The notes: generated by a model not told the origin, from the sequence alone. DNA of 64,000 nucleotides from Diplonema japonicum (GCA_964019335.1 OZ025671.1:558001-622000), one strand, 5' to 3'. Positions 1 through 64,000 are shown, numbered from the stretch's first letter. Numbers and translations: made by a program.

Positions 1-384
1 TCCTAGCCGACCCTTCTTAAAGAAAGAACCCCCCCCCCTTTTTTTATTCCCCCCATTGTCACTAGGTATTTTATTTTCTTTCTATTTTGTGCACGTGTAT
101 TTCCCCCCTTTTTTCTTTTAGAAACAAGAGTGTGAGTGAAAAATAAAAAAAAAAATGCAAACTCGATCAGTCTTTGCGGAACGTGCGATTGGTGCCCACC
201 GTGGACTGGGTATCCTACAAAAAAAAAGAATATGAGGGGTTTTTTTTTATTTATTATTTTATTTTACCTCTTTTGTTCTCTTTACCTCATTTTCAAAAAA
301 AAAAAAAGTAAAAAGAAAGTCGTTTTCAGAAAAAAACCAGGGGAAAAAAAAAAAAAAAAGAATTCAGAGAAATGAAAGAAAAAG

Positions 385-683
385 AATATATGAGTTAAAG
401 GAGGCCGGTGTTGGCGGCGCCCTGCACAAGAACTGTCTACTTGATTACAGGGGGCGCGCCGCGGCCGAGTTGTAGCTTCTTCTGCGTTGCGGTGTACAGC
501 TCAACCCCAGCCGGTGCCCGGGTAACCAAGATTCTGCGCTCGTGCAGTTTGCTGCCTGTTCGTCACCCTGAGCATCTGCATTATGTTCTTCCACTCGGGC
601 GCTACCGGTGATGACCGACGAGGAGGTCAACAGCGAACAACACATCTGATGGTTTTCTTATATTTTCAGTTATCCCCACCACC
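385..683 (-). mobile_element. SINE-like structured repeat, family A, copy 1 (full length, 5' HDV-like ribozyme)
   Basis: Closely matches 8356-8626 (one ~24-nt indel). Its 3' part recurs at 31983-32030 and 41224-41311. Both long copies begin at the same 5' sequence GGTGGTGGGGATAAC; the 3' end is ...CCGGCCTCCTTTAACTCATATATT. No credible coding capacity. Confidence 0.8.
547..683 (-). ncRNA. HDV-like self-cleaving ribozyme (predicted)
   Basis: Minus-strand manual fold: P1 GGTGGTG (683-677)/CATCACC (613-607); P2 GTTCGCTGTTG (638-628)/CAGGCAGCAAAC (558-547); P3 ACC/GGT around L3 TCCTCGTC; GG after P1 available for P1.1; P4 CGCCCGAGT...GCTCAGGGTG; J4/2 ACGAA with catalytic C at 562. Confidence 0.8.
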
Positions 684-1005
684 TTAAAAGAAAGAGAGCA
701 TATAAAAAAAGAAAATAGAACCTGCGCCGTGTTGCTTGTCACTCCGGTCAAAGGCGTAACACCACCACCCCTCCCTCCCTTCCTTCCTTTTTTTCCTTCT
801 TTTCCCGCAACCTCGGCCATACTAACTTCATGCTTTAAGGCACAGAAATAAAGAGGAACCAAATATGCAGAAGTTTTTCTTTCACACCCTTTCTTTTCTA
901 AAAATCCTCCACCTGTCGCAAATATACCAAATTAAGTACCTCATTCAGTGTTATATAATATCACCGGAACAGTAGATGGAATAGATGAACGGGGAAGAGG
1001 AGTAC

Positions 1006-1046
<41 letters not shown>

Positions 1047-1124
1047 TCAAAAAAAGAAGAGAAAACAGAACCTAAAAGAAAAAAAAAAAAGAAAAAAAGA
1101 AAAAAAGAAAAAAAAGAACTTATT

Positions 1125-1403
1125 TCACAACAGTAACTTCATAACGCCATGCGATTGCTTCGATTTCGCAAGGTCGAGGGGGGTTTCCCCTGCTTTGTTC
1201 TTCAGGTATTTGTTACACCCGAAGTCTAGAATCGCCTTTTTTTTTTCTTTTTTTTCCCCCCCTTTTTCTTCTTCTTCTTCTTCCCACACCTTTGCCGCTT
1301 TTGGTCTTTCAAACAACGCAGCCCAATGGAGTGGTGTGTCACCTTCCTCATCCGCAGAGTTGCAGGTTTCCTTCGTAAGCAGTGCCGAGAGGATGCTGGC
1401 CTT

Positions 1404-1446
<43 letters not shown>

Positions 1447-3736
1447 TATTATTATAACCCCTAAACGCCCGCGCGGACGTTTTTGTCCTTATTTCAAAAT
1501 TTGCTTTTTCGCTAAGTACTTTTTTTTTGAACACGGCCCCTGGACTTCAAAATATGGCATTGTTGCGCGGTTTATTTTGTCTTGGAACTACATTTTGCGT
1601 TAAAAGTTTTGTTTTAATTGAAACCGGCAGGGTTGGCTTAAAATGAAATCAGATGGTCAAAATAGCAGCGAAAACGTGAGTCTCCCCCGACTGGTCAGAA
1701 AAAGAAGAAAAAGACGATGAGGCGGTCAAAGAGGGGCCGGAAACGATGCTTGGGTGGGAGAAATACTCCCAAAGCGCCCGAAACATATCATTTCCGTAAA
1801 AAGGTGGGCTTTGGACACCTCTAGGTGAAGCGGCCAATGAGGAGGGTGTTTTTAATCTTTTTTTTTTACACACGCGGTACTTGAGCTCATAGTTTCTTCC
1901 ACGAACGGTCGTTTCGGTTCAAAAAAACAGCACAATAAAAGTCATGGCACCACGAAAAAGCAACTCGGTGGGCATCAAGGTAATCGCTACATGCGACTCA
2001 TAAAACTGTTACCTGGCGAATTTCAACATTTTCAGCAAGAAGTCCACAACACAGGACCTAGTCATGCGTACTGTCGACTCTTAAGGGTTTGCTGTCGACC
2101 CCTGACCGGCAAGACCAGCTCCAGGGGACTGGAGTTCGGCATATGAAAACCCGGAAGTGGACCATGGTCGTTTTTTATTGGGTCCTGGAAAGCTGTGTTG
2201 CCAACTCCTCCATAATCTGGAAGAATAGCAGGGAATGTGGCAAAAATTATGGCTTCCCGAGCTTCGAAGAAGAACTTGTTGGCAAGCTTCTCACCCATGC
2301 CCCAAAAACCGATAGCACACCCCCCCCCCGACAACACCGTCACCGACCCCCAAGCGCAAACACGCTAGCAATGAGGATTCCCTCACTCAGAAATACCCAA
2401 AACGTCTCGATTTGACCCTAAATCACACCTCCGAGACCATGATGAACGGAACGAAGGTGAGGAGGGTGCTCTGTGCTGTTCCTGGGTGCGGGAAGAAGGC
2501 GCAAACGTGGTGCCCCTGTTGCAAAACCCCCTTATGCAAAACGTGTTTTTTACCCTTGCATGCTACCCCAGTTGGAAAAAAAACTCACAAGTTGCTTTTT
2601 TCATCCCACAGCCCCAAAAAGTCTCCAGACTGACCTCAATCCTAGAGTTCAGGGCACCAAATAGGGCTGAATGCTGCCCTTTTTAGCCCAGCCATAACTC
2701 CACGGACCCCCCACGACAAGACCCCCAAAATCGGACATAAAAAGTACACCCTCAACCCCCCTCTTACACACATAGTTAAGTGTTCTCATCTGAATCTGGC
2801 ACCTGGAATTGAAAATTTTAGTACCGTTTACCCTTTCCTTGCACCTTCCTATGGTTGCATGCTGCCCTTTTTTTGAGTATTTAAAGCAACAACGAAAATG
2901 GGGGGGGTACCGTAGATAGGCTCCGGGCGTTTAGTGCAATTTTTTTTTTTTTTCCCACATACTGAGGCTGGTGTTTCTTCTAGACACATGGTGTTGTGTA
3001 TAGGTAAGCACCCCTTGGGGTCGGGTTGGGTGTGAGAGGCACCGTTGTTCAACAAACACAACGCAATTTTGGGTTTTCCATTTTTGAGTGCAAGGTGTAA
3101 TGGGGTGTCCCCATGATCGTCTTCTTCATGGACGGCCTCGGGGCAGCGCGTGAGAATCTTCTTGAGTATGGAAATCCCTTCGGTCGTTTCAAAGGATTCT
3201 TTGTCATCTTCCTCGGAGACCTGGGAGGCGACAGCAACAATTTCAGCGCCTGTGATAGGAGCATTGAGGGAGAGGAGGAGGGACGCGGCTTTAACTCTTC
3301 CAGAAAACATTGCAAGCTGTAGAGCGTGAGGTGCCTCTTGCAATACGGGTTTTGTTGCGAGAAATGAAATAACTGAGAGACCCCTTACTGTGTGGAAAGC
3401 TGGAGCTACAATGGCATGGTGGAGAGGAGAGTCGCCTTCACTGTCAATTATGTTACAAGGGGACCCTTCTTTTATTAGCTTAATGCACATTTCGGGGTTT
3501 TGATCGATGCCAACTGCCACCATCAACCGCATGCCTAGTTCCTGCCTCCGTCCTCGAAGGTCGGCTACCCGAGAGCAATTCCCAGTATCGTCCTTCTCAG
3601 GGAGCACTGCTGGTGTATCCTCTAACTTCACCACAGCAATCGCTTGTGGCCCCGGCGACGAATTCTTCCTTCCATTGTTTTTTGCTTCATTATTATTTAT
3701 AGGTTTTCCCTCTTGTTTGCTCCCACAATCACCCAT
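1125..3736 (-). CDS. Ankyrin-repeat protein, 3 exons (3736-2963, 1400-1290, 1235-1125)
   Basis: Ankyrin motifs GDSPLHHA, GDTPLHLA, GDTPLHWA, GETPLDLA. Phase-0 GT-AG introns 2962-1401 (contains the piggyBac remnant) and 1289-1236 join the exons in frame. N-terminus MGDCG suggests myristoylation/palmitoylation. Confidence 0.8.
1459..2936 (+). mobile_element. Degenerate piggyBac DNA transposon inside ankyrin intron 1
   Basis: TIRs CCCTAAACGCCCG (1459-1471) and CGGGCGTTTAGTG (2924-2936). Broken transposase fragments: GIKVIATCDS*NCYLANFNIF, DQ...KTRKWTMVVFYWVLESCVANSSIIW, and the C-terminal Cys-rich domain CAVPGCGKKAQTWCPCCKTPLCKTCFLPLH. Stops and frameshifts present; TTAA TSDs imperfect. Confidence 0.8.
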
Positions 3737-4685
3737 TCTTTCTGTGGTGTTTATTTATTTTTTTTTTCTGACAAAAAAAAAGGGTAATAAAAGTAAACGT
3801 GGGAAACGGGGGGACAGGAAAATGGAAATGGGAGACAAAGAAAAGAGGGTGAAGAAAAAAAAAAGGAGGGGATAAAAAAAAAAAAAAAGAAAGCAGACAT
3901 TTTGTTGTTGCTTTTTTTTTTGTGCCTTTTTTTTCCCCCCCTTTTCTTCGCTCTCTTTCTTTGTTAAATAAAGAAAGCCCCCCCCCCCCCCCGCCTACCC
4001 AACTCTTCTTCTTCTTCTTCTTCTTCTCAGAGAAGTCTTTTTTAAAAGAACTTTTTTTTAACCGTCTTATCCTTCGGGGGGAAGTGGTGGCGCCCATTTT
4101 TTTTTTTTTTTTTTTTTTAGAAGGGAAAAGAAGAAAAAAGAAATCGGGCATGGCACTCAATTTTTCTTTTTCCATTCCCTCTTTTTTTTTCGGGTTGCAA
4201 ACTCACCAAAGAACTTTCATTCATTTTTACCCCCCCCCTTTTTTTTCCTCCTTTAAAAGAGGGGAACCTCCGCCCCCTCCAAAAAAAATATTTTAAGACA
4301 GCCGATGCTATAAAAGAAAGGAAAAAAAAATCTTTTCTTTGCTCCCTGCACAGTGCACTCACATTCAGACTATCATGGGGGGTGAGCAGAGAAAAGACAG
4401 AAGGAAGCGAATGGGTGGGAGAAACTAGTGTAATCAAAAAATCACAAGTAGGAAAAAAAGAAAGAAAAAAAAACAGATTTTATAAGGGGAGAGGGGGAGG
4501 GGACACATACACCCCCTTTTCTTTTGAAGCAAAGGGGAAAGAAAAAGGGTCGATCCCCGCCGCTTTTTATTTTTTCTTTTGCCTCTCTCTTTTTCCACAA
4601 AAGAAACCTTTTCTTCTTCGCTCACTTGGCACCACACCTCCCCCCCCCAGAAAAAATAAAACCAAAGGGAAGTAAGGGAAAGGGG

Positions 4686-4720
<35 letters not shown>

Positions 4721-4723
<3 letters not shown>

Positions 4724-4762
4724 ACATTTAAGGGTACCTGCGGTATGTGACAGGACGCCTGA
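4721..4762. repeat. Repeat family B, copy 1 (42-nt hairpin motif)
   Basis: GAGACATTTAAGGGTACCTGCGGTATGTGACAGGACGCCTGA; 41/42 identical to 7747-7788, diverged copy at 27397-27441. Confidence 0.8.
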
Positions 4763-5636
4763 AAAAAAAAAGGAGGGTAGAGGGAGGGAAAGATAAACAT
4801 ACCATACCTTCAAGGGAGTCACCATCTTGGTGGGCTATAAAACTGCTTCTTTTTTTTTTTTGTGTGTACTTGCAACCACAGCCAACCCAGCTGGGACAAA
4901 ATGCCTTCTTTTTCGTTGCTCCTTTCATCATCAATAGTTTTATGCATTAAGACCCCCATCCCCAGCTACGACAGAGGAAGAAGAAAAAAAGAGAAAAAAA
5001 AAGGAGAGGGAGAGGGAGAGGGAGGCACAGGGAGGACAGCAGGTTGCAGGAAAGAAACGAATTTCCGGAAAATCAATGTCAAAATCAATGTCTGTCGTCC
5101 CGCCCCTTTCCCCCTCTTTCCCTTCCAACTTCAGATACCTTGTAACCCCTTTTAAAAGTAACGTGTCTCGAAGAAGCAAAAGAAAGAGAGAGCGAGAGAA
5201 TAGAATGGGGTTTTTTTTCATCCTTTCCCTTTTCCTTCACACAAATTATTATTATTTTTTTTTTTAAATACAAGGAAAAAAAAAGGGGGGAGGGGAAATC
5301 GAGAGTGGCTAAAGGAAAAATACAAAGCAAGACAGCAAGACACCCCTATTCTAGACCTATCCCCGTTATGTTAATTTTTTTTAAATGTCCCTGTGATAAT
5401 TCTTTTTTTTTTCTTCCCCTTCTTAAATCTTTTAGTTACACGTGGTTTGCAATAAAGCCCGTTGTTTCCGGAGGAGGAAGGGAAAATTATTGAATCAACT
5501 GTAAAGATAGAATGGAAAAAAAAGGGGGGGGGGAGAAGAAGAAAAAACACAATGTGAAAGTAGATACCGGGTTTCTATTTGTTTTAAAAAAAAAAGAAAG
5601 ACTGGGGAGGATTTTTTTTTCGTAGTAATCGTTTAA

Positions 5637-5785
5637 CCCTTAAAGACGGGAGAAATTCATCAAAACAAAAAAAAAGACTTAAACAGGCCCTTTCTGTGTG
5701 GGGGGGGCTAGGAGAAAAAAAAAAAAAAAAAAGAAAAAAAAAACAGTTTTTAAGAGCTGATAAACCAGCTCCCGTCCTTCAAGGG
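5637..5785. mobile_element. piggyBac-type MITE (149 bp)
   Basis: TTAA (5633-36) + CCCTTAAAGACGGGAG ... CTCCCGTCCTTCAAGGG + TTAA (5786-89): near-perfect TIRs starting CCCT, with a TTAA target duplication. Confidence 0.8.
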
Positions 5786-6025
5786 TTAAACAAAAAAATA
5801 AAGGGGGAAGGAGGAGCAGTTTTATTCCAACTATCTAATCGCACAGAAAAGACGGAGAATAGAAATGGAAAGAAAACGAAAAAAAGAAAAAAAAGAAAAA
5901 AAAAATCTTACATCTTTTTGCTTTCCCTTGCCATCAACTCTCATGTTTATATAGAACAAATAAAAAAAAAAGAGAAAAATAGAAGAAAAATAAAAAATAA
6001 AAAATAAAAAATAATAATAATAATA

Positions 6026-6460
6026 TTAACACGAACTAAAGGCGTTTCTCGCTTTCTTCTGAAGCATTGCCCTTAAGGAAGGGTTCTTTTTCTTTCTCCT
6101 TGCTTTGTTGATCTTTGTTGTGTGGACCGGTTTTTGCTTCCCGAGCTTCCCGATGCTGTAGTTAAGAAGCGATGAAAGTATACTGGACATGGGCTGAACA
6201 TGTGTTTCCTGTGCAGTTTTTCGTTCCTCTTTAGACTCGTTAAGCGACATGGCTTCCATTTCAAGATTCAACTGGACCACACTTACTGTGGCGTGGGTGG
6301 CTTCTTTTCTCTTTTTTCCTTTTAAGACTCGCAGGCTTATTCCCCCGACCCTCAACGGGCTGCATCTCAGCGCTGGCGTTTCCATGGGTCGTATTACAGG
6401 TGCTTCTGGGCACACCCTCACTGGGGAGGGCGAGCGTTCTATCAGCGCACAGCCTTCCAT
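6026..6460 (-). CDS. Hypothetical protein (144 aa, basic)
   Basis: Complex, homopolymer-free ORF MEGCALIERSPSP...; ATG preceded by a (CA)n leader; same strand as all other genes. No family recognised. Confidence 0.6.
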   Translation of the reverse strand: MEGCALIERSPSPVRVCPEAPVIRPMETPALRCSPLRVGGISLRVLKGKKRKEATHATVSVVQLNLEMEAMSLNESKEERKTAQETHVQPMSSILSSLLNYSIGKLGKQKPVHTTKINKARRKKKNPSLRAMLQKKARNAFSSC

Positions 6461-6782
6461 GTTGTGTGTGTGTGTGTGTGTGTGTGTTTGTGTGTATTGT
6501 AGTTTCAAAAATCTAACTCCCACCCAACTGAGAAGAATTTTTTTTTTTGGTGAGTTTTTTTTTTTGTTGGATCTCAAAGTTTACGTGGGGTGGGGTGGGG
6601 GTGGAGGGAGAACAGAGGGTGGGGGATATACTATACAACATAAAAAAAAAAAAAAACAAGGGTAAAAAAAAGGAGGGGGGAGGGGAGATGCGATCTATCA
6701 ACGTGAACAAGAAGAGAACAAAAAATGACTATTTATTAAATAAAAATCAGATTACCTGATTTTTACGAGGAATTTTTTTTTT

Positions 6783-6845
6783 TCACGAGTAGCTCAGTGG
6801 TCATGTCGCCTCCTGGAGACGCCAGATCAAATCCTGGACCCCGAA
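6783..6845 (+). pseudogene. tRNA-derived sequence (degenerate)
   Basis: A box TAGCTCAGTGG, degenerate T arm CCAGATCAAATCCTGG, followed by T6. No valid acceptor or anticodon stem. Confidence 0.45.
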
Positions 6846-6876
6846 CTTTTTTCGATAAAATCGGGGTCAAAAAAAC

Positions 6877-6947
6877 GGTCCCTCGGGGCTTGAACCCTCG
6901 ACCCCTGAAACAGTGGCCGAGGATCCTGACCACTGACCTACGGCGGT
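6877..6947 (-). pseudogene. tRNA-derived sequence (degenerate)
   Basis: Minus strand: A box TAGGTCAGTGG and B box GGTTCAAGCCC at tRNA spacing, followed by T7. Acceptor stem does not pair. Confidence 0.55.
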
Positions 6948-7746
6948 GTTAGCGGCCACCAGATGCAAAAAATGAAGACGGATGCCGAAAAAGCCCGAAA
7001 ATTGCTCAGAGTAAAAATCAGATTTTACTTTATTTTTACAGCACTTTTTTAAGCCAAATTCGGCCTATTACTTTATTTTTATTCTTCACTTTATTTTTAC
7101 TCGTGAACGATAAAGTGATTTCTGATTTTTATGGCTCTTTAGGAATTTCCTCATGTAACTTTACAGAATTAAATAAAAAAAACAAAACAAAAAAGGTGGA
7201 TGTTTGGGCTGTTTATTGCGAATAATAAGAAAAAAAAAAGTTTGTTCTAGCAGCTTCTTCTTCTCCTTCTTCTTCTTCTTTTTTTTTTTTTTTTTTTTTT
7301 TTTTTTGGCATCAGGGTGAATTCAGAAATTGGGAAGTAGGAAATTAGGAAATAAAGTAAACTGAAGAAGAAAGGGATGGGGGAAAAAAAAAATCCCCCAT
7401 GTATTCCGTAAAGTAGGGGGGGGATTTTTTTTTTTCCTATTTCCTTCAGCAGGTAGTCGTTTGGGTAAATGTGCATTGTGCGAACGAAACGATTCGCAGC
7501 AGAATCGTGTTATAATGTTTAAAAAAAAAAAAGAGTCGGCTGATTGTTTGTGCAGCACAGTCCGGGTCCGCCGGCGCCGTGGGGCCCCCCTCCGGGTATA
7601 GTATAACCGACAACTCCGACGGGTCGATGTCTGCGCAAGCCATTTTCACCTACAGTAGGGATAAACGGACAAGCTGCCTCTACTCTTTTTTGCAATAACA
7701 ATTCTTTTCAAAAATTTGTTTACTTGTTCCAGCAAAAAAAAAAAAA

Positions 7747-7788
7747 GAGACATTTAAGGGTACCTGCGGTATGTGGCAGGACGCCTGA
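7747..7788. repeat. Repeat family B, copy 2
   Basis: 41/42 identical to 4721-4762; CCTGC-GGTATGTG-GCAGG hairpin. Confidence 0.8.
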
Positions 7789-7916
7789 CAAAAAAAAAAA
7801 GGTGAAAAAGAAGAAATAACAAGCAAACAAACAAACACCACTGAGAGGGTTCGGGAGGAAGTCACTTACTTTTTTTTTTTCTTCTTCGTTCTTTTTTTTT
7901 TTTGTGTCTCTTCCCC

Positions 7917-7949
<33 letters not shown>

Positions 7950-8355
7950 CACATTGCCACCCCGATAAATATTTTGCCACAACACAAGGGAAAAGGAGGT
8001 TAATAAAACCATTCTTTCTGTTCGGGGGTTTTCCCTTTTGCTTAAAAATTGGCACCTCCATTTTCTTCTCCCCCCCGTTTAAAAAAAAAAAACATAACTA
8101 ACCAAACACATGGAAGAGAAAAAAAAGAAAACAAAAAAAGTTAGCTTTAAAAGAAAATAGAGAAGACAGTCATATTATACTATTCAAAAAAGAAAAAAAA
8201 ATCATTCTCTTTTCTTCTTCTTTTTTTTTTTTTTTTTTTTTGCTTAAACTAATACTACTTGAATCTATGAAGGTCTTCCCCTTAAAAAAAAGAAAGAAAA
8301 AAGAAGAACTTGACTTTGGTTGCTTATAAACCGCCTGGCGTACAAGCAACTGCAG

Positions 8356-8626
8356 GCACAGTCTACTTGATTACAGGGGGTGCTCCTCGGCCGAGTTGTA
8401 GCTTCTTCTGCGTTCCGCGCTGTGTCCTTAATGCGTGCGGTGTACAACTCAACCCTAGCCGGGGCGCCCCGGGTAACCAAGATTCTGCGCTCGTGCAGTT
8501 TGCTGCCTGTTTGTCACCCTGAGCATCTGCAATACATTCTTCCACTCGGGCGCTACCGGTGATGACCGACGAAGAGGTCAACAGCGAACAACGTACTTCT
8601 TATATTTCCATGTTATCCCCACCACC
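8356..8626 (-). mobile_element. SINE-like repeat family A, copy 2 (5' intact, 3' end divergent)
   Basis: Matches copy 1 from the GGTGGTGGGGATAAC 5' end to ...GTAGAC. Lies about 45 nt downstream of the stop codon at 8672. Confidence 0.8.
8498..8626 (-). ncRNA. HDV-like self-cleaving ribozyme (predicted), second copy
   Basis: Same P1/P2/P3/P4 strands as 547-683. Differences fall in J1/2, the P4 loop, L3 (TCTTCGTC, P1.1 becomes U-G) and the variable base after the catalytic C (ACAAA; C at 8513). Confidence 0.75.
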
Positions 8627-8671
8627 CAGAGGAAAAAAAAAATATATATATATTATTAATATCCATTTTGC

Positions 8672-11266
8672 TTAGTACGCGTAGGACTCTCGCTGAAGCA
8701 GCGCTGAGGAGTAATTGGGACCACCTACGGGGGATTTTGCCGTAGCGAGCCGTGTGCGTGATTCGTTAAGTGAACTCTTAAGAAGCTCGGAGGTTCGCTG
8801 CATTTCCGTGGCGGTACTTATGTGATTGGTACGTGTTTCCTGAACCTCATTGTCAAGCCGAGTAAGCTGGGACTGAAGCTCTTGAAACCTAAGATGCATA
8901 TCAGATTGTTGTGGGCTGCCTGCATGGCTGTGATGCGGCGCCCCTCCCCGGGGAGTACATCCCTCGTTCATTCGAATTAGTGAGCCCACCGACTCCTGGT
9001 ACGCAGCTAGCTTCACCTGGTACACTTCCCTCTTCTCCGCTAGTGCCTTCAGTCCAGACATCCTGTCTACTATTTTCTCCACAACTGGGTTGCGCTGGCC
9101 CGACTTCTCTAGCACTTCTAGTCGTTTCACTTCTTTCTCCAGTTCTGCGTTGGCTTCTTTTATGGCTTTGTTCTCTTCTTGCAGCTTGCTCACTTCCTTT
9201 AGTCCTCCGTTCACTTCAGCTTCTAGTAGTGACAACCTGCCGGAGGAGCCTTTTAGCTTCCCGCATACAGTTTCCAGTTCTATTTTCAGCCGTCCGCACC
9301 TTTCTGTCTTCCCGCGGAGGATTTCTTTTGTCTCTTCGAATTCCTCTTTCAATATTTGTAGTGCGATCCCGTCCCCTCTGGCTGCGTCCACGGCTGCGCC
9401 GTGCCGCTCGCGCAGTTCTTCCAAATCCTTCTTCCGTGCCGACAGGAGTTTTTTTTGTGTTTGCTCTGAGCTTCGTGCGCTGTTTAGCTCGGTTTTCAGT
9501 TGCTGCACTTCACTCACCAAGGCCTCCTCCTTCACCGTCTTCTGCTGCATCATGTTTTCGAGGACCATCTTAGCCTGCAGCTTTGCCGTCAGGCTGCTCT
9601 TCTCTTGCGACAGCAGCTGTGCCTCTTCCTCCTGGATCTGTAGCTTCCGCGTCAAGTGCTTGATCTCCACCTCCTTTGCGTCGACATCCATCTGCAGGTT
9701 GTTCGTGCGCCCGTTCAGCGCCACCTCCGTGTCAGCGGCCCCATCCTGCACCCGTTTGAGCTCGGCCTCGAGTGCTGTGCACCGCAGGGTTTTGCTGTCT
9801 GTTTCCATCTGCAGTGCTTGCAGGGTGGCTTTCTGTGCAGACACAAGACTCTCCTTCTCTTGTTGAGCCTTTTGTAGGGCCTTTTGAAGAGCAGATTTCG
9901 TGTTCCGGTTCTCGTCCTGACTCTCGACCAGCTCCCCCCGCAGCTGAGTATTCTCCTCCTCCTGCTGTTTCACCTGGAGTCGGCTGCTCTCCAAGTCCTC
10001 CGTCATGGCACTCATTTCTTTTGACTTCTCTGCTGTCGCTTTTTGTAAGCTTGCAAGAGTGCTGGACAGTGTGTCACATTCCTGCTGCAGTGCTGCTATT
10101 GTTTCACTCGTTGTCTTGTGTTTGTTCTCTGCCAATGTTGCCGCGTGGCGGGTGGTAATGGACAGGGCAAGTACCGCCGCTTCCTCCAACTCCGCCATCA
10201 AGGTCGCAGTGTGTTCACTGATGATGTAACTCCTCTGAAGAGACTCGTCGTTGCACAGCGACGCCACTTCGTGTTCTTGCAGAGTATCCTCCAGCTCTCC
10301 TATGCGGAGGGCCATGCTTGTGGCCTCGGCGGCATTATTAAGCGTTTGCCGCTGGCACCACTGCATGTCCTCCTTCTCCCGTTCGAGCATCTCCGATTGG
10401 TGCTTCAACTTGGCCTCCGCTTCTTTCAGCTCTTCCATGGCTAGCACTGCTGTCACTTTGTCTACATGTTTGGACTGTATGGACCCCCGTGCCTCTTCGT
10501 GCAGTGTGCTCGTCAGCTCTTCGTTCTCCTCCCTCAGGCTCTCATTTTCTTGCTTCAGGTTTTCCATCTCCTCTTCTCGTTCCTTGAGCTCTTTGATCAG
10601 CTGCTCCCCCATCCCCACACACGCTAAGACCTCCTCCTCACGCAGTGCAACTAGCTCTTTCATTTCATCAAGGCGCTTTAACTGCTCCAAAATCGATCCC
10701 CCCGACTGCTTCCTGCTCCCAGTTGACGGCGGCTTTTCAAGCAGCTGCGAGGTAGAGTTGCCACCTGTCGAGTTATAACGCTGAACGAGATCCTCACGCA
10801 GCTGCGACCCGAGGTTGGCAAGTGCCTCGCTGAGCTCCTTACGGTTCTTTGCCTGTCCAAGCTTGGTGAGGGGTGTCCGCCTTCCCGCGTTTGGTGCAGA
10901 GAGAGTGCGCATGAGTGGATTGGATGTGTCAGATGACCTGCTGATGAGGTTGGGGAAGGCAGAGGCGCAGAAGGTCATCTTCTCCACAGGGCTCACCGGT
11001 GAGTTGCCCCTGTGTCGACGGGCCGTCTCTTCTACTAGTTGGACATCGATCCCTAGCAGCGAAGGCCGCAGCGCCTCACCAGGCATGGACTGCGTGCTGC
11101 TGGGCACGCTGGTGGTGTCGTCATCGCTGGCAACACTAGCAGCGGGTGCAGGGGGTAGGCTGGAGCCGCTCACGCTGCCACGCCGCCTTGAAAAGCTGGC
11201 GGGGTGCAGTGAGGGCGAGATTCTTATGACGTGCGAATTCGCATCTTCGGCATCAGCTGACTTCAT
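8672..11266 (-). CDS. Long coiled-coil protein (~864 aa)
   Basis: Uninterrupted ORF: Ser/Pro-rich N-terminus, then E/K/Q/L heptad-rich coiled coil. ATG at 11266 follows ACCACAG|GC. Confidence 0.85.
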   Translation of the reverse strand: MKSADAEDANSHVIRISPSLHPASFSRRRGSVSGSSLPPAPAASVASDDDTTSVPSSTQSMPGEALRPSLLGIDVQLVEETARRHRGNSPVSPVEKMTFCASAFPNLISRSSDTSNPLMRTLSAPNAGRRTPLTKLGQAKNRKELSEALANLGSQLREDLVQRYNSTGGNSTSQLLEKPPSTGSRKQSGGSILEQLKRLDEMKELVALREEEVLACVGMGEQLIKELKEREEEMENLKQENESLREENEELTSTLHEEARGSIQSKHVDKVTAVLAMEELKEAEAKLKHQSEMLEREKEDMQWCQRQTLNNAAEATSMALRIGELEDTLQEHEVASLCNDESLQRSYIISEHTATLMAELEEAAVLALSITTRHAATLAENKHKTTSETIAALQQECDTLSSTLASLQKATAEKSKEMSAMTEDLESSRLQVKQQEEENTQLRGELVESQDENRNTKSALQKALQKAQQEKESLVSAQKATLQALQMETDSKTLRCTALEAELKRVQDGAADTEVALNGRTNNLQMDVDAKEVEIKHLTRKLQIQEEEAQLLSQEKSSLTAKLQAKMVLENMMQQKTVKEEALVSEVQQLKTELNSARSSEQTQKKLLSARKKDLEELRERHGAAVDAARGDGIALQILKEEFEETKEILRGKTERCGRLKIELETVCGKLKGSSGRLSLLEAEVNGGLKEVSKLQEENKAIKEANAELEKEVKRLEVLEKSGQRNPVVEKIVDRMSGLKALAEKREVYQVKLAAYQESVGSLIRMNEGCTPRGGAPHHSHAGSPQQSDMHLRFQELQSQLTRLDNEVQETRTNHISTATEMQRTSELLKSSLNESRTRLATAKSPVGGPNYSSALLQRESYAY

Positions 11267-11332
11267 GCCTGTGGTGTGGTGTGCGGCGATCAGAAGAGAA
11301 AACAAAAAGAAAAAGGAGGGGGGGGGAGGTAT

Positions 11333-12481
11333 TTAAAAAAGAGAGAATAAATGTACTCGCTTTTTAAAAGCGTATCTTAGAAGCAAACGTCTCAGCAAGA
11401 CAAGGGCTAGAAGGGCAGCGAGGAGGACAAGCGTGTAGCTTCTCGCCGCGGGTTTCGGTCGTCGGAGGACACGGCGGTACTTTTCAAGGTGCGCATCTGT
11501 GAGCTCATGGGTGCGCATGGCACCTTCTGTGTCAAAGCCAACCCTGCAGACAGGACACACAAGGTTTCTTTTACGAGCAGTGGGGGCAGGCACGCCTAGA
11601 TCATTGAAGAAGTAAGGCGATGGACATATAAGACGGGGCGGGGGCGGGGAGAGGAGAAACGACAACACCACGGGAACAGTCAGAACATGCTCGTCACATC
11701 TGTGGAAGGAACGTCCACTGTGCGACACGAGCAACAGCAGTGGTTGCGAGGAAGGCACACCGCAGACCTTTCCTCCAGAGGCTCCCATCCGGCTGCGGAT
11801 GTCGCGGGTCCTCTCCTTGTCCCACTCCACCACGAACTGGTAACCAGCTTTCCCACTGTCAGCAAAGCATGTCTTGATAACTCCAAGGATCTCTTGACAA
11901 TGTGCAGTTTTTTCACGACACCCCTCAACCAGAATCATAGCAACGAGGCCTTCACTGACTTCCTTATACCTCCCGACATGAGGGGTGTTCCCCCATCCGT
12001 CTGCAAGGTGGCCGATACCATCCCTCGTAAGCAGCCGATTCTTGTGGAATATATGACAAGAAGGATATTTTGTGCTGTACCTTACTGCGATCTGGGAGGA
12101 GGCTGAGCATGCCAGGACGGTCCGTGTGAAGGGTGATATGGTGTAAGGGTTGGCTATTACAGTGATCCCAGAGGGATGGGTGCAGGTTTTGTGTTTAGTG
12201 GCGCCACACGTTGAGCAGCGAAGGTGGGTGTCTGTGTGTATCAGAAGGTTGCATTGATCACACGTCACTGCGCCTTGTTTTGCTGTTGTCACAGAAAGCA
12301 CTCTGTGTCCCGGTTTGCAACCTTCCCCGTACGCTACTCTGCCCCTCCACCGGGTCCATCTTTCTCTCGGTTTTTTTTGTACGACAGAATTTTCCCTGTT
12401 TATCAACAGACGTATTAAGTCGCTTCTGTCACTTTGCAAACAACGAACTTCATCTTCATATTTTGTTGGTTTACCACCCAT
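11333..12481 (-). CDS. Zinc-finger protein with C-terminal transmembrane helix
   Basis: C1-like H...CDQC...CSTC...HKTC; C2H2-like CPVC...HELTDAH; hydrophobic tail YTLVLLAALLALVLL; N-terminal MGG. Confidence 0.75.
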   Translation of the reverse strand: MGGKPTKYEDEVRCLQSDRSDLIRLLINRENSVVQKKPRERWTRWRGRVAYGEGCKPGHRVLSVTTAKQGAVTCDQCNLLIHTDTHLRCSTCGATKHKTCTHPSGITVIANPYTISPFTRTVLACSASSQIAVRYSTKYPSCHIFHKNRLLTRDGIGHLADGWGNTPHVGRYKEVSEGLVAMILVEGCREKTAHCQEILGVIKTCFADSGKAGYQFVVEWDKERTRDIRSRMGASGGKVCGVPSSQPLLLLVSHSGRSFHRCDEHVLTVPVVLSFLLSPPPPRLICPSPYFFNDLGVPAPTARKRNLVCPVCRVGFDTEGAMRTHELTDAHLEKYRRVLRRPKPAARSYTLVLLAALLALVLLRRLLLRYAFKKRVHLFSLF

Positions 12482-14827
12482 GTGTCCCGGGGTACTGGGT
12501 TGTGTGAATGCAAAAAGAAAGAAAGAAAAAAAGAGAGTGAAAAAAAAAAGAGGAATGGATCAAAAAAAAAAAAAAAAAACCCTCCCACTCCGCCGCTTTT
12601 TCTGCTTTCTTTTTCAGGTTTTGCTTAACAACTCGACTGGGGTGAAGGAAAGAAAGAAAGGAAAGCGAGTATTTTCTTTCTTTTTCTTTCTTCTTTTTCT
12701 TTTCTCTCGCATTCTTAGACATGTCAATGTGCACAAGAAAAAAAAGGGGGGGGGTGTGCAGCACTGACTTTCATCTTTTTTTTTCTTCTTTCCTTCGTCC
12801 AGTTGGTTGTTAAAGCATCCCGTCATTGAGTAAAGGAAGAAGAAAAAACACTGTAGAAAAAAAAAAGGCGGAAGAAAAAAGAAAAAAAAGAAGAAAAGAG
12901 AAACGAGCAAGGAATAAGGCGGGGAATGGAATGAAGACGGAGTCAGTAAGGAAGGAAAAAAAAAAAGTGAAAAAGAAAAGTGAGAGAAACGAATTTTCAA
13001 AAAAAAAAAAAAAGGGAGGGGAAAGAAAAAAGAAAAGAATAATATAACTCGGTGCAATGAAACTTTTGTCGTCCATTGAACGTTGCTGTAGTTGCCCCTT
13101 AGAAGTTTTGCTTCTCCCTTTTTTTTTTTTACTCCCTCTTTTTTATTTTTTGTTTTGCTTAAGCAAATAAATCAGAAAAGAAGAGAAGGATGGGAACAAA
13201 AAAAAGGGGGGGAATCAAACGTTGGCCTTAAGAACCTTTTCCGCACCACGCGGCAAGTTCTAGTTCTTCTTTTCTTTCTCTCCTTTCTTCCCCTTAAAAG
13301 TTGCATTTTTTAGAAGCATAAAAAAAAAAATAATAATAATAAAGGAGTAGTGGTAGCATGCAGTATGTACCCCAGGATCTGAACCGTGTGAACCAACATT
13401 TTGTTGTTGTTTTTTTTTGTGTGGTTTTACCGATCGTCAGGTGAGGAACACAACCTTGCTCCAAAATACAAAAAAAAAAAAAAAAAAGAGGCAGAAGGAA
13501 TGGGGGAGACGATCAATACAGCCACACAACAAGCAACAAGACAATTTACTGTAAGTACTCCAGAGGGAAGAGAATTCACTATGACAGGGAAAACTGTGAG
13601 TGGTAGGTATCGACCGCACGGTTCCTACTTTTTTTCTTCTTCCCCCCCCCCCCCCTCTCGGCGGGACAAAAATTAAAAGGTTTACAGGGTTTAAAAAAAA
13701 AAAAAAAAAACAATTTCCCCACCTTTCCTCTTTTTTTTCGTTTGTTGGTTCTTTTTTTTTTCTTTTTTTTTTTTCCTTGGCTGCTGCCCCTGACGATATA
13801 TTTGTGTTTTTTTTTTTTCTTCATAAAAAAATATAGCACGAAGGGAGGCAATACTAGGGACTTCTAAGCCATTCCCCGTCGTGCGAATGATCTAACATCC
13901 CGTGGTTGATTATAACAAAAAAGAAATGGGGAAGTTAGCACACACGGCTTGAGGAGGGGCCCCCAGTTCCTCTCTTTTTCTTTTTTGCAACAAATCTAAA
14001 AAAGTGCGCACGGCGCATGTTCAAAAATACGCATACGTACGGCCGTACGTGGGCAACGAGCCCTTAGGGGGGGGGGGGGGGGGGGGGGGGTAGTCCCTTT
14101 CGTCACTCTGATATCGAATGAGTTGGGTTCGTTTAAAATAAGAAAACAAGAAAAAGGAGAAAAAAAATAAGTCACACATTATTGTACCGCATTTTGTCTT
14201 TATTGAAAAAAAAGTTTTTTTGTTCCTTCTTTTTATTTTCCCCCCCCCTCTGGGAACAGGGGAAGAAAAAGAAAAACACGACCCGCGACTGGTATAAATA
14301 CCTTCTACCTCACGCACAGATCTCAAGATAACTATTTTTTTTTTTCGAAGGGAAAAATAAAAAAAATAATAAAAAAGGGTGGGGAGGGGGAATAACATAT
14401 AACCAAGAGGTAAATAATAATAATAAAAAAAAAACTTCCACTCGTTTCCTGGTGGGCAAAACATGCCTAACCTTTTTTTTAGGGTTTTTTTTCTTTTTTT
14501 TTTTTCCCTGTGGTCTTGAGAAATAGTAGCTTGCAAAAAAAAAAAAAAAAAAAAAAGAATTTTTTTTTTCCCGCAGGTCTTTTGTTTTGTAAAAGATGAG
14601 CCTGGCTACATCTTGTTTAATTGGGAACGTATGAGGGGGTGACAGCACAACCACCACCCTGTTCTTCAGGAGGGGCACGTGCTCATCAAGGGAGCGCACC
14701 CAGCGAAGGTGAAGAAAAAAGAACATTTAGCGAGATGCCTTCTGTTTGTTGTTTTCAAGGCACGGTAAAAAAAAAAAGAAAAAAAAAAAAAAAACGAGAA
14801 TGAATACCACAAGGGAGAATACCAATA

Positions 14828-14877
<50 letters not shown>

Positions 14878-15428
14878 ACTTGAGCTCTGCTACTTAGATC
14901 CTCATTCTATTATTTTTGACGAAATAACAACATTTTTTCTCTTTTTTTTCCCCCCCCCACTTTCTTCTTCTCCTCCTGAGAAAAGAATGCAAAGCGAGCG
15001 TCAACTTTAAACAAATGGGTATCGTATATAAGCTGAACAAAAAAAAGAGGAAGAGAAAAAAAAAGGACAATTGTATCTCCAGCGAGCTCTCCCCTTTTTT
15101 CTCTCTCTCTCCTTCACAATGTCAAAATAAATACCACTGTGTGTGGGGGAAGGGGATCAAAAAATTTTTTTTCTCCATCCTTCTAGTGACGAAACAAAAC
15201 TTACTAGAAATGCGGGCGCGGTTAGTGAAGATGACAGCAACAAAAAAAAAAAATGGGTAAAGAAAAAAAAAAAAAAAAAAAGAAAAAAAAATCAATTTTC
15301 ACATGCAAACTCCGCGAAAGAGCTGAAGACACTTGTTGGATAGGTGGCCATCAGAAGGTTTTTTCCCACTTTTTTCCCCCCCCTTTCATCATACCTTAAG
15401 CTAGCCAAAATGTTAGGAATGTTGGTCC

Positions 15429-15461
<33 letters not shown>

Positions 15462-16378
15462 AAAAAAAAGAGAAACATGTACTACTGAATGGAATTTATG
15501 TTTCCAATTTTCTTTTGATAGAAAAAAAACTCTCATTTTTTAACTTGAAAAAAAAAAATCCTAAAACCCCAAGGAAGAAAAAAAATTTTTAGGGTTGCAA
15601 GGAATGGTTTCATTTCTATTTCTTTTTTTTTATTTTTGCAAGCACGAGTCTTTGATTTGTCTTGACAAAAGGAAACGTTAACAGAAAGCCACAACCAGCC
15701 TCTTTTCCCTGACACCCACCATCTTCAGTATTTTCTTTTTTTCGTTTTTTTGTTTTCATTTTTTTTTTTTTTTTTTTTTCAATAGGTTATATGTTTTACA
15801 AGTATTGTATTTTTCATGAAGGTTCTTCTTCTTCTTTTTCCTCTTCAAAACACCTAATATTTTAGATTTTCAACACAGTCTCTTGATTTTTTGTCCCAGA
15901 AGGTGTTCAGAAAAAATAATGCACCTCGGTTTCCCTTCAGAAAAAAAAGGGGGGGTGTCCGAAAAAAAAGAAAAAAAAGCTTCTTTTTTTTTTTTGGGGG
16001 GTGTCTCCCTTTTTTTTTTCTTTCGGGGAAAAAATTAAGAGACGTAAAACGAGAAAAAAAAAGAGAAAGTAGAACAGAGATCCCTCCCCCTTTTTTCATT
16101 TCTACTCTTTTTCTCTTTTAATTCTAACTCTAATTGAGATTACGGCCGTCCAGGGTGTTCGAGTAAGGGGTACTAGATGGGGGGGGGTTTTTTTTTCTTC
16201 TAAAATATATATTTTATATATTAACTAATGGATCTTTCTTCTGAATATATTTTCAAGCAACCGCAGACATGGCACTATCGAGTAGCTGGAAGGATACCTA
16301 AATACAAGATTCGTTCTTCAAGATAATTCTCCTCCCTCAACGCCCTCCCCCCCCCCCCCCCCCCCCCCCCCGGCATTG

Positions 16379-16473
16379 AGTGCATCCAAATCAGATCCAA
16401 AAATCAAATCCTGATTTTGCATTTCTGGGGAGAAATTGCCAACAAATTGCCCGAAAACCGGATTGGATGCACT
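16379..16473. repeat. Short inverted-repeat (MITE-like) unit
   Basis: AGTGCATCCAA (16379-89)/TTGGATGCACT (16463-73), 11-bp perfect IR. Confidence 0.4.
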
Positions 16474-18599
16474 TTTTTTTTTCCCTTCGGTTTTTCAAAA
16501 AAAAGAAAAAAAAAAAGCGTTTCTAAGGCAGCTTGACCTTTAGAAATTCAACATTTTTGTGGGAACAAAAAAGGGGGGGGGGGGGAAACCCATGCTCTGA
16601 CCTGCTTTAACCCTTTACAGGACCCTATGGGTGCAGTGTGAAAGCAAATTTGACCCCCCCCCCCAAGTTCGCTTTTTTTTCGCTCTTTCCTTTTATTTTC
16701 TCTTTTTTTTTAAATATTTTGTACATTAGTTCAGCCACAGTGGGCAACAAATGGTACAAGTGAGAGAAGCAAGAAAAAGAAGAAGAATAGGAAGAAAAAG
16801 AAAAATTGAAACGTATCCTGCACTTCTAAACTATAAAGTAGTCTCATTACCATGTACAACGGTGACTAGCTTTCTACAAATATAAATTTAAACCCACCTC
16901 TCATTTAAAAAAAAGAAAGAAACACGATCTAGCACCCCTTGAAAGTACAAAAATATGTTCACTGGTGTGCCGAAGGTGATGGATTTGGAGAAAAAAAAAA
17001 AAAAAGAAAACATTTTGCGGCGTGCTGAAGGGAATTCCTTACGTCGCCATCACTCGTTTGTCTTGATAAGACTCGTTTTTTTTTTTTTTTTTTTTTTTGT
17101 TGAAGAAAAAAAAAGAAGAAAAAAAAGAAGAAGGCCTTTAATAAATACCAACAATAAAAGGTTCCCTTCCCCCCCCCCCCCCTACCCACCAAACATTTTA
17201 TTCCGATTCAATTCGCTTACGTGTATGATAAAGTAGAAAAAAAGGGGGGGGGGAGAACTGCAAATATGAAAACGTGTCACGGTCCGAAGGATTTTTTTTC
17301 TCTTTTTTTTTTTTCGGACGTCTGAATTTTGTCAGGCCGGAGCAGGAAGGCCACTGGAGAATTTTTTTATCTCTTTTTTTTTTTTTTTTAGCGTCCGGGG
17401 ATTAATCAGTGTGACATTTTTTTTTTTCACTTCACAGAAAATTGAAAGGGGTGAGAACGTGGGAAAGGGAGGGGAAAAAAAAAAAGAAAAAAAAAAACCA
17501 CAACAAAAACGCATCATGTCCCTTAACTCAAACAAAAAAAAAAAAAAAAAAAACAAAAAGGTTGCCTCGAAAACAAACTTTGAAGTGCAGAGATGCATAA
17601 TGCGCGCAAAAAAAAAAAATGGCTGGAGCCTCCGAAATATCCTCATTTTCTTTTCCCTTTCCTCTCCCCCCCCCCCCCTTTTTTTGCCTCCGTTCTCTTC
17701 AAGTTTATAGAGTTGTCACCATGAACTTTTCCTACACTGCTATTACACAAACACCAGAGGGAAGGGAGAAAGAAAGAAAAAGAAGAAAAGAAAGAAGATT
17801 GAGAGGAGAAGGGGGGGGGGGGGGGGGGGAGAGGAGTTTCTTTCTTTTTTTCTCTCTAGGGTCGTGCCCCCCAGGATGTCGAATAAATCGTTCACAAAAA
17901 AAAAAGGAGGAGGGAAAAAAAAAAAGAAAAGAAAAAAAAAAAGAGAAAAAAAACCATATTTGGGTTGAGACAGGGAAGGGGAACTAAATTCGTATTTTTC
18001 AAAAAAAAAAAGAAGGGAAAAAAAAAAAATCATCCCCAGAACACCTAGCGCACCCTGTGTAGCCTTCCCTTCACAGTAGGTGCGGGAGAACAAGTAATTG
18101 GGGGGAAAGGGAGGGAGAAATTAGAAAACTTTTTTTTTCCTTTTTTTTTCTTTTTTTGGTGAATTATAAATACCTCTTACGAATAGGGTAACAAATATCG
18201 TTCCACTGATAGTTGACCGAAATGGCAATGCGCATTCTTCACCAGGAAGAATAGGAATAATATACTAATGTGCACTCCCCCTCTTTTTTTTCCGGTCATT
18301 TTTTTCTCAAGGTGCCCTACATGCCTACCTTGGAAAAAAAAAATGTTTGCAACGAGTGACTTAAATGACCCGACGAAGAAAAAAAAACCCCCCCGACAAA
18401 AATGACCATAAGTTGCTGTTGTTAAAATAGCCCTTTTCATAACCTACCACTACACCGCGGGGGGGTGGGAAAGGCAGAAAACGTAATTTTTACCCGCTTT
18501 TTTTTTTTTTTTTTTTTTTTTTTTCCGTCAGTTCTTTTTTTCTTCTTCTTTTTTTTCCCTTTTTGTTCCCCCATGTTGTGAAGCTAGCCTAGGGTTAAC

Positions 18600-18634
<35 letters not shown>

Positions 18635-19438
18635 GTTGTATTGTTGCTTTGTGCAAATCAGATAGTTCCTAGGAAAAATCTCAATGCCTACCACTACTCG
18701 TTTTTTTTTTTTTTTTTTTTTAGCTTCGACAATAAGGGTTTACTGGGAAAAAAAAGAGAAATACAAAATAGGAGAAAATAGCAACCACCAAAGCGTCAAA
18801 TCTCGAGTCATTTTTAAGGAGGTGAAGGGTACAAAAAGAAATATATATTTTATGCCACACTAAAATGCTTCTTTGAAGAAACCACAGTTTATTTTTTTTT
18901 CTTTTTCTTTCTTCCTTTTTCCCATCCTTTATTTTTCCTACCTGTAGTTGTAATAGAGTTGTAAAAAAAGAAAAAGAAAATTGCTATTCGCACGAGCAAA
19001 AAAAAAGGGAAAAAAAAACTATTCTTTTAAGTATGCGGCTTTGCGCCCACCGGCTTAAAAAAAACAAAACAAAAAAAAGAAGAATTTAGAGAAAAAAAAA
19101 TTGCTATTTTTTTCCCTTCTTTTTTTGCTCGGTACAATTAGAAAAAGTTGTCATAAATGGTAAAATCATTTTTCTTTTGAAAAAAAAAAAAAAAAAAAAA
19201 GAACAAATTCATAGAGGAAAACAAAAAAAACAAAACAAAAAAAAGCGAATAAATTAAACAAGGCAGGCAACTGAGTTAACTGTGGGGTATGAGATTGAGT
19301 ATTTTTTTTTTTTCTTTCTTCTCCTCCTTTTTCTTTTGACAAGAACACGCTGTTCACGGTTATCAAAAAGAAAAAAAAAAAAGAAAATCTTGTTAAGATT
19401 CGCCATCGACTGCTCAGAACTCAAAACCACCACCTTTC

Positions 19439-19472
<34 letters not shown>

Positions 19473-19532
19473 TTTTTTTTTCCGAATTCCCGTCAGGTGC
19501 CCTCCCTCTTCAACTCAAAACATTTTATAAAA

Positions 19533-20277
19533 AAAATAGCTATTTACTGCCAACAAGTAATGACTTTACCGTTACCTCGAGGTTCCGCATTTTACCGTCG
19601 AGGGCCCGCAGGGCCCGAGATGGTAAAATGCGGAACCTCGAGGTCGGTAAAGCATTACTTGGCGGTAGGTAAGTGGTTTTATTTCACGACACTCAGAAAT
19701 TACTTCACCACGAGGGGCACAACAGGGTGACAAGGGGTACAACAAGAGAGGGGTTACAAAGGTTACAATACAAGTTGTTTTTCCTCCTTTTGTTGACTAA
19801 GAGCTGCCGCTGTCGCTGGCATTGCCACTGTCACCATCTCTAATCAGGCCTTCCCATACCTAGCGCGGCCGCTGGCTCCTTTTTTCTGCTGCTTCGGTAT
19901 TTTGAAGTCTTTTGGGGTGCTTGGGTAAGCTGACTAAGTTACCCTTACCCACAGAAGAGTTACCCACAGAAACTGGGAACAAGGCCTAGCCAAAAGTGGG
20001 CAAATTGGAGGAAAAAGTAGTCCAACTTGGAACTGAGCCGAGGCAAAAGTTGGCCAATTGAGCTGAACCTGGGGGGAAATAGCAAACTGAGAGGAAAAAG
20101 TAGCCCCACTGGGAACCGAACCGAGGCAAAAATTGGCCTACCGAGGCATATTATTTAACGGAAACCCCCTATTACTTCACGGAAAACAGGCCATTATTTC
20201 ACCGTGAAGTAATGAGATTTAGCGTGAAGTAATGGGCCCCCCAGTGCGTGAAGTAATTTCTGAAGAGTGAAATAAAA
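19533..20277. mobile_element. Non-autonomous element with long terminal hairpin and inverted repeats
   Basis: Imperfect hairpin 19533-19680 with a perfect 23-bp core (19574-96/19622-44). IRs TTTTATTTCAC..TCAGAAATTACTTCAC (19677-19708)/GTGAAGTAATTTCTGA..GTGAAATAAAA (20248-77). Internal direct repeats; lacks the homopolymer decay of the flanks. Confidence 0.7.
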
Positions 20278-20429
20278 AAAAAAAATTCAACGAATACAAA
20301 AGGAACAAAAGAAAAAAAAAAGGGGGGAGGGAGGGGGGATCATCACTCAACCTCTCAATGGAGAAGGCAATGACACATGTATAACAAAGGTTCTATTATT
20401 TCTTTTTTTTTTCTTTTTCTTTTTCCTCT

Positions 20430-21038
20430 TTAGCTCACAACTGTTTGGTTCGTTTCAAATGAGTACGGGTTGTGGTAGATAATGTTGGAGGGCTCGGCAG
20501 ACGAATTCGAAGAAGAAGAAACAGAGGACACCTCAGCAGCATTATTCAATCTAGCAACCTTCTGCCTGTGTTTCGCAGACAAAATGTGGGTTTGGTACTG
20601 ACCGACAGAATTACACCTTTTATTGCAAGTAGGACACACAGTAATGTGAACCTTAGGCTTGGTTTTCTTCTCTTTGGTGTTGGTTCTGACAAGATGGGCT
20701 GGGATGACAAGCAGATCAGCAGGAACTTCATCCTCCCCTTCCCATTCAATCCCTGTCACAGTAGATAAACTTCTACTCAGCAACGAGGGCGACAGCCAAA
20801 TGCACGAACTCACATAAGTTTCCAAGAACTCCTTGCACCACACAGCAAGCTCCATCATATCCCCTGGGACACCCTCCTCCCCCATGATTTTATACATTGC
20901 CATTTTTTCATAGAACAGCTCTCTGCAGGCTACGGTGTCCGGGCTGTCATAGTTCTCCTCACCGATACGGCACTTCTTAACAAGCAATTTCGCGTTGAAG
21001 AAGTTGATGAGGTCGTTGTATGTCTTCACTTGCGTCAT
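20430..21038 (-). CDS. Zinc-finger (matrin/U1-type C2H2) protein
   Basis: CPTCNKRCNSVGQYQTHILSAKH; 202-aa ORF. Confidence 0.8.
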   Translation of the reverse strand: MTQVKTYNDLINFFNAKLLVKKCRIGEENYDSPDTVACRELFYEKMAMYKIMGEEGVPGDMMELAVWCKEFLETYVSSCIWLSPSLLSRSLSTVTGIEWEGEDEVPADLLVIPAHLVRTNTKEKKTKPKVHITVCPTCNKRCNSVGQYQTHILSAKHRQKVARLNNAAEVSSVSSSSNSSAEPSNIIYHNPYSFETNQTVVS

Positions 21039-21152
21039 TGGTGTGTAGTGTCTTGTGTCCTGGTGGGGGTAGCGGGGGGGAAAAAAGTGGGGGGGGGAGG
21101 TAGAAGTACGATCCCTTTTTGTAAAAAAAAGTAGTAGTTTCCCTTTCCTCTT

Positions 21153-21899
21153 TCAGCACTGGGTGGCAACGGTCATCCTGCAGAAGTGCGACAGGTCGGC
21201 CACAACGTCGTTCCAGTTCCTGTCGGAGACGCCTGCTGGCCATGATGACGTCCGTCGTTTTGATGTGGACAGCTTAGCCCGTACTGTCATGAGAGCCTCG
21301 CCCAGCTTGTTGTTCCCCACGCTGCTCCCGTCTGACCAGTATTCAGACGGTGTTGGAGGTCCAGGGTAGCAGCACAGCAAGAACGAACCTGAAGTCTCCA
21401 GCAGCGGTCCCACCGACGATGGGATGGCGTACCGTGCCTCCAGCGCACGCAGCATTGCGGGGTATCTTGAGAAACGTGTGTCGCGCTGCCGTTCGTTGTG
21501 CCGTTCCTTTATCTTGCGCACCTCCACTATGCTGTTGGCACCTGCAAACTCGCTTCTCACGTCATCATCGTACCACCACTTCTGAGCTTGATACGCAGCA
21601 TCCACCGTATGGAAGGACTCGGTGGTGTTGCCGTAGCTGAGGAGTAGCTTGTACGGCGATAGCGGCCAATGCGGCGACAGGACCCCGCTGCTGAAACCCT
21701 TCTCCCAGATGTCGTCTTCGCCACGCCAGCTGAACGGTGTCACGTTGACCGCAAGACTTTTCCCACACCACAGCATGCATCGCACGACTGGTGCGCCCCC
21801 CTCCTCCCACGCGTGCAGTGCCCTCTTGTACGTGGCGTGCTTCCTCTCCATGCTGTCCTCGTCGTCTTTGGCATCTTTCAGAAGCTGTTGAAGTCGCAT
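21153..21899 (-). CDS. NADAR (YbiA-like) domain protein
   Basis: FHTVDAAYQAQKW, MLRALEARY, LLETSG, YW..G..GNNKLGEALMTVR match the NADAR pattern. Confidence 0.75.
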   Translation of the reverse strand: MRLQQLLKDAKDDEDSMERKHATYKRALHAWEEGGAPVVRCMLWCGKSLAVNVTPFSWRGEDDIWEKGFSSGVLSPHWPLSPYKLLLSYGNTTESFHTVDAAYQAQKWWYDDDVRSEFAGANSIVEVRKIKERHNERQRDTRFSRYPAMLRALEARYAIPSSVGPLLETSGSFLLCCYPGPPTPSEYWSDGSSVGNNKLGEALMTVRAKLSTSKRRTSSWPAGVSDRNWNDVVADLSHFCRMTVATQC

Positions 21900-21959
21900 G
21901 CGTATCCTTAAAGGGCTAGCCGTGGGCAGGCATCAATAAATAACTGGAAACCACTTCTA

Positions 21960-23140
21960 TCATTCAAATGGTAGCACCACGAACACGTGCATCGGTGTCT
22001 CCGTCTCGGTCTATTGGTGTTGTTGTTGTTGCTTGTTTGTGTTGTGCATACCGAATCAACAGAATGTTTGTAGACAATCTCCAAGCACAGCTCGAGGCCT
22101 TCTCCCTCCTCGTGCTCTGCAGGCAAGCTCTCGGCACGCACCACCAAAGGTACGATCAAATTGTTGTCCCAAGACTTTGCCTCCGCGGACTCTGCCCACA
22201 GTGGTGTGTGGGTGAGCGTCTCGGGTAAGGGGCCTATCGTTAACGGTGCCTCAGGGAGCGTCACTGTGCAGTGGTGTGTTGTGACGTTGAGGGACACTAT
22301 GCAGCAGGGGAAGCTGCTGGGGTTTACGAAAGTGAGAGGAAGCACCAGCTCCGTGCCTGGTGACACCTCTCGTGGGTAGGAAGGTGTGATCAATATCTTA
22401 GGGAATAGCAGCACAGCAGATCTGTTGAGCCGCCTGTTCCCATCGTTGTCAATCTCCGCAGAAAGGAGGTACTTTTGGTACCGCACAGCAGTGCGCACCA
22501 TAAGCGGGCACTCTGCAGGCTGCTCGAAAGAATGCTGCTCCTCATCAACGGGTGCTTGGAAGGGCAGAGGCTGCGGTCGTGTTTGACGGGCTTCCAGACA
22601 GGCTTCAAAGACCCTGAGCTTTTCCCTGTTGAGCCCCATGGCACGCTCTGTAGGGAGGGGCTTCTCCTGCTGTTCCGAGAGGCATGCAGCGACTGTGGTG
22701 CTGAGGTGCGTGGTGAGGGCAGTGAAGGTGCTGGCCTGTGAGGTCGCGTGCTTCTTGCTAGACTGCACCATCAGCTGCTCTGCCGCGATGGGGTCCGTGG
22801 GGTCGTCCAGCGTGATCTCGACGTGGCCTGCAGTGTCGTAGCCGCAGTGGCGGCACTGGAGCTTGCACTTGCCTTCTTCCTTGCAAGGCGCTACCACCAG
22901 CCCTGCTTTGCAGTAGGGGCACTTCCCACAGTACATGCACATGGTGGGCTTCTCCCTTGCACTGCTTGCGTACTGCTCGCACTGCCCACAGAAGGGCGTC
23001 CCTATCGAGATGGCTGCGTCCATCCTGTGCACCAGCGATCCTGTCTTCGTGTTGTAGAACAGATCATGCAGCCTGCACGCCTTGCCCTGCTGTGTCCCGT
23101 ACATCAGCTGCGGGGTGCCCGACAGACGCTTGCCCTCCAT
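21960..23140 (-). CDS. DCTN4: Dynactin subunit 4 (p62)-like, 2 exons (23140-22052, 22010-21960)
   Basis: N-terminal L.DLFY plus multiple CxxC pairs typical of p62. A 41-nt GT-AG intron (22051-22011) gives the C-terminus TETETPMHVFVVLPFE*. Confidence 0.7.
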
Positions 23141-23358
23141 CTTGATGCACCCCTTCTCTTTGCAAGCTCGGGACGCAATAAAAAAAAAGAAAAAAGGGAA
23201 AAAAGGTGTGTAGAAGACAGAATAAAAAAGAGAGAGAAAAAAAAAAAAAACGTTGTAGGAAAAAAAGAAAAGAAAAGAAAAAAAAAAGGAATGTGAGGTG
23301 TATTGTTTTTTTCTTCTTCTTTCTTCTTTTTACTTTTTCGTTCTTCCTCCTTCCCTCT

Positions 23359-24027
23359 CTATTGCAGCTGGCGCAGCTCGCCGGTTTGGGTACGCCATGC
23401 GAAGTCACAGAGCTTGTCCCCCCAGTCCATATTGTCAAGGGCGTCGTAGAAGGCTTGCCGGGAGGTGCGTGAGGAGACAAACTGTGCAAGGTGTACTTTG
23501 GGTGAGGAAAACACATAAGTTGGTATAGAAGCTACAGCAGGCACCTGTTGATCTTGAAGATGCTCAATGGCAGAGCCAAGGTTGGGGACACCTGAGGCCT
23601 GGAGGGTGAGGAGCTTTTCTAACTGGCTGTCCTTCTCTCTCTCTGTACTGCCGTTCAGCCTGGAGGTGAGGAGGATCGCGCAGATGTCGTCGCTCAACGA
23701 CTCGATCCCCCGTAAGGATTCCTTCCCGGGCCTCACAGCGTGAGGCAAGGCGACCTTAAAAGAATCCACGGCTTCTCTGAGCTCAGCCAAGCCGACCTCT
23801 TCTCCCACTACGTCGACGTCCACCAGCCCTTTGTCGATCTCCCCTCTGGAAAGGTTCATCTCCTTCATTAGCCCTTCCCTGGCTAGCCAGGTGGTTGCGA
23901 TTTTGCCGCTATCCAGCCACTCCATGCCCATGGACTGATATACATTCTGCTTGCCTCGTAGCTTCAATATATTTCCTTTTATCGCTTCCTTGAGCAGAGC
24001 GCTGTCCAAAACAAGTAAACGAGGCAG

Positions 24028-24030
<3 letters not shown>
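23359..24030 (-). CDS. Hypothetical protein (223 aa)
   Basis: Complex ORF from MLPRLLVLDS; the upstream extension in the ORF track is homopolymer noise. Confidence 0.7.
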
Positions 24031-24058
<28 letters not shown>

Positions 24059-25359
24059 CCCGCTTCCCCTTCCTGATTCCAGACTGCGCTCTTGAGATTA
24101 GAAGGGGGAGAAAAAAAAACAAAACAGGAAAAAAAAAAAAAAAAAAAGAAATACCAAACAGAAACGAGGGGGAAGGAGAAGGGAGAGGAAAGAAGAATAA
24201 GAATATGAAGGAGGAGAAAAAAAAATGATTGTGCCTGTTTCATAATTACTTGTGTGGCGTCGACCAAAAAAAAGAATAAAAAAGTAGGGGGGGGAGGGTA
24301 AAGAACCGTTATTGACACTTGATGATAAATTAACCCCCCCCCCCTCCCCATCGATCCAGCGTTTCGTTTGTTTTTCTCCGATAGTGAGAATGCCGCATTT
24401 TGCAAGAAGACACAGAATCCAAGAATCGCCCTAATTTGTTGAAGAACGCCCCAGCTGACTGGACTATTCTGAGCCGACTTTTGGGGCTAAGGATTTTTCG
24501 GAGGTACTTAGATGCAAGGCGAAAAAGTGAAACAAAGGGGGGAAAAAAAAACCCCATTCCAACTCTTTTATTATTTTTTTTTTAAAAAGTTTTTCTTCCA
24601 TTACTTCGGAAACAGATACATAAAATAGTCACAAAGACGAAGGGAAGAGCGGGATCAGGTATCGACATCGTCCTCATAAGCTTTGGTATGTTTTTTTTTT
24701 TTTCTTTAAATAAAGGCTCTTTTAAAAAGAGATTCTAACTTTTTATAAAGAGAACAATCGAATGGAAAAAAAAAAGGGGGGGAGGCCCTCGCCTACCTTT
24801 TTGTGTCATCATCTTCGCAAAAAGAAAAGAAGAAGAAGAAGAAGAAAAAAAAAAAAAAACAAGTGTTAAAACACTCCCCCTCCCCTACCTTCTACTAAAA
24901 AAAAAAAGAAAAAGAGGAAAAGAAAAAGGAGAATAAAAAAACTTAAGCTGTAGAGGTAGGGGGGGAGGATTTTTTTTCTTCTTCTTCCTCTTTCCTTATT
25001 TTCGTTCTTTCCCGTCAGTTCTTTTGATGGTCATAACCACGGCAAAAGGTAAAAGAAAAGCTTTAAATTTTTGCTGACGATGACAATTTATTTTTATATA
25101 TCTAGGGAGTTGCTTTAACATTTTTCTTTTTCTTTTTTCGAGGAGTCGTGTATCCAGAGTCAGTAGTGGGGGGGGGGGGGGGGGCACGGGAAGACTAACT
25201 CTGTTACCCCCCCCCCCCCCCCCCCAAGATTACATTACTTTTTATATTTTGATCCAGAAAAAAAAAAGAAAACTAACTAATTTTTAAAGAAAGAAAAATT
25301 TTGCATACAGAGAGATCCATATCCCTCCCCCCACCCACCCAAAAAAAAAACCTCCGTTC

Positions 25360-26591
25360 TCAAAGAGAGGAAGGCAAGGACCCTGCCGATGCCCGATCCT
25401 CATAAGCGGCTAGAGTCAAAGAAAGCTGCTTTTTAACAAGCTGGATATCTTCAAAGGAATAGTCTGTATTTTTTTTTTTTTTTTTCCTTTCCCCAAAAAA
25501 ACTTTTTTTTCTTTTCAAAAATCCATACGGGGTGGGTAGAAAGGCACCTCCGGTCGGCTCATTTCCCCCGACTTTCCGTACAGGGCAAGAGCCTCTCTGG
25601 GTGACATTCTGTTCTCCGGGTTCCGCGCCAGAAGATTGTGCAAAACATCGATTTCAACACACGACGCCTCCGAAAACTTCTGTCTCAAAGCCTCCTTGGA
25701 ATTGTCCCAAGAAGCGTGCGCGGATGACAAACTCGCTTCGTCGCCTGAAAAAAGCGCTTTCCCGGTTAGAAGCTCAGCCAATATACATCCAGCAGACCAA
25801 GAGTCTACCTTAAAGGAATAATCGGTGTTGTCTGCCACAGTCTCGGGTGCTCTGTAGGGGTGGGTGGTGACGTACCTACCGTAGGTCAAGGGGGGGAATT
25901 CTTTGGAGTGTTCTTGTTCAAGGGGACGCCGGCAGCTACCGAAATCAACGAGTTTCGCTTCAACCACACGACCCAGTTCATCCGTGAAAGCACACACGTT
26001 CTCAGGCTTCAGATCCCTATGCATGATGTTACACCCATGCAGATGGGACAGACCTGACAACAACGCTTTCATAACCAAATCTCTTGATGCTTGCGTTACG
26101 CTTCGTTGCCTGACCGACATGTCTAAGAGGTACTTTCCAAGGTCAAGGTCCATGAAGGGCTCTACAATGTACAGGAAGCCGTCTGCTTGCCACGCGTCAG
26201 TGATTTCTATCAAAGAATCGTGAGGGGCGTCCTGTGTGATGTGTACCAAGGTGCGGAGCTCTCGGTAGGCGGTTTCGCATGAGCTGCAGTCTTCAAGAGA
26301 CTGTCGTTTGATGATGTATTGCTCGCCTCTTCTCGTGCACTTGATGATCTTTCCAAAGGAACCGTTTGTCTGCAGTCCTAGCAGGTCGGTGTATTCGGTA
26401 GGGATGTTGCCCATTACGCCGTCCTGGCCCACCATGACCATTCTCCTTACTAGTTCCCTTGCGGGTGATGTCCCTTGGCTGTCTGTTAACCCGCAGTCGC
26501 TTGACGCGGGGCTGAACTCTACTCGTCGTCTCTTTACGTCGGCGTTGTTTGTATGTCCCTCATCGCTTCCAATGCTGCAGCTTCTCTTCAT
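25360..26591 (-). CDS. CMGC/MAPK-like Ser/Thr kinase, 2 exons (26591-25529, 25463-25360)
   Basis: GSFG, IIK, HRDLKPEN, DFG, YVTTHPYRAPE, DSWSAGCILAEL. A phase-1 GT-AG intron (25528-25464) adds HYSFEDIQLVKKQL...SSL*. Confidence 0.85.
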
Positions 26592-26719
26592 TTCTACGCA
26601 CGCTTAGGAGGTGTGGGAAAGGGAAGAAGAGGCAAAACGGAATCGAAAGAATACATAGCGTGGAGAAACCGAAGAGGATAAGAAGACGGGAAAGACAATA
26701 AACTAAAAAAAAAGTGGGC

Positions 26720-27289
26720 TTACACTTTGCTGTGTTTTTTCTCTAACATTACAACCTGAAGGTTTGTGGGGTTTTTTTCTTCCCCCCCCTTTTTTTTTAT
26801 AAATACCACTTTATCCAACTCCTTCACTGCTTTGTACACTTCATTCACATCGATGCAAAGCATTGACATCTGCTCGAGTTGCACGTCCAGGAAGTTGACG
26901 TTCTTTACCTTTTTTTTTTTTTTTTAATTTCTTTTTTTTTTTTGTATAAATACCACCGCGTCCATCTCGGTAACGGTTTCATTCAGTGCTGTGGTGAAGT
27001 GCGTGACCGCCTCGTTGTGTACTTCCAAATGTTTCACTTGTGCTTGCATTTGTCGCTTTGATTTCAGCTGCAAGTCCCCTATTATGTGTGCGAAGGCGAC
27101 CCCCATCTTCTGCGACCTCTTCTGCACTGTTTCCAACATGCGGGCAGCGTTTTCTCGCACGGCCATCATGCTGACCTCCTCCCCCGGGGTCAGTGAATCG
27201 GATAAACTCCCATTATCTACGAAAGATAGAGCCCGCAAACTGTCCTTGTCGCAGTCACGCTCACTACCGGGTGGTGTCACAAAAGACAT
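26720..27289 (-). CDS. BORCS6/BLOC-1-related small coiled-coil protein, 3 exons (27289-26954, 26908-26807, 26755-26720)
   Basis: Phase-0 GT-AG introns of 45 and 51 nt join the exons in frame. The helical pattern resembles the BORCS6 C-terminal domain (by eye only). Confidence 0.55.
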
Positions 27290-27396
27290 CTTTCCCTTTC
27301 CCCCCTTTTTTATTTGATCGCAGCAGGAAGAAAAAAAGGAACACACAAAAAAAAGATTTTGCAGGTATTACAGGTAGTTTTTTTAAGTAAAAAAAA

Positions 27397-27690
27397 GAGG
27401 TGTCTTTGAGGGAACCTGCAAGTATGTGACAGGATCGCCTAACGACAGTCAACTCATCTTGTGTTTGATGCCTTCTGTCGTGGTAGTGCCTCAGGGCCCG
27501 TCGGCAGCTTGGGCGTGAAATCTACTAGCGAGTTGTTGAGGATGCAATGAGTTCGCAGTTGCTCCTCTAGGATCGGGTGGGTTGCCTTCGGGGAACGCAA
27601 AGACAGGACGAGCGGAGTACCCAATGGTGGAATGGCTTGGAGCCCTAGGGTAGTGAGTGCACTGACTTCTTAGTTCTGTAGGTCCCCAGG
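27397..27690. repeat. Repeat family B, long structured copy
   Basis: Begins with a diverged family-B motif, followed by ~250 nt of GC-rich non-coding sequence with several hairpins (ACGACAG/CTGTCGT, GCCCG/TGGGC, GAGGA-GCAA/TTGC-TCCTC, C-TTCG-G loop). Confidence 0.5.
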
Positions 27691-27848
27691 AAAAAAAAAA
27701 AAGAAAAAAAGGTGCTGCATCGGATAAGGGGAACAAAAAGAAGAAAAAAACGAGAGATGTGGCAAATCTCACATTACGATTCTACAGCAAACAAAACGTA
27801 AACAAAAAAGACCCCCTAGCCCCCCCCCCCCCCCCCCACCAACCTTTC

Positions 27849-29853
27849 TCAGAGTCCAGATTTTCGAATGGCGGTGGCAATCTCAGGGATGACAGTAGGA
27901 TCCTAATATGTTTCTATTTTCTCCCCCTCACCCTCAACACACCTCAATAGTACTTGGCATATCGTATTTTTCCTTGTTGAGCATCTTTCTTATAGTGACG
28001 CGAAGGACCTTCCCAGAGCGTGTTTTAGGGAGGCGTGACAAGGGGATGGCCGCACGGAGCCTGGCGAAGCCTCCGACGTTATCGGTGATGAGCTTATTGA
28101 TCTCTGCGAAGTGGGTAGTGGAAGATGGTGTCCCGGACTTCACAACGTAGAAGGCGACAGGGACGACACCTTTGAAGTCATCGTGAAGGCCGACAACGAC
28201 ACCCTCAGCGATGGCAGGGTGCAAGGACAGAGATTCTTCAAGCATCCCTGTCGACAGCCGTATGGCACCCACGTTCATGATGTCATCCGTCCTCGACATG
28301 ATGAAGACGTGCCCGTTGTCGTCCAGGTAGCCCGCATCCCCCGACAGGTAGTACTCGTTGTTCCCTGTCAAGTACTTCTCCGCGTACTGCTGTTGCGTCT
28401 TCCCCCACAAACTGTTCAGCATCCCCGGTGGCAGTGGCTGTTGTTGTGTGTTTAAAAGGGGGGAAGGGGGGACGCATACCCGCTTTATCAGAATGTCCCC
28501 CATCTCTGTTCCAGATGGGATCTCCTCATTTGTCTTCAGGTCCATCACCTTGATATTCCACCCAGGCACGGGCAGCCCCGCCCCGGGTGAATGTTCGTAC
28601 TCTGAAAGCCCCACACAAGGGGATGTGATGGGCCATCCTGACTCTGTCTGCCACCAGTGGTCGTACACGGGAAGCCTTGTCAGATTCTGTGCCCAATCCA
28701 GCGTGTCCGTGTCCGTGCGCTCTCCCGCGAGGAACAGGTACTTCAGCGAGGACAGGTCGTACGGCTTCATGAGCTCGCCGTTGGGGTCGTCCCGCTTCAG
28801 GGCACGGATGCCGGTCGGTGCTGCGAACATAGAGTTCACCTTGTGGTCCTCGATGACACGCCAGTAGGCAGAGGCGTCGGGTGTGCCCACAGGCTTCCCC
28901 TCGTACACCACTGACTGGCACCCTGCCAGTAGCGGGCCGTACACGATGTACGAGTGCCCCACTACCCAGCCGATGTCCGAAGCTGCAAACATGACCTCCT
29001 TCTCGTCCAAACCGTAGACAGCCTTCATGGACCACTTCAGGACAGTGGCATAACCGCCTATGTCCCGCACAACACCTTTGGGCTGCCCAGTGGTGCCGCT
29101 TGTGAACATGATGTACAGGGGGTGCGTGGAGGGCAGCATGACAGGGTCCGCCTGCTCGGGGGACGTGCCAAGGGCGTCGTAGAAGTCTATGTCTCTGCCA
29201 GGTTGCAGGTCACAGAATAGCTCGGGGCGTCTGACCACCACACACGGTATGGGGGTTGCAAGGTTGCACTTCTCAAGCGCAGAGTCGAGCAGCACTTTGT
29301 AGTCGACGATCTTACCCATGGCAGGCACACCGCAGGAGGAGGCCACAATCAACTTTGGCTTTGCATCAATGATGCGTTTTGCCAGTTCGTTAGGAGCGAA
29401 GCCTCCAAAGCACACAACATGGATGGCACCTACGCGAGCACAGGCCAGCATGGTGCACACCGCCTCCAAGGTCTGCGCCATGTAGACGAGAACAGTGTCG
29501 CCAGGCTGCACTCCCCGCTTGATGAGCATGCCAGCGATGTTGTTGACCATCTTCAGGACCTCGTTGTATGTCATAACCACATGCTTCCCTGGGCTGCTCA
29601 CGGGGCTGTCGTATCTAAAGGCAGGGCTGTCTCCCAGGCCCTTCTCCACATTCACATCCACAGCGTTGTAGCACATGTTCAGCTTCCCGTCGGTGAACCA
29701 TAGGTCCGCCTTCTCATCTTGCCGCAGTGTCTGCTTCGGCACTTTGTCCCACACCAGCTTCGCCCCCTGCTCCTCCCAGAACCCCGCAGGGTCCCTCAGT
29801 GACGCGCTCAACGCCTCCCTGTGAGACCCCCACAGCACTGTGCACCGCTTCAT
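27849..29853 (-). CDS. Propionyl/acetyl-CoA synthetase (ACSS3/PrpE-type), 3 exons
   Basis: YIMFTSGTTGQPKG, SDIGWVVGHSY, DHWWQTESG, LPKTRSGKVLR. Introns 28479-28438 (restores IKRPLPPG) and 27942-27903 (restores STIEDPTV). Confidence 0.92.
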
Positions 29854-29941
29854 TGTGTACCCCCCCCACCTAGTAGGCTTCGCGTTGCACGCTTGCGAGT
29901 AAACCAACACTTGTAATCTAAGCCGAATCTATGGAATCTAA

Positions 29942-31783
29942 CTACAGAATGGCTAGGGCCAGGTCGAGCTGCTTACAGCGGGTTGTCTCTGAGAAGCCTG
30001 CTTCTTGCAGGAGGCACAGGGAGTGCGTCAGGTACCACTTGGCACGATCCTCGTGGTTGACCTTAGCGCAGACTCGTGACGCAACCTCGCAATACTCAGA
30101 GAGGGTAAAGGCAACGGGGCCGAGGTTTGCACTACCCCCCTCCACCCAGTAGTGGGACAGGGACAGGCAACGGAGGATCCACAGCGTGCGTGAGTAATTC
30201 TGCGACTTGAAAGATGTCCCAAGCAGCTGTGCCAACAGAGAGGAAATAACGTAGTGCGAAGGGTGCAGCTGCGAGTAGGTCTCAAGGTACTCGTCTAAAG
30301 GTGTCCAGTTGGATGGGTCGTTCTCGATGGTTGCCCGTACCTCGTTCCATTGCTGTGTCGCGTCCTTCTCCAGCCCCTCTAGTTCGCGCATCTTAAAGTT
30401 GTCGCTCTCATTCTCCTTCGACATCGCCCTCACTCCCACCCACTTTGCCCCCTCTCCCACAGGGCAGCTCACTAGTGGTGCCTCATTACCAATGGAACTG
30501 AGCACTTTCTTCAAGAGTTCTTCCTCCAGTTCTACATCACCCGCATATTTGTACTTCTCGTCCTTTTCTGTGAAGCAAAACGACCGTGCCCTGTCGCCCT
30601 CGGTGGAGCACATGTGGCACTTGCACGTAAAGTAGTGTGAGCTCTGTAGCATCTTGTGTCGCTCTGCTGTCGGGTGGTACACAGCACCGTAACTAATGTT
30701 GAGGTCGTCACCTTTGGCAATGTCACGCACCGCCACCACTTTGATCCGTGACTGGCCATCGTCGCCCGTCTTGTGGAGGACAGCCGTCTGGAGGTTCGGG
30801 TTGCAGTCATGCTGGAGGAGCGACGTGAGGGGGAAGACAGCGACACCGTTGTAATCATTCCGCTTGATAGTGATAGAGTTACACTGCACTGTGAGGAGGA
30901 GCTTGACGGCCTGGTCGGGGGTGAGGACGGCTTGATACTGTGGGAGGGAGACCAACGAGTTGATGAACGCGGTGGAAAGGCAAAGGTACTTACGCGTAGT
31001 CTCTGGGTCGGCCTCTTTGAGGGGGCAGTAGAGGTCGAAGACTTTCTTGCAAGGGTGGTCCTTGCGCTGGGCGTTTTCAAGGTACTGCACAAGGATGGGG
31101 AGGGAGCCCTCCTTAAAGGTGACACCAGTGACGGAGATAGGGTTGAGGTCGAAGCCCTGTTCCGCATCTTTGCCCTCCTTTTTCACTCTTTGGAGGACAA
31201 CGACACCTGTGTCTAGCTTCTTGGTCTTCAGCTCGTGGGGGAGGAGTGCTTTGCCCTCACGGGCTGCGTTGCGGAAGGCGTTGATGGCAGTTGAGAAGGC
31301 AGACGACACCAGGCAAGAGGACACGGAAGTGGGTACCTCCAGACATGACTCGTCGTAGAAAAGCACTTCACCTTGCTTGATGTCTCTTGCTGCCTTCAGC
31401 CCCCTCCCTGCGTCCTTCGTGACGTAGGGAGTCACGTTGCGGAAGGCGCCATTAAAGTCCCTTCCTTTCGCCCCGACCACCCACCCTTTATGCGGCCACT
31501 TCAGGCTCTCCTCTGGAATTTCGTCGTCAGAATCCTCATCAATATCTTCCATCTTGCTTGTGGTGGACTTCGCCTGCTTTACTTCCACGTCCAACACCTC
31601 TGTCACCTCCTCGTGTGTGGCTTCCTCCAGCTCTCTTTTCTTCTCTGCCAGCCTCCTTGTTAGATCCTCCTCTTTCGCGGTATAACCCTTCTCAAGCTCA
31701 TTGCGGATTGCTGCAAGTCTCTTTTGTTTCTCTTCCTTCTGCTTCTTCAAGCTAACCAGGTCCATCTCATCCCATTCTCCCAT
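29942..31783 (-). CDS. SMYD-type SET-domain lysine methyltransferase
   Basis: GRGLKAARDIKQGE, LLQHDCNPN, AVRDIAKGDDLNISY, post-SET FTCKCHMC. Confidence 0.88.
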   Translation of the reverse strand: MGEWDEMDLVSLKKQKEEKQKRLAAIRNELEKGYTAKEEDLTRRLAEKKRELEEATHEEVTEVLDVEVKQAKSTTSKMEDIDEDSDDEIPEESLKWPHKGWVVGAKGRDFNGAFRNVTPYVTKDAGRGLKAARDIKQGEVLFYDESCLEVPTSVSSCLVSSAFSTAINAFRNAAREGKALLPHELKTKKLDTGVVVLQRVKKEGKDAEQGFDLNPISVTGVTFKEGSLPILVQYLENAQRKDHPCKKVFDLYCPLKEADPETTRKYLCLSTAFINSLVSLPQYQAVLTPDQAVKLLLTVQCNSITIKRNDYNGVAVFPLTSLLQHDCNPNLQTAVLHKTGDDGQSRIKVVAVRDIAKGDDLNISYGAVYHPTAERHKMLQSSHYFTCKCHMCSTEGDRARSFCFTEKDEKYKYAGDVELEEELLKKVLSSIGNEAPLVSCPVGEGAKWVGVRAMSKENESDNFKMRELEGLEKDATQQWNEVRATIENDPSNWTPLDEYLETYSQLHPSHYVISSLLAQLLGTSFKSQNYSRTLWILRCLSLSHYWVEGGSANLGPVAFTLSEYCEVASRVCAKVNHEDRAKWYLTHSLCLLQEAGFSETTRCKQLDLALAIL

Positions 31784-31982
31784 CTTGCGGTCCTAACGGG
31801 TGTTGCACAGAGGGAAGACGAAACGAAGGAGTGAAGCGGATAAAATAATTAATAGCAGGCGTACAAAAAGAAAAAAAAAGATCCGGGTGAAAGGGGAAAA
31901 GAGGGAAATTAATGACTAAAACAAAGAAGAAAAGCTTTTTTTGGGGGGGGGTATTCAAGAGAAGAGGAAAAAAAAAAAGAAT

Positions 31983-32030
31983 AATATGAAGGAGGCCGGT
32001 GGTTGGCGGCGCCCTGCACAAGAACTGTCT
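31983..32030 (-). repeat. Family A 3'-terminal fragment (copy 3)
   Basis: AAGGAGGCCGGTGGTTGGCGGCGCCCTGCACAAGAACTGTCT matches ~398-438 of copy 1. Confidence 0.85.
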
Positions 32031-32149
32031 CTTGAAAGAAATGTTTTACCTTTTTTCTTGTGTGCGGGTTGTGTGTAGGAAAAAAAAAAGAAAAAAAAAA
32101 CCCTTTTTTTTTTGTGTAAATGGAACTTTCAAAAAAAAAAAAAAAAAAA

Positions 32150-33073
32150 TCACACGACAAGGGCGGAGATCACAGAAGGTATGGAGTCAGCGAGGCGGTT
32201 GATATATGCAGGGAATTCTAAATCGAGCAAGAGGAGGGACGCGAGGTGTCGAGAAAAGTGATTACAATTCCGGCGAAGGATGTGGTAAGACGAAGCAGGC
32301 CAGGAAGGGGGCAGGTCGAGAACCAAAGCCTGCACTTGGAGCGGCGACAAGGTAGTATCCCCTAAATGAAGAGTACTCGAGTGCCCGCAAGAAGATTTTG
32401 CCGGATGCGTCCACATGATCCCCATATCGCTCGAGAAACAGTATTCTTTGCCATAAACTGAAATCCCTGTGTGGTACGCTGAGACGCCAATCACTAGAAT
32501 ATCGTAGATATTGAGATACACTGGTGCTTCAATGCACAGCCCGAACCGGTGTGGGGGGACATAAGGCACGTCAAGCCCTTGTCCTTCCAGTATTGCGATT
32601 TCTTTCTCTTTTCGTTCGACTACCCCTTCTAAGTATTTTACCTTTTCTTTCAACCGAGCTACTTCGTGTTCCAGTGTTCTTGCCGCGTCGACTGCGTGGG
32701 ACTCTAAGGACAGGGCATTCACGGTGGCCTTGTACTTGAGGTATGTAGCTTGCATTTCGCTCCCCATGATTTCCATCTTTGTTGGGTATCTTCCCTTCAT
32801 GCTTTTGAAGTGCTCCCTGTATGTTGTTAACCTGTCTAAGAGGTGGCCTTTGAGCTTTTCGGTCATTGTTACTGTGGGTTGTGCTTCTTTCAGTTTTTCT
32901 TGCAGCTCGGCGATCATCTTTAGTTTTGTCTCGCACCCTTCGCACTCCCAACAGGTCTCAAAGCTCTCCTCGCTGCCTTCTCCTTCTTCATTGTCTCCAC
33001 TCCACACCACGGTACCTCCTTGGCAGTCGTCGCTTGTGGCTTCACTGCAAGTTTCCGTGTCGTGAGGGTTCAT
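32150..33073 (-). CDS. PPPDE/DeSI (peptidase C97) domain protein
   Basis: VYLNIYD, YHTGISVYGKEYCF and YHILRRNCNHF (catalytic His and Cys); coiled-coil N-terminal half. Confidence 0.85.
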   Translation of the reverse strand: MNPHDTETCSEATSDDCQGGTVVWSGDNEEGEGSEESFETCWECEGCETKLKMIAELQEKLKEAQPTVTMTEKLKGHLLDRLTTYREHFKSMKGRYPTKMEIMGSEMQATYLKYKATVNALSLESHAVDAARTLEHEVARLKEKVKYLEGVVERKEKEIAILEGQGLDVPYVPPHRFGLCIEAPVYLNIYDILVIGVSAYHTGISVYGKEYCFSSDMGIMWTHPAKSSCGHSSTLHLGDTTLSPLQVQALVLDLPPSWPASSYHILRRNCNHFSRHLASLLLLDLEFPAYINRLADSIPSVISALVV

Positions 33074-34094
33074 GTGTGCCCAGCCTACACTGATGGGGTT
33101 GATATGAAGGGGAGACAGAACAATTTTGAAGGGATAAAAAAAAAAAAAAAACGGAAAGAAAAAAAAAATAATAATAAGAAAGCGAGAACACTACAAAGAG
33201 GAGGGTGAGAGAAAAAAAAATAAAAGTAAAAAAAGGGAGGGGAAACAGGCACAGAACGGGAGGTGGGGGTGGAAGGAGAGAAAATAAAAAGGGGGGGGGG
33301 GGAGGGGGATGGAGGATGGGGGGATATAAAAAAAAGAAAATATGTGTGTGTGGTTGTGTTGTGTGAGGACAAAAATAAAAGGACAGGAAAGAAACAAGAA
33401 AAAAAATGATACCAGCCCCCAACCTCCCCCCTACTTCTTTTCATAAAGCGATCTCCCCCTCCCGGCATACACTTTGTCGCCCAGTTGCTTTGCTTTGTTA
33501 TCTGAATCAAACACATTTTTTTCTTTTTTTTTCTTTTCTTCCTTCTCCCTTATCAGACGAAAGGGGGCAGCTTCCTTGTCCCATTATGCCCGTAAGAGGG
33601 AAAAAAAAATACTTTTTTTTTGTTTTGTTTTATACAAGCTATGGGGAAGGGAGGGGAAGGGTGGGGGGGGGGAAATAAAAAATCTATCAAAAGTGAACGG
33701 AAAAGTAGAAAATGAAAAGATTTACCGCCCCCCCTCCCCCCTTCCATGCCTTTCCCCCTCCCTCTTTGCAATGCATCGATACAGTTTTCTTCATACTTTA
33801 AACTATCCCAGATGAGTTTTACTTCTGACGATAGCCGTTGTTCGTTGCTAATTAGAAAGTCATTACAAAATTATTTTAAAAAAAAAAGAAAGGGGGGAAG
33901 GGGTAAAGAGGCTCCCCCCCCCCCCGTTTTCTTGTTTCTTTCTTTTTTATTTTTCCTTCCTTCTTGAAGATCTTATAACCGTAAAAAAAAAAAAAAAAAG
34001 AAGAGCAAAAAACATCTACCGAGGTTCCCCCTCTGAAAAAATAAAATAATGAATACCTTTACACTGCCCCCCCCCCCCCCCCCCCAGGCATAGT

Positions 34095-34404
34095 AGTGAT
34101 GCAAAATGTTTTTCACGCGAATTCATTTTTCGCATTATAACTTTTTCGCATATTTTCACATCACATTGTACTGTGGCCTAAGTAGTTGCAAAAAAAAAAA
34201 GAAGAAAAAAATGAAAATAAAAATGCGAAAAACATTCGTTTCCACCAGTAGGCTAGAGGGGCCCCCAAAAAGGTGATGCAAAACCACTTTCCTGCAAAGA
34301 TTTTCCAAAAAAGAAAAGAAGAAAAACGAGATTCATTAAAGATTTTACCAGGCCCTACCTAGCATGGGAACCGAAATAGCTACTCGAAAGTTTTTTGCAT
34401 CACT
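34095..34404. mobile_element. MITE-like element with repeated sub-terminal motifs
   Basis: AGTGATGCAAAA (34095-34106)/TTTTGCATCACT (34393-34404); internal TTTTCGCA, TGCGAAAA and GATGCAAAA repeats. Confidence 0.5.
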
Positions 34405-34965
34405 TTTCTTAAGGCTAACTTTTACCCCCCCCCCCCCGTAAGCTGGTGAGGGGGAACACACAGTTGCGATTTGATGTGGTAAACGCAAAAAGAAGTAAAG
34501 AGAAACGGCCGGCGGACCGCCCCTGCCCCCCTATCAAAGGAAACACATCAAGCAATTGCTGGCGTGACCTTAGTGGCAAGAAGAGGAAAAAAAGAGGGCT
34601 TATAAAAAAGAGGGGGGGGAAAGAGAGAATAAAAGAAAACAGAGAAAAAAAAAATGGCCGCTGCTTTTTTTTCACCCCCCCCTTTCTTCCTCAGCATTAT
34701 ATAAGAAAGAAGATGGAGGTGCCAGGAGATCACCTAGCATCGTAATTATTTCTTGTTTTTCTGTCCCCATTTTCTTTTTCTTTTTTCCTCGTTTTTTTTT
34801 TTTCTTTTTCTGATCCCAATGCCCCCCTTTTCCCAACTTTTTTTTTTTTTTTGCACCCCAACACCCCCACCCCCAGAATTTAAAAAAAAGTTTTTTTCTC
34901 TCAAGTAGAAAGGCAAGACAAGGAGTAGAGGGAAAATCTGCAGGACACGTAACTCACTTCTAACA

Positions 34966-34992
<27 letters not shown>

Positions 34993-34998
<6 letters not shown>

Positions 34999-37290
34999 GT
35001 CGTCGTTGCTGCTCTCTGGTTCCTGATCGGGCTTTGGCTCTTCGCCTCCATCGGCAGGCACCTCTACGTTGTCCTGGGGAATGGGTTCTACAGGCTCCTC
35101 GGCGGTTTCGTCAAGGACTTCCTCCGCCTCGATTCCGTGATTGTCATCAGGCTCCTGCAGCATTTCCACATCTTCAATGGGCGCTTCTTCAGCAGGAGGG
35201 GCATCGCGTTCATCCTCTTCGCCTTGCACCTCGTTGTCCCCTTGAGAGTGCATCACAACATCGCCTTCTTCTGCGGCAGCTGGCTGTTGTTGTTCTAGCT
35301 CTTGTTCTTGTTCCTGAGCTTGTGCCTGTGCAGTCTGTGCCTGAGCTACTTGCTCCGCGTCGTCGCTCCGAAGCATCTCGTTCTCCTCCCTTGCACGGTC
35401 CAGCATCCTCGGCCTGGGGTTCCCTGCGAAAAATGCAACATCAGTGTCGCTATCCCCCCTCAGCAGCTGCACGATACCCAGCAGCTTTTCGTTCCCCGCC
35501 AGCTTCTCATCAGACACGATGCCTTCCGTGAGACACTTGGCTGCGATAAGCCTTACATTGGCCACGGTATCCCTTGCCAGTTCCCCGTACGCCGCGATGA
35601 AGTGCTTCTCGAAGACGTCCGTGCACCCTGTCGCGACCACCTCCTTCGCCAGGTATGCGAACATCTGCCTTTTCTGAAAGGACTGTGCCTTGGCGCAGCC
35701 CACGATGTTCTCCAGCAATGTCTCGTACTCGTCGTATGAGCCATCGCACAACCTCTTCAGCACCTTTGCCACCGAGTTGTAGATGGCCTGCCTCACATCG
35801 GACACACTGTCGTCCATCATCCTGGTGCACATGGGGACGAGCTGCTCCTTGCAGAACTCAGGTGACGCAAGTGGCGCAAGGTTGCCTAGTATGCTGCCGA
35901 TAAGCATCCGCAGCCTCCACGAGTCGGTGGTGTCGGTGATGTTGCAGATTTCAGGGATGTACTGCTCCCGCTTCTCCTGCCCCATCACGCCAAGGAACTC
36001 TTCCACGTTCCGCAGGCACCCCACACGCACCTCGTCCAGGTCCTTCAGGAACAGCTCAAAGGCTTCGCTCAAGACGTTCTCCGTTATGTCTTTTCCTACG
36101 ATTTTCGCGATCTCGTGCAAGCTGTACGACAGCGTCTTCCTCACCTTCCACTGCACACCTTTGATCAGCTTCTTGAATGCGGGCTCCAGCTCGCTCCACC
36201 TCTCCTTTCCTATCGTCGCCGCAACAGCAGGGAAGTTAAAGGCGCAGAACTCCGGGTAGTCCGCCTCTGCTCCATTCTCTGTGTCGGAAGCCATGTTCGT
36301 AAACAGTTTAACTAAGGAGGGCGGGCAGGGCTCCGGGTCTGAGTTAAAGGTAAATAAGTAGGGCCCGAGGTTCATGGATGCAGCAACGCGCACCCAACGA
36401 GAGATATCCTCGAGAAAGCTCTTGAAGATGTCGGCGAGCTTGTTATGCCGCACTTCGGGTGTGAGGGCCTCGCTGATGTCTGCGATGGACTCCGCGCACG
36501 CCTTGCGGACGCCCCATATCATGTCCTTCGACAGCGACTCGTAGAGAGGGAAGATCTTGGCTACAGCCTCATCGGGACCGATAGTCTTGCAGAGCTTGCC
36601 AAGGTGGGCCGCTACGGTCTTGCGCACGGAGAAGCCTTGGTCATCGGCCAGCTGCTGGACTTCAGGAACGATCTTGGCGAGACACAGGTCTTTGCCCAGC
36701 AGGGGTGCCAGCTCGTTGCAGAGTTCGGCAGCTACGACTCTGTAGTCTTCAAGGCGCTCGTCGTGTGCCAGCTGCTGGATGACGGAGAGCACGTGGGCCT
36801 CGAACTGCTCAGGACGCACCAAAGTGCACACCTTGAATAGAGCCTCCACTGCGGCACTACCCACATCACTGTTCCTGTCACTCAGCAGCTCGATGCTGAA
36901 GGGAAGGAAGGAGTTCAAGACCTCTTGGTAGCCCTCTTCGCTCTTCCCACTGTCACATACGAATTCAGCTAGAGGATACATCTGCTCTGCCAGTGTTTGC
37001 CTGACAGCTGACTCCGTGTCGTTGACGAAAGCGGGCAGCAGGGGCAGCAGTCTTTTAAGTGTCTGCTCGCGGCCAGCCTCGAGAGCTGTATCCGTGATAT
37101 CCCTCACCAAGACCATCCTCTGCAAGGAAAAGTCCGAACCGTGGTACCTCTCAAGCCTTGTGAGCGAGTCGAGCGTGTCGTCGATGCTATACTCGTTGAA
37201 CAGGAACTCATCGTCGTCTGCCTCGTAGGATTCCTCCTCATCATGATGTGACCCCAGCATTTTGATAGATCCTGTAGGCTGTTGAGACAT
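34993..37290 (-). CDS. PPP4R1: Ser/Thr phosphatase 4 regulatory subunit 1 (HEAT repeats)
   Basis: WGVRKACAE, SRWVR, CAFNFPAV, QWKVRKTLSYSLHEIA; acidic tail. Start placed at the ATG after GTGCAG|GTG (uncertain). Confidence 0.82.
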
Positions 37291-37515
37291 CACCTGCACT
37301 GATACAATACAAAAGGGTAGGGAAGGAAGTACGCACGCAGGCTCACGGAGCCGACTCCTCCGAAGTCGACATGGGGCTCGGACACTTATCACGAACACCC
37401 CTTTCACGACGTTCAGGGAGCATGTGTGCTGCGGGCACAGCACACAAGAATTAGTCACTAAAAACAGAAAGTCTCAAGTTCTCTGTGTAAGAAGTGAGAT
37501 AGTACAGCAAAGCTT

Positions 37516-39672
37516 TTAGAGCTTTGCACCGGCCGATTGGCATGTTTGCTCCCAACAGCGAACCCCATCCACGTATGTGGCCAACGGGTCCAACGTGGTG
37601 GGGTCGAGGAGGACAAAATCAGCATCAGCGCCAAAACCAAGATGTCCCTTCCTGTGAGTGTGTGCGTGTGTGTATTGTGTTTTCACATACGTTCTGTGAA
37701 CAGCCAGGGCCTTCGCAGGGTTCCATGTCGCAGTGACGAGTGCATCTGCCGTTGAGCACCCAGTAAACTTGATGAGGTTCCTCACACAATCGATCAGCGT
37801 GGGGACGGCCCCTGCCAGCGTGTCCGTTCCTGTTAGCGTGGCCTTGTTGGCCGTACCACCACCGTAAGCTGCAGGCAGCTGTGTGGCAACAACATCTACC
37901 TCTTTTCCTGCAAGCTTGTACTTTCCTGGTGGCATGCCCATAGCCTCCATGGCGTCGGTCACAAGCACACACCCCTCAGGATGCGCGCGGTACGCGATCC
38001 TGACCGAAGCAGGGTGCGTGTGCAGCCCATCGACGATGATCCCGTAGTACGGCTTCTCCTTCAGGTTCGACCCAAGCACGCCGACAAGTCCTGGGTCACG
38101 GTGCTTGAACGACCTCATCGCATTGAAGAGGTGTGTCACCAGGTTGCTGCCTGCCGTGACACCCGCCTCTGCTTCTGAGAGCGTGGCATTGCTGTGCCCG
38201 AGAGACACCTTGATGCCACGTGCCGTGAGGTCTTTGATGGCGGCCAGCGAGCCTTCGAGCTCGGGTGCCAATGTAACTAGGGCCACTGCGTCCATGCGCC
38301 CATACATGTTTACGACATCTTTGAAGCCGTTGTTGGGCGACCTTACTAGGTTCTTGTCGTGCGCACCGTACTTGAGCTCCGACAGGAAGGGGCCTTCCAG
38401 GTGTGCACCTAACATGTTCGCTCCGCTCGCGAGGCCGCCCTTCTGCGGCAGCAACAACGGGAGAGTCTTCCTGTACACCTCCGGTGCAGAGGTGATGACG
38501 GTAGGGCAGTACGAAGTGCAGCCGTGGGAAAGGATGCCCTTCGATACCGTCACGACGCTCTCCGCCGTGAGGGCGGGGTCTGTGAAGTCGATCCCGAAGG
38601 CACCATTCAACTGGATGTCGATGAAGCCCGGCGAGCAGACTGCACCCTTCCCGTCGACGATGGTCTCTGCCGCATATTCGCTAACCTCTCTTGCCTCCCA
38701 GAAGCGTTGGGCAGGGTTGATAACACGCCCGTTGCGCACCCACAGGTCGTCGCTGACAAGGTCCTTGCCACGCAGCAACTTGATATTTATGACTTTAAGA
38801 ACACCGGAGCCAGGGGAGCAGGGTGGGGTGAGGACGAGACGGGGGAGGGTCGTGGTGTCGAGGTCGTCGTTGTGGAGGGAGTTCCCCTCAAGGGAGCGGT
38901 AGTAGCTGTAGGCGGACTTGGACATCTCCTGGCACGCAGCCTCATCGGCGATGACAGTGCTGTTCTTGTGGTACTGGAAGGCCGTGAAACCAGAGCGGTG
39001 CGAAACGGTGCGATAAGTGAGGGCACTGAGGGCGTCGCATGCTTCGGGGGATGTGGCAATAGTAAGAAGCTCCCTGGTGTTGAGAATAGTGGCGATGCCT
39101 ATCGTGAGACCACGCACAGGGACATGCTCTGGACCACCGAAGGAAGGGGCGTAGAGAATACGGGTGCTGTTCGAAAGCGTCTTTGTGCGTGTCGTTCCCA
39201 CGAGGGAGGAACCTGGCTCGTTGAATCCAAGGTGGCCTGCTGTGTCAGGTGAGACCAGAGCTAGATCGATACCACCCACAGATGCCATAGATTCTTCAAA
39301 AGACGCACACTCCGCTGCTAGGTCCGCTGTGTTCCCATTCAAGGTGTGCACATTCTGAGGCTTGATGTCAATGTGTTTGAAGATCCCTTCCCACGAGACT
39401 GCATGTATAGAGGATGGGTGGGCTTCGTCCAAGTCGCAGAATTCGTGCGTTAGGTAAATAGCTACGTTTTCGAAGCTGACTAATCGTTGCTTGTGGTACT
39501 CAACCAGCACCTTGCACACCTGCATCACCCGGGCCGTGCCGCCAAGCATCAGCACGAAATCCTTTTTCGTCTTTTCTTCATTCTTCTCGAAGTCCAAGAT
39601 CCTTTTCAAGATTATCTTCGCTGTAAACTCGTCCGCTGACTCACAATCTTCTTTGATAAAAACACGTGGCAT
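37516..39672 (-). CDS. Fusion of a GlcN6P deaminase-like (NagB/GNPDA) domain and GlcNAc6P deacetylase (NagA/AMDHD2)
   Basis: N-half: GHLGFNEPGSSL..TRTKTL, LTIGIATIL. C-half: PGFIDIQLNG, HLEGPF, GAH, GHSNA, THLFNAM, DGLH, VTDAM. One continuous frame; 39-nt intron 37690-37652 restores TKGHLGFGADAD. Confidence 0.9.
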   Translation of the reverse strand: MPRVFIKEDCESADEFTAKIILKRILDFEKNEEKTKKDFVLMLGGTARVMQVCKVLVEYHKQRLVSFENVAIYLTHEFCDLDEAHPSSIHAVSWEGIFKHIDIKPQNVHTLNGNTADLAAECASFEESMASVGGIDLALVSPDTAGHLGFNEPGSSLVGTTRTKTLSNSTRILYAPSFGGPEHVPVRGLTIGIATILNTRELLTIATSPEACDALSALTYRTVSHRSGFTAFQYHKNSTVIADEAACQEMSKSAYSYYRSLEGNSLHNDDLDTTTLPRLVLTPPCSPGSGVLKVINIKLLRGKDLVSDDLWVRNGRVINPAQRFWEAREVSEYAAETIVDGKGAVCSPGFIDIQLNGAFGIDFTDPALTAESVVTVSKGILSHGCTSYCPTVITSAPEVYRKTLPLLLPQKGGLASGANMLGAHLEGPFLSELKYGAHDKNLVRSPNNGFKDVVNMYGRMDAVALVTLAPELEGSLAAIKDLTARGIKVSLGHSNATLSEAEAGVTAGSNLVTHLFNAMRSFKHRDPGLVGVLGSNLKEKPYYGIIVDGLHTHPASVRIAYRAHPEGCVLVTDAMEAMGMPPGKYKLAGKEVDVVATQLPAAYGGGTANKATLTGTDTLAGAVPTLIDCVRNLIKFTGCSTADALVTATWNPAKALAVHRTYVKTQYTHAHTHRKGHLGFGADADFVLLDPTTLDPLATYVDGVRCWEQTCQSAGAKL

Positions 39673-40269
39673 TTTTTTCCCCCCCCCTTCCTTTTTTTTC
39701 CCCCTTTACTTTCGTTCTCTCCCTTTGTTCACCCCTCTTTTTTTTCTCTTTGCTTTTGTAAAAAGAAAGAAGAAAGAAAAGAAAAATGGTCTCGGAAAAA
39801 TGGATGAAGAAAAAAAAATGGGGCATTGGTGGGTGGAATAGAGTAAAAAAAAAAAAGAAGAAGAAGAAGGGGAGGGGCGAAGAAGATGGAATAAAATATA
39901 AGAAAAGAGGGGGGGTGAGCCAAACCAACACCAGAAAAGGGGAGGAGGGGTGGAGTAGTTGGATGAGGTCCATCAGTCTTCTCTATTTTCTTCAATTTAT
40001 GCAAAAAAAGAAGAAAAAAGCGAAGAAGAGGGAGGTGTTGAAGATAACAGTGGTAAGTGCTGAAAAAAAAGGGGGGGGGGAGGGTGAAAATGCGTGTACA
40101 AGTAAAAGAGAAAGAAAAAACAACTGAATGAAATGGCACAAATGGGCAGTCTTTTAGCTATCCCCCCCCCCCCCCCCCGTCCTCCTTCCCCTCATCCTTC
40201 CTTCCTTAATTCCCAGTAGGGCTCTAGAAGTAGACTTGTGGGGGCTTATAACACATGAAGGGTACCTTC

Positions 40270-40317
<48 letters not shown>

Positions 40318-41223
40318 TTTCTATTCTTTTTTTTTTTAATTGTGTGTTGGGTAGGGTTAATGCACACTTTGCATTATATAAGAAAGGGTATACAGAAAAG
40401 AAGGAAAAAAAACCCACGGAAGAAAAAAAAAAATTCCTCCCTTCTCTCAAATATAGTTTGTCGAGCGGCTAGGGGGGGGCCGAGGAGAGAGAGGAAAAGG
40501 GGGGAAAGAGTAAGAAGATTCTAAGATGGGCTAGAAAGAAACCGTATTTATATGTGTTTTGCGATGAAAGAGAAAAGTTAAAAAAACAAAGGAGGGGGGG
40601 AGGTGGAAAAAAAAAGTAATAAATTAAGCCCTTTTCCTTCCCCTTGGCATGGTTGCTCTGACATGGCAATTAGGATATTTTCCACAGTGGGCAGTGCTAG
40701 GTGACAACCCACCAAAATATAAACTTAACTGCCTCTTTTTTTTTTTTTTTTTTTTTCTTCCCACCTTTTTCTTTCTTTCTTTCCTTTTTCTTCTTCCTTT
40801 TTTTTTTCTCCTCCATTTTCGTCACCTTCCCCCCGAACGAAAAAAAAAAAGAAAAAAAAATTACTATGTGGGAACGATGTGGTTAGCAACGGCCCAAAAA
40901 GAAAAAAAGAAAAGAAAACAATAAGTAGAATTGCTTCAGAGTCAGAGAAAAAAAAGTATGAGTGGGCTAGTTCCGACCATCTCGTGCTCCGGTGCACTGA
41001 GTGTCTCTATCTTTTTTTTCTTCTTTTTTCTTTTTCCTTTAAACATCATTTTCCCCTAAATCTCAAATATACTATTCTCTCTCTCTCTTTTTTTTTTCCT
41101 GTAAAAATAAACTAGAAAAAAGAACAAATAAAAAAATCCCTCCCTCTATGTCATGGAATCAATATTATACCAAAACAAAAAAAAAAAAAAAAAAAAAGAA
41201 AGAAAGAAAGAATGAAAGAAAAA

Positions 41224-41311
41224 AATATATGAGATAAAAGGAAGCCAGTGTTGGTGGCGCCCTGCACAAGCACTGTCTACTAAACAGGGGGCGCACCTCG
41301 GCCAAACTGCA
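41224..41311 (-). repeat. Family A 3'-terminal fragment (copy 4, diverged)
   Basis: AATATATGAGATAAAAGGAAGCCAGTGTTGGTGGCGCCCTGCACAAGCACTGTCTAC...GGCC aligns to ~385-474 of copy 1. Confidence 0.8.
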
Positions 41312-41530
41312 AAGAGAAAAAAAAAAAGAAACGCCCTAGTAGATTCCTTTTCCCTAAGCATCAAGGGTGGCCTAATTTTCCTCTTTTTTTCCCCCTTCTT
41401 TTTTTCTTGTTTTTTTCTTCTTCTTTTTTTTCGTCTCTCTCTCACACCCCTCCTGTATGTACAAGTGTGCACGGAAGATGTAAAAAGTCTTTTTTTTTTT
41501 TTTCCCTTTTTTTTTTAACACACTGGAAAG

Positions 41531-41561
<31 letters not shown>

Positions 41562-41593
41562 AACAACAAAAAAAAAAAAAAAAAAAAAAAACC

Positions 41594-43003
41594 TCACCCC
41601 TTGGAAGTACTGACAGTGCTAATACAGGACTGGAACATCACAGATGCGGGTCTTGGGAAAGTGGAGGTGGTAGACTGCATAAGTTGCGGTGTAGGAGTCC
41701 GTTTGGCCTGCAGCTGTTGTTGTTGTTGTTGTGAGAGGCCTTGGGGAGGGGGTGGGGAGGGTGACTGGTTGGGGCCTGGGAACGAAGCAGCCGACGCTGC
41801 TGAAGTGGGTGTCGTGATAGAAGGGTTCCTCGGGAACTTGAAAGGAGACGATGGGGGCGATTCATGATGCGCAAAAAGCTCAAATCGTGGCGACAAAGGT
41901 GGCTCAGTAAGACGGCTTTGGTCTATATCACCCAAACCCTCGGGTTTTGTTACTATCCACAGCGACCCACACTCTTCAACAATGGGCTCATGCCTCCGCT
42001 CGCTCACCACATCGATCTCAATGCTGAAATCCTTTCCCACTTCCCGGCACACATCGCCCTCCTGCCATGTCAGCGGCATCACTACACCATTCTCCACCCC
42101 GCCGAACAAGTACGCAGTGTGCAGCTGCACGCTGAACAATATTTCGGTTCTTCGGTACTCATTCACACACCATAGGACTGCTCTGAAATCTTCTTCGATG
42201 AAGGTGTTGACAAGCACTTCTATGTCAACCCTCTGCAGCCCTGAGAGATCCTTTGCAGGCATGATCCCCTCCGACCCCGGTGTGTACATCACCGTGGCAA
42301 TGGTCTTTGCTTTGCTCGAGTTCGGATCCCCGTCTTTAAAAACAGCCCTCACATGTTCTATCTCAAGAGAGAGCTTCCTCTTCATGGCCACCGCCACGGG
42401 GACGTTCCTCAAGGTGATGAGCCTGACGAAGGCAGGGAGCACCACAGGGGGCGTGAAGATCTTGTCTTGCATTTTAGAGTTGAAGTACTCTATGTACCTG
42501 AGGTGTGAGGGGAGGAACGATAGGTTCTTGATCCTTCTCTTCGATTTGTAGTACTCGATGGCCTTTGTCACGTCACTGAACAGGTTCGTGAAGAGGGTGT
42601 AGCAAATGATGTAAGTGGCCGTCTTTGAGTGCTCTGATGAGGGGTCCAAGAAGCAAACTTTCGCTCTTTTTGGATGTGTTCGGATATGTTCGTCAATCGC
42701 GCGGACGACGGTCCATACCAATTGCAAGGACACTGGTCCTACATAGGACGAGATAGGCCCATCGTGGATGGTGAGGAGGTCGTCGTAGCCACCACAGGTG
42801 TCTATCATAAGGCACTCGCTTCCACCTTCTTTTTTTATCCTGGAGGCGACCCACGCAGCCCCCCTCCCGAGCAATGCCCCGTCACCAGGGGGTCGGGCCA
42901 CCATTATGCTTTTAGTCAGAACGGTCACTGCACTGTCGTCATTTCCGTGGACGACCTCTGACACGGCGCTCATGGCATCCTTTAGGAAGTCACCGAAAAC
43001 CAT
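41594..43003 (-). CDS. PTEN/tensin-like phosphatase-C2 protein (probable pseudophosphatase)
   Basis: AIEYYKSKR, LPSHLRYIEYF and C2-type LFSVQLHTAYL; no HCxxGxxR; Pro/Gln-rich tail. Confidence 0.7.
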   Translation of the reverse strand: MVFGDFLKDAMSAVSEVVHGNDDSAVTVLTKSIMVARPPGDGALLGRGAAWVASRIKKEGGSECLMIDTCGGYDDLLTIHDGPISSYVGPVSLQLVWTVVRAIDEHIRTHPKRAKVCFLDPSSEHSKTATYIICYTLFTNLFSDVTKAIEYYKSKRRIKNLSFLPSHLRYIEYFNSKMQDKIFTPPVVLPAFVRLITLRNVPVAVAMKRKLSLEIEHVRAVFKDGDPNSSKAKTIATVMYTPGSEGIMPAKDLSGLQRVDIEVLVNTFIEEDFRAVLWCVNEYRRTEILFSVQLHTAYLFGGVENGVVMPLTWQEGDVCREVGKDFSIEIDVVSERRHEPIVEECGSLWIVTKPEGLGDIDQSRLTEPPLSPRFELFAHHESPPSSPFKFPRNPSITTPTSAASAASFPGPNQSPSPPPPQGLSQQQQQQLQAKRTPTPQLMQSTTSTFPRPASVMFQSCISTVSTSKG

Positions 43004-43130
43004 CTCCTTTTTTTTTTTTTTTTTTTTTTTCCCTCCCGCCCTCCCCCCTCCCCGCGCCTTTTTCTTTTCCTGTGTTTTTAGAAGGGTGATGGGGAGGGGG
43101 GAGAAAAGAAAGAGGGAGAGAGAGAGAGAG

Positions 43131-43162
<32 letters not shown>

Positions 43163-44456
43163 ACATTTAGAAAAAAAAAAGAAAAAAAAGGGAATGTCCA
43201 GCTGACCACGTGTAAAGTCGGTTCTCTAAATAAAACTCAAAGTACAGGACAAGCCCCCCGCTAGAGGGCCGCCCTAATAAAAAAGAAAGTCTACGACACC
43301 CCTCGTATCGACACTGTGTTCCTCGAAGGCTGCTCCCACTGCGTCCACCTTTTTTTATGTGCCTGCCACCACCGCACTGCGTGCACGTTTTCCACAGTTG
43401 TGTAATCGGGTTTTTTCTTCTTCTCGATCGGCATGGGGGGGGGTTTTTTTTTGTTTATCCCTTCTTATGTTATCGTTGGGGAGGGGTGGAGCAGACAAAT
43501 AGAGGGGAAAAAAAAAAAAAAAAACTAATAGTGAGAGGGACAGAGACACAGAGAGGGACCGACATAAACAGAAATCAAAAAAAGTTTTTTTTTTTTGCAA
43601 GAAATTGAGTCTCTGACTTTTGTGACATCTAAACATCAAGGAACGACGACTGCGTTGGGTCAACCCCACCCCACGGGGTTCTAACCGGCTGTACGACAGT
43701 GACCGATTCTTTTTTTTTTTTTTTTTTTTTGAGCTCGCTCCGTACTCGATTTTTTTGTTTCCTTTTTCTTTTTCTTTTTTGCCTTCAATTATTATATTTC
43801 ATTCTAGTTCCTCGTCAAAGGACAGCAAATGGAGAGAGAAAGCAAGACTACCGCATACACACAAAAAAGGGGGGGGGGGGCTCTATTTTTTTTAAATTAT
43901 TTTGTTTCTTCTTGTATTTTGACCTTCGGTGTTCCCCTCTTCTTCGCTATTTGCTGAACGAATCACAGGGAGAAACAACCATTCCTGTTGCTCCCACCAA
44001 CCTCCCTGTGTGGGCACGCGCCCGACCCTTTCCTCCCAACATCCTCCGAGCGAGATTGATTGCCACACACAAGGGGATCAAGGAACAACTATCACTGCCA
44101 ACCACTGTTGGTTTTTAAAAGAAAAAGAAAAAAAATGGGAGGTGGGGGTACAACAAAACTGATCAGTTTGACTACAGCTACAGCCACCCAGCCGTCATTC
44201 AAGGTGCAGGGGTACTCAAGGTGCAGGGGTTCCTAGTTGAAAAAGGTGCACATGCCACTATTTTAGGTTTTCTCTTCTTCTTTTCTTCCTAGGATACCAC
44301 ATAAAAAAAAGGGGGAGAGGGGAAGTGGAGGAAGGGATTTATCTATTTTACCACAATTTTTTTTTTTCAAATTGCTTCTTAGTATTTTGCCAGCGTGTCG
44401 GCCACACCGCTCGCTCGGGATCGTATGTGTTAGTCAGACTAAAGGTGGAACGGATG

Positions 44457-46898
44457 CTACAGCACCCCGTCCCAATCAGGAAGCGGAGGGGGCCCGCGCC
44501 TCCTGGAAGGCGGAGTGATAGAAGTAGAGGAGGGGGTGCCGGCTTGGGGTTCCCACATGCCACCTTGGGAGTAGCCAGGAACGATGCCATTCGCAGCCCT
44601 GCTGCTCTGCGGCGTGCGCCTGGGGGGGAGTGGCATCCTTGAAGGTGTCCTCGTCCCTGTTGTAGCTGCTGTGCTGGCATTGGCTGTTGAAGTGATGGTG
44701 ATCTCTGTTTCACCTTGCGGTGGCAGCGGCGTCGAGTTGAAGGACTTCGACACCCGTGCGCTCCCTGTCTCGGGCCACCCCGACCCGAAGTCAATGTCGA
44801 CCGACGAGTCAGTGCTCGTGCCGTCGGTCGACGTCTCCTCCGTGTCCCCCTCGTCCTCCACGAAACCTTCCGCAGGCTGGTCCCAGTTCCCCAGGCTCTG
44901 CAACTCCTTCTCCACATTATTCTTCCACTCCTTGATGGGGTCGTACTTCTTCGACACGATCTCGTCCCTGATCTTCGCCTGCTCCATCATGAAGTGTAGC
45001 TGTTCCACACGTCCAGCGAACCCCGGCCTTTTGTGCAGCTTCTCCTGCTCAATGAGGAGCTTCAGGTAGTCCACGAACCTAAGGTTGGTCGGCCTCAGCG
45101 CGATTTCATCCAGCTTGGAGTGCGCCTTGTGGATGGACGTCATCAGCTCGTGCACCTTGTCGTAGACTTCCTGCAGCTCGCCTAGAATGTTGCTCTTGAG
45201 GGCTTCACTCTTCGTCAGGCCGTCCTTAGCTGCTGTGAGTTGGAGTTTTTTGGTATCGTAGGTCCTCTTCACCACCTGTGTGGACCACTCGAAGTAGTAG
45301 TCGAGGTTGGCATGGTCCGACCAATGGCAGTTGTCGGGGCACACGGTGCAGTTGCCTTCCGTGTCCATCGCACAGCAGTACTGCTTGTCGTCATCGTTAG
45401 ACCGTGTGCAGTCGTGGTGGCAGTTGTAAGAGCACTTCAGGCACTGTGTGTTGTAGGTACCAGGCGGCTTCAGCATCCTCTCCACCTTGGGCATCGTTTC
45501 GTGGTAAGAGTAGTCCTTGTTCTCGTTGATCTTGTCCCTGTTTACTTTGATATCATCTAAGATCCTCTTCAAGTTGTCTATCTTGGACAGCCCTATCGTC
45601 ACCTGCGGTGTGATCGACGCTACGTAGTTCTGCAGTTTCTTTTGTGTTGCGATAACGTCCTTCGTCTTCGACAGGTTGAAGGGCTCCTTTGCCGACAGAG
45701 ACGAGAAGAACTTTTCCAGAGAGTGCACACCCATCATCCAAAAGTTTCGGCTGTACTCATTGCGGTCCTCACCTTTTGCGAAGAGGGCCGAGTTGTTGAA
45801 ATGGAAACAGCAGTCCTCTTTGTATGGGAACCCCGACGCCTTGATGGCGTTCAAGACTTGCGCACGCTTGCCGTCCGCAAATGTGATCAGTAGGTAGATG
45901 TTGAAGGCGGCGTCGGAGCCGAACATGGTGAGCACCTTGTTGATGATGTACTGCTGCGTGACGGTTAGCCTAGGAAGGGAAGCGGCAGCCACGAAGCAGA
46001 CGCCATGGATTTCTTCCTCCTTTTGGAGGAACTCGTAGATGTCCTTTGTGATGAGCTCGTCCCGTTCAACACCGCTGGTGTCACCGAAGCCAGGGGTGTC
46101 GATGAGGCGCAGTGTGTACGAGAACTTCTCGCACCACACGTGGTACGAGTGCACATTCTGTGTCTGAGAGAAGGCCTGGTCCCGTGCCGGCTCCTGCACA
46201 AGCCGGTACCGCACAGGATTGCTGTACTCAACACCAGCAGCGTAGTTCGCCATCGCGTTGATGAGGGTAGACTTCCCGCTGCCTGTCTCACCGATCAGCA
46301 ACAGCGTGCGCATTCTGTCTTGCATCTTTACACCCGACGGCAGCTTCACCTTCTCAATGTCGTAAGGCTTCTCCGCAAAGTCAAAGTCGCGGTCGTCCTT
46401 CTCTTCCTTTACCGGAACTTGCGAGGGAAGCGGCGGTGGTGGTGGTGGCGGAGGAGGCGGCGGAGGCGGTGCCTGTTTTTTAGCAGATTTCTTTTGAACC
46501 TCCTTAATATCCGGGGGCACGTATGCGTTCCCCCCCATCGCAGGCTTCAGGAGGTTGTTCTCCCCATGCAACGATGTTGTCGTCTCTGCCGGTAATGACT
46601 TCTTCGCTGCCGCCGTCTCCTCCTTCTGCCGCTCAAGTTTTTCCCGCAGTTCTTCCGCTTCCTTTTCCCGCTCTTGTTTTTCTTTTGCTATCTCTTCCAT
46701 TTCCTTCCCGCGCACCTCCTGGTCTTTAGTTTTGTCCTGCTGCTGCTGTTGTATCATCTTGGTCAACTCCAAGACTTGCTTCTGCAGCTCCGTGACAGTG
46801 TCATCCGGAGGTGGTGCCTTTATCTCTTCCAGGGGATTCGTTTGTTGTTCCTCCTTCGCCTCTTCTTTATCTTCCGGCTTCGCAGCACAGCACCCCAT
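44457..46898 (-). CDS. Septin/AIG1-related P-loop GTPase with Cys-rich domain
   Basis: GETGSGKST, LIDTPGFGDT, FHFNNSALF, CxxC..CH..C..CC..C..CP..C.W..H; N-terminal MGCC acylation motif. Confidence 0.85.
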   Translation of the reverse strand: MGCCAAKPEDKEEAKEEQQTNPLEEIKAPPPDDTVTELQKQVLELTKMIQQQQQDKTKDQEVRGKEMEEIAKEKQEREKEAEELREKLERQKEETAAAKKSLPAETTTSLHGENNLLKPAMGGNAYVPPDIKEVQKKSAKKQAPPPPPPPPPPPPPLPSQVPVKEEKDDRDFDFAEKPYDIEKVKLPSGVKMQDRMRTLLLIGETGSGKSTLINAMANYAAGVEYSNPVRYRLVQEPARDQAFSQTQNVHSYHVWCEKFSYTLRLIDTPGFGDTSGVERDELITKDIYEFLQKEEEIHGVCFVAAASLPRLTVTQQYIINKVLTMFGSDAAFNIYLLITFADGKRAQVLNAIKASGFPYKEDCCFHFNNSALFAKGEDRNEYSRNFWMMGVHSLEKFFSSLSAKEPFNLSKTKDVIATQKKLQNYVASITPQVTIGLSKIDNLKRILDDIKVNRDKINENKDYSYHETMPKVERMLKPPGTYNTQCLKCSYNCHHDCTRSNDDDKQYCCAMDTEGNCTVCPDNCHWSDHANLDYYFEWSTQVVKRTYDTKKLQLTAAKDGLTKSEALKSNILGELQEVYDKVHELMTSIHKAHSKLDEIALRPTNLRFVDYLKLLIEQEKLHKRPGFAGRVEQLHFMMEQAKIRDEIVSKKYDPIKEWKNNVEKELQSLGNWDQPAEGFVEDEGDTEETSTDGTSTDSSVDIDFGSGWPETGSARVSKSFNSTPLPPQGETEITITSTANASTAATTGTRTPSRMPLPPRRTPQSSRAANGIVPGYSQGGMWEPQAGTPSSTSITPPSRRRGPPPLPDWDGVL

Positions 46899-46992
46899 AT
46901 CCACCTGTATGTGTCTTGATGTTGTATAGAAATAAAATATTGATATTGCCGGACTACTGAAGCAACACCGAGAACACTATTTGAACGCTTTC

Positions 46993-48213
46993 CTACACCT
47001 TCTCCACCTTCTCCACACGGAACTGCATTGTAACTGCATTGCTTGAGCAGGTAACTACGAGGTCCAGCAGGTCGCCCTTCTCGACAACGATGGGGACGGG
47101 TGTTGCTCCGTTGTGCTTCAAATCCTCGACAAGCTGAATGCCCTGTCCCCAGTGCATGTCCCGAGGAAGGTTGTCCACAGTGGCTGCAGGGTGGGTGGAG
47201 ATCTTCTCTGCGCCCCCCGAGTACGCCTCCCACGAGGCCATCACGGCGTGCACGGTGCCCGACTCTTTCACTTCCACGCGATGCCGTGCTTCAGGCACCT
47301 TCTTGGAGGTATCTTTCTCGAAATCCACAGCGAGCACCGGGATGGGGTCTGTCAGCATTGTGTGCTTCACGCTGCTGAACCTGAAGCCATGCACCTTCGA
47401 GAAGACCAGAGAAGAGGTGTCCTGCAATGCGTTGAAGGGAGTGAGGTCGATGCCGTTCCAGGACCTAGCAGACGTCAGGGACACCAGATCGGGGGAGTCA
47501 ACCAGCTGTGCAAACTGGCATGCCCTCTGCGGGACAACAACGCCGCCTTCTTTGATGAAGTTCTCACGCGCGTCGGAGATGTAGGACATGGCGCTCTCGG
47601 ACAGGAGGAGCGTGCCGAACAGCTCGGACAGCAAGACATCAGCCTTCTCACCGCCGATCTGTTCGAGGGTGATCTCGTTGGACATGCCGTGCACAATGGT
47701 GACGCGGTCCTCGTGGCCATTGAGCTTCACGATCTGCCGTGCGAGCTTCACAAGCTGCGGGTTGGCTTCTATAGCGGTGACCCTCTTGGCGCCAAGCTGC
47801 GCGGCGATGCATGTCAGGATGCCGGAGCCAGCTCCTATCTCGAGGCAGGTGGTCACACCAGGTGTGATGACAGCCTTCAGCGCGTTGAGGTAGTGCTCGT
47901 TCCTCGGGTGGTCATTCAGCATAGCGTAGTGCCAGTCGTTCACCGTCCCGATGAAGTCTTCACACTTGTCTCGCAGCCGCAAGGGGACGTAGAACTGCTT
48001 CTCGAAACAGTCGCCGAAGTTCGTCTTCTTCTTCCTGTTCCCACCACCGGTGGGCACGTACGGTTGCTCTGTAGTGACAGTTTTGTGCGTCACTGTAGGG
48101 CCCTCGTGCTTTGCGGAGTTCCAGGCTTTCAGATCACCATAGAACTTTGAAAACTCATCACGTGTGTACAGCTTACCGTCGCTGTCGTAGCGCCTTTCCT
48201 TCTTCTTTGGCAT
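46993..48213 (-). CDS. PRMT7: Protein arginine methyltransferase, PRMT7-like
   Basis: MLNDHPRN, LEIGAGSG, double-E loop SELFGTLLLSE, MHW loop. Confidence 0.82.
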   Translation of the reverse strand: MPKKKERRYDSDGKLYTRDEFSKFYGDLKAWNSAKHEGPTVTHKTVTTEQPYVPTGGGNRKKKTNFGDCFEKQFYVPLRLRDKCEDFIGTVNDWHYAMLNDHPRNEHYLNALKAVITPGVTTCLEIGAGSGILTCIAAQLGAKRVTAIEANPQLVKLARQIVKLNGHEDRVTIVHGMSNEITLEQIGGEKADVLLSELFGTLLLSESAMSYISDARENFIKEGGVVVPQRACQFAQLVDSPDLVSLTSARSWNGIDLTPFNALQDTSSLVFSKVHGFRFSSVKHTMLTDPIPVLAVDFEKDTSKKVPEARHRVEVKESGTVHAVMASWEAYSGGAEKISTHPAATVDNLPRDMHWGQGIQLVEDLKHNGATPVPIVVEKGDLLDLVVTCSSNAVTMQFRVEKVEKV

Positions 48214-49379
48214 CTCTCCTTCTCTTACCTACGTGTGTAATGTAAAAGATTGACCATAGAAAGAAAAAAAAAGAAAAGAGAAAGAAAAAAGAAAAAAACA
48301 GAACGGGAAAAAAAAATCGTGTGTTACAGGCGCGAAACAGGCTTCCTTTGGGGGTCCTACTTGCCTGGGGAGGGGGCGTGGGCAGCACGCATAACAAAAA
48401 GGGGGCAGAAGCCCCAGTACACACCGACACCGTCTTTTCCTTCTATTCTTACCATGTTCGGAGCAACCCATCAGTTTTTTTTTTTTTTTTCCCCCTTTTT
48501 TTTCTCTCCTTTTTTTTTTTCTTCGTTTTCGTTTTTTGTTCCTTGTTTCCCCCTTCCCTTTTTTTCTCGTTGAATATTTGGTTGTGTGACCTTTTCTTTT
48601 TTCCTGCTTCGGTGATATGGTCACCCCCCCCCCCCCCCCCCCTCTTGTTTCCTTTGTCTAAATCGTTGGTTTTTTTTCTCTTTCTTCTTTCTCCCTCTCT
48701 TATATTTTCTTCTTTTAGAAACGTTCGCATGGTGGGAATGCCGTATTTTTTAATCAGTTGTGAAAGTACCAAAAAAAAAGGGTAAAAGAGAAAAAGAATG
48801 GAAAAATAAATAATAACCCGAGTCGTCAATATGGTGGGGGGGGGGGGGGATAAGAAACTGCCGGAGAGAAGTGTTCACCAGGTAAATGCCATAAAACCTC
48901 CACAGCAAAATTTTAAAAAAAAAGGGGGGGCCAACAAACGTTTAGGATGGAAAAGGAGAAATGCCCCTTAAAGGGGAAGTGGAGGAGGGAAAGACTGCTG
49001 GAAAAGAAATGTAGAAGAAGGGAGAAAAAAAAAAAAAAAAAAAAAAAAAAAACACCATATTTAGTTCACCTTTCTTTTTTTCTTTCATTTCGTTTAAAAC
49101 GGCTAAAAGTTTTAAAAATATTGTGTTCCCATACATGACTGCGTGCCAACCTCAAACTGACACACCAACACAAATAAGAAAGGAAGGGGGAAAAAAAAAG
49201 AAAAAAAAAGAGAAAAAAAAAAGAAAAAAAAAAAGAACAAGTGCGGACAACTTAACCCTTAAACCGGCTAGCCAAAGTAAGGAGGGCGGATGGGAGGGAC
49301 TTTTATTTTTTTTTTCGTTTCTCTTATTTTCTTCTTACACTTTTTTTCCCCCCTTTTTTTTATCACCCCCCCCCCTTCT

Positions 49380-51011
49380 TCACGGACTGAGCTCATTCCC
49401 TGATATAATTCGCTGGAAATGAGAACTTGCGGTAGAGGAAATCTCTACCAGATACGCAGTCGTGTTAAAGATAAGGGGAGGGGGCCACAGGTCGAGGGCA
49501 CGGACACGTTCGGAGTCAATGGCAACGAAGGAAGAGACATTGTGGATGACACGGTAGCCTTTGGAGGTGTAGTTGCCAGGCTCGAAGGTGATGTGGAAGT
49601 CAAACGGCTTCCCTGTCGCAGTGTTGGTCCGATAGGGGGTTTTGTCATATGACCATGCACCGCAGTAGTTCTTCTGAAACCGTGTGATGCCCTCCATAGA
49701 AGGTCCGGTGTCGACGTGCACGGCACCACCCAAGGGACGGGCTGCCTGCAGCGCCGACAGCGCAGCACCTCCAGGGTAGTTCTCCTTCGAGACATATAGC
49801 AAACACACACTGACACAAGCACACGCTGCACCCGCTCCGAGAATCCCCATCAACATCAACCCCCTGCGCCACCCTGTCGCCCCGTACCACACCTTCGACA
49901 GCAATGCAGCCACCGCAACATTGACAATGGGTAGCATGTAAAAGATAAACCTCAGCTCCTTATGAGGCAGCACCGAGTACAGTGCCACGAATGCAATGCC
50001 GCTTATGGTGATGACACGCAGCCTTGCGACCCCCCACACGGCTAACGGGAACAACGGGTACACAGCAAGCAACGACTTCAGCAACGCAACCTTGAAATAC
50101 CAGTCCCAAGGAAGGACACCCCAATCGCTGGATTTGTTCAGAACAGTGTTGAAGTACAGAACCTCGCCCTCTGGCCAGACGAGGCGGCCCCAGAAGATGG
50201 AATCGACTATAGTGCTGATGATGATGGTAGAGATGCCTTGCCGTATCCCGAGCAGGCACGTCGCGAAAAACGGCACCCGCTGCGTTACAAGGTACCCCAA
50301 AAGAAGAGGAGCTATCAAAACAAGAAGGTCAGCACGGAAGACAAGACATGCTGATGTGAGGATTTTGAAAGCGGTGTGAGCATTGGACACTGCAGCTTGC
50401 TTGACAGGCTGTGCCTCGGCTCGTAGAAGGAGCGCGAGGGCAGGGAGGAAGAGTACCATCGCAAACGAGTTAGGCAGCAGCCTTGAAGCATAGAAGAGCT
50501 GATGGAACTGAACACACGTTGCGAGCAAGAAGAACGTTTTACACGCCTTACCGAACAGCTTGCTCGCCTCCCTCCCTACCCAGATCAGACCAAAACAGTG
50601 GATCAACCCAAGTACTCCTCTTGTTATGTACAAAGCATGCAAGCGATCGCATGGTGTTTGTAAATAATACTCTGAAGCTTTGATTAAAGGAGCCGAGACA
50701 CCTGCTAGGCACAACGGTCCTAAAAAGGATCTGGGTACTACCCCAGGGTAGGTAAGATGGTCAAATGTGGTGAGGTTTCTTAAGTACAGAACATCATGGG
50801 TTGCCTGCATGTTGAAGCTTTCCTCGACCTTTGTGAAGGGGCAGGTTGCAATGTATCCCAGCGTAACTATTATGGGAATTAGTTCCACAAACCCGAACCC
50901 TGGCTCCGCATTGGGGTGGTGCGGTGGATCGTTCTTCGCTTTAGTGGTTTGTACTCGGATTGGTTCTGTAAGTTGCTCTTGTTGGTGCTGTTGCCCTCTT
51001 TTCCTTCCCAT
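49380..51011 (-). CDS. ALG12: Dol-P-Man alpha-1,6-mannosyltransferase
   Basis: PFTKVEESFNMQATHD, PGVVPRSFLGP, LPHKELRF; multiple transmembrane segments. Confidence 0.92.
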   Translation of the reverse strand: MGRKRGQQHQQEQLTEPIRVQTTKAKNDPPHHPNAEPGFGFVELIPIIVTLGYIATCPFTKVEESFNMQATHDVLYLRNLTTFDHLTYPGVVPRSFLGPLCLAGVSAPLIKASEYYLQTPCDRLHALYITRGVLGLIHCFGLIWVGREASKLFGKACKTFFLLATCVQFHQLFYASRLLPNSFAMVLFLPALALLLRAEAQPVKQAAVSNAHTAFKILTSACLVFRADLLVLIAPLLLGYLVTQRVPFFATCLLGIRQGISTIIISTIVDSIFWGRLVWPEGEVLYFNTVLNKSSDWGVLPWDWYFKVALLKSLLAVYPLFPLAVWGVARLRVITISGIAFVALYSVLPHKELRFIFYMLPIVNVAVAALLSKVWYGATGWRRGLMLMGILGAGAACACVSVCLLYVSKENYPGGAALSALQAARPLGGAVHVDTGPSMEGITRFQKNYCGAWSYDKTPYRTNTATGKPFDFHITFEPGNYTSKGYRVIHNVSSFVAIDSERVRALDLWPPPLIFNTTAYLVEISSTASSHFQRIISGNELSP

Positions 51012-52986
51012 TTTTTTTTGTCTCCCTTCCCCCCCTCCTTCTTTTTATTTTTGCTTTACCCTCCTTTTTTGTTAATTCTTTTTTAAAAAAAAATAGGAAG
51101 AAAAAAAAAAGGATGAAAGGAGAGAAGGAAAAAAAAAAAAAAAAAAGGTGGTAAAAAAAAATTTTTTTTCTCTTCTTTAATGTAGCTGGAAGACAAGAGG
51201 AGGGGTGGGAAAGAGGGTGAGACAGGAGGGGAGGGAAATTAAAAAAAGATTTGTGTGTGTTAGGTAGCAGCAGATCGTAAAAAGTTTTTCTCCCGGAGAA
51301 GCGAGAAAAGCTCTTATTCTCCAGGGATCTGTGTTTTTTTTTCTTTTTTGGATTGACTTTTCTTTGAGGGGGTCCCCTTCTCTTTCCTTTAACCCCTTCG
51401 CTCCCCCCCCCTTTTTTTTCAATTTCTTTTTAACTTTACTTTTTTTTCCCGTCCCTCCCTTCCATCCCCTTCTTCCTTCCTTTTTTGGTCTAAAAAAAAA
51501 ATCATGAAAAATATTGACCCCCAGCTAAAGGGGTGGGTTTTTTTCTTCTTGACCCCCCCCCCCCCTTTCCCCCTCTTTTCTTCGTTTCTTGTTTTATATT
51601 ATTTTGCCACTGTTTATGTTTTTTTTTTTTCTTCTTCGAAAAGTATAAAAAAAAGAAAGGGGTAAGGAGGGAGGGATAAAAAAAAAAGGGGGATGGAGAC
51701 CGGGAACAACGGGGGATATGAGAAAAAAAAAACAAAGAAAAAGATACAAACGCTCCCCCTTCTTCTTTTTGTAAGTTAGCACACACTCCATTTTTGCTTT
51801 TCCCCCCCCTTTCAGGAAAAGGGAATGGAAAAAAAAAAAAAAAAAAAAGGTGGGAAGCTCAGGGTTGGGTAAGGAACACACTATGTGTTATTTGCCTCTT
51901 TCTCTCTCTCTCTCTTTTCTTTCTTTAACAGTACCCTGTGCAATCGGATTTTTTTCTTCTTTTTTTTTTTCACGCCTTACTCTAAGACCCGGGGCTATAC
52001 AGAGAATGTTAGATTGGCTGAGTTTTTTTTTTTTTTTTTTTTTTTTTGGGCACTTTACACTCGTGGCAAGGTGCTCGGGGTTTTTGGGATTTCTATGGTA
52101 GACCCTTCCCCTTGAAAAGCCACTACTTCCAACATGTTCCCCGGAAAATGGATTTATACCTTTGTTTTCTGTGTCCTCCTAACGGAAGGAGGTCAGACGG
52201 GTTTAGAGATATAGGGCGTTAAAAATGGAACAACAAAAAAAAAGGCAGAAATAAAGTGAAAAGGTATTTTACAAAGGGGGGAAAAATATAGGGGGGGGGA
52301 ACGCCCTCCTTCCTTTTTCCCGACCCCCTTTTCTTCTAAGGGGGAAAAAAAGAATAAAATGGCCCAGTATAATAGAGCGATGGGATATCAAGTGGAAGGG
52401 AAGGGAAGGGGGGGGGGGGTAGAAAAGGAACGGGATAACCAAATGTACGTAAAAAAAAAAAAAAAAAAAAAAAAAAAGGTAGAGAAGAGAGAAAGAGAAC
52501 ACTCTGGAAAAAAAGAAAAAACTCGTTCCCCCTTTTTTTTCAGGAAAATCTTAAAAGAGGGGGGGGGGGGGGGGGGGAAGGCGTAACAAAAAGGGAGAAA
52601 ACAGGAGGGGTGACAGGGAGGGGGAACCAAGGAGAACAAGGGGGGATTAAAAAAAAAGAGAGACTATCATGGGAACGCGGCCTGGTTTCGGTAGTACATC
52701 GAAGAAGAAGGAAGAGAAAAAGAAATAAAGGGGGAGCGGGAAGACTATTCACAAAAAAAAAAAAAGAAAAAAAAAGAAACCATGGGCTTCCCTCTCCCCC
52801 TTTCCCACTTCCAAACAAAGAAAAAAAAAAGGAGGAAAAAAAAAAAACCACCTCTCGCCACCACCCATCTTGGCAACTGCCCACCACCTCTTCCCATGGG
52901 TGAAAAAAAAACCGAAAAAAACAAGGGGGGGGGGGATGGGGGAACCAGGTCTAGAAAAAAAAAAAAAAAATCCGCTATCTCACCCC

Positions 52987-54220
52987 CTAACTACTAGGCG
53001 CCTGCACGTGTGGCGGTATCAGTTTCTCAAGCTGTGCCTGTGAGATGCCCTTCCGCTCATCAGCAGTGAAGTCGAAGAGAGGTGGGAGGGGCTTGCCACC
53101 GGGGAGTTTTGCTTCCTGTATTTTTTTTTTTTTTTCCACCCATTATAATTATCTATATCATACCGGGTCCCTCAATTCATCGAAGAGAGGGTGGCAGCAT
53201 GCATCAAGAGGAGCCACACGTTGCGTTGGGGGGTAACGCAGCATTTTTGTAATGAGGTCGATGGCCTCAGGCGGTGTGTGCATCCTGAAGATTTTGGACC
53301 ACGGGTGGGCCTTGATGGAGGGGAATTTGAAATCTGTGTAGTTCTTGTTCATGGACTCGATCTCCTCTCTGGTCGGCGTGCCCAGGACTTTGATAATTTC
53401 AACCAGTTGATCAACACTTGACTCACCTGGAAACAAAGGCTGGCCTATAAGCAGTTCTGCAAACACACAGCCAAGCGACCACACATCAATAGCTGGCGTG
53501 TAGTCTGTTGCACCGAAAATCAATTCAGGAGCCCTGTAGTACCGCGAGCAGATGTAAGAGACGTTGGGCTCTCCCTATTTTTTTTTTTTCTTTTTTTTTT
53601 TTTTTTCTCCCATGGGTTTACCTTAACTAATTGTTTCGCACTCCCGAAATCGCAAAGCTTCAACACCCCTGCTGTGGGGTCCACCAACAAATTCTGCGGT
53701 TTTATGTCCCGATGACATATGTTCAAACTCGGTCCATGGATGTAGTTCAGCGCCCTGCTCAACTGGTACACAAAAAGCTTCACAAAAACTATCGGCATAA
53801 ACTCCTTGTTCTTCGTGAAGTGCCGTGTGAACCTGTACACGGTATCTGGGACGTATTCCAGCACCAGGTTAAGATACAACTCCTCAGGCTTCTCGCCATT
53901 CGAGTAAAAGCAGTGCTTCATGCAGACGACGTTGCAGTGCGATAGCATGCGCATAATTTGCAGTTCCCTATTTTTATATCTCTTGTCCTGCAGCACTTTC
54001 TTTATGGCAACCATCTCCCCTGTCTCCACCACTTTTGCGAGGAACACGACTCCAAACGATCCATGCCCGATCACACTCTGCGCGCTGTATGAGATCGTCT
54101 TTGGCATGCCGCCCGGGCCCGTGCCCGGAGCTTGAACCTGTTGGTAGATTTTTTTTCCCGAAAAGAACTCCATACTGTTGCGTCGGACGGCTGTACACCA
54201 CCTTCCGGTAACTTGGTCAT
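52987..54220 (-). CDS. GSK3: Glycogen synthase kinase 3, 4 exons (54220-54176, 54137-53622, 53574-53164, 53115-52987)
   Basis: [48 protein letters not shown]; three phase-0 GT-AG introns (38, 47, 48 nt). Confidence 0.95.
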
Positions 54221-54513
54221 TTTTTTTTTCTCTCTCTTTTTTTTTTTTCTTTTTTTTTTCTCCTTTTTTGTTTCCCTCTGCCCTTTTCTCTTGTTACAAA
54301 GGAAGAAGAAGGCCCCCTTTTTTTTTTTATAGGTTTGTATGTGTTTTGGCAGCAATATTCTTGAAATAAAAAAAAAAAAGATGAGAACGGTCCTAGGTAA
54401 ACAAGAACACAATAACTTTCATGTATTAAAAAACAAAAATAGTCTAGAGAAAGAAGGTTAAACATGGGCAGTTGGTGGTAACCACCTGCATAAGTATAAG
54501 GGTTAGGTTCAAC

Positions 54514-57500
54514 TCACTCAGCCACATCGAGGATGAGGGCAGCTCCCGCGATGGTCCACTTTCTCGGAGGTGCCTTTGTACGGAGCCAAAGGCCGGTTAC
54601 GATACCGGGGCCTCGCTGTTGTGTCTTGTAGAGCGGGCACTCATATTGATCTTTTCTATCAATCTTTGTGGAGGGGAGCGATCGGACTGTGGTGCAGGGG
54701 ATTCTGCAGAACAGTTCCTTGGGTGCCGACTCCTCGATGCAGCCTTGGCTGTTATCCCACCGTGCTCCCTCCAAGAACATGCCGCAGATGTAGGCACCGT
54801 CCTTCGCCGCGTACTCTATCTGGTCCGGCCATTTCTTCGACACCTCCGAGATAAGCGCCATCTGATCAAGGTCGAAGTTGTTCCTTATGGCCGTGTCCTG
54901 CATGATGGCCGTCAGGAACGACATCGGGTTGAACAAGTAGTTCAAGAAGGTTACCTGTGGTGATTGCCCTTTTCTTCTTATCTACCTTTGGCGTCTGCAG
55001 CTCTGCTGTCCACTCCACAAGCTGCAGGTTTCGATCTGTGAAGTTCTGAAACCAGCTCCCAAGGGCACGCAGCGACCTTTTTTTTTTTTTTTTTTTTTTG
55101 TGTTCGCTATATTGCACATACAAGAAGGAAGCCTTGCTCCATGAATCGCTTACTTTGTTGACGTGGATACAATCGAACAGCGCTTGCATCTGGACAGACA
55201 TCGACAGTGCACCGTTCAGCCCTAGGTCCAACTCCGTCAACGACTGTGTGTATGTGTGACAGCTGCCTGCATACCAGCATAACCACCTCGCGCAGGATGT
55301 TAGCACGCTCAGCCTCTTGATAGAACACGTGTGCCTGAGGCGATCTGTCCTCGTCGAGCCTCTCCGAGATGTCCTGCAAGTTGTGCTGGTCAGGCAACGA
55401 CGACATCAGCTCGTCCAGTTTTACCTTCACGTCTTCTGCGGGGTCCATGCCTGTGGTTCCTTGCTGCCGGGGCTGCAGCTCGTTGATCGTTCGGAACAAG
55501 ACCTCCGCTTGTAAAGTTCTGAAACCGATCTCAGCATTGGGGTGCAGGCCATAGAGCAAGGGGCTCTCGCTAGGGAATCCATCGGACATCGCATCGCGGG
55601 CTTCTTTGAAGTTGTTGAAGTTGGGGACGATGACACCGGGGGCTAGCTCCAGCTCCTCCGTGATACCAGAATGTATGGAATTCTGGAGGTACGCACTGCA
55701 CAGGACTCTGTCCCAGTCGTCGGTGATGTGCCCCCCGTACATGATCTCACCAAACACGTACCGCAGGTCGTCCCACGGGATCCTCGTGCGCTCCTCGTAG
55801 TTGTAGAAGACTTCTATGCACGTGGCAAGGTCGCCTGTGTTGAAGGGGTACACCCTGTTCCATCCCTGCGGCCCGAACTTCTTCCGTTCAATGACAACTG
55901 CATGGAAGAAACACATCGCGTAGACCACCGCCTTGTACTCGGAGGGCTTCTGGGAATTTTCCCACGGTTCGTGTTGGAAGTTGGCTAGCGCCCGCAGCAT
56001 GTTTGCCTGAATCCCACTGGGGGGCTCGTTCGTGAGCTGTGCGTGTTGAAAGGACCAAAAAGAAAACTTTGAAAAGTATACCTTAATAGAACGCTGCAGG
56101 ATCCCAATGGGTATAGTGGCCGACGGCTCTGCTGACAAGAACACGCGGAAGGTGAGGTCGCCCTTCTCACCTTCCCACTGCAGCTCGGGGTCGTCGTCGT
56201 CGAGCAGCAGGTCGTCGTCCTCTTCTTCTTCTTCCTCTTCCGGTACCACGTCTTCTGCCTCTTCCGTGTTGTCTGTCACCTTTTCTTCTTGCTGCTTCAC
56301 ATTCTCAGACTTCTTCGAAGCACGTGCCGCAAGGCGCTTCTCGCGCTTTATCTTTTCAAAAATGGCCATCTTCGTGTACACCTCTTCGTAGTAGTCGAGC
56401 TTCTTCTCCAAGTCCTTGCAGAAGGACTCCACCAGGTGGATGTTGTTGAGCATCGCCCACCCTCCCTGATGAAACGTGTGCTCCAGAGACTTGAACGCCC
56501 TTGGCTCCTGGCCCTGTCCCAGCGACACGTTGAAGAACTTGTCGGCCTCTTCTGTGAAGCCCAGTTCCTTGCCCAGCGCCACTACAAACTGCACTGGATC
56601 GACACCAGGTGAGAGAATAAAAAACACTGGGATTGAAGGTCCAGAGTCCTCGAATGATACTTTTAGGCTCACGGCCTTGTCCTCAACGAAGAACTTGCCA
56701 ATAGAGTCAGCCACGAATTGCGTTAGACCAACTGTGAGTCTGTCGGGTCGGAGTGCTCTCAAGATGAGCAGTCTCTGAAAGTCTTTCAAGTTCTTCCAGT
56801 CTGTGGGAAGTCGCCCCTCGTCCTTGTCTTCAGGGTGTTCCATTTCGCACCATTTCTGCCACCTGTTGCTTTCTTCAATATCTTTTTCTAGCTGCGAAAA
56901 CGGTGGGTTCGTGCCCTCCACCTCCTTCAGAGCTTGCATGGCAGCCCAGTTCGCTTCAGGCAACCACGTGGCCACGCCGTCAGGTCTCTCCACACCGAAT
57001 TTCTTGGTGCCTCTCAGCAAGTAGTTCAGTTGCTTTCTGTCGATCTCATTCTCTTTTTGCAGGATTGCAAAGCATAAAAGCGCGCTGAAGATAAGCTTAT
57101 GTTGCTCGAAGAGGCCTCTGCTGCAGAAGGCAAACATGGTCTTTGTGATGCTCTCCGTCAGTAGCTCACACCTCGCGTGGAGGTCGTCTTCCTCCTCAGG
57201 CCTAGGTGCTCTCAACAGTGCCTTAACGAAGATCGCCATGTATGCACCAAGGGAGTACTGGTACATGTGATTGATCTTTGCAAGCTGATCGATTTGAAAG
57301 AAGAGAAGCGATCCTCGCACCGCGACAGTGGTGTACGTCCTTCTGCTGATCCCGATGGAGGACTGCATCTCTCGTGCCTCGACCATGCTCTTGGCGATTT
57401 CGGCGGCCTTCTTTTTTGTCGTTTCCAAGTTCTCGACAAGGGTGACGTTGTCGAGGATGTCGCCTGTTGCTGCTGCCAGTGCCTGCAGGAGGTTCTCTTC

Positions 57501-60500
57501 GCAGTTCTCAAGGTCGATGGTCATCTGGTTCATACTCCGCAGCAGTGTGACTCTACTCTCTTCGAGGTCCGGTCTTTCCTTGTTGACCACCACAGCTAGT
57601 AACTGGTCCTCCAGCCCCTCCGGCGTCACCATGAAGTTGATAAGTGTAGCTTGTGCATTGAGCTCAGGCTTGTAGTGAGGGTTCGAGAGCCGTGTTTGCA
57701 GGTACAGCTTGAAGTTAGGGTCGTAGAGCGTCTCCTTGTCACCGAGCTTCATAAATAGCTTGTTGTCTTTTTTGGTAACTACACGCCCCAGGACAGGCTC
57801 GAGGATGGGGTCGAGAGACTCTTCGATCTTCTCGATCAAACAAGGAAGACCCTCGCTGAGGCACTTTATGACAGTGTTTAGGTAGCCCTTTTGGGTGGTC
57901 TGACAGACTTGCAGCTTTTCTTTTTCTCTGGTTTTGATCCACTTGATCCCCTGCAGCTGCGGGTCGATGAGTAGTGGCCACCGCGTGCAGTTGCACACGA
58001 GTGCACCGTTCTCCGTCGAAAGGCGGTCGCTCTTCAGCTCCTCGTTCTGCCACCCTGCGACTTCTGCTTCGCTGGTCAGAATCTTCATCACTATGTCCAA
58101 GTCCGGTGTGTGTGGTATCTTGCGGTCTTCGATATCAGGGTACCAGTCTTGGTTCAAGATGGACTCCCGGAAGGACTTTGTGAAGGGGCCGATGTAACTA
58201 ACGAAAGCGGAGCTCAGCAGCACATCGCCGATCAGTAGCGAGGACTTTGTTTGCAACTCTTCGATAGTGGCCGCCCACCTTGACCTCTCGCCCGCCAGAC
58301 CCCCCACAAGCCTCTCCGCGAGACTCGCCTTGTCCTGTGTCTTCTTCGCTTTTGCTTCTATCTGCCTTGTGTCTTCGACAGCCTCGTCAAACTGTTTCAC
58401 CAACGCACTGAGCTTGGCCTTCAACTCCGACACTCTGTCTTGCACCTTCTTCAACTCCCCTTTAGATCTTGCTAGCCTTTCTTGTGCTTCTGCGAGTTTT
58501 TCCTCCTTCGGCTTCACTTCACACCTAATAGCATGGTACTTGTGCATATTCACCACCCAAGCACACAGCCCTGCAGCTGCTTGCGACTTCGTCTTAATGA
58601 GTTCAGGCCTGAAACATGGATCCTTAATGTAGTCGCTGATGCTGTCGATGCACGGTTGGGGGATGCTGTTCGCATCATAGTCGCGCAGGTCCTTCAGCCA
58701 CCTGTCGACGTTGGCCATCATCTTCTTGCAGTTGGCCCAATCACGTGACTTTTTAGGCGGGATCCTTTTGGGGTCCGCAGTCAGGCACATTACAGCAACA
58801 GCCACAAGTTCAACATCAGGCGGTGGCTTTCCCAATGCTTTCAGTTCTGTTAGGTCTCCCTTGTTGAGTGAGTCCAGTGCAGCGAGGGCCTCCTGGACAA
58901 TTGGTTGCGCTGCCTCAAGATCCTTCTTGCACTCGAGAGCGAGTGCTTGCGACTCTTGGAACACTATGTTCGTCTTGTTCTCTTCGACCTCTGCTTTGTC
59001 TTGCTCACCTGAGACCATGTCTTTCTCTTTCTCCACGTGCTCCATCAGCCGTTGTGATACTTGTGCCTTCTGCGCGACGACAACCTATAATGTGTTGTTG
59101 TGTGTTTTCCATCATACTTGTTCTTGTTTAAGCTTCTCTTGGAGCTCGGCCACTTGTTCGCTGGCCATTTGGATCTTATCTATACCATTCGCAAGGCGCT
59201 CCTGTGTGTGTGTGTGTGTGTGTTGTCACTTGCACGTACCCGATTTGTATCCAAGGCCTGTCGCTTTGACAAAAGCAGATCTTTGTAGAGTTGGATGAGC
59301 TCCAGGAAGGATTTTGGTGTTGTGTAGCAGTATCGCTTTTCTTGAGTAAGAAACTGGTTGGAGCGCTCGGTGATCTTCTCGTGACAGAAGGCCATGTGCT
59401 CAGCGATGGATTCAGTGCAGTCGTTGAGATTGACGTCAGAGAGAAAGCGTGTGGCGACGGAAACAAGCGCCTGCTGTGGCCATGGGTGGAACCAGTCGAT
59501 GACAGTTGTGTTGGCTAAAGCGGGGAACTCTCGACACCATGTTGCGAACTGCTGCCCCACAGGCGAGAAGCACAATATAGTGTGTAGGTTTGCTCGCACC
59601 TTGTTGATGTAAAACTGCCACAGCACCGACGGGGTGAGCTCCACAACGCCCTGTGCCTTGGCTTCGTTGACCATTGCAGACTGGATGCTCTCCATGTCCT
59701 CCTGCGGGAAGAGGTCGGGGATGTTTCCGCTGTTCAACAAATCGTTTAAATACACGAGCATCTCCCTCACAACGATCTGGCTGTCTGTGATGAGGAACGC
59801 GTACTGTAGGTTCTTCTGCCCACACTTGTGATACAAGTGCTGCAGGTCCTCCTTGAACTGTGCGATGCCGTATTTTGCTGTAACTACTATCTGAAACTTC
59901 TCCAAGCCGCATATGAACGAGGCAAGCCGTGACAAGGACTGCTTCCCACTCCCACCAACACCTACGAGCAGTGCGTTCCCCCTGGGGTTGTGGAGCACTC
60001 TGCATATTCTGCAGATGTGCTGCATGGCGTGTTCGAACAGCACAAGCTTCATGCTCGCATTGCATTCATTGTACTCTAACAGTCTCGCGTTGAGATATTT
60101 ATACAGATCATCGAAGCTGTCCATGTCCTTCAGGACACCCTCGTTGCCGTCTTTGTCAAGACCAAAGGGCGCCCAGATGTTTGGTTCCATCAACACTTCA
60201 TCCATCACGACATCGTCGCCTAGCGCAGAGCGGTCCCGCAGCAACTGTGTGAGGGAGTCGTCGTAGATCTGAATATCCTTCTCACAAGTCAGCCTGTCCC
60301 TAAATGTCCTGTTGCACTCGTGCAGCCACAACCTAACCAGCGCGTTGGGGGCCTCATGATCTGCGATAGCACTATTGGCCAACCCTTGGAAGATGTTAAA
60401 CATCTCGCGGAGATTCCACTGGTAGTGAAACTTAACGGCTGTTGGGAGGAAGTGCTTCGACACCGTCTTGTGCAGCTTGATGGTGGAATGCGTCAGCTTC

Positions 60501-63500
60501 TCTGCCAGATTTTGACACGAACGCGACCATTTGCTGAGGTGTCCCTTGAGGATCGACCCGTAGATGAGATTCATGTCGCCCTCCTCAGGCAGTGAACAGG
60601 TGAACATTGCAAAGTGCCGCAGTGCACGGTCTGTGATGGTAAAGGTGCCCGACTTGGGGTTCATGGCGGCAATGTACTGGCACTTGTCAATTTCCTTTAA
60701 TGGGAACCCAGGTTTCACCCTGTCGTACCAAAACTGGTAGTCGATATGCTGTCTCAGGAACGCGATGGCCTCCTGCGTGCCGTACTTGTCAGGTGTTGGC
60801 ATGTTGATGTCATCGATGAAGAAGATGAGCCGTTTCTTCCCAGGAGGGCCAAACATCTTCCCAGCCTTTTTTTCGAGTTTCTGCTCCATGACCATCTGCA
60901 GCCCGCGTGGGGTCGTCATCGCGTTGAACGCAATCATCTGGTAGATGCACTGCGTTTGTTCAATGCTGTTCAGGTAATTCAGGCAGATATTGCTCTTGCC
61001 CGTGCCAGCGGTCCCTACAAACACGACAGCCTTCCTGTTGCTCGCCAAGAGGTCCATGAGGTACGAGAGTCGCGTGGTGTCGACCGTATCGATGGAAATG
61101 TCTGCAAAAGGCTTGTCGGGGTTGTGCTTATAAGGAGGAACGATCGCCGACCACAGCGTGAACTCCCCGTCTTGTAGGAACACGTCGAAGATGTTCTGTT
61201 TGTCTGCAGGCACTTTGCCGTCTTCAATTTTTATAGACGGCCACTCCTTCTTCCACCAGTTATTGAAATTCGTCCTGTAGTCTATTCTGCCATCAGATGA
61301 CAAAGGCCCCCCAAAGGCCCATATGCACGCGAACAAGAAGTACTTTTCGTACATCTCAGAAGACGATCCTGGTTGGATGTACTTCGGCACGCACAACCCC
61401 TCAAGCAGGTGGCAGACGGTCTGCACGATGGCAAGGTCGACGATGGCAACAGGCGTCTTCATCACTCGCTTGTACCAGTCGATGACGGGTGGGATGTACT
61501 TGTCGAAAAAGCTGTCCAGGCATGTTCTCTCCTTCTCGTCCTCACGTGAAGCGATCCACTTGTCTTTGAAAGGCTGCCACCCGAGGTCGGTGTCATTGAT
61601 AAAGATGATACCAGCACGCGACACTGTGGCAGGCGAGGCGTTCTTCAGGTCACTGATTTCAAAGATCATGCGCATGGAAGGCGTTAGGGGGATTCGCTCG
61701 TTCGACGCAAGCGTCAACATCTTGTTGTCGTCCATCACTGTGTTCATGGACTCGATCCACTCAGCATCAATCACCCCGTCTAGCACTAACCACTTCGCGT
61801 TGTCCTTGTATTGTGATTGCTCAGCGTACTCTCGAAACAGGTTTGACAGCAGCCCATCCTTCCACTCACGCGATTGCGGGTGAATGTATCCGTATAACTC
61901 ATCCGATGTCACCGCCTTAGGGTCCATCACCTTGTAGTCGGTGTTGTTTCCCATAATCTTGAAGGCTTTCGCTAGAGTCTTCCAACACTCAGACTTCCCA
62001 CACCCAGCAGGGCCCATTACGAACACGCTATGGCGCACATCAAGAAGCTCTGCGTATTGCACACACCGCAGGATGAAGATGTCGTTTTCGCCTCGGAGCA
62101 GTTTTCTCTCACTGCAGGCTTGTCTGCAAGAGTCGTTCAACTTTGGGTTCACCTTCGGGGGCACATCTAAATTAGGGAACAAAGCCTTGATGAGCCCCAT
62201 GAACACGAACACGTCGTCGCGTGACAGCTTCGCCATGTTCGTGTCACGCAGTGCCCTCATGAGCACTGCCCGTTCAGGCACCGTGGTGTCATCTCGCTTC
62301 AAAGACCCTGCAATGTACAGCACTGACTTTACAGCCCTAAGCCCCCAGTCATAGTGCGCTTGTGGCGACAGCAGCTCTTTGTTAAGCTTGTATAGTGTTA
62401 CAAATTTCAAGGCCAAATCCTTGGCGTCCTGGAACCCTTCAGCTGCAAGCATAATCTCGCAGATATTCTTTAAATCCGGCACGCACATGGCACACGGTCT
62501 AAAAAGACTCTTGATGTTCTCAGGAAGCTCGGTTCTGCCTGCGTAACCTGGGTTCATGGTGATCCACATGCCCACTTTAGGGATGAGAGAGATCTCTTCG
62601 TCCATAAACTTGAAAGTATGCTTGTTGAGTTTTAAGGCGTTCAGAATGCTGCCCACCTGAGTAGCAACCACGGAGAGCACCTGGATGGGGATTCGGTTGA
62701 ATTCATCGAAACACCCCCACGACCCGCTCATCGACAGGCCCTTGAAAATCTGCCCCAAACTCAGGTAGTCCATCTGATCCGAGCAGTTAAACACGTAGCA
62801 CGCTATTCCCAGGTTACGCGCCAGGTCCTTTGTTGTTTCCGTTTTGCCGGTACCAGCAGGTCCTGCAGGGGCACCGCCCTTAACGAGCCGCAGTGCTTGC
62901 GTTAGTGTGATGTAGCATCTGTCGGTGAGTTTCGTGATAACTAAGCACCCGCAGATCCCGATATACTCGTAGCCGTTGATGAAGGAAGCGTCACAGATAT
63001 CAATAACAGAGCCCCTTTTTTCATCCCAGCTGTACCGCAGTTGCGACTGCCATGTGAAGTTGTCTCTGTTCTCTGCTTTCTCATCGATGATCCAGCTCAC
63101 TACGTCACGAGCATGGACGTCGATAGTGATTAAGTGCACCAGCATGCCTCTCTCGTTCTTCGTCAGCTCTGAGAGGACCAGCTGGATCAAACCACCAATC
63201 TGCGTTTGCTGCTGCTTGAAGAAGTCCTTCAGCGAAGTCTCATTCCCGTCCTCCAGCTGAGCGAAGGCTTGCTCGCACTCCTGGGTGAACCATATCCTGC
63301 TAGCTACGATGATGGTCTGACACGGATAGCCCCTCTTCATGACCCACTCTACACGGGGCGACTCCACGTACGTGGTGTGCCCCTCCATGATGGACGCTTT
63401 GATTGTCTTAAACATGAGATCCACGCACCCCATGAGCCAGTCCTCTACGGGGCCTTCGCAGTCGAAAGCCTCACATGTCTCAACTGTCTCGCCTTGGATG

Positions 63501-64000
63501 GAGACTATCTCTATCGCTTTCTTTGAGTCCGGCTGGATGGTGAAGGACTTTGCGGAGTCGATCATCTTTGACATGTGCTTCATGACGGCCACGGGATCAG
63601 AGCCCTTCGATAGGATATCGATGAGGTCTGTGTCGCTTAAGAAGAAGAACCGCGCGAACAGCTTCTTCTTCCCTTCCAGGTACTCTCGCAGTTTTTTCTG
63701 GCAGTTTGTGAGCGTCTCGTCAATGGTAGTGAGCAGCGTTTCGAAGTCGTCGTCTCGCTCCAGCTGCCTCTGCATGATATCCGTGCAGCAGACCTCTATA
63801 ACAGAGGAATAGTTGTGCGCCTTTGACATCAGCGACCTGTACAGCTCGTCGGCTCCCTGGAAAGCCCTCGCGTCCTCCTGCAGCTGCTCCCTGATGTCGA
63901 CGGACTCGATGAAGATGGGGTACAGGTTCTTCCACATCTTTTGCAAATCAATCCACTTTGACATGCACGTCTCGACTGTGCCTAGATTACGCTGCCATTT
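54514..64000 (-). CDS. Axonemal outer-arm dynein heavy chain (beta/DNAH9-11-17 type), 5' end outside window
   Basis: P-loops GPAGTGKT, GPAGCGKS, GTAGTGKS, GVGGSGKQ; stalk and microtubule-binding domain; C-terminal YECPLYKT..RGP. Six GT-AG introns: 59239-59202, 59117-59085, 56081-56037, 55274-55244, 55121-55077, 54985-54955. Confidence 0.95.

What the first reader, a model, noticed from the sequence alone, without database searches (positions are those of the whole stretch)
385..41311. All four family A copies sit in sense orientation just downstream of stop codons (SIDER-like 3'UTR system?)
Seen: the copies lie about 440 nt (ankyrin), 45 nt (coiled-coil), 120 nt (PPPDE) and 280 nt (PTEN-like) downstream of stop codons, all on the gene strand. 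Two retain the ribozyme and two are 3'-end fragments, the pattern of 5'-truncated retrocopies. Known: Leishmania SIDER retroposons were domesticated in 3'UTRs as regulators of mRNA decay. Inference: in polycistronic transcripts a sense ribozyme would release the element RNA and cut the host pre-mRNA, so the family could be a promoterless parasite or a post-transcriptional control module. Four copies is a small sample, and in a unidirectional cluster any spacer is downstream of some gene.
Basis: partly seen in the sequence, partly recalled or inferred. Interest (0 to 1): 0.8.

Follow-up and report, generated by a model that had tools for sequence, protein, structure and literature searches.

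The report
Ribozyme-headed jumping element of a diplonemid
The four repeats belong to an abundant, young 300-base element of a marine diplonemid that starts with a predicted self-cutting RNA and is likely a jumping parasite that frees itself from host transcripts; at least one copy is read as part of a gene's tail, but nothing here shows that the host uses it as a switch.

Summary
Observation confirmed: four minus-strand copies lie 441, 45, 114 and 284 nt past stop codons, on the gene strand. The host is a diplonemid with cis-introns, not a trypanosomatid. Both full copies begin exactly at the predicted cleavage site of a complete HDV-like fold (0 of 5000 element shuffles give one). Public contigs show a very abundant family, probably thousands of copies, with T-runs at both ends, no poly(A) tail and at least four hairpin 3' tails. 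One tail reveals three more sense copies in the window (7 of 7 sense) at 410-1264 nt, which weakens the 'just after the stop' pattern (p 0.015 to 0.03-0.13). A run that looks like RNA reads uncut through copy 1's cleavage site, so that copy lies in the gene's 3' transcript. Best reading: a non-autonomous, ribozyme-headed retroposon (works like NARTc or R2 SIDEs) whose T-run targets explain part of the strand bias. It is not a SIDER: it is young and has no A-tail or 77-79-nt head. Regulation and cleavage are untested; no partner LINE was found. The scan has noted ribozyme-headed retroposons in other genomes, not this family.

The parts
385..683 (-). Copy 1, full length (about 300 nt), tail type 1; 441 nt past the ankyrin stop
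   Evidence: RNA-like contig 625-991 without differences
551..683 (-). Predicted HDV-like ribozyme of copy 1: P1 677-683 with 607-613; hairpin in J1/2 634-676; P2 628-634 with 551-558; P3 625-627 with 614-616; L3 617-624; GG of P1.1 605-606; P4 563-604; putative catalytic C at 562; predicted cut between 684 and 683
   Evidence: descriptor scan; local folds; helix names and roles from established HDV knowledge (recalled); cleavage not tested
431..550 (-). Middle part of copy 1, long stem-loop, shared with copy 2 (which has a 22-nt longer loop)
385..430 (-). 3' tail type 1: two stacked stems with a C/A-rich loop, then T-rich DNA; copy 4 changes both sides of one stem pair
8305..8626 (-). Copy 2, full length, 45 nt past the stop of the 864-aa ORF; ribozyme 8502-8626 with two non-consensus core bases (8573, 8512); tail type 2 (8305-8360)
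31975..32035 (-). Copy 3, 3' fragment, tail type 1, 114 nt past the PPPDE stop in a 366-nt spacer
41223..41309 (-). Copy 4, 3' fragment, tail type 1, 284 nt past the stop of the PTEN-like ORF
7740..7787 (-).
   Evidence: loose end at 416 joins this tail to the family
4715..4761 (-). Extra 3' fragment (tail type 4) between T-runs, 1264 nt past the nearest stop
27391..27440 (-). Degenerate 3' fragment (tail type 4), about 410 nt past the acyl-CoA synthetase stop
   Evidence: nhmmer E 1e-4; fold
1125..3736 (-). Ankyrin-repeat gene with cis-introns, upstream of copy 1
8672..11266 (-). 864-aa ORF upstream of copy 2; an RNA-like contig runs from an AG 3 nt before its ATG to 28 nt inside copy 2

Best explanation
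This is an abundant, young family of short non-coding elements in a diplonemid, likely a non-autonomous retroposon, whose predicted HDV-like ribozyme likely cuts it out of host polycistronic transcripts and which is likely copied into T-runs by a LINE not yet found. Steps: (1) shown: copies sit on the gene strand in spacers and at least copy 1 is read through in RNA; (2) inferred: the 5' fold cleaves just before its first G and frees a roughly 300-nt RNA, so no promoter is needed; (3) inferred: a LINE reverse transcriptase binds the 3' hairpin tail, and swapping tails gave at least four subfamilies; (4) inferred: target-primed insertion at T-runs, often incomplete, leaves 3' fragments between T-runs; (5) inferred: T-runs are commoner on the gene strand, and only sense copies can be freed and found new copies, so the family leans sense. 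Any effect on host mRNA is a by-product, probably small because cleavage in the 3' transcript is slow or partial.
For: All HDV-like helices in canonical order in copies 1 and 2 and nowhere else in the window; 1 hit in 60 window shuffles, 0 of 5000 element shuffles. Homology of the two copies starts at the first base of P1; a loose end in run X11 shows the same start after a T-run. Differences between the copies fall in the J1/2 and P4 loops, one L3 base and one J4/2 purine; P1, P2, P3 and the P4 stem are identical. X1 laid 12,165 contigs on the 751-nt stretch; summed depth 2.6-6.2 million in most element bins against about 830-860 in unique flank bins. 5 of 7 copies are 3' fragments. T-rich flanks: 11-16 of 20 nt upstream in 5 of 7 copies, 11-20 of 20 downstream in 7 of 7, and in loose ends of X1, X7, X11, X13. 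T-runs are 62-66% on the gene strand for runs of 8 or more. No tRNA, Pol III box or Pfam-matching frame in the element. Same design shown for L1Tc/NARTc (PMC3185411, PMC4035085) and R2 or R2/R1 SIDEs (PMC3414825 abstract).
Against: Cleavage was not assayed; the core pattern of the descriptor was written after I had read the fold by eye, so the shuffle figures are optimistic. No Rfam HDV-like model matches. A nested-only fold favours competing pairings for the P1 3' strand. Uncut read-through RNA exists at copy 1. No target-site duplication could be told from the T-runs, there is no poly(A) tail, and no partner LINE was found (no genome). The ribozyme half is at least as deep as the tail half in X1, so 5' truncation does not dominate by that crude measure. 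T-run targeting leaves 7 of 7 sense at P 0.035-0.055 and does not explain closeness to stops.
Confidence: 0.68

Rival explanations
1. Domesticated 3'UTR control module: sense copies are kept near stop codons because the ribozyme or a bound protein sets mRNA half-life, as SIDER2 does in Leishmania.
For: 7 of 7 sense; the four family A copies are closer to stops than uniform placement gives (P 0.015); copy 1 is read through in RNA and copy 2 probably; D. papillatum has unidirectional clusters, SL trans-splicing and 3'UTRs of median 800 nt (PMC10161547, passages).
Against: Copies are young and many; 5 of 7 lack the ribozyme; the added copies are not close to stops (P 0.40 alone); 39% of spacer DNA here lies within 800 nt of a stop, so 3'UTR residence is cheap; no conservation of any one insertion across species was shown; no expression data bear on it.
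Confidence: 0.13
2. Same parasite, but the sense bias is made by selection: antisense copies in a 3'UTR pair with abundant element RNA and silence the gene, so they are lost.
For: 7 of 7 sense exceeds the T-run share (P 0.035-0.055); element sequence is very deep in the RNA-like run X7 (up to about 900,000 summed against 42.5 in the flank); the D. papillatum paper discusses an RNAi machinery (passage).
Against: Seven copies only; summed contig depth is a poor measure; no strand information in contigs; no small-RNA data.
Confidence: 0.1
3. Non-autonomous rolling-circle element (Helitron or Helentron-associated type) with a constant 5' end, captured 3' hairpins and T-run targets; the HDV-like fold is then a passenger or a coincidence.
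For: T-run flanks, no clear target-site duplication, no poly(A), terminal hairpins and exchangeable 3' ends; Helitron ORFs are reported in D. papillatum (PMC10161547, passage).
Against: The 5' boundary coincides with the predicted cleavage site; fragments keep the 3' end; pairing between head and tail is no better than in shuffles (P 0.13-0.74), so no subterminal inverted repeat is evident. Helitron features are recalled, not tested against a model.
Confidence: 0.09

Closest known systems
NARTc / RIME, non-autonomous partners of L1Tc / ingi (trypanosomes)
   Same: Short, no ORF, HDV-like ribozyme at the very 5' end, host with unidirectional clusters; release from polycistronic RNA was proposed for them (PMC3185411, passages).
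   Different: Their head is the 77-79-nt Pr77 hallmark with +1 C and promoter activity and they end in poly(A) (PMC4035085, PMC12278014, passages). Here the predicted ribozyme is 133 nt, starts with G, has a hairpin in J1/2, and the element ends in a hairpin and T-run.
Leishmania SIDER1 / SIDER2
   Same: High copy, in spacers and 3' transcripts of directional clusters, T-rich DNA upstream (18-bp T-rich motif in PMC2323293).
   Different: SIDERs are extinct (12-40% from consensus), 450-790 bp, carry the 79-bp signature and an A-rich tail; SIDER2 decay is tied to proteins and translation (PMC5509151). This family is young, 300 nt, and no regulatory role is shown.
R2 SIDE and R2/R1 hybrid SIDE (Drosophila)
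   Same: HDV-like ribozyme head joined to a LINE 3' end; one head with tails of different origin (PMC3414825, abstract).
   Different: Those are rare and confined to 28S rDNA sites; this family is dispersed in gene spacers and abundant, and its LINE is unknown.
EhSINE1 of Entamoeba histolytica
   Same: Non-autonomous retroposon with T-rich flanks on both sides that hide short target-site duplications (PMC2996970, passages).
   Different: 500-600 bp, presumed internal promoter; I saw no ribozyme in the passages read.

Membership tests
HDV-like ribozyme | Nested double pseudoknot: P1 (7 bp), P2, P3 (3 bp), P1.1, P4 in order | tested here: met
   Descriptor hits only copies 1 and 2; 0 of 5000 element shuffles, 1 hit in 60 window shuffles. 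Pattern written after seeing the sequence.
HDV-like ribozyme | Conserved L3 and J4/2 bases with the catalytic C | tested here: met
   L3 and C-R-A present; the C is changed in 11.5% of X1 depth and 0.4% of X7 depth. Roles of the bases are recalled.
HDV-like ribozyme | Match to an Rfam HDV-like covariance model | tested here: not met
   No such family among 103 and 7 weak hits; long J1/2 and P4 inserts may be the cause.
HDV-like ribozyme | Self-cleavage 5' of the first base | not testable with these tools
   Needs an in vitro assay; uncut RNA is seen at copy 1.
SIDER (L1Tc/ingi clade) | 77-79-nt Pr77 signature at the 5' end | tested here: inconclusive
   No direct alignment to Pr77 was made. 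Length (133 nt) and first base (G, against C1 in PMC4035085) differ.
SIDER (L1Tc/ingi clade) | Adenosine-rich 3' tail | tested here: not met
   Downstream flanks hold 11-20 T and 0-1 A of 20 in 6 of 7 copies, 11 T and 7 A in the seventh; loose ends agree.
SIDER (L1Tc/ingi clade) | Extinct and degenerate (12% or more from consensus) | tested here: not met
   Copies 1 and 2 differ at 16 of 243 aligned bases; 7,758 of 12,165 X1 contigs are 95% or more alike to copy 1 (short contigs inflate this).
SIDER (L1Tc/ingi clade) | Almost all copies in 3'UTRs of directional clusters | tested here: inconclusive
   7 of 7 sense in one window; read-through shown for 1 copy, probable for a second; no genome.
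SIDER (L1Tc/ingi clade) | Lowers mRNA stability | not testable with these tools
   No reporter or half-life data.
Non-autonomous non-LTR retroposon (SIDE type) | No coding frame, dispersed high copy, 5'-truncated copies sharing the 3' end | tested here: met
   5 of 7 window copies are 3' fragments.
Non-autonomous non-LTR retroposon (SIDE type) | Target-site duplications | tested here: inconclusive
   Only T-run matches between flanks.
Non-autonomous non-LTR retroposon (SIDE type) | Ends shared with an autonomous LINE | not testable with these tools
   No reverse transcriptase among 77 spacer frames scanned; no genome held.
tRNA/7SL/5S-derived SINE | Pol III head with A and B boxes | tested here: not met
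   No tRNA, no Rfam match at gathering score, no A or B box by a recalled consensus.

The most novel reading that the evidence does not exclude
A young retroposon has seeded thousands of self-cleaving ribozymes on the sense strand of diplonemid 3'UTRs, and the ribozyme itself, tuned by each copy's sequence and flank, sets mRNA half-life genome-wide: a ribozyme-run counterpart of SIDER2 caught during domestication, in a lineage thought to lack gene-by-gene transcriptional control.
Probability: 0.12. Interest if true: 0.8.

Novelty: new variant of a known kind. Interest (0 to 1): 0.42.

Why it matters
It would extend ribozyme-headed parasites of polycistronic transcription from trypanosomatids to their free-living sister group, with a different ribozyme and T-run instead of poly(A) ends, which points to an independent origin of the same trick. 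My searches found no report of an HDV-like ribozyme in diplonemids. Because the family is young and abundant and cultured material with DNA and RNA runs exists, it makes the question of how SIDER-like regulation begins testable: full copies, core-mutant copies and ribozyme-less fragments all sit behind genes as natural controls.

Tried and rejected
No whole genome is held, so the genome-wide map was not made. No run is on record as RNA; the RNA nature of X7 is my inference. Runs X4 and X5 show no cover of the unique gene although listed as holders; a filter may drop records, so nothing is drawn from it. X13 has no cover at 718-795, so presence or absence of copy 1 in that relative is open. X11 holds element pieces without flanks; not interpreted. 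Exact 30-nt core pattern in metagenome contigs: 0. Relaxed pattern: 120 loci, of which 1 reached E below 0.01 with the family profile (L087, E 4e-4, 41 nt) and 4 reached E below 1; treated as chance. Viral contigs: 0. Rfam: no match at gathering score. Whole-element folding energy is no better than shuffles (z -0.52). Head-to-tail pairing as an attenuator or inverted repeat: not above shuffles. Target-site duplications: not separable from T-runs. Pol III or tRNA origin: rejected. Earlier scan notes by sequence and by diplonemid words: none. The LINE-like element noted elsewhere in this genome targets another repeat and was not tested as partner. Supplements of PMC10161547: 7 files searched, no occurrence of the four terms; figures and any file not held were not seen; bioRxiv supplements are closed.

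Full report
Host and setting. The window is eukaryotic, with every long ORF taken as a gene on the minus strand. A HEAT-repeat phosphatase subunit has its best named relative in Diplonema papillatum (62%), then a Sulcionema-labelled protein (53%), with trypanosomatids at 41-45%, so the host is a diplonemid. It has cis-introns: the ankyrin gene ends in two small exons, the last stopping at 1125. D. papillatum is described with unidirectional clusters, SL trans-splicing, inferred polycistronic processing and 3'UTRs of median 800 nt (PMC10161547, passages; directon lengths in bioRxiv 2026.07.29.740908, passages). No genome is held for this window.

Observation. Four copies exist, all on the gene strand, 441, 45, 114 and 284 nt past stop codons. 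Copies 1 and 2 are full length, 3 and 4 are 3' fragments. Copy 2 leaves the alignment near 8360 and has its own tail.

The 5' end. Copies 1 and 2 carry P1, P2, P3, L3, the GG of P1.1, P4, a C-R-A linker and the P2 partner in HDV order. A descriptor finds these two sites and no other on either strand; 60 block-wise shuffles of the window gave 1 hit in all and 5000 shuffles of the element none. I wrote the descriptor after reading the fold by eye, so these figures are optimistic. The long J1/2 folds as its own hairpin and P4 has a long loop, which may be why no Rfam HDV-like model matches. Homology between the copies begins at the first base of P1 (683 and 8626), the predicted cleavage site. The copies differ at 16 of 243 aligned bases; within the ribozyme the changes lie in the J1/2 region, the P4 loop, one L3 base and one J4/2 purine, and none in P1, P2, P3 or the P4 stem. 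Nested-only folding shows competing partners for the P1 3' strand, so cleavage may be slow. It was not assayed.

The family in public runs. Ten runs of organism A from three studies hold the stretch; I laid 4 of them, plus 2 runs of other organisms. In X1, which covers spacer and genes in one 3,361-nt contig and behaves as DNA, single-copy depth is 540-860 and summed depth over most of the element 1.5-6.2 million. The tool warns that this is no copy number, and short overlapping contigs inflate it; together with 7 copies in 64 kb it points to thousands of copies. Loose ends show T-runs on the element strand at the 5' end (X1, X7, X11), at truncation points (X13 at 425) and at the 3' end (X1, X13), and no poly(A) tail. 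They also show at least four 3' tails: type 1 (copies 1, 3, 4), type 2 (copy 2, shared with other contigs), a third absent from the window and a fourth that branches at 416 (25 contigs, agreement 0.64). The fourth matches three more window sites, 7740-7787, 4715-4761 and 27391-27440. Tails 1 and 4 align and fold alike, two stacked stems with a C/A-rich loop before T-rich DNA, and copy 4 changes both sides of one pair. Run X13 (organism D) holds the ankyrin 3' flank at about 93% and the family with other diagnostic variants, so a close relative shares it.

RNA. No run is labelled RNA. X7 behaves as RNA: two contigs start at AG dinucleotides 3 and 14 nt before ATGs with 18-20 unaligned letters, as SL trans-splicing would give, and adjacent genes 66 nt apart lie on separate contigs. 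In X7 a 367-nt contig with no difference spans 625-991, 59 nt inside copy 1 and 308 outside. So RNA passes uncut through the predicted site, and copy 1 is in the ankyrin gene's 3' transcript or its precursor. A 2,689-nt contig runs from the splice acceptor of the 864-aa gene to 28 nt inside copy 2, just short of the tool's 31-letter rule for bridging. At 13 C-to-T or G-to-A sites, mostly CpG, the variant share has a median of 12.6% in X1, 0.33% in X7 and 0.41% in X13 (these are sites I picked from a table cut to the best supported rows); X4 and X5 lie between (about 2-9%). This hints that element RNA comes mostly from consensus-like copies rather than evenly from all 3'UTRs, but contig building drops rare variants, so it is a hint only.

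Strand and position. T-runs of 8 or more are on the gene strand in 62-66% of cases. Four of four sense then has P 0.15-0.19 and seven of seven 0.035-0.055, against 0.06 and 0.008 at even odds. Target choice thus explains part of the bias, perhaps not all. Against uniform placement in 25.9 kb of spacer, the four copies are close to stops (P 0.015), the three added ones are not (P 0.40), all seven give 0.033, and 0.13 without the 7.9-kb spacer that may hide a gene. T-rich sites are barely enriched near stops, so the weak positional signal is left unexplained. 39% of spacer DNA lies within 800 nt of a stop.

Mechanism. Most likely a non-autonomous retroposon that needs no promoter: transcribed with the host cluster, freed by its 5' ribozyme, bound at its 3' hairpin by a LINE enzyme and inserted at T-runs (0.68). 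Read-through, abundance, ends and flanks are shown; cleavage, the LINE and the insertion chemistry are inferred. Rivals are domesticated 3'UTR control (0.13), selection against antisense copies (0.10) and a rolling-circle element (0.09). No reverse transcriptase lies in 77 spacer frames scanned.

Comparison. It works like NARTc/RIME with L1Tc/ingi (PMC3185411, passages; PMC4035085, first part, section 9 and passages) and like R2 and R2/R1 SIDEs, where one ribozyme head joins different LINE tails (PMC3414825, abstract); a review lists such elements in many animals (PMC6765202, passages). It is not a SIDER: no A-rich tail, not degenerate, a longer head starting with G (PMC2323293, passages and section 9; PMC12278014, passages). 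T-rich flanks on both sides recall EhSINE1 (PMC2996970, passages). Searches for 'diplonem' with 'ribozyme' (11 papers, 10 listed, none on this by title or abstract start; one checked by passages, PMC12621601), 'HDV-like ribozyme' with 'Euglenozoa' (0) and the D. papillatum text and 7 supplements (0) found no earlier report; the library lacks most subscription papers. The scan has 89 notes on ribozyme-headed retroposons in at least 12 other genomes and none on this sequence.

Verdict. A real, ordinary-in-kind but undescribed ribozyme-headed element; new variant of a known kind; interest 0.42. The SIDER-like regulatory reading stays open at about 0.12-0.13.

Noticed in passing
window 1440-2950: A 1.5-kb insert in an ankyrin intron holds, on the plus strand, a Cys-rich frame (2316-2630; weak B-box zinc-finger hits, E 1e-4) that by eye resembles the end of a piggyBac-type transposase (recalled); likely a decayed DNA transposon, antisense to the gene.
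   Followed up: partly
window 19554-19661 and 20000-20138: A 108-nt imperfect palindrome and a 56-nt direct repeat within a low-homopolymer block at about 19500-20300, probably another non-autonomous element.
   Followed up: no
window 37516-39672 (-): Fusion of a glucosamine-6-phosphate deaminase-like domain and an amidohydrolase (probably N-acetylglucosamine-6-phosphate deacetylase) in one 718-aa frame, with an apparent small intron near 37650-37690.
   Followed up: no
window 1237-1290, 26800-26950, 27905-27942, 28440-28480: Very short GT-AG introns (about 40-55 nt) whose 3' tract is purine-rich or A-rich rather than pyrimidine-rich; read by eye.
   Followed up: partly
window 11267-11332, 21900-21907, 29854-29941: Very short spacers between same-strand ORFs (66, 8 and 88 nt); for the 66-nt one, run X7 has separate contigs and an SL-like start for each gene.
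   Followed up: partly
window 41594-43003 (-): PTEN/auxilin-like ORF with only weak hits (best E 0.024) and no evident CX5R motif by eye; possibly a pseudophosphatase.
   Followed up: partly
window 12482-20429: A 7.9-kb stretch with no Pfam-matching frame and no family copy; may hold an unannotated multi-exon gene (exon-like text near 14600-14730).
   Followed up: partly
window 54514-63964 (-): Dynein heavy chain split over three frames (breaks near 59180-59045 and 55107-54924), by introns or assembly errors.
   Followed up: no
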